Origin: an uncultured Nitrososphaeraceae archaeon
GTDB taxonomy: Archaea > Thermoproteota > Nitrososphaeria > Nitrososphaerales > Nitrososphaeraceae
DNA length: 64,000 bases
Assembly (NCBI GenBank): GCA_963765895.1
Contig: CAVXZB010000084.1
Coordinates: 96,001-160,000, forward strand
Direction of reading: 5' to 3'
Positions 1-64,000 of the stretch are shown here, piece by piece. The translations under genes were made by a program, and so were the position numbers. The notes beneath the pieces are model-generated. The model saw only the letters and a list, made by a program, of their open reading frames with translations. It did no database searches and was not told where the DNA came from. The number at the start of each line of letters is the position of its first letter. The stretch's first letter is position 1.

Positions 1-398
1 TTTTGAATATCTGTTGGGATATCCTTTAGATCAATAATCGTAGAATAAGTAGGATCAACTTTATGGTGTGGAGCCGCAATGATTTTAGAGTCTTGGCCTT
101 CTTCATCTTCTGTAAGCAAGACGGCTACTGGTCTAGCCTTAACTACGGATTTGGGAATAAATGGATCTGCACCAAGCACAAGAACATCTATTGGATCACC
201 GTCATCTTCTACTGTTTGTGGAATTATACCGTAATTGTATGGATAAGTCATAGAGGTGAGTAGTCTTCTGTCAACATTTAGAGCTCCTGTTTCAGTATCG
301 ATCTCGTATTTTATGTTGCTATTCTTTGGAATTTCGATCAAGACATTAAATTCATCGGGTATTTTCTGTCCAGGGTTTAACCTATCTATAAAAGACAT
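1..398 (-). CDS. ppa: inorganic pyrophosphatase (family I), 3' end runs off the window
   Basis: Not in the ORF track; hand translation from ATG at 398 gives MSFIDRLNPGQKIPDEFNVLIEIPKNSNIKYEID...YPYNYGIIPQTVEDDGDPIDVLVL...DEEGQDSKIIA, with the family I D-G-D-P-x-D signature. Confidence 0.95.
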   Translation of the reverse strand, partial: MSFIDRLNPGQKIPDEFNVLIEIPKNSNIKYEIDTETGALNVDRRLLTSMTYPYNYGIIPQTVEDDGDPIDVLVLGADPFIPKSVVKARPVAVLLTEDEEGQDSKIIAAPHHKVDPTYSTIIDLKDIPTDIQ

Positions 399-490
399 TC
401 TGTTGAAATTGGTGTCCAGACAATAAAATATAATCTTATGGTAAAGGTACCCAAAAACATAAACACAGGATCCTATATCGGCTCTTATAA

Positions 491-3400
491 ATGGGACTTT
501 CCAATAAATTTGATATCAAGCTAATAGAAAATGAGGTTAGGCAGTACTTCGATAACATTGATATCAAATCCCTTATACAAAATGACCTGAAAAAAAATGG
601 CAATGGTACTTTACTTGGCTACGTAGATGGGCCTCCAACCTTGAATGGAGAACCCCATGCAGGACATTTGAGGGGAAGAATCATAAAGGATCTATGGTAT
701 CGGTTTAAGACTTTACAGAAGAATAATATCATTTTTAGAGCTGGATGGGACACGCAAGGACTCCCGATTGAGCTGCAGGCCGAAAAAGAGCTAGGACTAA
801 CAGGTAGTAAGATTGAAAATATCCACAGGGTGGGAATACAAAAAATTGTAGACACCTGCAAGAAGATAATTAAACACTATGGTGAAAGTTGGAGAAGGGT
901 AGATGAACTTCTGGGAATGTCATTTGATTATGAACTTGCATATTGGACATTTAGGGATGAATATATTGAACGAGAATGGCATTATCTAAGAAAGGCATGG
1001 GAATACGGCATCCTAAAGGAATGGTTTCGTGTTGTGGCGTATTGCCCGTCGTGTCAAACTTCATTGAGCAATGCTGAAATTAAGCAAGGATATGCCGCTG
1101 TTAAAGACCCGTCGTTATATTATAAGGTAAAGCTAGTTGGTGAGGAAGTATACATAATTGTGTGGACTACTATGCCATTTACTGTAGTCACGGATGAGTT
1201 AGTCGGCGTACATCCTGATGCGAAATATGCATTTGTGACGGTTAAAAATGAAAAATGGATAGTCGCGGAAAACAGATTGCAGGGAATTAATGGAAGAATT
1301 ACATATAGAAGATTTTTCAGTCGATAGGGTGATAACCGGAAACGAACTAGACGGGAGGCACTATATTCACCCATTTTTAGATTTAATTCCAGAATTACAT
1401 CGGCTATCTAACTCAATACATTTTGTTGTGGCCGAACCATTTGTAGATATTGAGACAGGTAGTGGTATAGTACATATATCTCCAGCAAATGGAGAAGAGG
1501 ATTTCGAAATTGCTGTGAGGAGAAAGATTCCGATCTTTGCTCCTATTGACGACGCTGTTCACTTCACAGATAAGGCGGGCGTTTTTAATGGAATGTTCGT
1601 AAGAGATGCAGACCTAAAGGTCACTGAGATCCTAGAAAGAGTTGGTTCCTTAGTTAAGTTGGGTATAATAAACCACCAGTATCCTACATGCTGGAGATCT
1701 CATCACAAGGTAGTCTGGCTTGCAAGAAGAGAATATTTCTACATGATAGACGGTCTCGAAAATGCTCCTATTGACGCAGCAAAAAACGTAGAATATTTTT
1801 ATGAACCGCCGAAGAATAGATTCTTGGAGATTATAAAAGAAAAGGTTCCTTGGTGCATTACAAGAGAGAGACTTTGGGGAACACCCCTTCCATTCTGGGC
1901 ATGTATCAAATGTGGACATAAGGAATATCTTTTTTCTAGGAATGAGATATTGAGGAAGGCCCTCAGTCTCCCAGATGGTCCTGATTTTGCATTGCATCGT
2001 CCGGAAATTGATAGAATAGAAATTGCCTGTGAGAAGTGCGGCGCTAATATGCAAAGAGAGCCTTTTGTTTTAGACACTTGGCACAATAGCGGGGCCGCTC
2101 CATATGCTTCGTTAACAAATCTGGAATATCAGAAAACAATTCCTGCAGCTTTTCTAACTGAAGGTATTGACCAAACAAGAGGCTGGGCATATACTCTTTT
2201 AATTGAGAACGTGATACTGAATCATTCCCCGATTGCACCTTACCATTCATTTCTTTTCCAAGGCCATGTGTTGGATGAAAACGGCAATAAGATGAGCAAG
2301 AGCATTGGAAATGTTATTGATGCAAAAGTGTTACTCACTGATAGTGCTGTAGATTTGGTTCGTTTTTATTTTATGTGGAAGTCATCTCCGATTGAGGCGC
2401 TAAACTTTAGTGTTAAAGAAATGGCAAGTCGACCCCATCAAATACTTAGTACTTTGTATTTTCTTCATATCTATTTCGAACAAAATAGTAGTTATGACAG
2501 ATTTGACAAACATGTTCACAGTCTGAAATGGGCAATCGAGAATGATTCCCTTGGTGTTGCGGAAATATGGCTTCTTTCAAAGCTGCAAAAATTAATTGAT
2601 ACTGTCACAAATAGTTTTGAGCATTGTAGATTTCACGATGGTGCAAAAGCCATTGACGAATATGTGATTAATATTGTTAGTCAGACATACGTTCCTATAA
2701 TAAGAAATGATATTTGGGAAGACAATGTTGAGTCACTTAAGAGGCGACTTGTAATATATTCTGTCTTAGGTCATACATTGTTCGTATTAGAAAAACTTCT
2801 GCATCCACTAGCGCCATTTATCACTGAATATCTGTACCAAAAGTGCTTTAAGGAAAAAGAAAGCATTATACTTGAAAACTGGCCCAAACTTGATGAATAT
2901 CTTGTAAACTGGAATGTTGAACGCAGTTTTAATATAGTGAAGGAAATAATATCGCTTGCAAATGCTGCCAGAACAAAAGGCCATTTAAAAAGACGTTGGC
3001 CAGTAAATAAGGTGCTAATTGGCTGTCTTAATCCTACTTTTATAAATGAACAAGGAATTGGAGAAGTACTCAAAAGTCAACTAAACACTGAAGAGTACAA
3101 GGTTGTGAGTATAACTGATCCAGCGCTACCAGTTGAACACATTTCTAATTTACTTGAAAGCAAGCTCCCTGTCGCCGTAAATGCCACACTTGTAACCAAA
3201 AATATTGCTCCAAGGCTGAAAGATAAAAGAATTCTATTAGTTAGGCATGCATTTGATGAAATGGATAAATCTGAAATACTACGATCGCTTCATTCCAACG
3301 GTAGCTTCCAATTGAATTATGATGGTGGGGAAATCACGCTTTCCCTGTCAGATATAGAATTATCTTACGAGGCATCTGAAGGATATGAAATGGCAAGACA

Positions 3401-3710
3401 GGGCGATTTGATCGTTTTTGTTTCTACAGGACGTGATGATAAATTGATAGCAAAAGGTGTTCTTAGGGATTTGGCAAGAAATTTACAGCAGGTACGAAAA
3501 GAACAGGGCTATAATCCAACGGATATTCTCTCTGCAGCTTATGTCGCATATCTTGACAATGAAGATATTAATGCAATCGCTGAGATAAAAGAAGAGTTAG
3601 TTTATCTGGTTAGAGTGAGGTCAGTAGTGGTAACGAAGCAGCCAATTGAAAAAGTGAAATATAAAGATGTAGAGTTAGATGGTCGAAAACTGCTGCTAGC
3701 CGTGGCTTAA
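491..3710 (+). CDS. ileS: isoleucyl-tRNA synthetase; split by one extra G at about 1282-1284 (probable sequencing error)
   Basis: HIGH-like PHAGH, GWDTQGLP, WTTMPFT, GSGIVH, EGIDQTRGW and KMSKS motifs across ORFs 491-1327 and 1290-3710; removing one G from TTG CAG G GAA TTA ATG joins them. Confidence 0.95.
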
Positions 3711-4063
3711 TTCGTACCGCAATTTTTCATACTGTACAATATTATTTGATGCTGCATATCGCTAGTAGTATATTGGGTTTCAGTGACAATTAGTAATGCA
3801 CTTAGCTGAAATGCCTGTCATTTATATTTGCTAGGCCTAATACCAGATATAATATAACAAAATGTTGGTTAAGAAGTAGATTGCAGTTAATTGGACAATA
3901 TACCAATAAGTATAGGGTAGAGCTAATCAGACAGTCGCAAAAGCAATGCTCTCAATAAAATATACATAACTCGAGGCTTCTCATGTGGGAAATTCATTTT
4001 GAAGCTTATACCACATTTGACTACATGAGGAAATTTTATTTAGTCTCTATCACTTTTCCTTAT

Positions 4064-4405
4064 GTGGAAGTTTATACAGACATTAGACCTTGGGGAAAAT
4101 TTGAAAAGTTTCACGAAAATGAACTCTGCACAGTAAAATTGATTTATATCAACTCGAACTCAAGACTAAGCCTTCAATATCATCAGCATAGATGGGAATT
4201 CTGGAAGATATTAAAGGGTACAGCTGAAGTAGAGCTTGATGGGGCTAAGGTTTCCGTGAAAGAAGGTGAACATATCAAGATAGGTACCGGTGTTAAGCAC
4301 AGAATCAAGGCCTATGAGGATTGTATTGTGCTAGAGATTTCGTATGGTAGATTTGATGAAAATGATATTACAAGAATAGAAGATGATTATGGTAGAGTAA
4401 AATAG
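4064..4405 (+). CDS. cupin, mannose-6-phosphate isomerase type II C-terminal-like
   Basis: RPWG, LSLQYHQHRWEFW, HRI and DITRIEDDYGR motifs; GTG at 4064 is a more plausible start than 3983. Confidence 0.85.
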   Translation: MEVYTDIRPWGKFEKFHENELCTVKLIYINSNSRLSLQYHQHRWEFWKILKGTAEVELDGAKVSVKEGEHIKIGTGVKHRIKAYEDCIVLEISYGRFDENDITRIEDDYGRVK

Positions 4406-4658
4406 GAAATATAGCTTTTATGTGTATAAACATATGATACAGTTTTTCTCTGCTGGGATAACATTAGATTCTGGATCCCTCATAATTACAGTTTCGACCG
4501 TACTGATGTGTATATGCACCCGGATCAAGTAAGCACTTCATCAGACGAGATGTTCTAGCAGAATGCCCCGTTCACAAACAAAATACAATTACAGAAATTG
4601 GAGAATAATTTTCATCTATATCGAAATACAAATAAAGCCCTAACATCGCTTTACGATT

Positions 4659-5975
4659 ATGAGCGCAAGCAAAAAACCACATATGAATTTGGTGGTTACA
4701 GGTCACGTTGATAATGGTAAATCGACTTGTGTAGGTCATTTAATGGTCGATATGGGAGTTATTGACCAGAGGACTATAGAAGCATTTGCTAAGGAATCTG
4801 AGGCAACAGGTAAGGGTGATACTTTCAAATATGCTTGGGTTTTGGATAGTATCAAAGATGAAAGGGATAGAGGTATCACGATCGACTTGGCCTTTCAAAA
4901 ATTTGAAACTCCAAAGTTCTTTTACACATTAATTGACGCACCAGGGCATAGAGACTTTATAAAGAACATGATCACCGGCGCTTCCGAGGCTGATGCATCG
5001 GTCTTGGTAATTTCAGTTAAGCCAGGTGAGACAGAAGGCAGCAACTGAACCTGGCGGTCAAGCTAGAGAGCATGCATTTTTGGCAAGAACCCTTGGAGTC
5101 AGCCAAATGATAGTGGCCTTGAATAAAATGGATGATTCAGGATATTCAGAGGCGAGATATAAAGAAGTTAAGGAAATAGCCGAAAAAATGTTGAAACTTG
5201 TCGGGTATAACACTAGCAAAGTTCAATTCATTCCAGTTTCTGGATGGAAAGGTGACAATCTAATTAAGAAATCTGAAAATATGCCATGGTACAAGGGACC
5301 TACTCTTCTGGAAGCTCTAGATATGTTTGAAGCGCCTGAAAAACCGATTGGAAAGCCTTTAAGGATCCCGGTACAAGATGTCTATTCCATAACTGGTGTT
5401 GGTACAGGTACCAGTTGGAAGAGTTGAGACCGGCATAGTTAAGACTAATGACAAGGTAGTCGTAATGCCATCTGGTGTCAATGGTGAAGTCAAGAGTATC
5501 GAGACTCATCATACGCAGATGGATTCTGCTGAAGCTGGAGACAATATAGGTTTTAACCTCAGGGGTGTTGACAAAAAATCAATAAAGCGTGGAGACATGA
5601 TTGGCGCTGCTAGCAGTCCGCCGACAGTGGTCAAAGAATTCGAGGCACAGATTATAGTAATTCATCATCCTACCGCAATGGCCCCCGGATATACGCCAGG
5701 TACTACACGCACACACTGCCCAAGTTGCTGCTACACTTTCAGAATTTGTCGCCAAAATTGACTCAAAGACGGGAGGAGTAGTAGAAGAAAAGCCTAAATT
5801 TTTGAAAACCGGTGACGCTGCAGTTGTAAGGATTAAGCCAGTCAGACCGTTGGCTATTGAAACATTCAAGGAATTTCCAGAAATTGGAAGATTTGCCTTG
5901 AGGGATATGGGAACAACCATAGCAGCTGGCGTGGTTAAGTCAGTTACAGAGAAATATGATCCCTCTAAAAAGTAA
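4659..5975 (+). CDS. tuf: translation elongation factor EF-1alpha; three +1 insertions (about 5037, 5407, 5699)
   Basis: [30 protein letters not shown], and C-terminal [15 protein letters not shown]; removing one G at each site restores one frame ending at TAA 5973-5975. Confidence 0.97.
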
Positions 5976-5989
5976 AGTGAATTTTTGGA

Positions 5990-6301
5990 ATGCCGCAAGA
6001 AGCTAGAATAAAACTTACCAGTACAAACCTTTCTACACTTGAAGGTGTATGCTCAGAAATAAAGGGTCTTGGCGAAAAAAGTGGTATAAAGCTGAAAGGA
6101 CCACACCCTCTTCCCACTAAGAAAATGAGAGTAGTAACTAGAAAATCTCCCTGTGGACAAGGAACAAATACATATGATAAATACGAATTGCGTATACATA
6201 GAAGAGTAATTGACTTGGGTGCCGACGATAGAGCTATCAGGCAGCTTATGAGATTAAAAATACCTGACGACGTTTACATTGAGGTTTCTTTAACTCAATA
6301 G
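5990..6301 (+). CDS. rpsJ: 30S ribosomal protein S10
   Basis: KGPHPLPTK, TRKSPCGQG and YELRIHRRVID motifs; directly follows EF-1alpha. Confidence 0.97.
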   Translation: MPQEARIKLTSTNLSTLEGVCSEIKGLGEKSGIKLKGPHPLPTKKMRVVTRKSPCGQGTNTYDKYELRIHRRVIDLGADDRAIRQLMRLKIPDDVYIEVSLTQ

Positions 6302-6545
6302 TTGATGCCGTTCCGTTCTACCTTGAGCTGATTGTCCAGCCACAAGTGGAATGCGCTATTCATTTTCTAATAATATTTTATGTTTGACTTGTGAAAATGC
6401 TTCACTAGCTCATCGAGCAAGATCATACTATATTCTTAATTTGTATGAGAACTAGCCAAATTTTAGTAGTTTAGTTATGGTTATGGTTATGGTTATAATG
6501 AATAGTAATGAATCAAATTCGCTTTTGCAAAAACAATTTTGAAAT

Positions 6546-6881
6546 CTATAGCTGTGGTCCAATATTTATAAGAGATTGCATTGTATGAAATAACGGATTA
6601 ATCTCAGAAACAGGGCCGTATAATTCCAATTTCGTTAGGCATTGAATAGAAATTCTTGCCATTCTAAAGATAAACCCTCTTACCGAATACTCTAATCCCT
6701 GGATCCTATCTAAGCCTTCACTTACAATATCATCAGATTTAATAATGTATCCACGCTGTGCATACAGAATCAACCTCTTATCAGTTATCACGACTCTATA
6801 TTTTTTAATTCCGTATCTGACTAAGGAAGTGCTATAAAACTTCACATTTTCTGAGGGCAGTAGAAAGTCTTGTAGTGGCAT
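6546..6881 (-). CDS. PH-domain-like small protein
   Basis: 111 aa ORF with LLPSE near the N-terminus and VVITDKRLI, a pattern typical of prokaryotic PH domains. Confidence 0.55.
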   Translation of the reverse strand: MPLQDFLLPSENVKFYSTSLVRYGIKKYRVVITDKRLILYAQRGYIIKSDDIVSEGLDRIQGLEYSVRGFIFRMARISIQCLTKLELYGPVSEINPLFHTMQSLINIGPQL

Positions 6882-6970
6882 TACTTTATTAGTTAAAGAG
6901 GAGTCTTGATGATATTTAGGAAAACAGGTTGCAGCAATTTGCTGATGTGATTTAGATTTATTGATATGTC

Positions 6971-8026
6971 GGCTCTGTAGAAACCATGTTCTGAATACCG
7001 TTAGAGCTTTCTAGACGTATGATCCAATATGGATGTTGAAAGAATCAAGATATGTTAGGCTGGCTAATACTATGTACCGTGTCTTGAGAAATTCAAGGAT
7101 ACCATTGTTTCTTCACAGAAAGAGCAATCATGCATTTATGATATGGTAGCATTTAGTATTACTTACAATAAGACAGTACGAAGGTAAGAGTTATAGGATG
7201 TTTGTCGAGTGGTTAGTCGAGGCACATTACCTTAGATCGTACCTACGATTGTCACGTATTCCTCATTTTACAACATTGCAAAAGTTTACAGACAGACAGA
7301 ATTAGCAATTCACTGCTTGAGAAGATAATTTCGTCATTCATTGTAATTAGCTGGTACGAAGCATATCTTTGTAGGAATAGATTCAACAGGATTTAAAATA
7401 ACTCAATTCACTGCTTGAGAAGATAATTTCGTCATTCATTGTAATTAGTGGTACCAAGCATATCTTTGTAGGAATAGATTCAACAGGATTTAAAATAACT
7501 CATGCTTCACAGTATTATGATGAACGAATAGAAGCAAGAAGAAAATATGCGAAATTATCTATTAGAGCCGATGTATTACAACAGATTATCTGCAACATAA
7601 GGATAAGACGAGCTCCTACAAGACATGATAATGTAGATTTCAAGCCAATCATAACAAGGATAGTCAAATATCCCTTCCACTATCCGTAGTTACAGCTGAT
7701 AAGGGATATGATAATGAAGATAATCATCAGTTGGTAAGAGAAACCTTGCATGCATTCAGTGTTATTCCAGCTCGATATGAACATGTACCGATATGGAGAA
7801 CACATGGCAGATATAGAAAGCAGATGAAACGTGGATATAACGAACTATTGTACAATCAACGAAACAAGGATGAGACCATAATGTCTGTCATAAAACGACT
7901 ATTTGGAGAATATATTTCTTCAAGGCTAGTAAAAACACAGAACAGGGAACTATCATTCAGATGCATAGCCTATAACATGCACAGGCTAACGAATATTGTC
8001 ATTTTTGTGATGATTTCTACATGGCC
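6971..8026 (+). mobile_element. IS5-family (IS903-like) insertion sequence, copy 1, defective
   Basis: Ends GGCTCTGTAGAAA / TTTCTACATGGCC (imperfect inverted repeat, resembling IS903 ends); 8-bp target duplication GATATGTC at 6963-6970 and 8027-8034; near-identical inverted copy at 41674-42629. Confidence 0.92.
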
Positions 8027-8051
8027 GATATGTCATATCACTTTAATATAG
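7033..8051 (+). pseudogene. DDE transposase pseudogene
   Basis: GIDSTG, ADKGYD and YNQRNKDETIMSVIKR motifs; TAG at 7147-7149, ACAG duplication at 7288-7299, internal ~97-bp duplication. Confidence 0.9.
7306..7500 (+). repeat. tandem duplication of ~97 bp inside IS copy 1
   Basis: CAATTCACTGCTTGAGAAG...AAAATAACT occurs at 7306-7403 and 7404-7500; single in IS copy 2. Confidence 0.9.
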
Positions 8052-8153
8052 GCATCAATCAGGGATTTTGTTTTGGCAAAGTCAGTTCTCTGATTTACGG
8101 AAATTACACAATTATATTCCGGACAGACGTTTTACAGTATTGACGATCGAGAC

Positions 8154-8957
8154 ATGCCCTCCGCAGATATGACAATGTACGAACACATCAATGAATTGCG
8201 TGTTAGAATATTTCATATAGCAATTTCTATAGCAATTATTACAATATTCTGCATGAGCTTTGGATTAAAACCTCTAAATGATTCATTCTTATATTATCCA
8301 GTGCCCGACCCAATTAATAACATTGCAGTTCAATTGACGTCTTATATGAGAGATACGCTACTTCCACCCGAAGTAAAGTTAATACAGACCTCGCCAGGTC
8401 AGGCATTTTTTGCTCAAATATACGTGGGTATGTTATTAGGAGTGCTTGGATCGATGCCGATCATTATTAAAGAAATATTTGGTTTCATCTCTCCGGCCTT
8501 TGAAAGAAAATTTAACAAGAGCCTAATCGTCAACATCATCCTGCCGACTATCGCCCTATTTATTTCAGGAATAATACTCTCCTATATCCTTGTAATTCCA
8601 TTCACGCTTGGCTTTTTGTATAAATACGGTCAGGCTATTGGAGTTGAGACATTCTTTAATGTTAACGATTTTATTTCATTTGTTTTACAATTCTTTCTTG
8701 GGTTTGGTATCGCATTTGAACTTCCAATGATAATGTACGCCTTTACACTTACTGGTATGATTGATGTCAATTTCTGGAAAAAGAACTTTCGCTATGCAAT
8801 TATAATCTTGGTTGTTTTTGGTGCCATAATAACTCCTGATGGGAGTGGAGTCACAATGTGGTTTATCGCTGGTCCTATGATTGCGTTGTATCTACTTGGA
8901 ATTGTATTTATTCAAAGAAGAGAGAAGAATAGAATGAGAATGGAAAATATAACTTGA
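8154..8957 (+). CDS. tatC: twin-arginine translocase subunit TatC
   Basis: EHINELRVR, FELP and AIITPD motifs; about six hydrophobic segments. Confidence 0.93.
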   Translation: MPSADMTMYEHINELRVRIFHIAISIAIITIFCMSFGLKPLNDSFLYYPVPDPINNIAVQLTSYMRDTLLPPEVKLIQTSPGQAFFAQIYVGMLLGVLGSMPIIIKEIFGFISPAFERKFNKSLIVNIILPTIALFISGIILSYILVIPFTLGFLYKYGQAIGVETFFNVNDFISFVLQFFLGFGIAFELPMIMYAFTLTGMIDVNFWKKNFRYAIIILVVFGAIITPDGSGVTMWFIAGPMIALYLLGIVFIQRREKNRMRMENIT

Positions 8958-9205
8958 ACTCTTGATGAAGGAATAATAGCGTGATAATGAATAGCTACGA
9001 GAGTGTAATTATATTCCCCATTCATGGGGGCTTGACTACACCAAGGCATAAACGTAGCGTGTTGTAGGGAACTCAATGTAGAGCTTATAATTGGGATGTC
9101 TCAGATAACAGGCGAACCTAACCTAAATTCAGTGGTTGGTTGGTCCTGCATTTCCTAGGTTAAGATGAACATTTAATAGGATTCACAATTGACCATATAT
9201 TATCG

Positions 9206-11920
9206 TTGGCACATCAAGAGGAACATTTTACTGTCAGAGAAAAAAAATTTGGTGATTTATCTGAGCTGCCAGAAAATACCCCAGCCCTTCTTTTATCGGC
9301 AATATATTCAGGAGAAGAGCAAAAGGTGTATCTAAAATTTTATAGTCCTAAAGATGAATCCATATACATTTGGCGAGATCGGACGAATCATAAACCGTAC
9401 TGTTATACTAAATTACAATATGCGGCCAGAGCTCAAGAAGTCGCCAAATTGGAAAGAAAATATACCATCGAAAATGTGAAAAGACGTGATCTGATATCGG
9501 ATAAATTGATCGATATCCTGAAAATTAGTGCACCCGATCCGCTATCTATTGGTGGGACAGAAAATAGTTTCCGTGAAAAGGTAAAAGCATGGGAAGCAGA
9601 TATTAAATATCACGAAAATTATCTTTATGATACAGGTTTAATTCCTGGTACATTTTATCTTCGAATAGGTAACGAAATCAAGACCCATGAAATGGACATT
9701 TCAGACAAAGTACGAGAAGAGCTGGAAGACCTATTGTGGAATAAACTGAAAGTCTCATCGGAGAAAGCAGAGGATATTCGTTACCAGAAGCAAATTACAA
9801 GATGGGCAAATCTACTTAACCAACCTATTCCTGAGATTAAGCGAGTCTCTGTTGACATAGAGGTTGAATCTGAAGAAGGAAGAATGCCTACTCCTAGGGA
9901 TCATGATCGTCGTATTACTGCTATTGGATTTGTGGCTAGTGATGGATACCGGAGAGTGTTGTTGTTAAATCAGAATAAACAACATGAAAGCAGCCAAGCA
10001 TTGATACCCGAAGCAGAGATCTACTATACAGAAAAGGAACTGCTAGAGGAGGCTTTTAAGATAATAGCTTCATATCCGATCGTCATTACCTACAATGGAG
10101 ATGATTTTGACTTACCATATTTATATGCTCGATCTCAGGATCCAAGAATTGATCCTAATAGATCACAAATTATACCAAAGGACAAAGTACCTATCATAAT
10201 AAAGCGCGAGACTTTCATTAAACGTGGAATTCAGGCAGAACCTGTACAATTAAAATATGGTATACATATCGATCTATTTCGAACATTTCAAAATCGATCC
10301 GTTCAGATTTATGCCTTTAGTAACAAATATTCTGAGCATACTCTAAATGCAATCTCCGAAGCGCTGCTCGACGATACCAAACTAGAATTTGACGGTGATA
10401 TTTCAGAGCTACCCATCGAAACACTTGCCATGTATTGCTTAAAGGATGCAGACCTAACATATAGGTTGACTAGTTTTAATGATAGTTTATTGATGAAGTT
10501 AATAGTAGTTATTGCGAGAATAGGACGATTATCAATAGATGATATTGCGCGCTTTGGCGTTAATCAATGGATTAGAGGAATGCTATACTATGAGCATCGA
10601 CTTAATGGGTTCCTCATACCCAGAAGAGATGAACTGCAGGAAAAGGGTACCGCGTCGACTACTGCAATCATCAAAGAAAAAAAATATCGTGGGGGCTTAG
10701 TGGTTGAGCCCAAGCTAGGGATTCATTTTGGAGTAGTGGTAGTCGATTTCGCTAGCTTGTATCCTAGTATTATCAAAGTCCACAATCTTTCATACGAAAC
10801 AGTTAATTGCGTGCATCAATCTTGCAAGGAAGATCCTAAACAAAAAGTACCTGGAACGACACATTGGATATGCAAAGTGAATAGGGGTCTGACTTCACTA
10901 CTAATAGGTTCGTTACGGGATCTAAGAGTTAATTATTATAAACATCTGTCAAAGAATAAATCAATTACACCAGAAGAACGCCAATTGTACAATGTAGTAA
11001 GTCAAGCTATTAAGGTTATTCTTAACGCCAGTTACGGCGTTATGGGCGCAGAGATTTTCCCTCTTTACTGTTTACCAGTAGCAGATGCTACTGCCGCAAT
11101 CGGAAGAGTAACTACGACTTCTACCATTGAGAGATGCAAGGAAATAGGTATCGAGGTGATCTATGGTGATACAGACTCCCTTTTTTTAAAGAATCCCTCC
11201 TCGAATAAGGTTGAAGAAATCTCAGTATGGGCGAGAACTAGATTAGGAGTTGATTTAGAGATTGACAAACAATATCGCTACGTTGTATTCAGTGAGCTCA
11301 AAAAGAACTATCTCGGTGTACTTACAGACGGAACTGTCGACGTAAAGGGGCTTACTGGAAAAAAATCTCATACCCCCCCATTCATCCGTAACGCGTTTTA
11401 TGAAATTTTGAATATTTTGAGTAAAGTCGATTCGGAAAAGGATTTTGAATCTGCTAGGGAAAAAATCAAAAATATAATCCAAGAAAATGCAAAGGGATTA
11501 GAGCTAAAGAAGATCCCTCTAAATGATCTGAGTTTCAATGTGATGGTAAATAAGTCGCCAGAAAAGTATGGTAAGAAAATGTCGAACAATCAAAGCACAA
11601 AAAATATTGCGTTGCATGGCAAGGAGAAAGAAGTAGAAACCTTCAAAGGTCTTCCGCAGCATATCAAGGCCGCGAAGTTATTAACTGACAATGGAAGGTT
11701 AATCAAAGCCGGCGATATCATATCCTATGTGAAAACAAAGACAGGAGATGGGGTAAAGCCAGTAGAACTCGCAGTTGCTGAAGATATCGACATCGAGAAA
11801 TACCTTGCTACCATGGAAGCTACCTTTGACCAATTACTATCATCTCTCAATTTCAATTTTAAGACGCTTTTGGGGAAGCCGCGGCAACGTAGTTTGGATG
11901 AACTATTCTGGAATGTATGA
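9206..11920 (+). CDS. polB: family B DNA polymerase (PolB1 type)
   Basis: Exonuclease DIEV and YNGDDFD; polymerase DFASLYPSII, KVILNASYG, YGDTDS and KKNY; no intein seen. Confidence 0.96.
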   Translation: MAHQEEHFTVREKKFGDLSELPENTPALLLSAIYSGEEQKVYLKFYSPKDESIYIWRDRTNHKPYCYTKLQYAARAQEVAKLERKYTIENVKRRDLISDKLIDILKISAPDPLSIGGTENSFREKVKAWEADIKYHENYLYDTGLIPGTFYLRIGNEIKTHEMDISDKVREELEDLLWNKLKVSSEKAEDIRYQKQITRWANLLNQPIPEIKRVSVDIEVESEEGRMPTPRDHDRRITAIGFVASDGYRRVLLLNQNKQHESSQALIPEAEIYYTEKELLEEAFKIIASYPIVITYNGDDFDLPYLYARSQDPRIDPNRSQIIPKDKVPIIIKRETFIKRGIQAEPVQLKYGIHIDLFRTFQNRSVQIYAFSNKYSEHTLNAISEALLDDTKLEFDGDISELPIETLAMYCLKDADLTYRLTSFNDSLLMKLIVVIARIGRLSIDDIARFGVNQWIRGMLYYEHRLNGFLIPRRDELQEKGTASTTAIIKEKKYRGGLVVEPKLGIHFGVVVVDFASLYPSIIKVHNLSYETVNCVHQSCKEDPKQKVPGTTHWICKVNRGLTSLLIGSLRDLRVNYYKHLSKNKSITPEERQLYNVVSQAIKVILNASYGVMGAEIFPLYCLPVADATAAIGRVTTTSTIERCKEIGIEVIYGDTDSLFLKNPSSNKVEEISVWARTRLGVDLEIDKQYRYVVFSELKKNYLGVLTDGTVDVKGLTGKKSHTPPFIRNAFYEILNILSKVDSEKDFESAREKIKNIIQENAKGLELKKIPLNDLSFNVMVNKSPEKYGKKMSNNQSTKNIALHGKEKEVETFKGLPQHIKAAKLLTDNGRLIKAGDIISYVKTKTGDGVKPVELAVAEDIDIEKYLATMEATFDQLLSSLNFNFKTLLGKPRQRSLDELFWNV

Positions 11921-12169
11921 AGATCTCATATGACATATAATGCATTTGGTTTTTCTTGTACCTCGTCTGTATTGGTATAAGGTTGTCTGCTTAAAAGGCA
12001 TGGTTGTTATTGTTTAATTCAATCCAACTGCTCAATATGAATATTTGCAATTGCCCTTGATTTAACAATATTAAATACAAATGTGGAAATACATAATTTA
12101 GGATCTAATCTATTTTTTATCAATTAATTATAAATTCGATAGTTGGACCATTAGCTATAAATAAATCAT

Positions 12170-12814
12170 GTGCCTAAATACAGTGTGGAACAGAACATTC
12201 CTAATACGATGACATCTTTGCTATCTTCTCGTGTAGGACTTCTCATGAAGCCGGATGTTGTCATACTTGAAAGCGACGCTTCAGTTGACGAGGCTACAAA
12301 GATGATGAGAGAGAAAAATAGCAGAAGCGTACTTGTATCTAAACGCGGGGAAGTAATTGGGATCGTAAGCAAGACTGATATTCTCTTCAAAGTGATTTCC
12401 CAAAATGGGAATCCATCGAAAGTTAAGTTGAGAGAGATAATGACATGTCCTGTTCTTGCTTTGGGCCCAGGTTCAACAATTAAGGAAGCCTTGGCTGTTA
12501 TGGACAAGCATGGTATTAGGCAGGTGATGGTTCATGCGTATGCTGCAGTTTTAGGAGTTGTCACCAGAGAAGATATTTACCAGAGTATGGAAACACTATC
12601 CATGGCTTCTGAAGATACAGCCATCTCCGGAACGCCGGCGTGCATTATTAATACCAAGGCTATAGCATATATGAAAGATTTAAGTAAATTCAGTATAGTA
12701 TGTCCATACTGCCAATCCCCCTTTGATACCAAGGAAGGCCTTTCGAAACATATCGACAGACTACACGGCGAATCTGGAATTTTGGAAGGGGATGTCAGAC
12801 ATCTATTTGAGTGA
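12170..12814 (+). CDS. CBS-pair protein with C-terminal C2H2 zinc finger
   Basis: Two CBS repeats (GIVSKTDI, GVVTREDI) and CPYC-x12-HIDRLH. Confidence 0.85.
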   Translation: MPKYSVEQNIPNTMTSLLSSRVGLLMKPDVVILESDASVDEATKMMREKNSRSVLVSKRGEVIGIVSKTDILFKVISQNGNPSKVKLREIMTCPVLALGPGSTIKEALAVMDKHGIRQVMVHAYAAVLGVVTREDIYQSMETLSMASEDTAISGTPACIINTKAIAYMKDLSKFSIVCPYCQSPFDTKEGLSKHIDRLHGESGILEGDVRHLFE

Positions 12815-12980
12815 ATATTGTAAATAACTGAATCCAACTTTGTAATGTTCGATATCTTCGGTCTGAAGCCACAACTAATGCTGCATTGTTGTCCCCAATT
12901 GAATTTAAATATGGGACTCGCAGATATTACTAATGACAAAAGCGTTTTAATGTTGAAGGTCTAACCTGGTACTCTGAGAA

Positions 12981-13943
12981 TTGACTATTGATGGACTAGA
13001 CCAGATGTTTATTATACCCGAGAAAACAAAAGCTGGATACGGATTTGCGGATATACCCCAATCAGTTACTCTTGATGAAGCTCAGGTGATATTTTATGGT
13101 GTTCCATTAGACCTGACGACCAGTTTTGGAAAAGGTACTGCAAGAGGTCCAGAAGCGATACGAATCACATCTGCTCGTCAAACTGAAACATTTGTTTTTG
13201 AAGAAAAGATCGATATTTATGAGAGGGCGAGAATTTACGACCTAGGAGATATCAAGATACCCAAGACCAAGGGAGGAAATCGGTATAACCACATCAAGAC
13301 TGTCTTTAAGTATCTTGATGACAAGATTTCAAAAGTCTCTAGGGCCGCTCTTAGCACGAATAAAATTCCTGTGCTGCTTGGAGGAGAGCATACTGTCTCG
13401 TATTTTCAGATAAAGGAAGTGTCCAAGGAAAATCCCATTCTTATCCATTTTGATGCCCACAGAGATATGAAAGAAGAATATGATGATCTTAGATTGTGTC
13501 ATACTACACCTTTTTACCATCTTATAAAAGAAGGACACATTTCTGGCAAAAATATTATTCAGATCGGTATTCGCCAGGCTGATAGTCACGAAAATAAAAC
13601 GGCCGAGGCATTTGGAGTGACTACCTTCGATGCTTGGAGGGTTCACAATAGAATAGATGAGCTTCTCAATCATTTGCAGAGGGTTACTAGAAATAGGAAT
13701 ATCTACATATCTTTTGATATCGATGTCTACGATCTACCTTACGTGCCATGCACAGGCACACCAGAACCTTTTGGGTTAGACCCTTTTCAGATTCTTAGAA
13801 TAATTAAGAGCATAAGTCACTCGTCCACACTCGTGGGAGTGGATTTAGTAGAAGTGGGCATAAAAAATAATGATTATCGAGAAGGAGTCCTTGCAACACA
13901 AACTCTGTTTAGAATTCTCGCACATAAATATAAAACAAAATGA
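12981..13943 (+). CDS. speB: agmatinase / ureohydrolase family
   Basis: GPEAIR, GGEHT, DAHRD, SFDIDVYD and GTPEPFG motifs. Confidence 0.8.
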   Translation: MTIDGLDQMFIIPEKTKAGYGFADIPQSVTLDEAQVIFYGVPLDLTTSFGKGTARGPEAIRITSARQTETFVFEEKIDIYERARIYDLGDIKIPKTKGGNRYNHIKTVFKYLDDKISKVSRAALSTNKIPVLLGGEHTVSYFQIKEVSKENPILIHFDAHRDMKEEYDDLRLCHTTPFYHLIKEGHISGKNIIQIGIRQADSHENKTAEAFGVTTFDAWRVHNRIDELLNHLQRVTRNRNIYISFDIDVYDLPYVPCTGTPEPFGLDPFQILRIIKSISHSSTLVGVDLVEVGIKNNDYREGVLATQTLFRILAHKYKTK

Positions 13944-14332
13944 TTTGGTCCGACTAGTCGAAACGAGCAACCAGATCAACTATGGTAGTAATGATGTCTG
14001 TTAGCCTTTACAAGATTTCGAGACCACTAAAATTCATTTGGGCGTCGAAAACCCATTGTTAAGGTTACACTAAACACAAAAAATTTTGTGTGTAGCACAA
14101 TTTCGTGGTTGTTTACAACCGTATCTGGTCCATGAAAGCCTGTGGAATCACTTGCTTACTTGGAGCGTTGCGGTATGGATTCTCATTGTACATATCATTA
14201 ATCAACATCAAAGCTTTTCATTTAAAATATATTTGCCAATAATAGCGGCTTCTTAAGGCAAATCTTATTAGTGTTGTAAATTCAAATGAATGACTAATTT
14301 TATAAGCTGCCAATTTTTAATAATCATGAATA

Positions 14333-14638
14333 ATGCAAGACTTTTTTGAAATAGATCGTTTAATAGAAGACTTGGCGAAGATTTACGCTACTGCATGTGC
14401 TTCTACATGGTTTAAAGTATCTAGAAATTTGAAACCTACGAGAGAAGAATTCCGTAGCAAAGCAGTCGAGTTTATGGGTCATTTTCAATATTCCCTATCA
14501 AAATTTCCCGAGAATGAGGATGGAGAAAAGTTTAGAGAGTACGCTAACAACAGACTCCAGACAGAAACGAAGAAGGTTGTCGAAGGAAACAATAAAGAGG
14601 TTGAGAAAAGATACAAGTATTTTGTTGGTTGGTCCTAA
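14333..14638 (+). CDS. hypothetical protein
   Basis: 101 aa ORF, TATA-like TTTATAA about 30 nt upstream, protein-like composition. Confidence 0.7.
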   Translation: MQDFFEIDRLIEDLAKIYATACASTWFKVSRNLKPTREEFRSKAVEFMGHFQYSLSKFPENEDGEKFREYANNRLQTETKKVVEGNNKEVEKRYKYFVGWS

Positions 14639-15208
14639 AATAGGGATGTATTATGCTAATCCAGATCATACTTGAATACTGACCGTGACTTCTTACTGAC
14701 AACCTTGCTATCCGATACTTCTGATTCGAATCTATATATTTTTTAACTATGATAGATCCTGCTCTCTGTTAATAGAACTCGAGTTGAATCACTACTATCT
14801 GAACCTATTTGATATTTTGGAGCTGTAAGACATATGAGTAGGTGTTGAAAAATCTAGTCCAAATCTTTTAAAGATAGTTCTAACTAGTAACTCAGTCTTA
14901 CACTGGAAATTAGGACAAAATTTTCAATAAAAACCTCTCTTCGATAATTATCCCGCAATTAATATAATGAAGTTGCTATCTAATGCATCATTAGTTATTC
15001 GATAATCAAAAATTAAAATTGAATTGATTTACTATGTGGACCATTTACTCCAAATGCTGACATTACTGTTAACTAAAAATTAAGATTATCAAACATCGTG
15101 GATATTGATAAAATGACATGAAATTCTTGGAGGCCACACATCGATATATAGTGAATGATAGTCGTAAAAGTTTTAAGAAGCACACCCAAACAACAATAGT
15201 ATTAGGAA

Positions 15209-16315
15209 ATGAAAATTACATTATCTGCAATCAAAGCCGACATTGGAGCAATCGGAGGTCATACTTGTCCCAGTTCAGAATTGATTCAAAAAGTAAAGGA
15301 TCATGTTTTATCCAGATCAAAAGGGATGCTAATTGACCACTATATTGGCTTCAGTGGCGACGATATACACATTATCATGACCCACACATTGGGGATCGAC
15401 AATAAACAGATTCATCAACTCGCGTGGGATGCCTTCAGTGAGGGAACTAAGATTGCCAAAGAACAAGGATTGTATGGTGCAGGTCAAGATCTTTTGAAGG
15501 ACGCTTTTTCAGGAAATGTAAGAGGCATGGGGCCTGGCGTCGCAGAGATTGAGATGGAAGAACGTCCAAGTGAGGTATTTTGCATATTTGCAGCTGATAA
15601 GACCGAACCGGGGGCGTTCAACTTTCCTCTTTGGCGAATGTTTGTCGATGCCAGGAGTAACACCGGACTTCTAATTAATGAACAATTAGCATCAGGGGTA
15701 ACCTTTCGAATCATGGACGTTATTGCAGGCAAGATCGCAGATCTTAAGATGTGGGAAGACAAACCAGAACTTGAGGCAGCACTGATGTATCCAGGAAGGT
15801 ATGTAGTTCATTCGGTTGTATCTTCAGACGGAGATGTTATTGTATCAGCATCCACGGATAGACTTCACAATATTGCTGGTACATATGTAGGAAAGGACGA
15901 TCCGATCGCGATAGTGAGAACGCAAAAGAACTTTCCTGCAACAGAAGAAGCTGGAAGTGCTTTTAACAATCCACATTTTGTAGCAGGTAACACTCGTGGG
16001 AGCCATCATATGCCTCTCATGCCCGTAAGGCTAAATTCAGCTGCGAGTTTGAACTATGCCATACCAATAGTCTCTTGTCTTGTGTTTAGTATGCATAATG
16101 GTAAGTTGACAGGTCCACATGACGGATTTGGTACTGCGGACTGGGATCTTCAAAGAATGTGGGCCTCTGAGAGGGCAATGATCATTAGAAACCAAGGTTT
16201 TATTCATCCTGCGACTTTGGTGCCGGAGGAGCTAGAATATAATAAAGGCTATGAAGCAAGGATGGCCAAATTGAATAAAAAATTTAAAGATATTAGTACA
16301 ACTACGACCTCCTAA
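15209..16315 (+). CDS. fbp: bifunctional fructose-1,6-bisphosphate aldolase/phosphatase
   Basis: IKADIGAIGGH, GDD, GLYGAGQDLL, ADKTEPGAFN and YVGKDDP motifs. Confidence 0.96.
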   Translation: MKITLSAIKADIGAIGGHTCPSSELIQKVKDHVLSRSKGMLIDHYIGFSGDDIHIIMTHTLGIDNKQIHQLAWDAFSEGTKIAKEQGLYGAGQDLLKDAFSGNVRGMGPGVAEIEMEERPSEVFCIFAADKTEPGAFNFPLWRMFVDARSNTGLLINEQLASGVTFRIMDVIAGKIADLKMWEDKPELEAALMYPGRYVVHSVVSSDGDVIVSASTDRLHNIAGTYVGKDDPIAIVRTQKNFPATEEAGSAFNNPHFVAGNTRGSHHMPLMPVRLNSAASLNYAIPIVSCLVFSMHNGKLTGPHDGFGTADWDLQRMWASERAMIIRNQGFIHPATLVPEELEYNKGYEARMAKLNKKFKDISTTTTS

Positions 16316-16457
16316 AAATAGAATGAAAATAAAGCAGCTGAGCGACTAGGTAGATTATAATTGCCAATTGACATTATAACTAAAATTTCTAAATATACAC
16401 ATGTCATTTCTATAGTTAGGATAATAAATGTAAGAAAAAGAATAGCTATTTAATCAT

Positions 16458-17126
16458 TTGAAGAATCCACTAATTTTAAATTTTAAGAACTACCTAGAGA
16501 TTTCTGGAGAAAAGACCTTAGAACTTGCAAAGTCAGCCGAGAAAGTCAGTAATGACCTAGGAGTAGAGATAGTTGTAGCTCCGCCGCAGCCTTCTCTGTG
16601 GACTGTAGCAAATATTATAGATATTCCTGTAATATGTCAGCACGTAGATGATGCCAATTCTGGATCGAGTACTGGCTACTTTGTACCAGAAATTGCCAAG
16701 TCGTATGGAGGTATAGGGTCTTTGATAAATCATAGTGAGCACAGGATAGACATGAAGAGTATATTGAAGTTGGTCCAGACGTTAAAAAAACTTAATATGA
16801 TATCCATAGTTTGTGCGAGGACACCTGCCGAGGTTGTTGAGATAGCGAAGTTCAGGCCTGATTTCGTTGCGATCGAACCGCCGGAGCTAATAGGTAGTGG
16901 TAAGGCTATATCGAAGGAGGCGCCACAAATAATTTCAAGTTCAGTAAAGGCAGTAACTGACAATTCTGATTCTACAGGGATGGTTTGTGGAGCAGGAATC
17001 GTGGATAAATCAGATGTTTCCAGGGCTCTACAGCTAGGTGCAAATGGAATTCTCGTGGCAAGCGGCATAATTAAATATAGGTCGTGGCAAGAAAAGATTT
17101 CAGAACTAGCTTCGGCCTTTATCTAG
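16458..17126 (+). CDS. tpiA: triosephosphate isomerase (archaeal type)
   Basis: NFKNY, NHSEHR, AIEPPELIG and CGAGI motifs. Confidence 0.96.
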   Translation: MKNPLILNFKNYLEISGEKTLELAKSAEKVSNDLGVEIVVAPPQPSLWTVANIIDIPVICQHVDDANSGSSTGYFVPEIAKSYGGIGSLINHSEHRIDMKSILKLVQTLKKLNMISIVCARTPAEVVEIAKFRPDFVAIEPPELIGSGKAISKEAPQIISSSVKAVTDNSDSTGMVCGAGIVDKSDVSRALQLGANGILVASGIIKYRSWQEKISELASAFI

Positions 17127-17465
17127 CTAACATAGTAGATATATTGTATAATTACTAGATTTATTTTGATATTATAGAGAGGATTGGACTTGTAATAACT
17201 TAATTACAAATCTAAATTGGCATTGCACTTAGTCGAGGGGTTAAGTCGTCCAAATATTGAAGAATAATCTTGCTCACTATCCTGTGATCTGTTGTCAAAA
17301 AATCGGTAAGAAAGATAAGGAAAACAATCCGTTCTGGATCGCAAGCTGTTAGTTTTTATTGCAAATGCCAAATTTGAATACTTTATACTCCTTATCTCCT
17401 ATACACTAATTCGTATACTGAGCTATAAGGTAGTCATGGTCCTGTAACTAGCCTACCAGCTTAAT

Positions 17466-17903
17466 TTATTGCGTCACCACTACAGGTTCAGACATTGCTG
17501 CGTTTTCTTTTCCGATGTCAGACAATGTCTTTTTGATGTGGTCCCAGAAATGTTTCTCAAATGCATGTGCTCTATAACCTGATACTGCAGCTGCAGGAAT
17601 TGCAGCTATTCCGGCAGTCAGAACACCTGCTATAACTGTCGGAACGATTATATCTTTACCCCATGCACCTGTTCGTAGAATCAGATCATAATTACCCTCG
17701 TTGCCGCTTATCATAACCTCTACATCACGTACATTTCCGATTATGACACTGCCTCTAGTACCTTTATGCGCTTTTAGATCCCAAAAGTTTTCTTCCTTTT
17801 CCTCGTGGATTATATCAAGTTTTTTGTCCTGTAAATATTTCTTGATTTGACTGTACAGTTGTGAAACATCTACATTTTGTAGAGTAACATGTTCTTGTCT
17901 CAT
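17466..17903 (-). CDS. hypothetical protein with one hydrophobic segment
   Basis: Open frame; ATG at 17903 is the likely start; hydrophobic IIVPTVIAGVLTAGIAAIPAAAV. Confidence 0.65.
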   Translation of the reverse strand: MRQEHVTLQNVDVSQLYSQIKKYLQDKKLDIIHEEKEENFWDLKAHKGTRGSVIIGNVRDVEVMISGNEGNYDLILRTGAWGKDIIVPTVIAGVLTAGIAAIPAAAVSGYRAHAFEKHFWDHIKKTLSDIGKENAAMSEPVVVTQ

Positions 17904-18604
17904 TATTACTTTGTATAGGATAATCTCTATTATACTTTTACAAAGCAATATAAACAGTACAACTATCCAAAAAAAGTCTTACTCTAATCAGAATTTCTTT
18001 CTGGTCCCAGTATATCGTGTATTTGATTGTTAGCTGAAATTCAGTATATAGCTTCAATTCGCGCATTTTGCGTATCAATCTATTCCAGTATTCCCAATGA
18101 CAAAATTATCTTCCTCAATAAGTTATGCTGTCACGACATAACCACTTAGACTGCGGATCCTGTCCAGCCCGGAATTTCCAACTGAAGTAACGGGATAAGA
18201 CGTACCTATTTTCAGACCGTTCTAACTTCAAGCCACGGTACAGCCTAATGAAGCTTAAGATATATGCAATGACATCTGCCGGTTCAACCCTGCAAAAAAA
18301 TCCTTAATTAGGAGCAGCATACCAATTTATACGGCCTGTTCAAATGTATTTATCACTTGTACCCGTATCTTAACATCTATCTTTGTGGGTGTCAGTTAGT
18401 TCACCTTGAGTAATATCGCAAAATTGGGTATATAGGTATACAATACTAATTCGGGTCCCGATTATATTGCATGTAATGCTTGTGGGATGCACTGAGCTAT
18501 AATCTGGCCATCCTATCCTGCTGTATTGCATGATGACTGAGATTTAAATAGTTGTTTCCGATAAAGGCTACCTTTAACAATATTCTAATACATAATCCCC
18601 GAAT

Positions 18605-19786
18605 TTGCATTTTAAATATATTAATAAGTTCAATCGTAAATTTTATTTTATGTCATTAAATCATTTTATCACTCTGCTAAGACCCGTAATCATAATCCTG
18701 CCAATATTGTCAATATCCATCGTGTTAAATAATAGTGAGCTTAAAAGTGAACCGGCGCTAGCAACTAGTCTGAATAACTCTTATGTTGATCATTTCAATG
18801 TCCCAGTGGCACTTGAAAAAAGCTCCGTATTTTATACAATTAGTGAAGCAGCAAGCGTGCAAGTAAAAACTAACCATAATACAGGAGCAAATGTTAAAAC
18901 TACTCAGGTTAATAATGACAGCATTGCTGACATAAATCACACAACTAAACTAGCGATATTAACTTTTGGCGATATTCATAAAAACCAATTCACAGTTGTC
19001 AAGCCAATCTTGGACAAGTATGGCTTTAAGGGTAGTTTCTTTGTAACCTGCGGCTTTGTTAAAGACAATAATGCCAAAAACATTGGGATGGATAACGGCA
19101 AAGAGAATGGAACGCCGCGGATGAGCTGGAGCGACATAGAGGCGCTAAAACAAGATGGCCAAGATATAGAATCGAAAGGAATGACACACCGAGATCTTAA
19201 CCAATTGGGATCTGAGGATCTAGAATTCGAAATTGGAGGCTCGAAACACTGTTTAGAAAGTCACAACATTAGCCCTAATATTTTTGCAGTTGTACATGGT
19301 GATGCATGGAACAATTCTAGTGTTATAAATATTATCAGCAAATATTATGGGTTTGCAGATAATGGCTTTGCTGATCTAATATTTTTACGCTGTGATGGAT
19401 ACGTTACGCACAAACAAACCGATTGCAGCACCTACACTAATAATGGGACATTAAATTATGCAAACAGATATTCCATAAGAGAGAGGAGTCAGAATACATT
19501 GGACCGAACTTATCTCCACAACGATCAGGTAATATTTGAGAAATTTAAAGAACAGGTAAATTCTCAAACTGGATATAATAATATGAAGGCCTTTATTGAC
19601 GCCATACCTGTAATTGCGTACCATAGTATAGATGACTCAAAAGGGCCTTCAAGTACTAATGCTGAATTGTTTGCGTCAGAGATGAAATATTTACACGATA
19701 ATGGAATTAAGGTAATACCTATGTCTGATCTAGGCTATAATGAAAGCGCCGATTATATTTACGTTAAAAACTGGTCAAGTCGATAA
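18605..19786 (+). CDS. polysaccharide deacetylase family protein, secreted or membrane anchored
   Basis: N-terminal hydrophobic segment; LTFGD, KYGFKGSFFV, MSW, ESKGMTH, and C-terminal PVIAYH / MKYLHDNG; canonical TFDD and SHxxxH ligands are altered. Confidence 0.8.
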   Translation: MHFKYINKFNRKFYFMSLNHFITLLRPVIIILPILSISIVLNNSELKSEPALATSLNNSYVDHFNVPVALEKSSVFYTISEAASVQVKTNHNTGANVKTTQVNNDSIADINHTTKLAILTFGDIHKNQFTVVKPILDKYGFKGSFFVTCGFVKDNNAKNIGMDNGKENGTPRMSWSDIEALKQDGQDIESKGMTHRDLNQLGSEDLEFEIGGSKHCLESHNISPNIFAVVHGDAWNNSSVINIISKYYGFADNGFADLIFLRCDGYVTHKQTDCSTYTNNGTLNYANRYSIRERSQNTLDRTYLHNDQVIFEKFKEQVNSQTGYNNMKAFIDAIPVIAYHSIDDSKGPSSTNAELFASEMKYLHDNGIKVIPMSDLGYNESADYIYVKNWSSR

Positions 19787-20515
19787 TGTAGTCGATTAAT
19801 TGGGTTGAGTTTTTAGTGTATGACAAAAAATTGAGATGTATATTATGATACTAAACTGAGGAGACATTCTGGTCATACCAAAAATAGAAAACAAACTCTA
19901 GCTTTCAATTTTTTTATTCTAAATGTGGTCTTTAAATCCCAAATAACTCCAAATATCAATAAAACCATTGGAAGAAGGACTGGAGCGAACCCGAAAAAAG
20001 ATTAACTCGCAAGAAAAACCGAATAGTACCTACGAATCGTATAATACAGTTTACGTATTGATCCTGACCAGATAGCAAAAAAATAGGCAAGATTAGTTAA
20101 TACAGTATTGAATAGACATAACTAAGTGGTATTACTAGAGTCTTATATGAAATTGACAGAATCTTACATGGCTCCTTTACTTAATAAGTTCAGAAACATT
20201 TCTATAAAATAGAAGAAATCATATCGATCCCTTACTGATATTTTATTTGTCTCGTCACCGTTATAAAAAATAATTGTGGAATAAACTAACGTATTTCATT
20301 GGCCATTTTCCTATCGCCTGCTCTTGGCCCGAGCTTGGTATGATCCGATAAATTGTTGTGTCAAAGGTTAGAACGTTTAGATATTGGATATTAGACATAA
20401 CTTCTGTCTCTGATTGCTTCACTAAAAATACTATTGATTTGAGATCTGCTGGACTGTTTGCCACTTTACCTTTAAGAGGATCGTTAGTCTTTTTCAAATC
20501 TTTATATTAACTGCT

Positions 20516-21964
20516 TCAACTTTGTTGGGATCTATCAATATGTGGCACAATTCTATATATAGAACCCTGACTTTTGTGAAATGTGAGGATATACAAATAT
20601 CCATCATATGGGCTAACTTCAATGTCTGATATACCAGCAAATCCCTTAGCAAACACTACTTTATTGCGTTCCTCCGCAGTATTTGCTATTTTATCGGCTA
20701 GTGAACTATTGAGGAGGAGCGACGTTCTATTCTTATTCAGTTCAAAATGATAAAGATTACCATTGTTTATATCACCTACAAATATTGTGTTTTGATATTG
20801 TTGTCCTAGTTTGTCGGAGTTTAGGAACTTTATAGCTGTAACGCCCACAGTCTGATTCCAAACAAATTCAGGAGGACTATATTTTCCTTTTCCCCCAAAG
20901 TCTACCAAGCCTGCTGGAGGTGTTGTAGAAACAGGCCCACCAAAATATGTTTGCGGAATCCAAAACCCTTGAACCTTGACCCAGCCACTATTGAACCCTG
21001 GTTCTACTAGGTTTATCTCATCGCCGAAGCCAGGTCCATTTTCGGTATCCCATAATTTTTTTGTCAGAGGATCAAAATCCAAGCCAAAACTATTCCGAAT
21101 GCCGTAGGCATAATACTTATTTACAGGACTAGTTGTACCAAGAATTCCATTGCCAACTGGCTTCCCGTCTTGTGTAATTCGATATATTATACTCGTGCCA
21201 TCAGATGGCGGACCATTTCCTACATTTTGTGTGTACGTTCTGCTCCCATCCACATCTCCGATAACAACGTATACGTTATTATCTGGGCCGATCAAGACTT
21301 TTCCGGCGTTATGGTGAGGCCCTGGAGCTGCGGGTAAATCAAGAAGTAATTTTCCATTTACTAGTTTATTATTCTCCAGCTCATATCTATACAGAAAATT
21401 ACCAATAGGTTTCTTACCTTGTAAATCGTCACCGTCCTTTGTTTGTGACCCAGTAAAGTATACGAATACATATCTAGGAAGTTTGCTCTCTTTAGAAACA
21501 GCAATTCCCAACATACCTCTTTCGTCGCTTACTGCAACATTGACATCAAGTAGAGGCTCCTTGAGCATTGTTCCATTTATTATTCTCATAACGGTACCAT
21601 TCGTTTTTTCAGTAACTAAAATATCATTAGGACCTAAAAACGCCATATTAGAAGGATAGACGAGACCCCTAAAAAAGCGCTTGATAGATAGGTTTTGGCT
21701 ATCCTTTTCATTTACTAGGGTTGGTATCTTACCTTTTGGTGATGCTGGCGCAGGAGAGGCTTTTGATAAAGCAGCCACGGTGGCAGCTGGTGAGGTTTTA
21801 TGAGGTGATGATTTCAAGGTCTGCTGTCCATGTATATCCCCAAAATAACCATTACCACTGCTCAAAAAAATCATTGCTATCAAAATAAAGGCCACCACGA
21901 GGGCTATTTTCATTCTGCCCCAATACATGATTGGGAATATATTATATGCTTTTCCGTTCTTCAC
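20516..21964 (-). CDS. PQQ-dependent sugar dehydrogenase (glucose/sorbosone dehydrogenase family)
   Basis: Signal-like N-terminus; ERGMLGIA, HNAG, YAYGIRNSFG, DTENGP and DEIN motifs. Confidence 0.9.
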   Translation of the reverse strand: MKNGKAYNIFPIMYWGRMKIALVVAFILIAMIFLSSGNGYFGDIHGQQTLKSSPHKTSPAATVAALSKASPAPASPKGKIPTLVNEKDSQNLSIKRFFRGLVYPSNMAFLGPNDILVTEKTNGTVMRIINGTMLKEPLLDVNVAVSDERGMLGIAVSKESKLPRYVFVYFTGSQTKDGDDLQGKKPIGNFLYRYELENNKLVNGKLLLDLPAAPGPHHNAGKVLIGPDNNVYVVIGDVDGSRTYTQNVGNGPPSDGTSIIYRITQDGKPVGNGILGTTSPVNKYYAYGIRNSFGLDFDPLTKKLWDTENGPGFGDEINLVEPGFNSGWVKVQGFWIPQTYFGGPVSTTPPAGLVDFGGKGKYSPPEFVWNQTVGVTAIKFLNSDKLGQQYQNTIFVGDINNGNLYHFELNKNRTSLLLNSSLADKIANTAEERNKVVFAKGFAGISDIEVSPYDGYLYILTFHKSQGSIYRIVPHIDRSQQS

Positions 21965-22058
21965 GAATCAACACCTTATCTTATCCATAATTTAGATTCT
22001 TAAAGCGTTATATCATATAAGCATTGATAGGATGGTAAGCGCAGTCGATATGTACAGA

Positions 22059-23097
22059 TCAAGTCGCTTTCAACTGTTCAGTTATATCAATAGTACTTTT
22101 AGATTTTCGCCTAGATGCCTGTCCGCCCATAAGAAATAGCTGACTGGATCTTACTTTATGTTTTATAGACTTGGCCGGTACGCCAGCAACTATATCTTCA
22201 TCTTCTATGTTACCAATAACTGATGCTCCTGAACCCACAATAACCTTGTTTCCTATCTTTATTTTATGTTTTAAAGTTGAATTAAGTCCAAACCAACATG
22301 TATCGCCTATGGTTGTGACCACCACCAATAATAACACCACCGGTTAAGGCGCAGTTTCTCCCTATCTCCACGTTATGAGCCACATGGACTAAGGCGTCTA
22401 ATTTTGTGCCGTTACCTATAACGGTATTTGAGAGAGACCCACGTGCTATGGAGCAATTGGAACATATTTCGACATCGTTTCCTATTTCAACTCCACCTAT
22501 GTGTGGAAATCTTTCAAGTTCCATCGTTTCAGGATGCCTCTCGTAAGCGAAGCCGTCAGCGCCAATCACTACTCCCGGCTGAATAATACAATTCCTGCCA
22601 ATCCTAGTATTTTGTAAAATGCTAACTCTATCATATATTGTTGTATTGTCACCGATTTCGCAATTATTGCCGATAAAACTGTATTGACCTATAGAACAGT
22701 TCTTACCTATTTTGGCTGTTTCTGATACTACTGCCTTCGGCGAAACTCCGATTGATTCCTTTTGTTGTTCCTTATAGATCATCTTAATAATACGCATTAT
22801 AGCCAACCTTGGGTTTCCCAAAAAGATCAGACATTGCTGTTGTCTTTTTTTCTGTATCGGAGACAAAAGTGACTCCATATTTTTTTTGCAAAAAATGACG
22901 CCCGCACCGGATCTGGAGATAGACATGACTGCTTCGTCTCCCTCAGATGAACAAAATGCGAGATCGTGTGAAGATGCGTTATTAAGCGGGGCTATACCGT
23001 TTACTATAATTGAGGTATACTCATTTCCTGATTTTTCATACGAACAATAATAATCAATACCCAGCTCTGTAAGCAGAGCGTGAACGTTCCAAACCAA
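22059..23097 (-). CDS. LpxD-like hexapeptide-repeat acyltransferase; frameshift at about 22319
   Basis: N-terminal LpxD-like domain (GIAPLNNA...LAF, NPRLA), hexapeptide repeats, IGADGFAY, KLDALVHVAHNV and VAGVPAK, split across two ORFs. Confidence 0.85.
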
Positions 23098-23479
23098 TGA
23101 ACATTGTTACGTTATGTATATATATAAGTATTAAGGCGACTATATACCCTAATTTTTTACACAGTGGACAGTTAAATATACTCGACTCTATCAAACTCTC
23201 ATTTATAAAACCAAGATCACATTTTTTGGCTTACAGTAGAATTCTCTGTCACAGTACCTATCTTAGGCCTATTTAATAAAGATTCAGTCCAGATAACGTA
23301 TTTATTCTTTAGACCTAATAAAGTCAGAAATATGAATAGATAGGGAATCATTTTGCATCCAGCTTTTTAATGTATGACAAAGCTTGCTGAATTAATTACT
23401 ACTTCCTTGAAGTCGGTGAATCTAATGATGAATATATCACAACAAGAAGGCGCTGTTTTTTAGTTATATCAAGAACATG

Positions 23480-23846
23480 TTATTTCTTTTCTCCTTTAGT
23501 CTTGTCTTCAACGATATTATATTTTGAGAGCTCGCTTGTACGCAAAAAAGACTACTAATGCTATTACTAGGAAGTTAATGATATTCGAAATAAGATCACC
23601 GTATCTGAAAACTGTTGTTGTTCCGGCCAGGTTTGGAACTTTTATTGTTAGCGCTGCCAAGCTACCAGCTGGAAGAAACAGGCCTATAAGCGGATCAATT
23701 ATGTCCTTAACAAAAGCATTTACCAGTGCAGATGCTGCCTGTCCAATTACGAAAGCAATTGCAAGTCCGATTACTCCGAAAGTCTTAAGGAAGTCAAAGA
23801 ATTCCTGAGTAAAAGTACTTTTCTTCTTTTCTGAGCTGGCCGTCAT
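23480..23846 (-). CDS. mscL: large-conductance mechanosensitive channel; +1 insertion at about 23533
   Basis: EFFDFLKTFGVIGLAIAFVIG...DIIDPLIG...YGDLISNIINF; removing one base gives AYKQLSKYNIVEDKTKGEKK with stop at 23480-23482. Confidence 0.9.
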
Positions 23847-24330
23847 TAATATTGTAGGTCTGGAATGTCACTTATTTAAGAGATTCGTTACGTTTTTGCC
23901 CGATATTCTAGACTGTTTTTACATATAGGTAAATCAAAGTGGAGATAACTTACATCAATATCTGACTAGATCAGTAGCCCTTTCTTCCCCTATCAAACTC
24001 AATTTCATTGTATGATTAGTTCAGATCTTACAGGATAAGTGAGTGACACGATGGTAACACCTTTTTAGGTTTATAACAGGAATCCTTTCCAGAACAGCAG
24101 TGAAAAGGATACTTTGTCTTCGACTCATTAATTTCCTCTTCAACATTTTTGTCTTGTAGGCTGATGTGCTTATCAGCTAAAGATCTCATTGCAGTAATTT
24201 ATTATTCACAGAAGATATGTCTACTCCTGCTCGTTTGTGTCATCAATTTTGTTTTACTTTTTCGGAGTCTGAGCATAATTTCAAAGAACAAATAGCAATC
24301 CTTAATGGTAACATATGTTCGTTATAGATC

Positions 24331-24729
24331 ATGTCCTATACACAAAATAAGACAATAGCTCGAAGGTTAGTTGAAGATATATTTAATTCGAAGAAAACAG
24401 AGTTGTCAGAGAATTATGTTACTCCTGATATAATTTACCATGGAGTGGCAGAAGAGGTCAAAGGCCTGGAGGAATTCAAACGTTGGGTGACCGAAGACCT
24501 TAACGCATTTCCAGATATGAAGATCACCATATTAGATGATTTCGGAGAACAAAATAAGATCGCCATGAGGTGGAGCTTAAAAGCTACGCATGAAAAAGAT
24601 TTTGCTGACTTTCCTGCCACTCATAAGAAGTTTGAAGCTCAAGGGATCGATATTTTCCATTTTGAGGGAGACAAAATCAAGGAAGCATGGACTACAGCTG
24701 ACTTGTCTGACTTGGCCCAAAAATCATAG
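24331..24729 (+). CDS. SnoaL-like ester cyclase family protein
   Basis: AFPD, ATHEKDF and GDKIKEAW; NTF2-like size. Confidence 0.85.
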   Translation: MSYTQNKTIARRLVEDIFNSKKTELSENYVTPDIIYHGVAEEVKGLEEFKRWVTEDLNAFPDMKITILDDFGEQNKIAMRWSLKATHEKDFADFPATHKKFEAQGIDIFHFEGDKIKEAWTTADLSDLAQKS

Positions 24730-25201
24730 AATTAAAAGATAGTTTTCTGTTTGTATTGGGATTGTCATTTTAGAATCAACCCATACAATGTCGGTATACA
24801 TCTGCTAGGGCTATTTTTACTCATCGCAAAAATAATTCCATCTACCCAGGAAGAACTGACCCTATTTATTTGGAGTAATAGTCATAATTCTCGACCTTAT
24901 TTTTATAAAACATATAGTTTATTGAACCCGCTAAATTGTTGGATATTATTAGACAGGTAGGAAAACTAGATCGTGTAGTCTGTGATTTTTAAAGACGAGC
25001 GCTATTGTTTTATGTATAGCAACTTAATTATTCTCCATAGTATGAAAGAGTTGGAAATCACGGTCCACCGAGTCCATTTGAGGGATATTCAAATAGATTC
25101 CAAAAAAAATTTTAGGTAAATGATTTTATAGCATAGACATATGCACGTTAAAAAATCATACGGTATAGATTATAACCGTCCGTCTAATCGTGGCTTGAAT
25201 G

Positions 25202-25515
25202 TTACATCTTGGATATTAAATCCGCCTTGAGTTTCTGAAACTCCTCATCAGATAGTATCCCTTTTTGATGGAGATCAGCATATTTTTGCAACTTTTGTGT
25301 GATATCTTCCTGCTGTGACTGGGGCTGGGATTGGGATTGTGGTTGTAGTTTTTGTTGTTGTAGTGCTTCTATCTGTCTTTGCTGCGCTTCTATTTGTCGT
25401 TGTGCTTGTTGTTGTTGTGCATCATTTGCTTGGGCCTGTTGGTCCATCGCGAGCTCCAGAGCGCCTCCTAGCTACTCCCGCGCCTATAGCTCGCTGAAGC
25501 CCATCTTCCTCTCAT
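25202..25515 (-). CDS. SHOCT-domain Gln-rich protein; two +1 insertions (about 25451, 25492)
   Basis: C-terminal LQKYADLHQKGILSDEEFQKLKADLI; correcting both insertions extends the frame to MRGRWASAAIGAGVARRRSGAAMDQQ from ATG 25515. Confidence 0.8.
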
Positions 25516-25919
25516 GATTTTGAATCGTAAATGTTGTTAATAAAGTTTATTAAACGTAGTTAGGCCAAATTTATGGCCATCCTGGATTTTTAATCCACCT
25601 TATTTGAGTGTAATTCTTATCAGATAATAATGAATTGTTACCAGAATCCAGTAATCTTATGTCAGAAAAAAGCTCATGTCAGATATAAAATATGTCAAAT
25701 CTAAGAAGATTATTGGAAGTTGCCAACAGTAAAGATCATATGATATGAAATACGATGATGTTGGGTATCGAGATCCATGCCAAAGTCTATTTGTGTCAAG
25801 ATAATATTTAACAACCGCCGTGGGCATCCACTAGAACATGTTTTAGGCGTTTCATCTAATCAGCTCGCGGTAGTAGGCAGGTATTAATGATCTGAACCTG
25901 CTATAACTTGCTATCGAGA

Positions 25920-26261
25920 TCACTTGACAGGGACAAGATTCTTGGATCTCCGGTCATATATGACTAGAATAATCCCTGCCACAAAGGCAATTACACTATT
26001 GACTAGAAGTATTATGCTCACCAGAATTCCGAAAGAATCGAGAGCTATCTCGTATCCAATTTTTTCCAAATTTACTCTAATACTGGTCTGGTTACCCTTC
26101 GCGAAATTACCCAAACTTGATTTGATTAAGTCCTTTGCGGAGATTTGGGGTATCGAATCAGCCAGATTAACAAGTGAAGTGATTGAACTGAATATTATCA
26201 CTAAACCTATAACCAAAAGGATTCCACCTCCTATTAGAAGTGCTACACCCCGCTTCATCAA
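25920..26261 (-). CDS. hypothetical membrane protein (2 TM)
   Basis: Two hydrophobic segments, basic C-terminus. Confidence 0.6.
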   Translation of the reverse strand: MMKRGVALLIGGGILLVIGLVIIFSSITSLVNLADSIPQISAKDLIKSSLGNFAKGNQTSIRVNLEKIGYEIALDSFGILVSIILLVNSVIAFVAGIILVIYDRRSKNLVPVK

Positions 26262-26438
26262 GAATTGCCTCTAAACAACTCGATGATATCTGTCTAGCTA
26301 TAATAATAAACTTTCGGGGGAAGAATACAAGCAGCATAATCTGAAATAACTAATTTCCTAACATTCTTAATTAGAAGATCTGTTCATTCTGGACAGTCGA
26401 CAATATGCATATATACTTACTTACACGTATACTCGACT

Positions 26439-27242
26439 ATGATTAGCTCTAAACTGATAGTATTGTTTAGTCTATTATCGCTAGCATTGATAACTGGAAC
26501 GGCTGTTACTATGATGCCTCCAGCTTTATACGCCCAGTCAAACAACGCAACTAATGCAAACGCAACTAATGCAAACGCAACTAATGCAAACGCAACTAAT
26601 GCAAACGCAACTAATGCAAACGCAACTAATGCAAACGCAACTAATGCAAACGCAACTAATGCAAACGCAACTAATGCAAACGCAACTAATGCAAACGCAA
26701 CTAATGCAAACGCAACTAATGCAAACGCAACTAATGCAAACGCAACTAATGCAAACGCAACTAATGCAAACGCAACTAATGCAAACGCAACTAATGCAAA
26801 CGCAACTAATGCAAACGCAACTAATGCAAACAGAGCCCATTTCAGTGCAGTGCTGAAAGGTGAAAACGTTTTCCCACCAGTAAACACTAATGCTACTGGA
26901 AAAGCTGAACTTACTTTATTAGGTGACCGAAAAACGATGTCATATAAAGTCACAGGTGGACCTGTGGATGCGGTCAAAGATGTGACACTATCTCATACAA
27001 CAGGGGGTAGAGCTGATGATATAGTCGTCTTAAGAAGTGCCACACAGAAGGGATTGAGTGGCCAGGCGACGACGGCAACTCTGGCAGGAAATTTCACCTC
27101 TGCTGATTTCATACGCGCACCGAAGGACATGGCAACACTCGTAAAAGACATCCTCTCTGGAAATGTGATTCTAAGAGTGGACACAATTAAGTATCCTCTG
27201 GGTGTTGTAGCAGGAAAGCTTAAACCGAACTTGCAATCCTGA
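26439..27242 (+). CDS. secreted CHRD-domain protein with (NATNA)19 repeat
   Basis: Signal peptide ending LYA-Q, then repeat, then FSAVLKGENVFPPVNTNATGKAEL...YPLGVVAGKL resembling a CHRD domain. Confidence 0.8.
   Translation: MISSKLIVLFSLLSLALITGTAVTMMPPALYAQSNNATNANATNANATNANATNANATNANATNANATNANATNANATNANATNANATNANATNANATNANATNANATNANATNANATNANATNANATNANRAHFSAVLKGENVFPPVNTNATGKAELTLLGDRKTMSYKVTGGPVDAVKDVTLSHTTGGRADDIVVLRSATQKGLSGQATTATLAGNFTSADFIRAPKDMATLVKDILSGNVILRVDTIKYPLGVVAGKLKPNLQS
26544..26828 (+). repeat. perfect 15-bp tandem repeat (AACGCAACTAATGCA) x19
   Basis: 285 bp = 19 identical units, in frame in 26439-27242. Confidence 0.97.
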
Positions 27243-27760
27243 AGCAACTGATGCTCCGGGTCCTCATTTATTTTTCGGTGTTAAAAATGATGGCTTTAGT
27301 TTGTTGATTTCTGATCAGATTTTCACATAGGGTTGTTTTGTGAGGATCAGCAACTAAAATAAGACATATAGCGACAATCTAATGATTGTGGAATCATATC
27401 ATGGAATTGTATCTTACGTGCGTCCGGTATTTACTGTTTTAGACTCACTTCTCGATTCCTTATCTTTTAATTCTAATGATGGTTTTTAACCTCAGACAGT
27501 GTGTAGCTCAAACTTTGGATTATGGATAAGGGTAGATAGATTATCCTAGCCGCCCCTATTTATTTAGTGAAGTTGTATAAAGACTCAGGAATCGTTAGTC
27601 TAAAACTTATCCTATTATTACTTCGAAATCTTCTTAGTCTCATCAAGTATCTTGTAGTTTTCGATAGGATCCTTTTATCCATGTGGTTGTGAGGACAGAC
27701 CATAGCAAGTTTCGATATTCAAGTTATGGACAGCTTAACGTAATATTGAACAGCAATATA

Positions 27761-28697
27761 TCATGAATTTTCTAAAGACAGGTTTCTTCTCAGTGTATTG
27801 AAATAACGATCTGATAGGGTTTTTAGGAAGACAAAGCTTTCAGGAACAGAAACGCTCTTGCTGGAGGCGTGAAGATAATTTACTAGCCTATTAACAGATC
27901 CTCCAGATATGTTGGTCCCATTCATTGCAATTTTCCTAATTAATTCATGTCTACATACTTTTATTTCATAGTACGGAATTTTCTCAACGGCGGCCATAAC
28001 GAAGATATTTGGCATATCTTCGCAAACATCGTCCTCTATATCCTCCCAGTCATCTAGTATATCAAGCAAGGCCTGATTATAATGAAGAACTAAACCGACA
28101 TTTTCATTAAAGCTAGGCGAGCTTCGCATCCAATACCTTTGCGTAAACTAATGAGGCATCTGAAGATTTAGATAGAATAAAATGTTTTAGTTCTGTATAG
28201 GAGAACCTATGATTTCCAAGTATACGGCGCTTTATTATCTGCTCAAACTTCCAAAACGCTGAAAACTGCTCTAATAAATAATCTATAGAATAAATCAGAT
28301 GTTGTGCATCGGACTCTTGTAGAAATTCATTTACTAATTCATGTGCCTGTTTTGAGAGCAAGGCATATCTCTCATTTCCAGTCTCATAGAATCTATCTGA
28401 AAGAAGGATGTATCTAGTTAGTGACCTTATTATCCTATACACCCATAATGCCTCAGCTAAATTTTTGGTATCGAAGTAGGCAGCAATAAAATAGCTAGGA
28501 TCCTGCGCCTTTTCATCAATGTCTGGAAAAGAATTATTTAAATTCTGGTCAAAATTGCTTAATAATGAACTTAGAGATACCATTTGCTGTACGAAGAGTA
28601 AAGTATCTGTGGTAGAATCTAGATCTTTTATTGCGACAAAAATTTTATCTAAGTAGAACTTGTTTTCAAAATCGCTAGGCTTAGATGTGATTTTCAT
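27761..28697 (-). CDS. hypothetical protein, possible class I isoprenoid-synthase fold; +1 insertion at about 28119
   Basis: Correction gives DAKLPSFNENVG, joining the two ORFs; DILDDWEDIEDD...PN motif with an upstream KS. Confidence 0.6.
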
Positions 28698-29456
28698 TAT
28701 TCGATGATATGATTTCTACGTTCATCTCAAAATTATAAATATTACTGAAATGTGGCAACCATATTAAATCTGGACTTTACAAGGGTATGGACACCAAACC
28801 TGATCTAGCGTTCCACGAGCATAATTGAATTGAGAGAATATCTGCAGAGCTAAAGCTATTGGTGCATTACTTATTTTCCAACATTTAATCTCAGAAATAT
28901 ATCTAGAGCAAATTCAATAATTTTGAGATAAAGAAGATGATCAGATTATTGACAAAGATAGGTACAGAGTCCTCTTCAGACGTATTTACAGTTATAAAAT
29001 TATTGCATTTAGTGATGCTTGAACTTCCAAAAGCGATTGATTAGTACTGCGTAATATTTCTAAATGATAGAACGGAGGAATTTAGGATTGGGGTTATAGG
29101 TGTATGAAAGTAAACCAGGTAATTTGGATATTTTTGCAATGAGTAATTCCATATTTCTTTATGTACAAATAATTATCGGATCCGACATAACCTAATAGAG
29201 GAAGCAAGCGGGAAATATGAAATCACCGGCCTATTATCACTAATAGTCATCCTCAATATTTGTAGACTGTATCAAGATATCTGCTCATAAGTCTATCTGT
29301 CTCCTGCCTCAATTTACTAATTGCTGGAAATGACTGTGTGAAATCGAATATGGCTTTCGGATATAAGCTATTCTGGGAAGTCGAACTTGAACAATATGAT
29401 AGATACCCTTAATGTTTTCTTATCAAAATTGCAAATAGCCTCGTATCGATGGTAAT

Positions 29457-29499
29457 ATAATAATGATAATAATGATAATAATAATGATAATAATGATAA
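29457..29499. repeat. low-complexity (TAA/TGA) microsatellite, roughly (TAATGATAA)n
   Basis: ataataatgataataatgataataataatgataataatgataa read directly. Confidence 0.75.
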
Positions 29500-29780
29500 A
29501 ATAGAAATAATGTGAAATTGGCAATGCGCCTCACCTTCAGCTAAAGCGAGCATTTATTCGGACTACAGAAATTTGTTCGTCGTATAATGAAATATATCTC
29601 ATAGAATTGAAGTATTCATAAATGACCTATTTTGAAATGCCTTACCCGATCAATAGTCACCACGTTGGATAATGTTTACTCAATCAACAAATCATATAAT
29701 TGAGTACATACATACCATAACAAAGATACCCTTAGATCTTCTTGAAAGGATTTATATCTAGCCTGTATACGACAGAGTGT

Positions 29781-30344
29781 ATGAGTGAAAGTAGATCCCC
29801 TGGTTGGGTACGTGCTGCCCAGATAGGGCTGGGAGTCTTGGCAGTAATATTATCGATTACGCTATTGGTTTATCCTGCACGCGGCGCAGTAGCGGGAGTA
29901 TATCTTGCCGCTGTTGTATTATTGATAGTCGGTATTGAGAAGGTGATTACAGGTCTTTTTGTTAGCAGCAAATCTCGCATGGCCAGCGTAGGCTTAGGGA
30001 TCCTAGTAATCATATTATCGCTGATAGTTATGGCATTTCCGTTGTCAACCAGTGTATTTCTGATATACCTCCTAGGAGTGGCACTATTGATATATGGAAT
30101 ATCTAGATTAGTTCATGGTATAGGGGATAAAGAAAGAAGCGGATGGTCTAGATGGTCATCTCTAGGTATTGGCGTCCTAATGATCATTATCTCAATAATC
30201 ATAATGGCAGCACCACGCGCTGGGCTAGCCTTCGTAGGACTTTTGATTGGAATAGCACTCTTAATCGCAGGAATAGAAATAATCGCAGCTGGGATATCTG
30301 GAAGGAAGATGCGACTTCTTCCGTCTCGAGATAGGGGCATTTAG
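29781..30344 (+). CDS. HdeD/DUF308 family membrane protein
   Basis: Six Gly-rich TM segments in three repeats; SPGWVRAAQIGLG N-terminus; ATG at 29781. Confidence 0.8.
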   Translation: MSESRSPGWVRAAQIGLGVLAVILSITLLVYPARGAVAGVYLAAVVLLIVGIEKVITGLFVSSKSRMASVGLGILVIILSLIVMAFPLSTSVFLIYLLGVALLIYGISRLVHGIGDKERSGWSRWSSLGIGVLMIIISIIIMAAPRAGLAFVGLLIGIALLIAGIEIIAAGISGRKMRLLPSRDRGI

Positions 30345-31790
30345 AAGAAAACTCGGGAATAATAACACCCCGAAGTCTTGAAGGAAATTGGCGTGGTTAA
30401 GTCCACGATTTTTAACCAGCACAATTTTTAGTCATAACGTAACTTATTACGTGGTGAGTTCTGGACATAAATCTCAGCATAAAAATAGAACCATCTTAGA
30501 GTCAATTCTACCTCAAATTTAAATAGGGTGGAAGCACTTCAAATATTCCTTGAGATCGGCGCATTATTATTTTTCAGAGGTATATAAAAGATGGGACGTA
30601 TTTTTGGTTGGGACTCTGATGAGCGGCGGTTTCCTAGTTATCATTCTAAAGTTACTTGGATTCTTTAGTAAAGAGAGGCACCTATTCTAGTCTTAGGAAG
30701 ACTTTTAAGATTGTTTCTTCCAATATAGAGACCTTTATTATTCACAATCTTTTAGCAGAGTAAGGATAAGATCCAATAATGATAAATCTAGCCCTTTAAA
30801 TTTCTTTGCGGACTGCTTTTGACGATGATTATTAATAGGAACGCTCGAAGAGAAGACTAAACGAGGTTATCATCTAAAAATCCCAGAATATGCCAAGGAA
30901 TGGAATAACATGAATAAATAGTTTGACCAAGTTTGAACTCTGTAATACTAGGTGTTTTAAAATCCAATATACTGTACATTTTGCCCTTTTTTAAAGGGGT
31001 TAATAGGTTTAACTCATTGGCTATCTATGATATGATTACTCATGCCTCATAAGAGTAGATCAACATTGCTTCAAACTTGTAGAATCAAGTTTTATAGACT
31101 AAAATCACAGAAATATTCCTAATAATCTGTTCATATTCACATATCTCGTTTACATGAACAACCTCTCAATTCAAACTCTAAGAATTCTAAATATGATGAT
31201 GTAGGACGACTTCTCAAGAATTCTTTGAATATACATACGGTTAAGCTATTTGAATTCCATGCCAAAATCTTATCTCAGATTGGGGAATAGATCCTCTAAT
31301 TCTTATCGTTCCTTCACATTTTCATTTGGTAAAGGTCATTAATTTAATTCCATTTTTCCGACTCTACCTATTTTAGATAATCCATATCCAATATTTACGG
31401 GATAATAATTTTCCCAACAACGTAATATATAAATTCCACAACCGTTCCTTTTCTCATATTAGGTAAACCCTTTTTTGCGGATTTCCCACTAAGGATACAC
31501 TATCAATTAGAATCCTCTGGGTCCAGATTGATTATCAGTCAGATTAAGGCATTAAAATATGACAAAAAATAGGCGAGTTGATCCTCTATAAGAATCTGTC
31601 AATAAATTCTAGACCAAAGTATCATATAACGTACCGATGCGCTTTAAGTGGTTCTCGACATGGGACAATGACTACTTTAGCCTATCCTATAAAAGGTAAA
31701 AGAAATCTAATAATCACTAATGGGGTGATATTTCGGCATGTTAGTCAGCTAAAGTGAAATGCAACGCAATATTGATTAGATATATTATAA

Positions 31791-31804
31791 GTTCTATATA
31801 GAAC
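31791..31804. promoter_or_regulatory. perfect 14-bp palindrome GTTCTATATAGAAC, candidate operator
   Basis: Exact self-complement next to TATA-like TATTATAA, about 125 bp upstream of the HTH gene; function inferred. Confidence 0.4.
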
Positions 31805-31928
31805 ACTCATATTATTTGGGATTATTTGAATATATGAGAACAATTCGAATTATTGTTACTGTATATTTTGTCGTCTACGTTCCTAAACAAAAGTAACGGT
31901 TAAATAACTTGTTAGCGTATAGCACCTC

Positions 31929-32186
31929 ATGAAAGAGACACAGTTGCTACGGATATTAATAAAGGAACGCGCGATAGTAAGACTTCTGAAGACAATTGGC
32001 AGTGCGGATTACCCAACAAGGGAACTGCTTAACAAGCTGGGTGCTTACGGCTACGGGCATAAGCTTCTAGTGAGGGCAGAGCATATAGGATTAGTCCAAC
32101 GTAAGGTAAACAAGAATAAAGTATTTAATAAACTGACACCCGATGGCAAGAAAGTTGTAGCCCTGGCTAAAAAGATAGGTGTATAA
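31929..32186 (+). CDS. small winged-helix-like DNA-binding protein
   Basis: 85 aa, basic, with GLVQR...NKLTPDGK typical of a wHTH wing; TATA-like TTAAATA about 30 nt upstream. Confidence 0.7.
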   Translation: MKETQLLRILIKERAIVRLLKTIGSADYPTRELLNKLGAYGYGHKLLVRAEHIGLVQRKVNKNKVFNKLTPDGKKVVALAKKIGV

Positions 32187-32551
32187 GAGGATCGATTATT
32201 TTTTCTAGTACTATTCCTGGTTAGAGCTGTTCTGAATCAAATTGTGACCTAACCTGAGGTATCTACAATTACGTTTGATAATGTCGCAAATCAAAATAAG
32301 TGTAATAGATAGTAGGAAATACTTTATTATACTGCAACCTGTAATCGATCCATCTTCCAATATCGTAGTAACACAGATATCATCAGTACTCAAACTTTTT
32401 CAATCCAATGGATACATAGATAGTCAAGGCTTTGTCTCTAGGGCTTATTTTATAAAATCATCGTGAATTGATAAAAGGTAGCTCGTTTAAGATATCTTGT
32501 TAGATCCGGTTTTATATTGCTGGCTCGATAAGATCCTTATCACAGGATGGA

Positions 32552-32574
32552 CACCGCTGCGTAACGCAGCGGTG
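32552..32574. promoter_or_regulatory. 23-bp GC-rich palindrome overlapping a Shine-Dalgarno-like GGTGA
   Basis: CACCGCTGCGT-A-ACGCAGCGGTG has perfect 11-bp arms and ends 5 nt before the GTG at 32580. Confidence 0.55.
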
Positions 32575-32579
32575 ATTCG

Positions 32580-33850
32580 GTGGATTTTAAAAGTTTAAAA
32601 GAGATAGTGACGAATAATCGTATAGAAGATTTGTCGGCACCTAATTGGGCATGTTCTTTTTGTGGAATGATTTCCGGCAGAAGGGAGAGTGTCATACGTC
32701 ATATAAATAATCCCCGTATTCATTCAGGGCAAGCGCTAGCAGTTCCGTATATCGAATTCATTAGTAGATCTAAAAATGGAACACCAGTATCAAGTTCTGC
32801 CTACGTGTACCGCTCAAGGATGAAGACTAATGGATCGCCATTGGTCGAGGAGACATTTTATGATAAGCTAGCAAAAAGAATCGAAGAAATAAATCTCGAA
32901 AAGCTTGCTGAAAGGTTTACTAATACTGGAAGCACGTGGTTACATCAAGAGCAGTTACCATCAAGATTCCCGTTGGTCCCCAGAGATCCGTGTTAAAGCA
33001 AGTAACACACTATTTAGGGGAAAACATATTTGCCATTAGAGGACGCCTATGCCCCAAATGCATCACAATTGAGCCAAAAATTTACGGATTTGGATCGGCA
33101 ATTAATGCAAGTTTTTTATCTATACTTTACCCGATACATCCCGAATGTACTGATATACCTGCTATGTCATACTCAGAGAGGCATGAGAGTTTAAACCTTT
33201 TTGCAACAAAAGGCTTTCCTGAAATAGTAAGGGAATGGATAAGGAGTATTTGGTCATCGAACCCGCGTATGCGAATAATCGCATTGAAGGTTCCTGGATC
33301 AAAACATGGTCCTGATAAAAATGATGACGTTTCCAGTACAGAGGTGGCGCTAAACGGGTCTGGATATTCCTCAGGTCAACTCCACTGGTCAGCCGGCAGT
33401 TCTGTGACAGTGGTCTCCGACACAATTAGTGATAACGAGAATGATATGCTCATGGCGCTGAATCGGAAAGAGATAACCCTGCGTTACGATAACTCAGATT
33501 TTATCTACCTGCCAGACTGGATAGGATCACAGTCATCTCCACAGATACCTAATTTAGTTAATTCATTCGGAGAGGAAAATACAAGTAGAACAAGCATAAT
33601 TGAAAAAGCAATCGAATCTTCAGATATCATTATATATACCGAGTCGGAATTGCTTGAATTCTTAGGGGTCACCAAATTCGGAACATTTGGGTTTTTTCGA
33701 ATTGGACCAACATCTGCAATGTCGAAATCTCTACCCATTGAAGATTCAGAAGATGGGTACTTGCTGTTACTGACTCCAGAAGAGTTTGGTGTTAACAGGA
33801 AATTTAGCATTACTCAGACAAGCAGTCCGTCACTCAAGAGGAATCCTTGA
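32580..33850 (+). CDS. C2H2-type zinc-finger hypothetical protein; two overlapping ORFs, possibly one frameshifted gene
   Basis: CSFC-x12-H-x6-H in 32580-32996; CPKC in 32936-33850; the ORFs overlap by 61 bp. Confidence 0.6.
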
Positions 33851-34213
33851 ATAGTGGCATCCTAGGAAGAGCAGAAAGGGGTAGTTTTATGCAAAACATG
33901 ATCCTCATGCCATTGCATTCCAAAGCAACGTAGATTAGTATTGTAATGTTCCAATCTAGCAGTTAAAAGCGAACTCCTGTATTCCAATAACGAGTCAATA
34001 TGCTATAGATAGTCATCCATTAGTTTGCCATTCTGTGGATAAGGCATAGTACTAACTGACATTAACTTTCTAATGAATACAATTTATTTGACTGTTAATA
34101 AAATGATACCACCAATTGACATCCTCCTGATTCTGTGATCTAGTTAGGGATCATTGAGTAGCAACTTCCAATATCTATAAATTGGACGCATTAGGCAGTT
34201 TCATTTGTAGCTT

Positions 34214-34783
34214 TTGAGAGCAGCCGAAGACATAAAATACCCCCGTAAATGGTTTAGGATACTTCAGGTCGTTGTAGGTGTTATTTGTATTATATTATCT
34301 GGTATCATAATAGCAAAATCATCTTCTTTTGGAGAGTATGCAATAGTACTCTTTGCACTAATCGCTTTGATGATTATCGGTATAGAACGAATAGTTGCAG
34401 GAATACGATCGAAGGGGCTAAAAAGATCATCGAGAATTATTAATATTGCGATAGGAGCTGGAATAGTAGGCTACTTAATACCAGGAATTATAGTTCCCGA
34501 TTTTGCCATAAAATACATTGTACTTATTCTTGGTTTTGGGCTACTGGCTAATGGCGCTGTGAGAATCTTAGATGGAGTAAGAAATCTCGAATATGAAAGC
34601 CGCACAAGGATGTTGCGGATTGGTATAGGCTCGTTGAGCGCAATTATAGGTATAGTTGTCCTTGCAAGCCCAAGAGCTGGATTTATCATTTTATTACTTA
34701 TGGTATCTGTTGCTTTGTTACTCACCGGTATAGAGCTTGTAGTAGTGGGAAGTACAGGAAGAAGAATCAGAACTCCTCTTTAA
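34214..34783 (+). CDS. HdeD/DUF308 family membrane protein (second paralogue)
   Basis: Same architecture as 29781-30344 (PKWFRILQ-like start, GIERI, GIEL...GRR end). Confidence 0.75.
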   Translation: MRAAEDIKYPRKWFRILQVVVGVICIILSGIIIAKSSSFGEYAIVLFALIALMIIGIERIVAGIRSKGLKRSSRIINIAIGAGIVGYLIPGIIVPDFAIKYIVLILGFGLLANGAVRILDGVRNLEYESRTRMLRIGIGSLSAIIGIVVLASPRAGFIILLLMVSVALLLTGIELVVVGSTGRRIRTPL

Positions 34784-35062
34784 CACGCGAGCTGCCTTAG
34801 CTATAACCTTTCGTTTTTCTGATGATTACCGTTTTAGTAGCAGTGATAGTAATAGTGGAGGAAACTATGCAGTTTAGAATGATTCGTGTTTGGAAAATGT
34901 TGATAATGAACAATTATTTTAAAGAATTTAACTAATTTCGCACTAATTTAAGAATAATACGCCAGGCAGTAAGGTTGAAAACTCGTTTGAACGTGTGGTC
35001 GAAAAGACAGTAAATAAATAAATAAATAGGTAATTCTAAGAAAAACCAAGTGAGATATAACT

Positions 35063-36798
35063 TTGACTGATTTCGAAGACGAATTGCTTATCGATACTGC
35101 AAGGGGCTTTTCTAAAGACGGTAAATGGTTTAAGGATTCACACAATAGATATCTCCTGTTTCGAGGTGTGAACTTTGGCTCCCGCAGTAAGCTGCCTCCC
35201 TACTTACCGATTGCACGGCTTGAGACTAATCAGATAAATCTGGAAGAACTAAAGCAAGAAATAGAGTCTGTCAGGTACCTGACTTGGATCGATTGAAGGA
35301 ATGGGGGTTTAATATCGTGAGACTCTTGGTATCTTGGAAAGCACTTGAACCCTATCCCAACAAGAATCTAGAGGATATTGAAGGAGAGGGTAAACAGTAT
35401 CTCGTTCTAATAAAAGAGATCATTGATTCACTATACAGCCGTGGGATATATGTAATACTGGACTTTCATCAAGATATAGCTCATGAAATTTATGGAGGGG
35501 ACGGATTTCCTGACTGGGCTTTGGCAGTAGACGGTAAAAATAAGCTTCCAAAACCTTCTAACCTGCGTGATAAGAAATGGCAAATGGCCTACATGATCAA
35601 CAAGTCTGTAAGACACACTTTAAAATCATTTTGGCAAAATGATTTGACGAATGATGTGGCAGGCATAAAGAATTTTCCAGTTAGAACACATCTTGAAAAG
35701 ACTATTGGTCAGACAGTTAAATTCTTCAAGACAATAAACAATAATGAAGGTCATCCAGCAATTTTAGGGATAGAACCATTCAACGAACCTCATCCAGTCG
35801 GTATTGACCCGGAAAAGTTCGAGCAGGAGTTCCTATATAAGTACTATCTAAGTATAGAATCGGAAGTACGTTCTTACGACGATCGTTTATTTGTGTTCAT
35901 GGAGCCTAGGGTCGACTGGACTGTTTCGGAAGCAAGTAATAGCAAATCACTTATGGGAAAATCAATCTTTAGTGCTAAACGTACGTTCAATCTAGGGTTC
36001 ATAAGAAATGTTATGGTTGATGGCAAGATAGAACATAAGGAAATCCGAACAAACCTGCCTTCAGAGAGAGGATTGCTAAAAAATATCTCTCCCAAAGGCG
36101 TTTTATCCTTCCATTATTACGATGTTATGGCTATCGCAGGTTCCTACCTGAAGATACCCGAGAACTTGGCTAGGATTAAAAGACTTTGGCCAGACATCTT
36201 CGCTCAACTAGTAGAGGCAGCAGAAGAGCGCGACTTTGTTCCATTCCTAACTGAGTTTGGGGGTCTTCAAGATGCCGAACAAATTCGAGACTATCTTGAT
36301 ATAAATTTCAATCAGATTGAATCATTCTTGCTGAATTCAACTTTGTGGAATTACGATCTATATAATACCCAGGAAGGAAAGGATAACTGGAATTTGGAGA
36401 ACTACTCCATTTTGGGTCCAGGTCGTAATCCAAGGAACATTGATGTTGTGGTACGTCCCTATCCAATGCGCAGCTCTGCAGAACCAATAGTGCTATTTTT
36501 TGATCACAAGTCCAAGTATTCGGCGTTGATATTGAAGGGTGAACCACTACAGTCGTATCCTACCGTCATTTACGTTCCGTCTCATATACACTACTCTCCA
36601 GAATTTGCGGCATGGGCAACGAGTAAGAGAGTGAGATGGAATAAGGAGAATCAGTTGCTCTATTGGTATCCTGATAGGGATCAAAGATTAAATCAACTCA
36701 TATTGGGAAAACCTGGGGAGCTAAATGAAGAGAATCTACCCAACAAATCAAAGTCGTTACTAAGCAACACCGTACTTGTAGGTACCTTCTCGGGATAA
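35063..36798 (+). CDS. glycoside hydrolase family 5, endoglycoceramidase-related; frameshift at about 35273
   Basis: FRGVNFGSRSKLP, GFNIVRL, ILDFHQD, GDGFPDW, acid/base FNEP, FHYY, nucleophile TEFG, and RPYP; no signal peptide. Confidence 0.88.
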
Positions 36799-36877
36799 CA
36801 TTAGTCGTATTTTTGCTATATCTTCAAATTAGATATAGGATCGAAAATGTAGTGTGGAGTTTCACGACTTGGGATCG

Positions 36878-37186
36878 TTATGACCCTACTCTTTTCATCT
36901 TTGAACCACATCTTGGACATGCAGCTTGGTTATGTTTTGTTCCGCAGCTCATACAATAATAGCTCAGAGAACTACCACTACCATACCCACCAAACATCGA
37001 AGAACCAGATAAGCCCATCTTTTTCAATGCCCTTTTTCTCATGTAAAAACTAAGTAGTATGAATACTGCAATAATGATTGGCAAAGAGAATGGAAATGGT
37101 ATAAATAGCGATATAGCAAGACTGATTCCGAGTGATATTGCTATCCACAATAATTGTTGTGAAAGAAAGTCTCTATTGCTACTCAA
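36878..37186 (-). CDS. small membrane protein with C-terminal zinc ribbon
   Basis: Two TM segments followed by CMSC...CPRC. Confidence 0.75.
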   Translation of the reverse strand: MSSNRDFLSQQLLWIAISLGISLAISLFIPFPFSLPIIIAVFILLSFYMRKRALKKMGLSGSSMFGGYGSGSSLSYYCMSCGTKHNQAACPRCGSKMKRVGS

Positions 37187-37606
37187 TCAATCGATCACTC
37201 ATATATTCATTATTACTATATTAAATACTATCCTTTTTGATGATTTATATATAGTGAAAGAACTATATAATAAATTAGAATTTGGATACCTCTAACAACA
37301 ATTTTTGAACTATCATGAAAGTATTACTATACTCGAAGCAAATGTATACTGATCCTATTCGGCGCACAATCAACTTTTAACAGCCATCACATTTAAATTG
37401 GATTTCATAGTAAGAAGTATTACATCGACCAAACCGATGGGGAACATGACTGGACAGTGCTGCTACGGTGGCATTGTCCAGTCAAATTTATTTATAGTTT
37501 ATTTCAAAAGATAGAAATAATGAGGAAAATTCAATAATCTCAAAAACTATCTCAAATTGAAGTCTGACTCAGGCTCGTCCTTTGCTGGACAGAATTCTTG
37601 TTATTA

Positions 37607-38005
37607 TCACACTAGACGTATCTCCAACTCATCATAGGCATCCTTGACCGCCAACTGAAAGAGGGTATCCTCATAGACTAGGAGCCAGTCTCTAATTCCT
37701 AAAATTGGCAATTTTCTCAATAACAAGCGTCCATTATCCTTAATTGTCGTCTGCAAATATGCGAAATGGAACTTCTTCAATCTTGGAATGTTAAATAATG
37801 TTTCCTGAAGTTCAATCCCTCCTGTACCACCCTGAATATTCATCCCAATTTTATCTCCGAATCTATTTTCAATCTTCGCTGTCACATAACTCTGCCCAAT
37901 ATTAAAAGAATCAATATTCAGCATTACCTTAGAACTAGCCACATTACTTTGTGGTAACTCTTGAAATAATTTTTGAGATATTTCATCTAAGAATAATACT
38001 GACAT
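37607..38005 (-). CDS. hypothetical protein
   Basis: 132 aa ORF with ATG start, no recognised motif. Confidence 0.65.
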   Translation of the reverse strand: MSVLFLDEISQKLFQELPQSNVASSKVMLNIDSFNIGQSYVTAKIENRFGDKIGMNIQGGTGGIELQETLFNIPRLKKFHFAYLQTTIKDNGRLLLRKLPILGIRDWLLVYEDTLFQLAVKDAYDELEIRLV

Positions 38006-38323
38006 TGACGATCATCCCATTGAAGTCGATCGTCCATTATGAATATATCGGCAGTCTTGATCGTTAATAAAGCCAGGCCGCATAGGTACGTTAAACTTAT
38101 AATCATCAATGAGATAAGGTTGGTAATTTATACCCATATAGATCCTAATTCATATTCAATATTCTACTTTTCCAACCTCGTTATACGTATACTGACTCCC
38201 AGATTCCCATTCTAGAATAAATACTCACAATATTCCATGCTGAATCAAAGATGAGCAAAAGATACAAAACATTCTGCTCTATGCAAAGCCAAATCAAAAA
38301 GGGAGTCTGTCGATTGGCGAGTT

Positions 38324-40293
38324 CTAAATTTTATATGCGGATTTAAATCTACGAGTAAAGAAAATTGCAAATGCGAATAAACCGCTTATCAAGAGTGCTG
38401 ACCCAGTAAATGATGGAAATTCTGGAACTACCACATACCCTCTAGCAATTCCATTTCTAGATAAATCTGGTACAGCTTGTCCTGTTCTTTGTAAGGCCTT
38501 GATCTTTATCTCTAATTGATACACATCCTTTGCAGGAAATGTAACAGTCTGTGTACCCAGTCCATTTTTGGCTACAAGATTTTCTTTCTTTACTGCAGTT
38601 GTGCCATTTTTATCAAGTATCATTAGATCATACTTTACATCTGCATTTAGCGGACCTGAGGTCATGGCATCACTGAACTGGGCTTTTACATTTGATTCCT
38701 TTGCTGGTGCAAGCGGATTAGGTGACCAAGTAACTATTACGTGAATTGCTCCTGTATCCGTGGCAAGATCTGAAGATGTTTGAGCAGAAGCAAGGATGAT
38801 GTTGGGGTTTTTTTATTGGATTCAGCGTTGCTCATTAGGGCAAATGTCATTACACCTAGGTCTGATGCTTTTTGTCTATTGTGAGAGATAATAGAACTAG
38901 TAAGGGTATTCTTATTATTATTATTGCTAGTATTGTTAGAATTATTATTGTTAGTATTGTTAGAGTTATTAGTATTAGTATTAGTAATGCTGCTAGCATT
39001 AGCGGCAACCAGAATAAGTTTTGGCCTGGCTACATTCTGATCGTAAAGATTGGTATCCTTATTCTTAAAAATACCTAGAATATCGTTGTCATTATAAGCT
39101 GTCTTGCTTACAGTTGAAGACGGAGAGCCTGCTCTTGTCTTCGTTGTTAATGTTGTTGGTGCTGTTGTTGTCTTGTTATTAGTACTAGTAGTATTACTAG
39201 CAGAGGAAGAGGAAGAAGAGGAGCTATTCGTAGCAGTTGCAGCATTAGTAATATTATTTCCTTGTTGCTGCTGTTGTTCTGGATGATATTGTTGTAATTG
39301 CTTTTGTCTTGCCTCTGCTATCTTTATGATATCATCCTTATTTATCAAATAATGCAGGACCAGTGCATTTGGATAAGAGAATGGATCTATGGCCAATGAT
39401 CTTCCTGTTATAGGAATACCATTAACTGTAGCATTGAAAGAACCTGCAAAACCACTGCCCACAAAGTTCTTCCAGGATTTTGGCAACCTGAGCTCTTCAT
39501 GTACAAATATGTTCTGTTTCTGAATTCTCGACAAATTCCAGTCAAAGGGCATCTGCCAGGTTATATTCTTTGTATTAGGATCGAATTTGAAGTTGTGAAC
39601 TCTGTCGTAGTAAGAGATAAGTGTAGTATTATATTTTTGACCATTGCTAGGATCTGCTATGTTGTTACGAAAAACATCTCCTACGCTAAGATAAGAATCA
39701 AATTTTGGTGCTTGATCAGGTATGAAGAGGTTTCTATCGTTATCAATTCCAAAGATTTCTATGTGAATATGATATAGTCCTCCGGCATTTAGAACTGGAC
39801 CTCTTAGGCTTATCGAACCACCTGGATCGGCCACCCAGGCATTTTGAAATGGATCTCTTTCGCCATTAATTGTAACTTGTCCTCCGGTAGTGTTGATAGG
39901 CTCTATTTTTAGAGTTAATAAACCATTGTGAGCATGAAAAAAGTCCCTCAAAATTGGTTTGGTTCCTGGTGCCGCTTGAGCAGTGCCTTTAGTAACAGTA
40001 ATATCATAAGTAACGTGTTGGATAGTTTCGTTAGTATTTGCATCAAATAGCCGCATTTGCAGATATGTATTACCTTTGGTATCAGTTGTTAGTATAGGAG
40101 GACTTACCTTCACAAAGAGACTTGCTTTTCTATTACCAACAGTAGCAGGAGGAAGATTTTCCTGAGTCAAACCATCAGCATACGCTTTCTGGTTAAGGAA
40201 ATATTCAGATACAAATAAAGTGGTTGAAAATAAGAGCGCTATAAAAAATAGGGCAGTAAAAATCGAAACATAAGCGTTTGAAAGACTAAACAA
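38324..40293 (-). CDS. surface protein with PEF(G)-CTERM-like sorting signal; frameshift at about 38800
   Basis: Signal peptide, DGLTQENLPPA domain, Q/S/T/N-rich insert, and C-terminal VVPEFP + TM + RRFK; the frame upstream of 38665 continues (TSSDLATDTGAIHVIVTWSP). Confidence 0.8.
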
Positions 40294-40470
40294 TAATACT
40301 AGCTGTTTCTTCTTCCATATTTATTCATTATTCAATTCTAGGTCAACTTCATATAGTTAGCAACTCGATTGTATATACGCAAATCATTTAAGCCACTCTG
40401 CGTGAGACTGTAAAAAAGAATAGAATATAAGGCTTTAATATTCTGGAAAATCAAGAAGCGAGAATTCAGA

Positions 40471-41448
40471 TTGGAGATAAATTTCCATGGGGCGCTAAAT
40501 ACGATAAGTAATAATGGCCTAAAATGGATAGATTTACCCAGGCCTACTCGTGAGGATATGGGATACCTGGAAAAAGATTTCTCCTTTTCCGATCTAAACC
40601 TAGAGGACTCGCTTTCTAAAACACAACTCCCGAAAATTGACAGATATAAAGATCATATGTTTATCATATTACATTTTCCAACCAAAGACAAGGAAAAGAA
40701 TATGCCAAAGGTTAGCCAATTATCCATCTTTCTTGGTACCGATTATTTAGTTACAATTCATCAAGGTGAATTAGAACCGCTTATCGAGTTGTTTCAAGTG
40801 TGCTCAAAAGATGCAAAACAGCGCGATAGTCTAATGGGCAAAACCTCTGGCTATTTACTACACACGATAATAGACGTTTTGGTTGATGACCTTTTTCACA
40901 TTCTTATGAAGATCGTGGGAAATTTGGATGATATTGAAGAGGCAGTCTTCGACGCAAAAATATCCGAAGCAAGAGAAATTTCGGTTCTGAGACGGGAGAT
41001 TACTATCTTGAGACGGATAGTGATGCCTCTGAGAAGGGTCGTCAGTGAATTGGCAAAAGATGTTCAACAATTTTCCAACGAAGATCTCACACGATACTTC
41101 TACGATGTAAAGGATCATATAGATAAGGTGCTTGAGACATTGGATGGATCCAGAGAAACCATAGAGATCTACAAGGACACCGACTTCATGCTAAGCAGCG
41201 AGAAATCCAACAAAATTTTGTCCGTACTTACAATTCTATTTACGTTATCCATCCCAGTTACTGTAATCAGTACATTCTACGGAATGAATGTACATATTCC
41301 AGGCGATAACCAGACGGGGACTTACACCTTCTTGGGTCCTTATAGCACTTTTTTCATTCTCCTGGCCGCCACGATAATATCGACTGCTATAATGCTTCTA
41401 TATTTCAGACACGTTGGATGGATAGGAGTTTCATACAACCGATGTTAA
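40471..41448 (+). CDS. corA: CorA family Mg/Co transporter
   Basis: YGMN signature between two C-terminal TMs; WID and PKID motifs. Confidence 0.93.
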   Translation: MEINFHGALNTISNNGLKWIDLPRPTREDMGYLEKDFSFSDLNLEDSLSKTQLPKIDRYKDHMFIILHFPTKDKEKNMPKVSQLSIFLGTDYLVTIHQGELEPLIELFQVCSKDAKQRDSLMGKTSGYLLHTIIDVLVDDLFHILMKIVGNLDDIEEAVFDAKISEAREISVLRREITILRRIVMPLRRVVSELAKDVQQFSNEDLTRYFYDVKDHIDKVLETLDGSRETIEIYKDTDFMLSSEKSNKILSVLTILFTLSIPVTVISTFYGMNVHIPGDNQTGTYTFLGPYSTFFILLAATIISTAIMLLYFRHVGWIGVSYNRC

Positions 41449-41666
41449 CTCAGCAATATTTCTATCGACTGATAGTATGACATTAATGAGTAAGGATTTC
41501 CAAGAGAAAAATATTGACTATCCTGTCTTATGTCCCAGCCACCTATAAATTGTACATTGCTATAAGATGTATTTTACTAGATTAGTGGATTTAGTATTCA
41601 TATTGTTCTAATTTGGATATAGTAAATCTTTCTGGGAAGCTTGACCTCGTTGATGGTAATCAAAGA

Positions 41667-42567
41667 CTAATTAGGCCATGTAGAAATCATCACAAAAATG
41701 ACAATATTCGTTAGCCTGTGCATGTTATAGGCTATGCATCTGAATGATAGTTCCCTGTTCTGTGTTTTTACTAGCCTTGAAGAAATATATTCTCCAAATA
41801 GTCGTTTTATGACAGACATTATGGTCTCATCCTTGTTTCGTTGATTGTACAATAGTTCGTTATATCCACGTTTCATCTGCTTTCTATATCTGCCATGTGT
41901 TCTCCATATCGGTACATGTTCATATCGAGCTGGAATAACACTGAATGCATGCAAGGTTTCTCTTACCAACTGATGATTATCTTCATTATCATATCCCTTA
42001 TCAGCTGTAACTACGGATAATGGTAGAATTTCAGCTATTCTTGTTATGATTGGCTTGAAATCTACATTATCATGTCTTGTAGGAGCTCGTCTTATCCTTA
42101 TGTTGCAGATAATCTGTTGTAATACATCGACTCCAATAGATAATTTCGCATATTTTCTTCTCAATTCTGTTCGATCAGTATAATATTGTGATGCATGAGT
42201 TATCTTAAATCCTGTTGAATCTATTCCTGCAAAGATATGCTTGGTACCACTAATTACAATGAATGACGAAATTATCTTCTCAAGCAGTGAATTGCTAATT
42301 CTGTCTGTCTGTAAACTTTTGCAATGTTGTAAAATGAGGAATACGTGACAATCGTAGGTACGATCTAAGGTAATATGCCTCGACTAACCACTCGACAAAC
42401 ATCCTATAACTCTTACCTTCGTACTGTCTTATTGTAAGTAATACTAAATGCTGCCATATCATAAATGCATGATTGCTCTTTCTGTGAAGAAACAATGGTA
42501 TCCTTGAATTTCTCAAGACACGGTACATAGTATTAGCCAGCCTAACATATCTTGATTCTTTCAACAT
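41667..42567 (-). pseudogene. DDE transposase split by a 4-bp duplication
   Basis: ORFs 42295-42567 and 41667-42164; CTGT x3 at 42301-42312 shifts the frame; GIDSTG, ADKGYD and RNKDE motifs intact. Confidence 0.85.
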
Positions 42568-42629
42568 CCATATTGGATCATACGTCTAGAAAGCTCTAAC
42601 GGTATTCAGAACATGGTTTCTACAGAGCC
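41674..42629 (-). mobile_element. IS5-family (IS903-like) insertion sequence, copy 2 (956 bp)
   Basis: Same terminal inverted repeats as copy 1; 9-bp target duplication GACTAATTA at 41665-41673 and 42630-42638. Confidence 0.93.
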
Positions 42630-42699
42630 GACTAATTAGAATCCCTTACATACTATATTTCTATAAGTGAAGTTTTCATGCGTGAAACCAACATAGGGA

Positions 42700-43794
42700 C
42701 TAGCTAATCCCATTATCTAGACGCTCAATAAATATCTCAAGTTTATCTCTAGGTACAACCGCTCCACATGCTCTGTCATGACCTCCTCCGCTTCCTCCAA
42801 TTTCCAAGGCTACATCATTAACTAATCTACCTAGGTGAGTTTTGCAATCCTTAGAACCACGGATCGAAATAACATATGATTTAATCTCATCTCTAAATTT
42901 ATAGACCATCGCAGCTGGTTTTTCAGATGCACCCAAAACGAAATTGACTACCATACTAGAAGCCAAGTCCAAGTTGCTATGTGCATAAGCGAGATTTTTA
43001 CGCTTTACGGTAGAGTCATGAAGCGATTTTACACTTTCTGAAATCCTTTTCGCATATCTTTGGGCAATCAAGAAGCCTCCTTCAATGTCGTGTGGATATT
43101 TCATTTCGGACAAAACTTTTACCAAATTGTACAAGAATTCATCGTCATGCTGATTTGCAGAAATCATATAGGCCAATGCTGTCGATTCAAGCATAAGAAA
43201 CTGTCTATCGTATCTAGAGGTAATAGAAGAGGCAATTGGTTTATCCTCCATATAGTCAGTTAGTGCACCAGCCGCGGCAAAGAACGATGCACGAGGATCG
43301 AGTCTTCTTTTAAATGTCTTGTAAATCTGGACGCTTGTACACTCTTGGAGTGAGTGAATTAATTTAACCCCAATTTTTTTTAGTAGATTAATCGTATCTT
43401 GACTTAGGTCATGATGATCTATGTATGTTACCTTGTAGCCATTTGCAATGATTTTTTTGATACTTTCTATAAATCTTCTTTCAACTTTTCTATTCAACCC
43501 AAGATCGCAAATAAATAACATTCCAGATTTACCGCTTCCATCAAATCCTGCTGTTAGTTCAATAATTTGGTTAAGCTTGGAAATAATGTTGGCATAATCA
43601 ACTAGCATAACCGATATTGTGGACTTGTATGCAGCCGTAATCAATATAGAAGACGCTAACCCATCGACATCTTCTTTGTGTGAAAGACAAATGACCCTTG
43701 ATTTTCTAGCATATTCATATCTATCTGAGATATTTGCTGACACCGACCTCGAATGATTATTCGTTACTGCATTTGATGAACTCAAATAGATCAT
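42700..43794 (-). CDS. DHH-family phosphoesterase (DHH/DHHA1)
   Basis: SHKEDVDG, CDLG, IDHH, SIRG and GGGH motifs. Confidence 0.9.
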   Translation of the reverse strand: MIYLSSSNAVTNNHSRSVSANISDRYEYARKSRVICLSHKEDVDGLASSILITAAYKSTISVMLVDYANIISKLNQIIELTAGFDGSGKSGMLFICDLGLNRKVERRFIESIKKIIANGYKVTYIDHHDLSQDTINLLKKIGVKLIHSLQECTSVQIYKTFKRRLDPRASFFAAAGALTDYMEDKPIASSITSRYDRQFLMLESTALAYMISANQHDDEFLYNLVKVLSEMKYPHDIEGGFLIAQRYAKRISESVKSLHDSTVKRKNLAYAHSNLDLASSMVVNFVLGASEKPAAMVYKFRDEIKSYVISIRGSKDCKTHLGRLVNDVALEIGGSGGGHDRACGAVVPRDKLEIFIERLDNGIS

Positions 43795-44103
43795 TATCTG
43801 TTACTTTCGATCTGGACGTATATTACCCCAAATTTAATGTATCGTATACCGCGTATCAAAAATAGTAAAATCAATCGTCATAAACCAGTTCAACCAACAT
43901 AAAACACATAGATTTTCAAATCATACGATATAGTAAAAAAAAGTTACACAGGATCAATCAACAGGTAAATACAGCGAATGCACATATCCTTTACGTATTC
44001 TAATGCACTATTAGCGACTATCCAACTAGGTGGTATTCCACATATTGCGGAATTAACAAACGATAACAAAGTATGTCATTCGTTTGAATAATACAGCAAA
44101 TTT

Positions 44104-47060
<2,957 letters not shown>

Positions 47061-47352
47061 ACCAATTATTTTGCAGGGATTTTCAATTCTCGCAAAGTTC
47101 TAGTGGTTAGTCAACATCATAATACATTAGAGGTTTACGCGAATATATACACGCAAATATTCGAGTCTTACCTCTCCACATAATTTACTTCTGTCAGATT
47201 TACTAGGATATATTTTCACACATCCTAGCAACATTACATGTGGCTGTTGATTGATCCTATGCATGACAGTCATAGCGACCTTCAGGATCGCTCTGTCCTT
47301 CATTCTCTGTGTATAAGACAGAGAACTGCATTATACTTCCGTCATCTTTTTC

Positions 47353-48930
<1,578 letters not shown>

Positions 48931-49068
48931 TCAGATCCAATTCTTTGAATCAGATCTCCATATTATAAGCGCAACTGGAGGTCAGTGAATCATAGCATGG
49001 CTCTAAGACCAAAATCATCACCAACGCCGCCTATTACATTGCGTTTAGTGTCTTCTAACATAATTAGA

Positions 49069-49082
49069 ATATAAATCTTCGC
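49069..49082 (-). promoter_or_regulatory. candidate rRNA operon promoter (BRE + TATA)
   Basis: Minus strand reads GCGAAGA-TTTATAT about 200 nt upstream of the 16S 5' end. Confidence 0.45.
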
Positions 49083-49279
49083 AAGCAGAGGGATCCAGTA
49101 CACCGCACCATTGATTTAACATGAAAGACATAGAGCATTGAAATTATGCAGTCGTAGGATGATGTAATAAGATGATTAATACATATAGCGATCCCTCTAT
49201 GAGTAACAACATACTATCCTCATGGATTACATTTACAAACAAATAAAGATACAAGTAAATTATACCCTGGCAGTTACAA

Positions 49280-50629
49280 TTGAACGACTCTAAATATGAG
49301 AGTAGGTATAGACGTAATACCATAAAGTCAAGGCACCTCTATGCTAAGTCTACGGATATTTTTCCTGGTGGAATAAGTCACAACATTCGCTATTTTCAAC
49401 CATATCCTTTCTTTGTTAACAAATCTAAAGGCAAGAACTTGTACGATATCGATGGGAATACATATACAGACTACTGGATGGGTCATTGGGCCCTCATACT
49501 TGGACACGCATCAAGGTCCATTACTAATGCATTATCAGCGCAGGTAAGGAAGGGCACTCTGTACGGAACTGTCAATGATACAAGTGTAGAGCTTGGCACC
49601 TTAATTCAAAAAATCATGCCACTAGCAGAGCTTTTACGTTTCAGCAGTACTGGGTCCGAGGCAACAATGTACGCTGTTCGTCTAGCACGCGCAAAAACCG
49701 GGAGGAGGGTTGTTGCTAAAATTATCGGCGGCTGGCACGGTTTTAACACTCCATTACTTCAAACAGTAAATTACCCTTTTGAATACGACGAAGGCCCAGG
49801 CTTGATTCAGGACGAGGAACAGTTCGTTGAGTCCATTCCATTTAATGATCTGGATCGATCTATAAAAGTTCTTGAATCTATCAAAGATGACCTTGCTGGA
49901 ATAATTGTCGAACCTGTTTTAGGAGGTGCAGGTTGCATACCACCCGAAGAAGGTTACTTAATTGGTCTTCAAGAATTTGCTAGGAAAAATGCCAGCGTGT
50001 TCATACTCGATGAGATTGTAACTGGCTTCAGGCTATCTCTGGGAGGCGCCATTGACTACTATAAATTGGATCCAGATCTGTTTACTTTGGGCAAAATAGT
50101 TGGTGGCGGAATGCCAATAGGAGTTCTGTGTGGCAAGAGAGAAATAATGTCTCATGCAGATCCTGTCAAGAGAAACTCCAAACAATCGTGCTGCGCTATT
50201 GGTGGCGGAACTTTTTCAGCAAATCCAATGACAATGACTGCAGGTATGGCCAGCCTCACTTACCTTATGAAAAATAAAGATTCAGTCTATTCAAAGATAG
50301 ACAAACTTGGCAATCAGACTAGAAAAGGTCTGGCCAAGATTTTTTCAGAGGCAAGGGTTCCAGTTGAGGTTACCGGTGTTGGCTCAATTTTCTGCACTCA
50401 TTTTCTGAATAACAAGCTAGATCGAATTCGTGATGCCACCGACGTAAGCGTGTCCGATAGAAATATGTTGAGACGATACCATTTCGCATTAATGTCAAAC
50501 CATGGAATATTTTTTCTTCCTTTGAAGATGGGGGCATTTTCCGAGGCTCATGGCGAGCGTGATGTCAAGGCGCTATTGGATTCTACACATACCATTCTAT
50601 CATCTGGTAATATACTTGCAAGTAAGTAA
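49280..50629 (+). CDS. hemL: glutamate-1-semialdehyde 2,1-aminomutase-like class III aminotransferase
   Basis: FPGG, DIDGNTYTDY, TGSEATMYAVRLARA, DEIVTGFR, GKIVGGGMPIG and GTFSANP motifs. Confidence 0.8.
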   Translation: MNDSKYESRYRRNTIKSRHLYAKSTDIFPGGISHNIRYFQPYPFFVNKSKGKNLYDIDGNTYTDYWMGHWALILGHASRSITNALSAQVRKGTLYGTVNDTSVELGTLIQKIMPLAELLRFSSTGSEATMYAVRLARAKTGRRVVAKIIGGWHGFNTPLLQTVNYPFEYDEGPGLIQDEEQFVESIPFNDLDRSIKVLESIKDDLAGIIVEPVLGGAGCIPPEEGYLIGLQEFARKNASVFILDEIVTGFRLSLGGAIDYYKLDPDLFTLGKIVGGGMPIGVLCGKREIMSHADPVKRNSKQSCCAIGGGTFSANPMTMTAGMASLTYLMKNKDSVYSKIDKLGNQTRKGLAKIFSEARVPVEVTGVGSIFCTHFLNNKLDRIRDATDVSVSDRNMLRRYHFALMSNHGIFFLPLKMGAFSEAHGERDVKALLDSTHTILSSGNILASK

Positions 50630-51091
50630 TTCTGAACTGGTCAGGAATTGTAATTATTTAAAAATAATCAGAATGAAAAAAATAGTATTTTGTGCTAATA
50701 TCGTACGAAATATCGATAATTTAATATATTATATGTAATAGATCTGCTAAACCCCCTTTGCAGTACAAAATTTTTATATTAGATGGCTGAATTAGGTATA
50801 GATGTCCGTTCTTATGATGATTAAAGTGGATGAAGAAAGCCTTTACGGAATAAAAATTTGCGAAAAATGTGGTCGATCTATCAGAAAATATGATAAATGT
50901 GATTGTGAAATGATAGATTGGGCCGACTAACTCTGATCTGGTCCGAAACAAGTTAAGAAATCCTATTAGATAGGTAAACTTGAATATTCCAATCCTAGAA
51001 GCAAGAGCTAAGTTATTTTGGCCTCCCTAGGTTGAGAGTGGATATAATATTATATGATCGGTTGATATAGTACAACTCAGCAATCGGGTAT

Positions 51092-52540
51092 TTGTTGCTG
51101 TCTCAAAAGAAAACAACAAGAGAACCATTTTCTATCAAAGAAAGTAATCCAAGCTCTCGATCTTTAACTATCCCTAATGGCTTTTCTGATTCTAGCTCTG
51201 CACCTAACCAACCTACGGCCGACTCTGGTTTAAAAAGAAAGGTATGGATAGAGGCCTATGGCTGTCCTTCAAATATTGCGGATTCTGAAATTATTGGAGG
51301 ATTACTTACTGCTGATGGGTTTGAATTGGCAAAAAATCAAACTGAAGCAGATGCCAGTATCATAGTAACGTGCTCGGTTAAGGATTCAACAGAACATAAG
51401 ATGATTCATCGAATTAAAGAAGTTACAAAGTCAGGCAGACCAGTTGTTGTTGCAGGTTGTCTTGCAAAGGCAGACAGTAGCAAAGTTGAATCTGTGAATT
51501 CTAAGATCTCTTTGATAGGTCCTAATTCTATCGATAGCACAGTCCATGTTGTTAGATCTGCATTTAATAACAAAAAAGTTTTGGCACTTGAGGACTCGGT
51601 ATTGCCTAAACTGAATCTGCCGAGAGCTCGATCTAATAGCATTATTTCAATAGTAGAAATAGCGAACGGATGTCTCAGTGAATGTAGCTTTTGTCAAACT
51701 AAAATTGCTAGAGGCTGGCTAAAGAGCTATCGTATTGGCGATATAATTAGACAGATAAGCCGAGATATATTCGAGGGATATAAGGAAATATGGCTGTCTT
51801 CTACCGATAATGGATGCTATGGTAGAGACATAGGTCTAGACCTGGTCGATTTATTAGATTCGGCCGTCAGCATTGATGCCAACTTTATGATAAGAGTTGG
51901 AATGATGAATCCGATGTATATCCCAAGTATGGAAGGGAAATTAGTCAAGATTTTTAAACAGAATAAAAAAATATTCAAGTTCATTCATATTCCTGTCCAA
52001 AGCGGAAATGACAGAGTACTAAAAATGATGAAACGTGGTCACACTGTTGACATATTTAAAAGACTTGTAAAGATGCTTAGATATGAGATACCTAGAGTAA
52101 CAATTGCCACAGATATTATAGCAGGATTCCCGTCCGAATCCGAAGCTGAATTCCAAGATACACTTTCATTAATTTCAGAGGTTCGACCTGATGTTGTAAA
52201 CATTTCTAAATATAGTTCCAGACCTGGGACCAGAGCTGGGGAAATGAATAGATTGGATTCGCAGCTAGTGAAGAGTAGGACCGAACAACTTCATGTATTG
52301 GTCAAAAAAATATCGAATGAACAAAATCTAAATTGGAAAAATTGGAGGGGTGGCATTTTAGTTGATGAATTAACAACGGACGCATTGATCGGGAGGAATT
52401 TCGCTTATAAGCCGATTTTTGTCCCTTTTGCCCAGTGTGAACTATCAAAAGAGTCGGCTAAGGATAAGCTCGGTTCAGAAATTCAAGTTAAAGTAGAAGA
52501 TGTTTCTCCGAATGCATTGCGTGGTAGTCTGCTGCAATAA
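51092..52540 (+). CDS. radical SAM tRNA methylthiotransferase (archaeal MiaB-like / e-MtaB)
   Basis: YGCPSN, TCSVK and AGC N-terminal cysteines; CLSECSFC radical SAM motif; HIPVQSG; C-terminal TRAM-like region. Confidence 0.9.
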   Translation: MLLSQKKTTREPFSIKESNPSSRSLTIPNGFSDSSSAPNQPTADSGLKRKVWIEAYGCPSNIADSEIIGGLLTADGFELAKNQTEADASIIVTCSVKDSTEHKMIHRIKEVTKSGRPVVVAGCLAKADSSKVESVNSKISLIGPNSIDSTVHVVRSAFNNKKVLALEDSVLPKLNLPRARSNSIISIVEIANGCLSECSFCQTKIARGWLKSYRIGDIIRQISRDIFEGYKEIWLSSTDNGCYGRDIGLDLVDLLDSAVSIDANFMIRVGMMNPMYIPSMEGKLVKIFKQNKKIFKFIHIPVQSGNDRVLKMMKRGHTVDIFKRLVKMLRYEIPRVTIATDIIAGFPSESEAEFQDTLSLISEVRPDVVNISKYSSRPGTRAGEMNRLDSQLVKSRTEQLHVLVKKISNEQNLNWKNWRGGILVDELTTDALIGRNFAYKPIFVPFAQCELSKESAKDKLGSEIQVKVEDVSPNALRGSLLQ

Positions 52541-52573
52541 ACTGAGAAACGGATATGAGGTTCTATGTGAAAA

Positions 52574-53200
52574 TCAGTATATCTTGATTGATCCAAGAAT
52601 TTTATTTACTACAGGTAACTGTTTCACAAACTCGCGTTGGGCATCGATATATGAAAATGTATATTTCTTCCCATTACTTACTGTCCAAATATCCATAGAT
52701 TTAAGAGGGAAAGTCAGTGATGGATCGTCACTGTTATAAGAGTAAAGTATTTTTTTTGCTACATGATCACCGAGTTTAGTAGTATTTGATTCAATCAGAT
52801 GAAAATTATCAACTTTTGCGGCCTCAGCCATGTTGGAGCGAGTTAGATCATCCAATGTTTTACTACTTTGTGGTAAAGCCCCTATCGAGACGAGAATAAC
52901 TGGTGGAATGGTTTCCATATCACTTTGTCTAGTCGAATTTAGTCTGATAACTGTGGTCTGACCTAATTTTTGAGTTGATACAGGCCAATCCTTTGGATGT
53001 TGGAGCTTAATCCCCAAAGACGGATTCTCGTAAGGCTCGAAGACCATAGTACGCTTATTAGCAGTTGCATTATTATTTTGAATATGATTCATCTGTGCCA
53101 TCGCCTGAGTAAGCGAAGCAGAAGCTAATACAATGGATGTAATGGTACAGATTGTCCCCAATATCACTATATTGAGCTTTCGATCGATAGGCTCTAGCAT
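52574..53200 (-). CDS. secreted PsbP-like protein
   Basis: Signal segment, YENPSLGIKLQHPKDW, and C-terminal KILGSIKI. Confidence 0.7.
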   Translation of the reverse strand: MLEPIDRKLNIVILGTICTITSIVLASASLTQAMAQMNHIQNNNATANKRTMVFEPYENPSLGIKLQHPKDWPVSTQKLGQTTVIRLNSTRQSDMETIPPVILVSIGALPQSSKTLDDLTRSNMAEAAKVDNFHLIESNTTKLGDHVAKKILYSYNSDDPSLTFPLKSMDIWTVSNGKKYTFSYIDAQREFVKQLPVVNKILGSIKIY

Positions 53201-53381
53201 TTCGATAAGTTGGCTATATTATCGTCAAGTATAAGATTCTATTGTTGATTACTGTTAAATCATGGAAAGCAGGTAATCTGCAGAATGATTAAAGGTCAAC
53301 TTGTACGGCTGTACATGATTCAGTACTTGCGATTCATTTACGGATTCTTTTATTTGAGCTCTATCTCCATTCCAATGATTC

Positions 53382-53717
53382 TTAGGCCTGGTTCGTCTGT
53401 TCAACCGGCACAGTCTCTGATGGTTTCGGTTTTGTTTCTGCCTTTGTCTCTTCAAATAGAGATACTACCAGTGTATCGTTCTCGTCCTTTACCATCTTTA
53501 CTCGAATCTTTCTCGGCGGATTCGTCTTACCCTTTCTCCAGACGTGTCTGTTCAGATCTTGATCAAGTTTAACATCATCAGTCTTCATATGCTTTGTCGC
53601 AAACTCCCTTATCATATTGACTACTCTATCTGTTCTCTTATAGGAGGGGGTTATCCACGCCTTGCCTAAATTAATTGTATATACACGACTATCACTTTCT
53701 TCAGAACTACTAGACAT
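53382..53717 (-). CDS. rpl31e: 50S ribosomal protein L31e
   Basis: RVYTINL, REFATKHMK, LNRHVW and PPRKIRV motifs. Confidence 0.95.
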   Translation of the reverse strand: MSSSSEESDSRVYTINLGKAWITPSYKRTDRVVNMIREFATKHMKTDDVKLDQDLNRHVWRKGKTNPPRKIRVKMVKDENDTLVVSLFEETKAETKPKPSETVPVEQTNQA

Positions 53718-53733
53718 CTAACTCATACATCCT

Positions 53734-53892
53734 CTATCCAACATTTACATCAGTTTTACGCCATAATCTACGTTTCGGATTAGTTCTCACATGTCTGTGA
53801 GTTCTTATTATAACCCATGCCGGCACTGGTCTATTCTGTTTAGTCTTTCTTAAGAGTCTTCTTTTTCTTGAAGTATTTTTCCTGGCCGCCAT
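53734..53892 (-). CDS. rpl39e: 50S ribosomal protein L39e (52 aa, below the ORF-track cutoff)
   Basis: Hand translation MAARKNTSRKRRLLRKTKQNRPVPAWVIIRTHRHVRTNPKRRLWRKTDVNVG; directly upstream of L31e. Confidence 0.95.
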   Translation of the reverse strand: MAARKNTSRKRRLLRKTKQNRPVPAWVIIRTHRHVRTNPKRRLWRKTDVNVG

Positions 53893-54015
53893 ATTAATCG
53901 AAGAGTATTTACCCCTATTTTTAAGTGTTATTCGTTAGGGTTAAATCGTTTTATTAATTTAGCCTCTTGGGAAAAGATTAATTATGTGAAGTCCCTCCCA
54001 CCTGACTATACTAGT

Positions 54016-54841
54016 ATGACTGATTGGGATCTTCTTACTCCCGGTATCGGTTTGACATCGATTGGTATAGTTGGAGTAGGAATTTCGCTAGCTGGAATAG
54101 CGAAGACCTTCGTGGAAGGAATGCACGCCGTCTCCCTCTTGACCATGCTAATCGGAATGATTTTTCTTGCATCTGGCCTTTTCAAGGACGGATTTCCAAC
54201 TTCTGGCAGAGCTAAATCTGCTACTTTAATTACATTAGGATTCTTGGTCACTTTTGGTGTGGCAGACGGCAGTTACGGTCAGTACTCAAGTCCCTAGTAT
54301 ATTTGCCTATATCGGTTTAATGATGATCATAGGGGTACCAGGTGCCGTCATTGCAGTGGCTTCAGCCAAGAGGACACAATACATAAAGGCCCTGTCCATT
54401 ATGTTCATTTCAGCAGCAGTAGTCGGAGGTATCACTTTTTACGCCTTTGGTCTAGTAACTCCAAAACCGCCTTCTGCTTCGAGTCAAAATGCTACAAATA
54501 GTGCGCAAGCTGGGTCAGGAACGCCAAAGACTGTGGAGTTAAAAAAAGGCACTCTAATATCAAAAATTTCGATAATGCCTGGTGCGTCGGCCAAAGGAAA
54601 TCCAAATTTTAATCCAAAGGCTCTACTCGTAACAAAGAACGCTGGCATAATTTGGACAAATAACGACAATGTTCCTCACACGGTCACAAGCTTTAAGGAT
54701 CAAGGAAAAACATTCGATTCTTCCATTATCATGCCAAAGAAAACTTTTACATTAGACGTTTCCAAGCTGTCACCTAATGCATATGATTATTTTTGTACCA
54801 TTCATCCATTTATGAAAGCGAAGTTTACTGTTAAATCCTGA
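54016..54841 (+). CDS. multi-TM membrane protein fused to a C-terminal type I copper (cupredoxin) domain; +1 insertion at about 54266
   Basis: About five TM segments, then WTNND..PHTVT and YFCTIHPFM; removing one A gives FGVAAAVTVST. Confidence 0.85.
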
Positions 54842-54934
54842 AAAATCAAGGTAGCAAATCGCATTTGAAATTTCTACAAAATCACTGAGAGTACTATGGA
54901 ATATTGTATGCAACATATTTTAGAAAGTCGTTAA

Positions 54935-55372
54935 TTGATCTATAAGAATAAGCGAGTGAAAACAAGATTAAGGATTAACCAGACTCAACTAACTGAACTA
55001 GTTGATATTGCAACATCTTCTCTACCAAATGAATCCTGTGCGTTGTTAGCTGGAGAAGTCAAAGATATGAAAATCTGGAAGGACATAAGGGTTATAGAAA
55101 TTTTCGCAGTTAGGAATGCAGATCAGTCTGTTATAAGCTTTAGTGTAGATGAGATGGAGTTAATCAAATTATATGAAAGAGCCGAAGCGAAAGGACTGCA
55201 AATAGTTGGTATATTTCATTCACATCCTTCTAGACCAGCCCCGTCTTCAACTGATGTTGAATTCATGAGAATCAATCCTATTGTATGGCTTATTTATTCT
55301 AGTATCACGCACGAATTTAGGGCATATATTCTTGAAAACGAATTAGAAGACGTTGAAATGGAGTCAACTTAG
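54935..55372 (+). CDS. JAMM/MPN+ (M67) metallopeptidase
   Basis: PNESCALLAG and GIFHSHP...PSSTD motifs. Confidence 0.9.
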   Translation: MIYKNKRVKTRLRINQTQLTELVDIATSSLPNESCALLAGEVKDMKIWKDIRVIEIFAVRNADQSVISFSVDEMELIKLYERAEAKGLQIVGIFHSHPSRPAPSSTDVEFMRINPIVWLIYSSITHEFRAYILENELEDVEMEST

Positions 55373-56679
55373 GGATGTAGACGCTGGGTATCTCGTGGGT
55401 AAAGAACTACCTCTCTGACATTTTGCGTGTTTGTTAATACCATCATCAACCTATCTAAACCAAGGCCCCATCCTGAATGTGGGGGCATCCCCCATTCAAA
55501 TGCTTTCAGGTGATCCTCAAATCCGGCAGGATCTAATCCTTGGTCTATAATTCTTTTACGCAGTTTGCTCCTATCATGCTGTCTTCTTCCTCCTGATATC
55601 AATTCAAGGTATCCGAATTGCAAATCAAAGGATTCCGATAGAAATGGATCATTCTCTTTCTCATGAATGTAAAATGGTTTTAATTTTAATGGCCAGTCGG
55701 TTATAAAATAAAATCCTTTGTGAATTTGGCCAAGTTTTCTTAAGGCCGAATCAGATAAGTCATCGCCGTATTCTATTTTTTCGCCTTCATCAATTAATAC
55801 ATCTACGCAATGTTTGTAGGAAAATCGCTCAATTTTGGATCGGCTCAATTCAAGAATTGAATCTTTGTTGATATATGTTGATTCCCCCACTTCAAGGATA
55901 AGACTTAATTGGTTCAGAACATTTGCTAATATTTTCTCAGCAATGTCCATTACGTCATTATAATCAAGGAATGCCGCCTCGATATCGATGCTGATAAATT
56001 CGCTCAGATGTCTTACTGTATGTGACTTCTCAGCTCTAAAATATGGAGCAATTTCAAATACTCTATCCAAAGATAAAATTAATTGTTCTTTATAGAGTTG
56101 AGGGCTTTGAGCAAGGTAAGCTACCGTATCAAAGTAATTTACTGAAAACAAATTAGCACCACCTTCACTTGCGGTGCCAATGATTTTAGGTGTTTGAACC
56201 TCAATAAATCGCTCGGATTGCAATACTGATCTAATCACCTGAGTCATTGAAGATTTCAAACGGAAGATTTCAGAAATCTTAGGATTTCTTAGATCTAATG
56301 CCCTGGAATCTATTCTCTTATCTAATGCCGAGTCAATCCTACTGGCAGGATCTAGCGGAAGCGGCTGGACTGCTTTGGAAATTATATCAATGTTATCTAC
56401 CTTAACCTCTACATCAAAATCCTTAGCTTTTCCGACTTGAATGATGCCGGATACGATGACAATGCTGTGTCTTGTCAGATCCTTCAAGGCCAAGAGATAA
56501 TCTCCGGTAACTACAGTCTGTACTAGTCCACTCACGTCTCGAATGAGTAAGAAGACTAACTTTCCAATATCGCGAATCTCTTCTACCCAGCCAGCAATCT
56601 GGACCCTTTTCCCCAGGAGGTTCTTGTTGATTTGATTTGCGAAGTGTGATCTATGTATCCTATCGCCACTAGTCATCAC
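55369..56679 (-). CDS. aspS: aspartyl-tRNA synthetase (archaeal, probably non-discriminating)
   Basis: OB-fold GWV...RD, SEGGA, LAQSPQLYK, FRAE and PPHSGWGLGLDR motifs. Confidence 0.95.
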   Translation of the reverse strand: MMTSGDRIHRSHFANQINKNLLGKRVQIAGWVEEIRDIGKLVFLLIRDVSGLVQTVVTGDYLLALKDLTRHSIVIVSGIIQVGKAKDFDVEVKVDNIDIISKAVQPLPLDPASRIDSALDKRIDSRALDLRNPKISEIFRLKSSMTQVIRSVLQSERFIEVQTPKIIGTASEGGANLFSVNYFDTVAYLAQSPQLYKEQLILSLDRVFEIAPYFRAEKSHTVRHLSEFISIDIEAAFLDYNDVMDIAEKILANVLNQLSLILEVGESTYINKDSILELSRSKIERFSYKHCVDVLIDEGEKIEYGDDLSDSALRKLGQIHKGFYFITDWPLKLKPFYIHEKENDPFLSESFDLQFGYLELISGGRRQHDRSKLRKRIIDQGLDPAGFEDHLKAFEWGMPPHSGWGLGLDRLMMVLTNTQNVREVVLYPRDTQRLHP

Positions 56680-56682
56680 TAT

Positions 56683-57216
56683 TCAGTCTCCAAGATTGCT
56701 TGCATTTTTAAGTTCGATTACCAACTCCATATTCTTTACCTGCTTTGCAATTTTCTGGATTTTTTTTGAATCTAATTCAGAACCCGTGCCGTGATTCTGT
56801 TCAACTATTATCTTCGTGACTTTGTTGCCGTCTGGTAGCCAAATCAAATTTATGTTCAAAACTCTAGTGGGAAAGAAAAGATTCTCAATAAATCTTCTAT
56901 CTGTAGAATCCCCTTCCACAAACCATACTCTAGACTGAAATTCTTTCTTGATCTTCGCAGCAACCGCAGAATTTCCTCTGAGCAAGATGATATCTGGACT
57001 TTTCAGTATTAGCACGAAAACATCATCTACTTTGGTCGCACCTATCAAGGTGAATTGATTTATATTTTGGTCGTGTTCGGCTAGTTTAGCAAGCCTCATA
57101 ACTCCCTCCACATCAGAGGGCGTTAGTTGTCCTGAGTCAACTTTTGACTCACATTTAGCACAGAGAACTCCTGTTTTGGCATCAAACGAACATATAGGCG
57201 TTTTCAAAGCAATCAC
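56683..57216 (-). CDS. archaeal NusA-like KH-domain protein
   Basis: PICSFDAKTGVLCAKC N-terminus and IWLPDG. Confidence 0.75.
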   Translation of the reverse strand: MIALKTPICSFDAKTGVLCAKCESKVDSGQLTPSDVEGVMRLAKLAEHDQNINQFTLIGATKVDDVFVLILKSPDIILLRGNSAVAAKIKKEFQSRVWFVEGDSTDRRFIENLFFPTRVLNINLIWLPDGNKVTKIIVEQNHGTGSELDSKKIQKIAKQVKNMELVIELKNASNLGD

Positions 57217-57435
57217 TAATCATAGAATTATAATATTTGAGAATTTTCTGTTATATAACCTGTTATGTAGTGTTCTAATCTAGAGGCTAGAGGATAAACT
57301 GCAATTGGAGGTAAATTTTGGTCTGAAGACAAACCCCTCCGATTATTTGATCCTAATTATGGGTACCCAGATAATATCAAACACCACACGCATCATTTAT
57401 TATCAGTGGTTGGTAAGCTTTGTGTAATAGCAATA

Positions 57436-58390
57436 ATGTCCCCGATAACTAAGCTGACCGTTGATTCACTTAAGGCTCATTATATCACAAAAGAAGGAAT
57501 TGTTAAGGCAGTAGATAGTGTCAGCTTTGAGATCAAGGGACATGAATCATTTGGGATAGCTGGCGAAACTGCATCTGGCAAAAGCACCCTTGGTTTAGCA
57601 CTTTTGAGATCATTACAACCACCCGGAAAGATCGTAGGGGGCAACATTATACTTCAAGGACAAAATATTTCCAATATGTCAGATGAAGAATTTAACAAGA
57701 CAATACGCTGGAAAAAAATCTGCGATGGTCTTTCAGGGCGCAATGAACACTTTAGATCCGGTTTATACAATTGGGAGTCAAATGAGTGAGATCATCAAGG
57801 AACACAGGGTCGACGTCGAACAGGAGTCACTAATCTCTAATTCATTAAAGCAAGTAGGTCTAGATCCATCGGTTTCGTCTAGATATCCCCACGAGTTGAG
57901 TGGTGGCATGAAACAGCGAGTTGTAATAGCAATGGCATTATTACTCGATCCAGATATAGTAATTGCAGATGAGCCGACTACTGCATTGGACGTGCTAGTC
58001 CAGGCACAAATAATAGAACTGCTTAAAACACTTAGAAAAGAAAGAGGCTTGACTGTCATACTTATTACTCACGATCTAAATTTAATATTAGAATTTGCTG
58101 ACAAGATAGGAATAATGTATGCAGGTCAGTTGGTAGAATTTGGCAATTCGAATGACCTCTACCTTAACCCCAGACATCCTTATACCCAGGCCCTAATGGC
58201 TTCTATCCCCCGACTCCATTCAGTTCATAAAGACTTGCAATTTATTGCTGGAAGCTCTCCAAACATGCTGGAGCTACCCCCTGGATGTAGGTTTTTTTCA
58301 CGTTGTCCATTTGCCAAGGAATTATGTCGAGAAGATCCTCCTCAAATTAAACTAGAAAATGGATTTGTCCGATGCTGGCTTTATAAGTGA
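57436..58390 (+). CDS. oligopeptide/dipeptide ABC transporter ATP-binding subunit; frameshift at about 57715-57722
   Basis: GETASGKST, YPHELSGGMKQR, IADEPTTALD, HPYT and GCRF...RC motifs. Confidence 0.9.
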
Positions 58391-58520
58391 ATATGAGAAC
58401 ATGACTTTTCTAGTTTGTAGACTATAGGCGATGTTTTTTTGATTATTGGTAACGGTAGAAATCTAATTTAAATATCACAGTTGCCATATTGAATCTGTCT
58501 ACATATAAGTGAATTAGGGA

Positions 58521-59765
58521 TTGATGCAAAAGGGAGCTCTGAATGTTCATAGGATTAGGAAGGATTTTCCAATACTTGGTCGAAAAATTAGAGACAAGCC
58601 ATTGGTATACTTTGATAACGCTGCGACAACGCAAAAGCCGTTGTCTGTAATTGATGCAATTCGAGACTACTATATGAATTATAACTCAAATATTCATAGG
58701 GCAGTGCATCAGATGGCAGAAGAGGCAACGCATGCGTACGAAACAACGCGCCAAAAAGTTGCGAGATTTATTAATTCTCGTTCTACTGATGAGATAATAT
58801 TTACTCGAAACGCTACTGAAGCTATAAACCTCGTGTCACATGCTTGGGGCCAGGATAATATTCGCAGAGACGACAGGATCGTAATAACAGAACTAGAACA
58901 TCATAGTAATATAGTCCCGTGGCAGATCCTGTGTAATCAGACTAGAGCTTCTTTGGATTATATTGAAGTTGACAGCGGCGGATGTTTGGACATGGATTCC
59001 TGTGAGAAAACCCTGCAAAATAGGAAAACTAGATTGATTTCAATTAGCGAGGTATCAAATGTGCTCGGAACGATAGTACCTATTAGAGAGATCGTCAAGA
59101 AGGCTCATGCCAAAGATATACCCGTGCTGGTTGATGCAGCTCAGTCAGTACCCCATATGCCAGTCGATGTTCAGGCTACAGATTGTGATTTTATGGTTTT
59201 CTCCGCCCATAAAATGTTAGGGCCTACCGGAGTAGGAATCTTATATGTCAAGAAGGAGATCCTCGAAAAGCTTCAGCCGTTTATTAGCGGAGGAGATATG
59301 ATTAAAGAAGTTCACAAATACGAGACTGTATATAACGACCTTCCGTACAAGTTCGAGGCAGGCACACCAAATATTGCCGATGTGATTGGGTTTGGAGCCG
59401 CTATGGATTACTTGAACCGTTTAGGAATGGACAAGGTTAGAGATCATGAAATTGAGTTAACTAAATATGCCATGGATGCCATGAAGGATATTAGAGGAAT
59501 GACATTATATGGCCCACTTGATGCCAAAAATAAAGGCGGAGTGATCTCATTTAATTTGGGTGATATCCATCCGCATGACCTTGCTACTATTTTAAATGAC
59601 CACGGCATTGCAATTAGATCTGGTCATCATTGTGCACAAGTTTTGATGGAGAAATTTGACCTTTCAGCGACGTCTAGGGCAAGCTTTTATATTTACAATA
59701 CTATAGAAGAGGTGGAAAAATTCATAAATGCGCTTAATGACGCTAGGAGATTGTTTGGAATTTGA
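58521..59765 (+). CDS. sufS: cysteine desulfurase, SufS type
   Basis: YFDNAATTQKP, EHHSN, SAHKMLGPTG and RSGHHCAQ motifs. Confidence 0.95.
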   Translation: MMQKGALNVHRIRKDFPILGRKIRDKPLVYFDNAATTQKPLSVIDAIRDYYMNYNSNIHRAVHQMAEEATHAYETTRQKVARFINSRSTDEIIFTRNATEAINLVSHAWGQDNIRRDDRIVITELEHHSNIVPWQILCNQTRASLDYIEVDSGGCLDMDSCEKTLQNRKTRLISISEVSNVLGTIVPIREIVKKAHAKDIPVLVDAAQSVPHMPVDVQATDCDFMVFSAHKMLGPTGVGILYVKKEILEKLQPFISGGDMIKEVHKYETVYNDLPYKFEAGTPNIADVIGFGAAMDYLNRLGMDKVRDHEIELTKYAMDAMKDIRGMTLYGPLDAKNKGGVISFNLGDIHPHDLATILNDHGIAIRSGHHCAQVLMEKFDLSATSRASFYIYNTIEEVEKFINALNDARRLFGI

Positions 59766-60190
59766 GTGAAGATATTTATAGAGAGATTATACTCGACCAT
59801 TACAGAAACCCTAGAAACAAAGGTAGTCTACCTAATGCTGACATAAGCATACATGATAGTAACCCACTATGCGGAGATGAAATCGACATTCATCTTAAGG
59901 TAGAGGAAGATATGATAAAGGATATCAAATTTGAAGGTAGAGGATGCGCGATAAGTCAGGCAAGTGCATCTATGCTAACGGAACAAGTGCTCAATAAGCC
60001 ACTGAATGCTGTTAAGGACATAGCCAAGGAAGATATATTGGAAAATATTGGATTAATGAACTTAGGTCCTGCACGGATAAAATGTGCACTTCTTTCGCTC
60101 AAGGTTCTAAAACTGGGTATGGTGAAGTACTATGCAGATAGAGATCCCGGATCCGCAAAAAAGATCCAAGACGAGTCCAAACTGTATTGA
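59762..60190 (+). CDS. sufU: SufU/IscU-type Fe-S scaffold protein
   Basis: ILDHYRNPRN, NPLCGD, GCAISQAS and RIKCA motifs; 4-bp overlap with sufS. Confidence 0.9.
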   Translation: MSEDIYREIILDHYRNPRNKGSLPNADISIHDSNPLCGDEIDIHLKVEEDMIKDIKFEGRGCAISQASASMLTEQVLNKPLNAVKDIAKEDILENIGLMNLGPARIKCALLSLKVLKLGMVKYYADRDPGSAKKIQDESKLY

Positions 60191-60550
60191 ATTCAGGAAT
60201 CTAGAAAGCTAATGGATTTTCAAAAACAACCTTCAAGGGATAAGGATATTGAGATGCAGGACACACGAAATTCGGGCACGGTCTATGGAAGTTATAATCC
60301 ACATTCATACTAGTTAAAAGTAGGCACATTGCCACAAAATTATTCGTAACCTACATCTAATTTTAATCGCGTGTTCTAGCAATCGGACATCAAAAACTTA
60401 CTTATGGGATTACAGTCTTGCATATCTACTATTATCTTCTAATTAGATCTTGACTATTGTGAAATAACAAACATAAGAAAGTCTTACTAACGTCGATTTT
60501 TCAATAATCAAAACAAATAAAGCAAATGAAGGGAAGTAGTCTTAAATCCG

Positions 60551-61264
60551 GTGCCAAAAATGAAATTTACGCCTTGGCTACTTAATCTTCGCTCTCCAGA
60601 ATTTGCGGCTTTAATTATCTGTTTTGTCATATTCAGTATTTTAGTAGATAGAGGTGTCATGTCAACAATTGACGGCATCATCGCCCATTATTTTAGAACG
60701 TTAGAAGGCAACCCGGGAGTTGATCAATTAATGATAGGCATAGCATCTTTGGGAGACATTTTTTCTTTAGTTTTGATAGCCATAGTACTCACAATAGTCA
60801 GACGTACACGTAAGGCAGGTATGGTTTTTCTGATGGCAATCGTGATCATTTCTATATCAACGATGTACCTAAAAACCATTTTTGAAAGACTCTCTCCTAC
60901 ATATACGTACAAACCAGTTATCTACATTCCTAAACATTTTTCGATAGAAGAAGATAGCTTTGCACCATCAGCGCGGGATTTTTCATATCCTTCCAATCAT
61001 GTAGCAGCGACTACGGCATTGGCCTTTATCGTTGGATTTATAATTTCTAGGCGATCAACGATAGCAGGTCTTTTAATCTGGCTATTTCCTATAATTAATA
61101 GTATTGCTAGACTATATCTGATGCAGCATTACCTATCTGATACCATTGGCGGATTCTTATGGGGGCTAATTATTTGTTTGATTTTAGCAAATCTTCTGAA
61201 ATTGAATCAGCCCTTTCTTATGTCTAGATTCAAAAGTAAGGAAGACGTAACAAAGAATTTGTAA
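60551..61264 (+). CDS. PAP2-family phosphatase
   Basis: K-x-x-F-E-R, SYPSNH and ARLYLMQHYLSD motifs; multiple TMs. Confidence 0.88.
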   Translation: MPKMKFTPWLLNLRSPEFAALIICFVIFSILVDRGVMSTIDGIIAHYFRTLEGNPGVDQLMIGIASLGDIFSLVLIAIVLTIVRRTRKAGMVFLMAIVIISISTMYLKTIFERLSPTYTYKPVIYIPKHFSIEEDSFAPSARDFSYPSNHVAATTALAFIVGFIISRRSTIAGLLIWLFPIINSIARLYLMQHYLSDTIGGFLWGLIICLILANLLKLNQPFLMSRFKSKEDVTKNL

Positions 61265-61318
61265 GTCACGTCACAAGACCGGTCGTTATTAACGTCTTGT
61301 CTGGTAAGGTTAAATAAT

Positions 61319-61840
61319 TTGTTCTGTCATAAGCTCATTAATTTGCAATCAACCCTCAGGAGAGTACGGGAATATTTAATCCGTCGTTGTGAAATGAAAG
61401 ATCTGGAAGCCGTAGTCACCGTTAACATCGATACCCTACCTGAGCACTACTCTGATTACTTCTTTGAATCAACTCTAAGAGAGCTACCAGAGTCATTCAT
61501 TGTTGCAGAATTGGAAGGCAAGATAGTTGGATATATCATGTGTAAGATTGAGTACGGTTTTTCCAATTTCAGAAAACTAGGCTTTGTCAAGAAAGGACAT
61601 GTGGTTTCGGTGGCAGTATTAGAGGAACATCGTTCGAAGGGACTGGGTAAGGCGCTGATGCTTGAAGGCATAAATGGGATCATTAATCGAAGATGTGATG
61701 AGATTTATCTAGAAGTGCGACTCAGTAATAAGCCGGCTATAATAATGTACGAAAATCTCGGCTTTCAAACCAAATCCAAATTGCGCTCATACTATAGAGA
61801 TGGAGAAGATGCATTTCTGATGGCACTGGAATTTAATTGA
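61319..61840 (+). CDS. N-terminal acetyltransferase (Ard1/RimI-like GNAT)
   Basis: LPEHY, GHVVSVAV, RSKGLG, LEVRLSN and YYRDGEDA; true start may be downstream. Confidence 0.9.
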   Translation: MFCHKLINLQSTLRRVREYLIRRCEMKDLEAVVTVNIDTLPEHYSDYFFESTLRELPESFIVAELEGKIVGYIMCKIEYGFSNFRKLGFVKKGHVVSVAVLEEHRSKGLGKALMLEGINGIINRRCDEIYLEVRLSNKPAIIMYENLGFQTKSKLRSYYRDGEDAFLMALEFN

Positions 61841-61869
61841 GGATAAGGTAGACAACTATCTAGTATTTC

Positions 61870-62085
61870 ATGAAGCCTAGTCCTACGCGCTCTAAGGTCA
61901 CTGGTATATCAATCCTAGGGACATCTATCATCGGCTTTATCATCTATCTATATTTGATCCTGGCTACTCAGTGGGATATCTTGCTTCTCAAAATTACCAT
62001 TATCGCTGCAGTTGGCGCGGTTGTATCTGTTGTAGCGTGGATAGGGTATACGATGACTACGACTCCCATTGCTGATAAAGAATAG
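61870..62085 (+). CDS. small membrane protein (2 TM)
   Basis: Two hydrophobic segments and WIGYTMTTTP end. Confidence 0.7.
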   Translation: MKPSPTRSKVTGISILGTSIIGFIIYLYLILATQWDILLLKITIIAAVGAVVSVVAWIGYTMTTTPIADKE

Positions 62086-62088
62086 GTA

Positions 62089-62934
62089 TTATTTATGAAC
62101 GTAAATATCTGTCACAACTTGATACACTCTTGGTCCTACCTCTCTAACGACTCTACTAAATTGAACCTCGGTATCATAATTTGAAAAGGCAGATTTGACA
62201 TCAAGCAAGCTTTGTTCTAGGGCGTATTTTTTTCCTAAGGCTTTGACATGTGCAAAATAATGGATAATACCCCCGCGATCCTTAAGGGCCTCAACTGCAC
62301 AATCTACATACTCATGTGCTTTCTCTGGTAGTGGCATCAATACTCTATCCGACTGTAATCGGATTTCTTTAGAAATAATTTCTCTTGCATCGCCCAAGAT
62401 GGATACTACTCTTGACTCTACTCCGTTTAATTCAGAGTTATGATGACTTAGCTCTATAGCAGCAGGATTTATATCAATACTATAAACCTTGCAGCGACTG
62501 TGCATTCTAGCCATTATAATAGAAAATGTGCCTACGCCTGCGAACATGTTAGTTACTACCTCATTATCGGAAACAAGATTAGCTACTCTTAATCTCTCTG
62601 TAGACAACCTTGGTGAAAAGTATGTGTTGACAAGATCCACCTTAAACTTGCATCCATGTTCCTTATACTCTACAAGAGTATCATTTTCTCCTGCAATATG
62701 TTCCAGGCCACGTAGCCGATAATCTCCTTTAACAGAAGAAACTTGCGCGAATACAGATTTCACTGATTTAATTTCGTCTAATATAATTTTTCCAATCAAA
62801 TTCTTTTTTGTGGCGAGAGCTTCGGGTATTTTAATAATCACGACACTTCCAATTATATCAAAAGAAGAATACATGGACGCTGCTTCTTCCGCTTCTAGAG
62901 TTTGACTTAGGATGGTCTTTAACATTCGAGCCAT
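62089..62934 (-). CDS. Trm5/TYW2 (Met-10+) family tRNA-modifying SAM transferase
   Basis: FDIIG, YKEHGC, YFSPRLSTER, NMFAGVG, DINP and DRVLMPLP motifs. Confidence 0.88.
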   Translation of the reverse strand: MARMLKTILSQTLEAEEAASMYSSFDIIGSVVIIKIPEALATKKNLIGKIILDEIKSVKSVFAQVSSVKGDYRLRGLEHIAGENDTLVEYKEHGCKFKVDLVNTYFSPRLSTERLRVANLVSDNEVVTNMFAGVGTFSIIMARMHSRCKVYSIDINPAAIELSHHNSELNGVESRVVSILGDAREIISKEIRLQSDRVLMPLPEKAHEYVDCAVEALKDRGGIIHYFAHVKALGKKYALEQSLLDVKSAFSNYDTEVQFSRVVREVGPRVYQVVTDIYVHK

Positions 62935-62945
62935 CGAGATAAAAT

Positions 62946-64000
62946 CTACCTACTCTTTATATAATAATAATTGCCTGATTCCTTTTGAGATCTATCTAAT
63001 CTACTATCATCTTTATTGACTCTTGGCCGACCCGTGCTTTCATCCCTTCGATAAGTTATAGACAACGCCTCGAGAAATCTGTTCATTCCTGTTTCCTTGG
63101 ATAGTGGCTGGCTAGCTTTGCCGCTGCGTCCTGGTACTCCTTCGAATATAATTAATGAATCTGCCATTAAATCAATTAGTTGAACATCATGATCTATTAT
63201 TATTGCAGACTTTTCATTTGCTCGGACATAGCGTTGAATGAATTTTGCAAGTGCAATCCTATCTTCTGCATCTAAGAATGCCGAAGGTTCGTCAAGAGCA
63301 TAGATATCAGCATTTCTTATGAGGCAAGGCAGCAACTGCTACTTTTTGTAATTCTCCTCCGCTGAGATTCTTTACTGATTTTTCATACAGCTTCTTTAGT
63401 CCTATGGGAGCCAGGATTTGTTCCTCGATAAGGGATCCCTCGATATCGTTCTCGTAAGCGATTGAAAGAATTGATTTAACTGACCCATTATACTCTTGGT
63501 TCAGATACTGCGGTTTATAGGAGATTTTTGCGCCAATTTGTAGATTGCCAGAATCGGGTTTATCAACTCCTGCTAACATTTTCATAAAAGTAGTTTTACC
63601 CAACGCGTTAGCGCCCACAATTCCAACTACTTCACCTTTTCTGACTTGCCCATTAGCGATCTTCAAACTAAAAGAAGGAAAGGTTTTGGATAGCATTGAA
63701 TATCGTGCAACCGGAAGATCAAGTACCATATCGTCCGTTGTTGTAGTCGTTTCGAATCGGAATGCTTTCTGTCTAAACCTTACGTTTTCGCTGGGAAGAA
63801 AGCCATCTAGGAAGTTATTAATGCCTAGTTTTGTGCTCTGGAGTACAGATGTTATGCCGTAAGCGCCTGGTTCTCCATAAAGGATATGTATATAATCGGA
63901 AAGGTAGTCCAGCAACGTAATATCGTGTTCTACGACCATAACACTCTTGCCTGAATTTGCAAGCTCTCGTATGACCCTAGCCACCGAAAGTCGCTGATAA
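62946..64000 (-). CDS. rli: ribosome recycling ATPase ABCE1/RLI, 5' part outside window; +1 insertion at about 63328
   Basis: VEHD, GANALGKTT, SYKPQY, LSGGELQ, DEPSAFLD and GRPRVNK; removing one base gives VAACLIRNAD. Confidence 0.95.

Follow-up and report, generated by a model that had tools for sequence, protein, structure and literature searches.

One-letter insertions at GCWGC and GTAC in a Nitrososphaeraceae genome assembly: a probable footprint of DNA modification

Introduction

Errors mediated by base modification are a described feature of nanopore reads and of the assemblies built from them, and the cases set out in the accessible parts of the literature comprise Dam, Dcm and novel-motif examples (PMC10687267, PMC11610603). 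For the order Nitrososphaerales, the available text of one study reports a persistent orphan m4C methylation of GTAC (HG10) in eight of eight members, together with other persistent methyltransferases, namely HG19 (AGCT, m4C), HG12 (CGCG, m4C), HG3 (GATC, m6A) and HG21, an m4C methylase to which that text assigns no site (PMC10609329). The word GCWGC is likewise a known methylation site in the excerpts at our disposal, as m5C in the case of M.ApeKI (PMC8557920) and as m4C in that of M.AbaBS3I (PMC6329791), the latter giving a precedent for N4-methylation at this word.

The locus presented here, a 64-kb window (the whole stretch of DNA that was analysed) from the assembly of an uncultured soil Nitrososphaeraceae archaeon (G000), shares some properties with each of these systems and departs from them in others. 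As in the nanopore cases, so far as the accessible parts describe them, the errors keep to a short word that is specific to the organism, show partial penetrance and are gone in short-read data; unlike those cases, they are frame-breaking one-letter insertions, concern the two words GCWGC and GTAC, and come from the metagenome-assembled genome of an archaeon, whose sequencing platform and modification are deduced. As in the orphan m4C set of the order, the footprint includes the HG10 site GTAC, and the genome carries several genes of the PF01555 type that have SPPY as motif IV, plus one Dam-family gene; unlike that set, GCWGC is not among the sites listed, the word occurring zero times in the available text of PMC10609329, and AGCT and GATC, reported there as methylated, leave no footprint here. 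With M.ApeKI and M.AbaBS3I, as their excerpts describe them, the likeness lies in the common recognition word; the m4C of M.AbaBS3I fits the N4/N6-type genes of this genome, whereas for an m5C enzyme such as M.ApeKI no C5-methylase gene (PF00145) was found.

Results

When the window is compared with G004, a same-genus genome 96–97% identical to it (51,694 aligned bases), with G003, and with Rfam or the 23S genes of the family, 12 motif-linked places are found, with 13 extra letters between them (Table 1). A preliminary description of the window had listed eight single-base insertions in or next to GCWGC, and all eight do carry one extra letter, read as it had written them, with G004 as the reference for seven of them, and Rfam and the 23S genes for the 23S site at 44468. 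The hexamer GCTCGC/GCGAGC, in which GCWGC has gained one letter, accounts for five of the eight, AAGGCAGCAACT for two and GCAGAC for the remaining one; the same description was right that at six sites the inserted letter does not extend an existing run, that four overlap AGCT and that two have a 12-mer in common, and also that penetrance is partial, as 95 GCWGC in the window are intact and about 8% are thus affected. A second error word, GTAC, is absent from that description and accounts for five further insertions.

Table 1. Places in the window where extra letters coincide with GCWGC or GTAC (inserted letters set off by hyphens)
Gene (Pfam match)	Position	Extra letter	Context and form	Compared with	Effect on the gene
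EF-1alpha	5037	G	GAA-G-GCAGC (gGCAGC)	without it in 5/5 aligned relatives, G004, G003	442-codon frame opens once 5037, 5407 and 5699 are removed
EF-1alpha	5407	G	TACA-G-GTACC (gGTAC)	without it in 5/5 aligned relatives; insertion relative to G004	see 5037
EF-1alpha	5699	G	CCA-G-GTACT (gGTAC)	without it in 5/5 aligned relatives; insertion relative to G004	see 5037
Hexapeptide-repeat transferase (Hexapep)	22317	G	GT-G-AC within GTAC	insertion relative to G004	open frame 274 to 348 codons on removal
mscL, minus strand (MscL)	23533	C	GCT-C-GC	insertion relative to G004	match spans model positions 1-93 of 123 only
SHOCT-domain gene (SHOCT)	25451	G	GC-G-AGC	insertion relative to G004	
SHOCT-domain gene, second letter	25491..25492	C or T	GCT-C-GC	insertion relative to G004	
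Gene without Pfam match	28119	G	GC-G-AGC	insertion relative to G004	open frame 200 to 317 codons on removal
GH5 cellulase-family gene (Cellulase)	35275..35279	G and C	CA-G-GTAC-C-TG, around one GTAC	insertions relative to G004 and G003	open frame 522 to 580 codons on removal
23S rRNA	44468	C (plus strand)	GCT-C-GC (plus strand), GC-g-AGC (RNA strand)	Rfam and family 23S comparison	
Cupredoxin (Cupredoxin_1)	54266	A	GCAG-A-C	insertion relative to G004 and G003	open frame 200 to 322 codons on removal
ABCE1	63328	G	AA-G-GCAGC	insertion relative to G004	open frame 230 to 350 codons on removal

Some of these places merit a further word. At 25491..25492 either the C or the T could be the extra letter, as G004 has GCCGC there; in the 23S rRNA, the extra g falls in a hairpin loop when set against the Rfam LSU_rRNA_archaea consensus, and it is extra relative to 10 of the 11 family 23S genes; and the intact G004 ortholog of ABCE1 is a protein whose 602 aa include Fer4_RLI, Fer4 and ABC_tran, the last in two stretches. 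Two other frame-restoring insertions, at 1280 and 57721, match neither GCWGC nor GTAC, and removal of the inserted letter at 57721 restores CGCG.

The association with the two words goes beyond chance, since 7 of the 57 one-letter insertions relative to G004 touch GCWGC after removal of the letter (chance 0.95% per position, p 1.2e-6) and 5 of the 57 touch GTAC (chance 1.8%, p 0.004), while among the 28 one-letter deletions none touches GCWGC and one touches GTAC. Insertion-type frame breaks detected ab initio number eight in the window, seven of them with one of the motif-derived forms, and three in the orthologous G004 loci (63.5 kb), one of them with such a form.

Independent DNA data come from contigs of four soil-metagenome runs (X1, X3, X7 and X15), compared with the stretch 8100-26540 of the window. 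The end sequences of X1, which we take to be Nextera-type adapter, indicate that this run is short-read data. Contigs of all four runs, which belong to four studies, omit base 25451 at full depth, this being the one GCWGC site with explicit read confirmation; together with the relatives, which are without the extra letters, it bears out the earlier proposal that the insertions are assembly errors. For other places the contigs say less: one of X1 (23430-24576), which covers the mscL site, has exactly one gap, at a position that is not listed, and one of X3 (25388-26022) has three gaps, of which 25451 and 25666 are listed and 25492 is not, so that the third is suggestive only. In the hexapeptide-repeat transferase gene, the X15 contig is without one letter at 22318 and those of X3 and X7 keep it. 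Runs of A and of G are one letter too long in the assembly, at 25666 and 17237 respectively; at the latter, X1 retains a G that is missing from X3, X7 and X15. The runs contain several related strains, and many contigs are just 95–99% alike. A tandem repeat (15 nt, 19 times) also lies within 20500-40400 of the window.

At the level of the whole genome, for which the preliminary description had suggested a k-mer enrichment check around indels, 657 insertion-type (+1) frame-break windows were set against 2627 flanking controls, and 475 deletion-type (+2) windows against 1900. The GCWGC-derived forms are enriched at the insertion-type breaks, with GCGAGC in 56 +1 windows vs 23 controls (odds ratio 10.6, p 5e-23), GGCAGC in 61 vs 43 (p 1e-18) and GCAGAC in 27 vs 35, and so are those derived from GTAC, with GGTAC in 93 vs 137 (p 1.5e-13) and GTGAC in 48 vs 93. 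Any of the five forms (GCgAGC, gGCAGC, GCAGaC, gGTAC, GTgAC) occurs in 255/657 against 317/2627 (p 9e-51), and no significant enrichment of them is seen in the deletion-type windows (59/475 vs 200/1900). The excess attributable to the motifs amounts to 188 windows (111 + 77), and the surplus of +1 over +2 windows to 182 (659 − 477). The nucleotide preceding the error site is A in 51–60% of cases vs 22–27% of controls; the base following GCGAGC shows no enrichment of T.

Near-identical insertion sequences (IS) give the same picture within the genome: 16 copies that are at least 95% alike show 26 indel columns, and seven of these coincide with the 6 GTAC sites and the single GCWGC site of the consensus, so that every one of the seven sites is affected (chance 4.5%, p 1e-4).

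Other candidate causes were tried. Homopolymers are not the main one, as runs of at least 5 are not enriched in +1 windows (146/657 vs 534/2627, p 0.28), and they are weakly enriched in +2 windows. AGCT, put forward earlier as a possible further error motif, fell away, its odds ratio being 1.40 overall and 1.15 (p 0.31) once the windows holding the five forms are set aside. One-letter derivatives of AGCT, GATC, CGCG, CTAG, GGCC, CCGG and TGCA gave no p below 0.006, CGCG thus being rejected as an error word in spite of 57721, and the sole stronger control-word derivative, GCaGC from GCGC, is GCWGC itself. Outside the five-form windows, no third motif passes correction for about 1300 k-mer tests, the best being ATGCGC (11 vs 13, p 2.7e-4).

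In samples of other Nitrososphaeraceae genomes, the GCWGC forms are enriched in G005 (15/53 vs 8/212), G028 (12/77 vs 10/308) and G056 (7/40 vs 4/160), which are long-read-like genomes. In the sample of G046, a single genome and likewise long-read-like, GTAC forms occur at the rate of G000 (5 observed, 5.7 expected) and GCWGC forms are absent, with 5.5 expected at that rate (P 0.004). G043 has one GCWGC form against 14 expected, from 802 GCWGC in 400 kb, although both it and G025 are weak negative controls, with few errors of whatever kind; in addition, related genomes are not independent. GTAC forms are not enriched in G005 and G056, so that the expected GTAC methylation need not always cause errors. 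The GCWGC footprint is specific to the organism, being absent from G046 and G043.

As for the enzymes, this genome holds at least five N4/N6-type methylase genes, the PF01555 search giving eight matches in six genes, plus one Dam-family gene. An SPPY motif IV goes with m4C, and DPPY or DPPF with m6A; TSPPY is found in the C88, C19 and C43 genes (labels of this analysis), DPPF in C24 and DPPY in C57, so that beta-class N4-cytosine methyltransferases, taken as PF01555 above cut-off with an SPPY motif IV, are present. In G004 the ortholog of C43 is intact, with 355 aa and TSPPY, the best PDB matches for C88 carry the label ‘DNA cytosine-N4 methyltransferase’, the 120 listed homologs of C19 bear generic names only, and the NCBIfam matches lie far under their cut-offs, Dam excepted. 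The C5 enzyme of ApeKI/TseI type that the earlier reading would call for did not appear, a PF00145 search giving no candidates in this genome (88% complete) and being positive in 9 of 14 named genomes; PF02384 was not found either in G000. The frame breaks within the C43 and C69 methylase genes contain none of the five forms.

The C43-type methylase occurs in all four genomes with a GCWGC footprint (83% identity in G005, 74% in G028, 69% in G056) and was not found in the one without it, G046, where a paralog stretch of 42% is the only match. The C24-type follows the same co-occurrence, being likewise not found in G046, with a copy in G028 that is only 51% identical, in a frame of about 704 aa. 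Among 60 other sampled family genomes the C43-type was found in 35, belonging to 12 of 18 genera.

Discussion

The comparisons show that the letters are extra and bound to the two motifs, and independent DNA data lack the one at 25451. We consider, with a probability of roughly 0.8, that they are an assembly artefact at GCWGC and GTAC that is linked to modification of the DNA. The window is very probably part of an unpolished long-read assembly made from nanopore reads, as suggested by the 88 contigs in 4.9 Mb, the few long frames (only 471 open frames of at least 1200 nt) and the A and G runs that are too long. The sequence of events could have been the following: (i) the DNA would carry a modification at GTAC, a reported m4C site of the order, and probably also at GCWGC; (ii) at some of the sites, preferentially those with an A before them, the changed signal would mislead the basecaller and the consensus step, and one letter would be added, turning GCWGC into GCgAGC, gGCAGC or GCAGaC, and GTAC into gGTAC (seen as GTACc on the opposite strand) or GTgAC; (iii) and finally, the frames would be broken and the 23S loop lengthened in the assembly only, the genes being intact in the cell.

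An alternative explanation is that the basecaller or polisher errs intrinsically at these k-mers, with no base modification involved, and this we regard as unlikely. It could draw on the fact that the modification is deduced here rather than taken from raw signal, kinetics or bisulfite data, on the identical forms in four assemblies that might have a common chemistry, software or pipeline, on the dependence of the rate on the flanks, with A before the site, and on AGCT and GATC, error-free here and expected to be methylated. Given that these two words are persistently methylated (m4C and m6A) in the accessible account of the order, the footprint is indeed not a simple read-out of methylation. 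However, an error intrinsic to the k-mer does not agree with G046, where the GTAC type keeps its rate and the GCWGC type disappears, nor with the near absence of GCWGC forms in G043, nor with GTAC being an m4C motif reported, in the text available, for the order.

It is very improbable that the consensus has blended co-assembled strains, the indels being strain heterogeneity or mis-joins. Related strains do coexist in the runs and differ among them, as at 17237; however, mixing of this kind would not pick two short words, insertions only and a preceding A, and would not affect a 23S loop conserved in 10 of 11 relatives. That the letters are genomic, the genes being either pseudogenes or read by way of RNA editing or programmed frameshifting at the two words, is scarcely credible, because, even if the sites have the sequence specificity expected of recoding sites and read evidence is listed for one of the eight sites first described, the letter at 25451 is missing from the DNA of four runs out of four, the extra letters are absent from G004 at each of the 11 covered places, the 23S rRNA is not translated, near-identical IS copies differ at GTAC and GCWGC, and EF-1alpha, ABCE1 and isoleucyl-tRNA synthetase would each lack an intact gene.

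If we return to an artefact linked to modification, the mark is likely N4-methylcytosine, placed by an orphan PF01555 enzyme, and the co-occurrence across genomes makes the C43-type SPPY methylase the best candidate for GCWGC, with the C24-type as the alternative. More tentatively, and as something possible rather than probable, there could be an unreported GCWGC modification, probably N4-methylcytosine, in one soil clade of the Nitrososphaeraceae, which takes in at least g1, g23 and g25 (genera as numbered in this analysis), due to a clade-restricted orphan C43-type enzyme of about 355 aa with SPPY. This enzyme may be HG21, the persistent m4C methylase that stands without an assigned site in the available text of PMC10609329. 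The artefact is thus of a known kind, and the modest new lead is the modification of GCWGC in the clade.

With the artefact as the preferred reading, about 190 or more of the detectable frame breaks in the genome would be false, EF-1alpha, ABCE1, isoleucyl-tRNA synthetase and the 23S rRNA are to be treated as intact, and short-read or modification-aware polishing is needed prior to any claim on pseudogenes, recoding or completeness. The GCWGC footprint also extends to three further public family genomes, as far as they were sampled, a fifth genome having the GTAC footprint only, and since such footprints are tied to a motif and to an organism, they point to modified words. If this is true, the error footprint would offer a free read-out of the methylome, in which GTAC agrees with the m4C already known from the order, and GCWGC would add a mark that is new to soil ammonia-oxidising archaea, with two candidate enzymes.

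Extra letters at GCWGC and GTAC

The window covers 96001-160000 of contig C84 in genome G000 (4.91 Mb in 88 contigs, 36.8% G+C), which has only 471 stop-to-stop frames of at least 1200 nt, that is ~96 per Mb vs 135–172 per Mb in cleaner relatives. For the window itself, the preliminary description had listed eight single letters inserted in or next to GCWGC, and on re-reading all eight stand in the sequence as written, five of them as the hexamer GCTCGC/GCGAGC, two as AAGGCAGCAACT and one as GCAGAC. Alignment with the orthologous DNA of G004 (same genus, 96–97% identical) and G003 (~90%) over 51,694 aligned bases gave a catalogue of 121 indel events, among them 57 one-letter insertions and 28 one-letter deletions in the window. 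In this alignment the seven sites claimed in protein genes are indeed all one-letter insertions. After virtual removal of the letter, GCWGC is touched by 7 of the 57 insertions (chance 0.95%, p 1.2e-6) and by none of the 28 deletions, and GTAC by 5 of the 57 (chance 1.8%, p 0.004).

The EF-1alpha gene holds three insertions, and with the listed letters removed its frame is of 442 codons; likewise, the cupredoxin frame grows from 200 to 322 codons, and that of ABCE1 from 230 to 350. A strict frame-restoring test left eight single events. Every one is an insertion: GCWGC is the site of four and GTAC of two, and the other two lie at 57721 and 1280. Removal of the letter at 57721 restores TCGCGA, which contains CGCG, an m4C site reported in Nitrososphaera together with HG21, an m4C enzyme whose site the survey gives as unknown (PMC10609329); one-letter derivatives of CGCG show no enrichment genome-wide.

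Features of the window and letters that differ from related or independent DNA
Position	Sequence	Feature	Comparison
1280	TTG-C-AGG, neither GCWGC nor GTAC, non-homopolymer	splits isoleucyl-tRNA synthetase; 815 to 1072 codons on removal	extra C vs G004 and G003
5037	GAA-G-GCAGC	EF-1alpha	extra vs 5/5 relatives
5407, 5699	G ahead of GTAC	EF-1alpha	extra vs 5/5 relatives
6970-8030		insertion sequence, ~960 bp
17237			one G fewer in 3/4 runs
22317	GT-G-AC	GTAC-linked letter
23533		GCWGC site
25451		GCWGC site	base missing at full depth in 4/4 runs
25491/2		GCWGC site	G004 has GCCGC; extra letter ambiguous
25666	A-run		one A fewer in 4/4 runs
26544-26831	AACGCAACTAATGCA	perfect 15-nt tandem repeat, 19.2 copies, 100% matches, within overlapping open frames 26417-27247
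28119		GCWGC site
35275/35279	G-GTAC-C	GTAC-linked pair
41674-42630		insertion sequence, second copy
44468	inserted g	23S rRNA, hairpin loop (Rfam model)	extra vs 10/11 family 23S genes
46354-46357, 46398		23S rRNA	letters missing vs 8–10 of 11 family 23S genes
54266		GCWGC site
57721	ATC-T-GCG	breaks oligopeptide-type ABC ATPase gene	extra T vs G004 and G003
63328		GCWGC site

The claimed letter in the 23S rRNA is thus extra with respect both to the model and to all but one of the family genes compared. This gene is part of an archaeal 16S-23S operon, encoded on the minus strand, whose spacer holds no tRNA, and the first kilobase of its 23S region that was queried is 93–97% identical among family members; the letters missing at 46354-46357 and 46398 may reflect sequence variability there or additional errors.

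The insertion sequence occurs in G000 in 16 copies of at least 95% identity and in many more at ~82%. G004 and G003 lack its first window copy (6970-8027); in both, the aligned orthologous DNA passes directly from 6970 to 8027. Among the 16 close copies there are 26 internal indel columns. Seven of these columns coincide with motif sites of the consensus, which has six of GTAC and one of GCWGC (chance 4.5%, p 1e-4), and all seven motif sites are affected in at least one copy.

Independent DNA

Parts of the window stretch are present in public soil and rhizosphere metagenome runs (20 of 24 listed rows, 8 studies). Contigs from four soil runs, each from a different study, were compared with window 8100-26540, and the insertion at 25451, which had been held to be an assembly error, is confirmed as such by all four. 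The contig of run X1 over 23430-24576 has exactly one gap, and that of run X3 over 25388-26022 has three, two of them at 25451 and 25666; these counts are no more than compatible with extra letters at 23533 and 25491/2. The X1 data are short reads, because the loose ends carry what we take to be Nextera adapter.

Genome-wide frame breaks

A reference-free search paired open frames that lie on one strand but differ in frame, with arms of at least 150 nt that are coding by codon usage, and placed each break in the short window open in both frames (median 46 nt), with four flanking windows of equal length as controls; this gave 657 insertion-type (+1) windows with 2627 controls, and 475 deletion-type (+2) windows with 1900.

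Error forms in insertion-type windows and their controls
Form	+1 windows	Controls	Significance
GCGAGC	56	23	OR 10.6, p 5e-23
GGCAGC	61	43	p 1e-18
GCAGAC	27	35	p 2e-5
GGTAC	93	137	p 1.5e-13
GTGAC	48	93	p 6e-5
Any of the five	255	317	p 9e-51

The clustering of inserted letters on GCWGC, noticed beforehand in the window, is thus also found genome-wide. In +2 windows the five forms are not significantly raised (59/475 vs 200/1900), and only GGTACC is (8 vs 5), as would be expected if each strand adds a letter, as in the pair at 35275/35279. An excess of 111 + 77 = 188 windows is attributable to the motifs, and +1 windows outnumber +2 windows by 182; GCWGC and GTAC therefore account for essentially the whole of this surplus. 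Homopolymers of at least five letters are not enriched in +1 windows, and beyond the five forms no further k-mer survives correction. AGCT, advanced earlier as possibly a further modified word, is rejected as an error motif, as its odds ratio falls from 1.40 to 1.15 (p 0.31) once windows holding the five forms are excluded. One-letter derivatives of AGCT, GATC, CGCG, CTAG, GGCC, CCGG and TGCA gave no p below 0.006, and the sole stronger derivative of a control word, GCaGC from GCGC, is GCWGC itself.

Within the window, ~8% of GCWGC sites and ~3% of GTAC sites carry an error. An A precedes the error site in 51–60% of cases vs 22–27% of controls; a preceding A therefore favours the error, which fits partial penetrance. 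Orthologous G004 DNA (63.5 kb) contains three +1 windows, one with a form, and the window contains eight, seven of them with a form.

The same test was applied to 300–400 kb samples of other genomes. GCWGC forms are raised in G005, of the same genus (15/53 vs 8/212), in G028, of another (12/77 vs 10/308), and in G056, of a third (7/40 vs 4/160); GTAC forms are raised in G028 (15/77 vs 27/308, p 0.013) and not enriched in G005 or G056. G046, a Nitrososphaeraceae genome with a 1.46-Mb contig, has no GCWGC forms where 5.5 would be expected at the G000 rate (P 0.004), with five GTAC forms against 5.7 expected, and the unrelated archaeal genome G043, which like G025 has few errors of any kind and is a weak control, has one GCWGC form (14 expected) and four GTAC forms (9.1 expected). 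These results argue against a universal k-mer bias, mainly on one genome, the kin not being independent. Frame breaks tied to these motifs were also seen in G005, G028, G056 and G046 (loci L174-L213, L234-L253, L278-L297), and gene calls in these four public genomes of the family are probably affected too.

Candidate methylases

GCWGC is methylated as m5C by M.ApeKI (PMC8557920) and as m4C by M.AbaBS3I (PMC6329791). In G000 no PF00145 or PF02384 genes were found, and the C5-type enzyme implied by the suggested ApeKI/TseI-type specificity is rejected, because the cytosine-methylase search of this genome, which is 88% complete, returned no PF00145 gene. There is one Dam-family gene, and PF01555 matches occur in six genes, named here by contig, with motif IV as TSPPY in C88, C19 and C43, DPPF in C24 and DPPY in C57; the last (13670-14155, minus strand) is a 450-aa open frame with a weak C-terminal match and a long N-terminal extension ahead of it. 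For one G000 methylase gene the closest named relatives are soil 'Nitrososphaeraceae archaeon' genomes, at no more than 87% identity. The C43 (16817-17831) and C69 (39716-40374) genes are frame-broken in the assembly, with none of the five forms in the break regions; the G004 ortholog of C43 is intact (355 aa, TSPPY).

A survey of REBASE genomes reports GATC m6A in 27 of 29 Nitrososphaerota and, in 8/8 Nitrososphaerales, persistent orphan m4C methylases of two specificities, GTAC (HG10) and AGCT (HG19) (PMC10609329). As the C19-type (99% identity in G004, 93% in G005, 76% in G028, 72% in G046) and the C88/C69 type are both family-wide and are the only PF01555 genes of G046, these, to judge by distribution, probably act on GTAC and AGCT. 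The C43-type is found in G004 (98%), G005 (83%), G028 (74%) and G056 (69%), with only 42–46% paralog stretches in G046 and G043. Of the 60 further genomes in the family sample, 35, in 12 of 18 genera, have it with an identity of at least 58% (the g16 tally takes in the unpublished genome G050); it was not found in genera g4 (0/5), g20 (0/5) and g5 (0/2), and the one match in g2 is merely a 42% paralog stretch. The C24-type follows the same pattern across the five test genomes; as its match in G028 is only 51% identical, in a frame of ~704 aa, the comparison would favour the C43-type as candidate for the GCWGC enzyme. Genera g16 and g19, represented here by fragmented assemblies, are cases in which one of the two types occurs and the other does not.

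Implications

The errors of the window are of a kind already known, modification-linked long-read errors, with modification as the inferred cause, and the frame breaks are no real feature of the organism. What is new is GTAC as a second motif, the precise forms that the errors take, evidence that GCWGC and GTAC together cover nearly all surplus breaks, and the rejection of both AGCT as an error motif and a C5-type enzyme. The one GCWGC enzyme given in a review (PMC11033074) is a predicted m5C enzyme from a single Nitrosopumilales genome, and in our literature search no modification of GCWGC came to light for Nitrososphaerales. The modification of GCWGC in a soil Nitrososphaeraceae clade, with two candidate enzymes, is offered here as a new lead.
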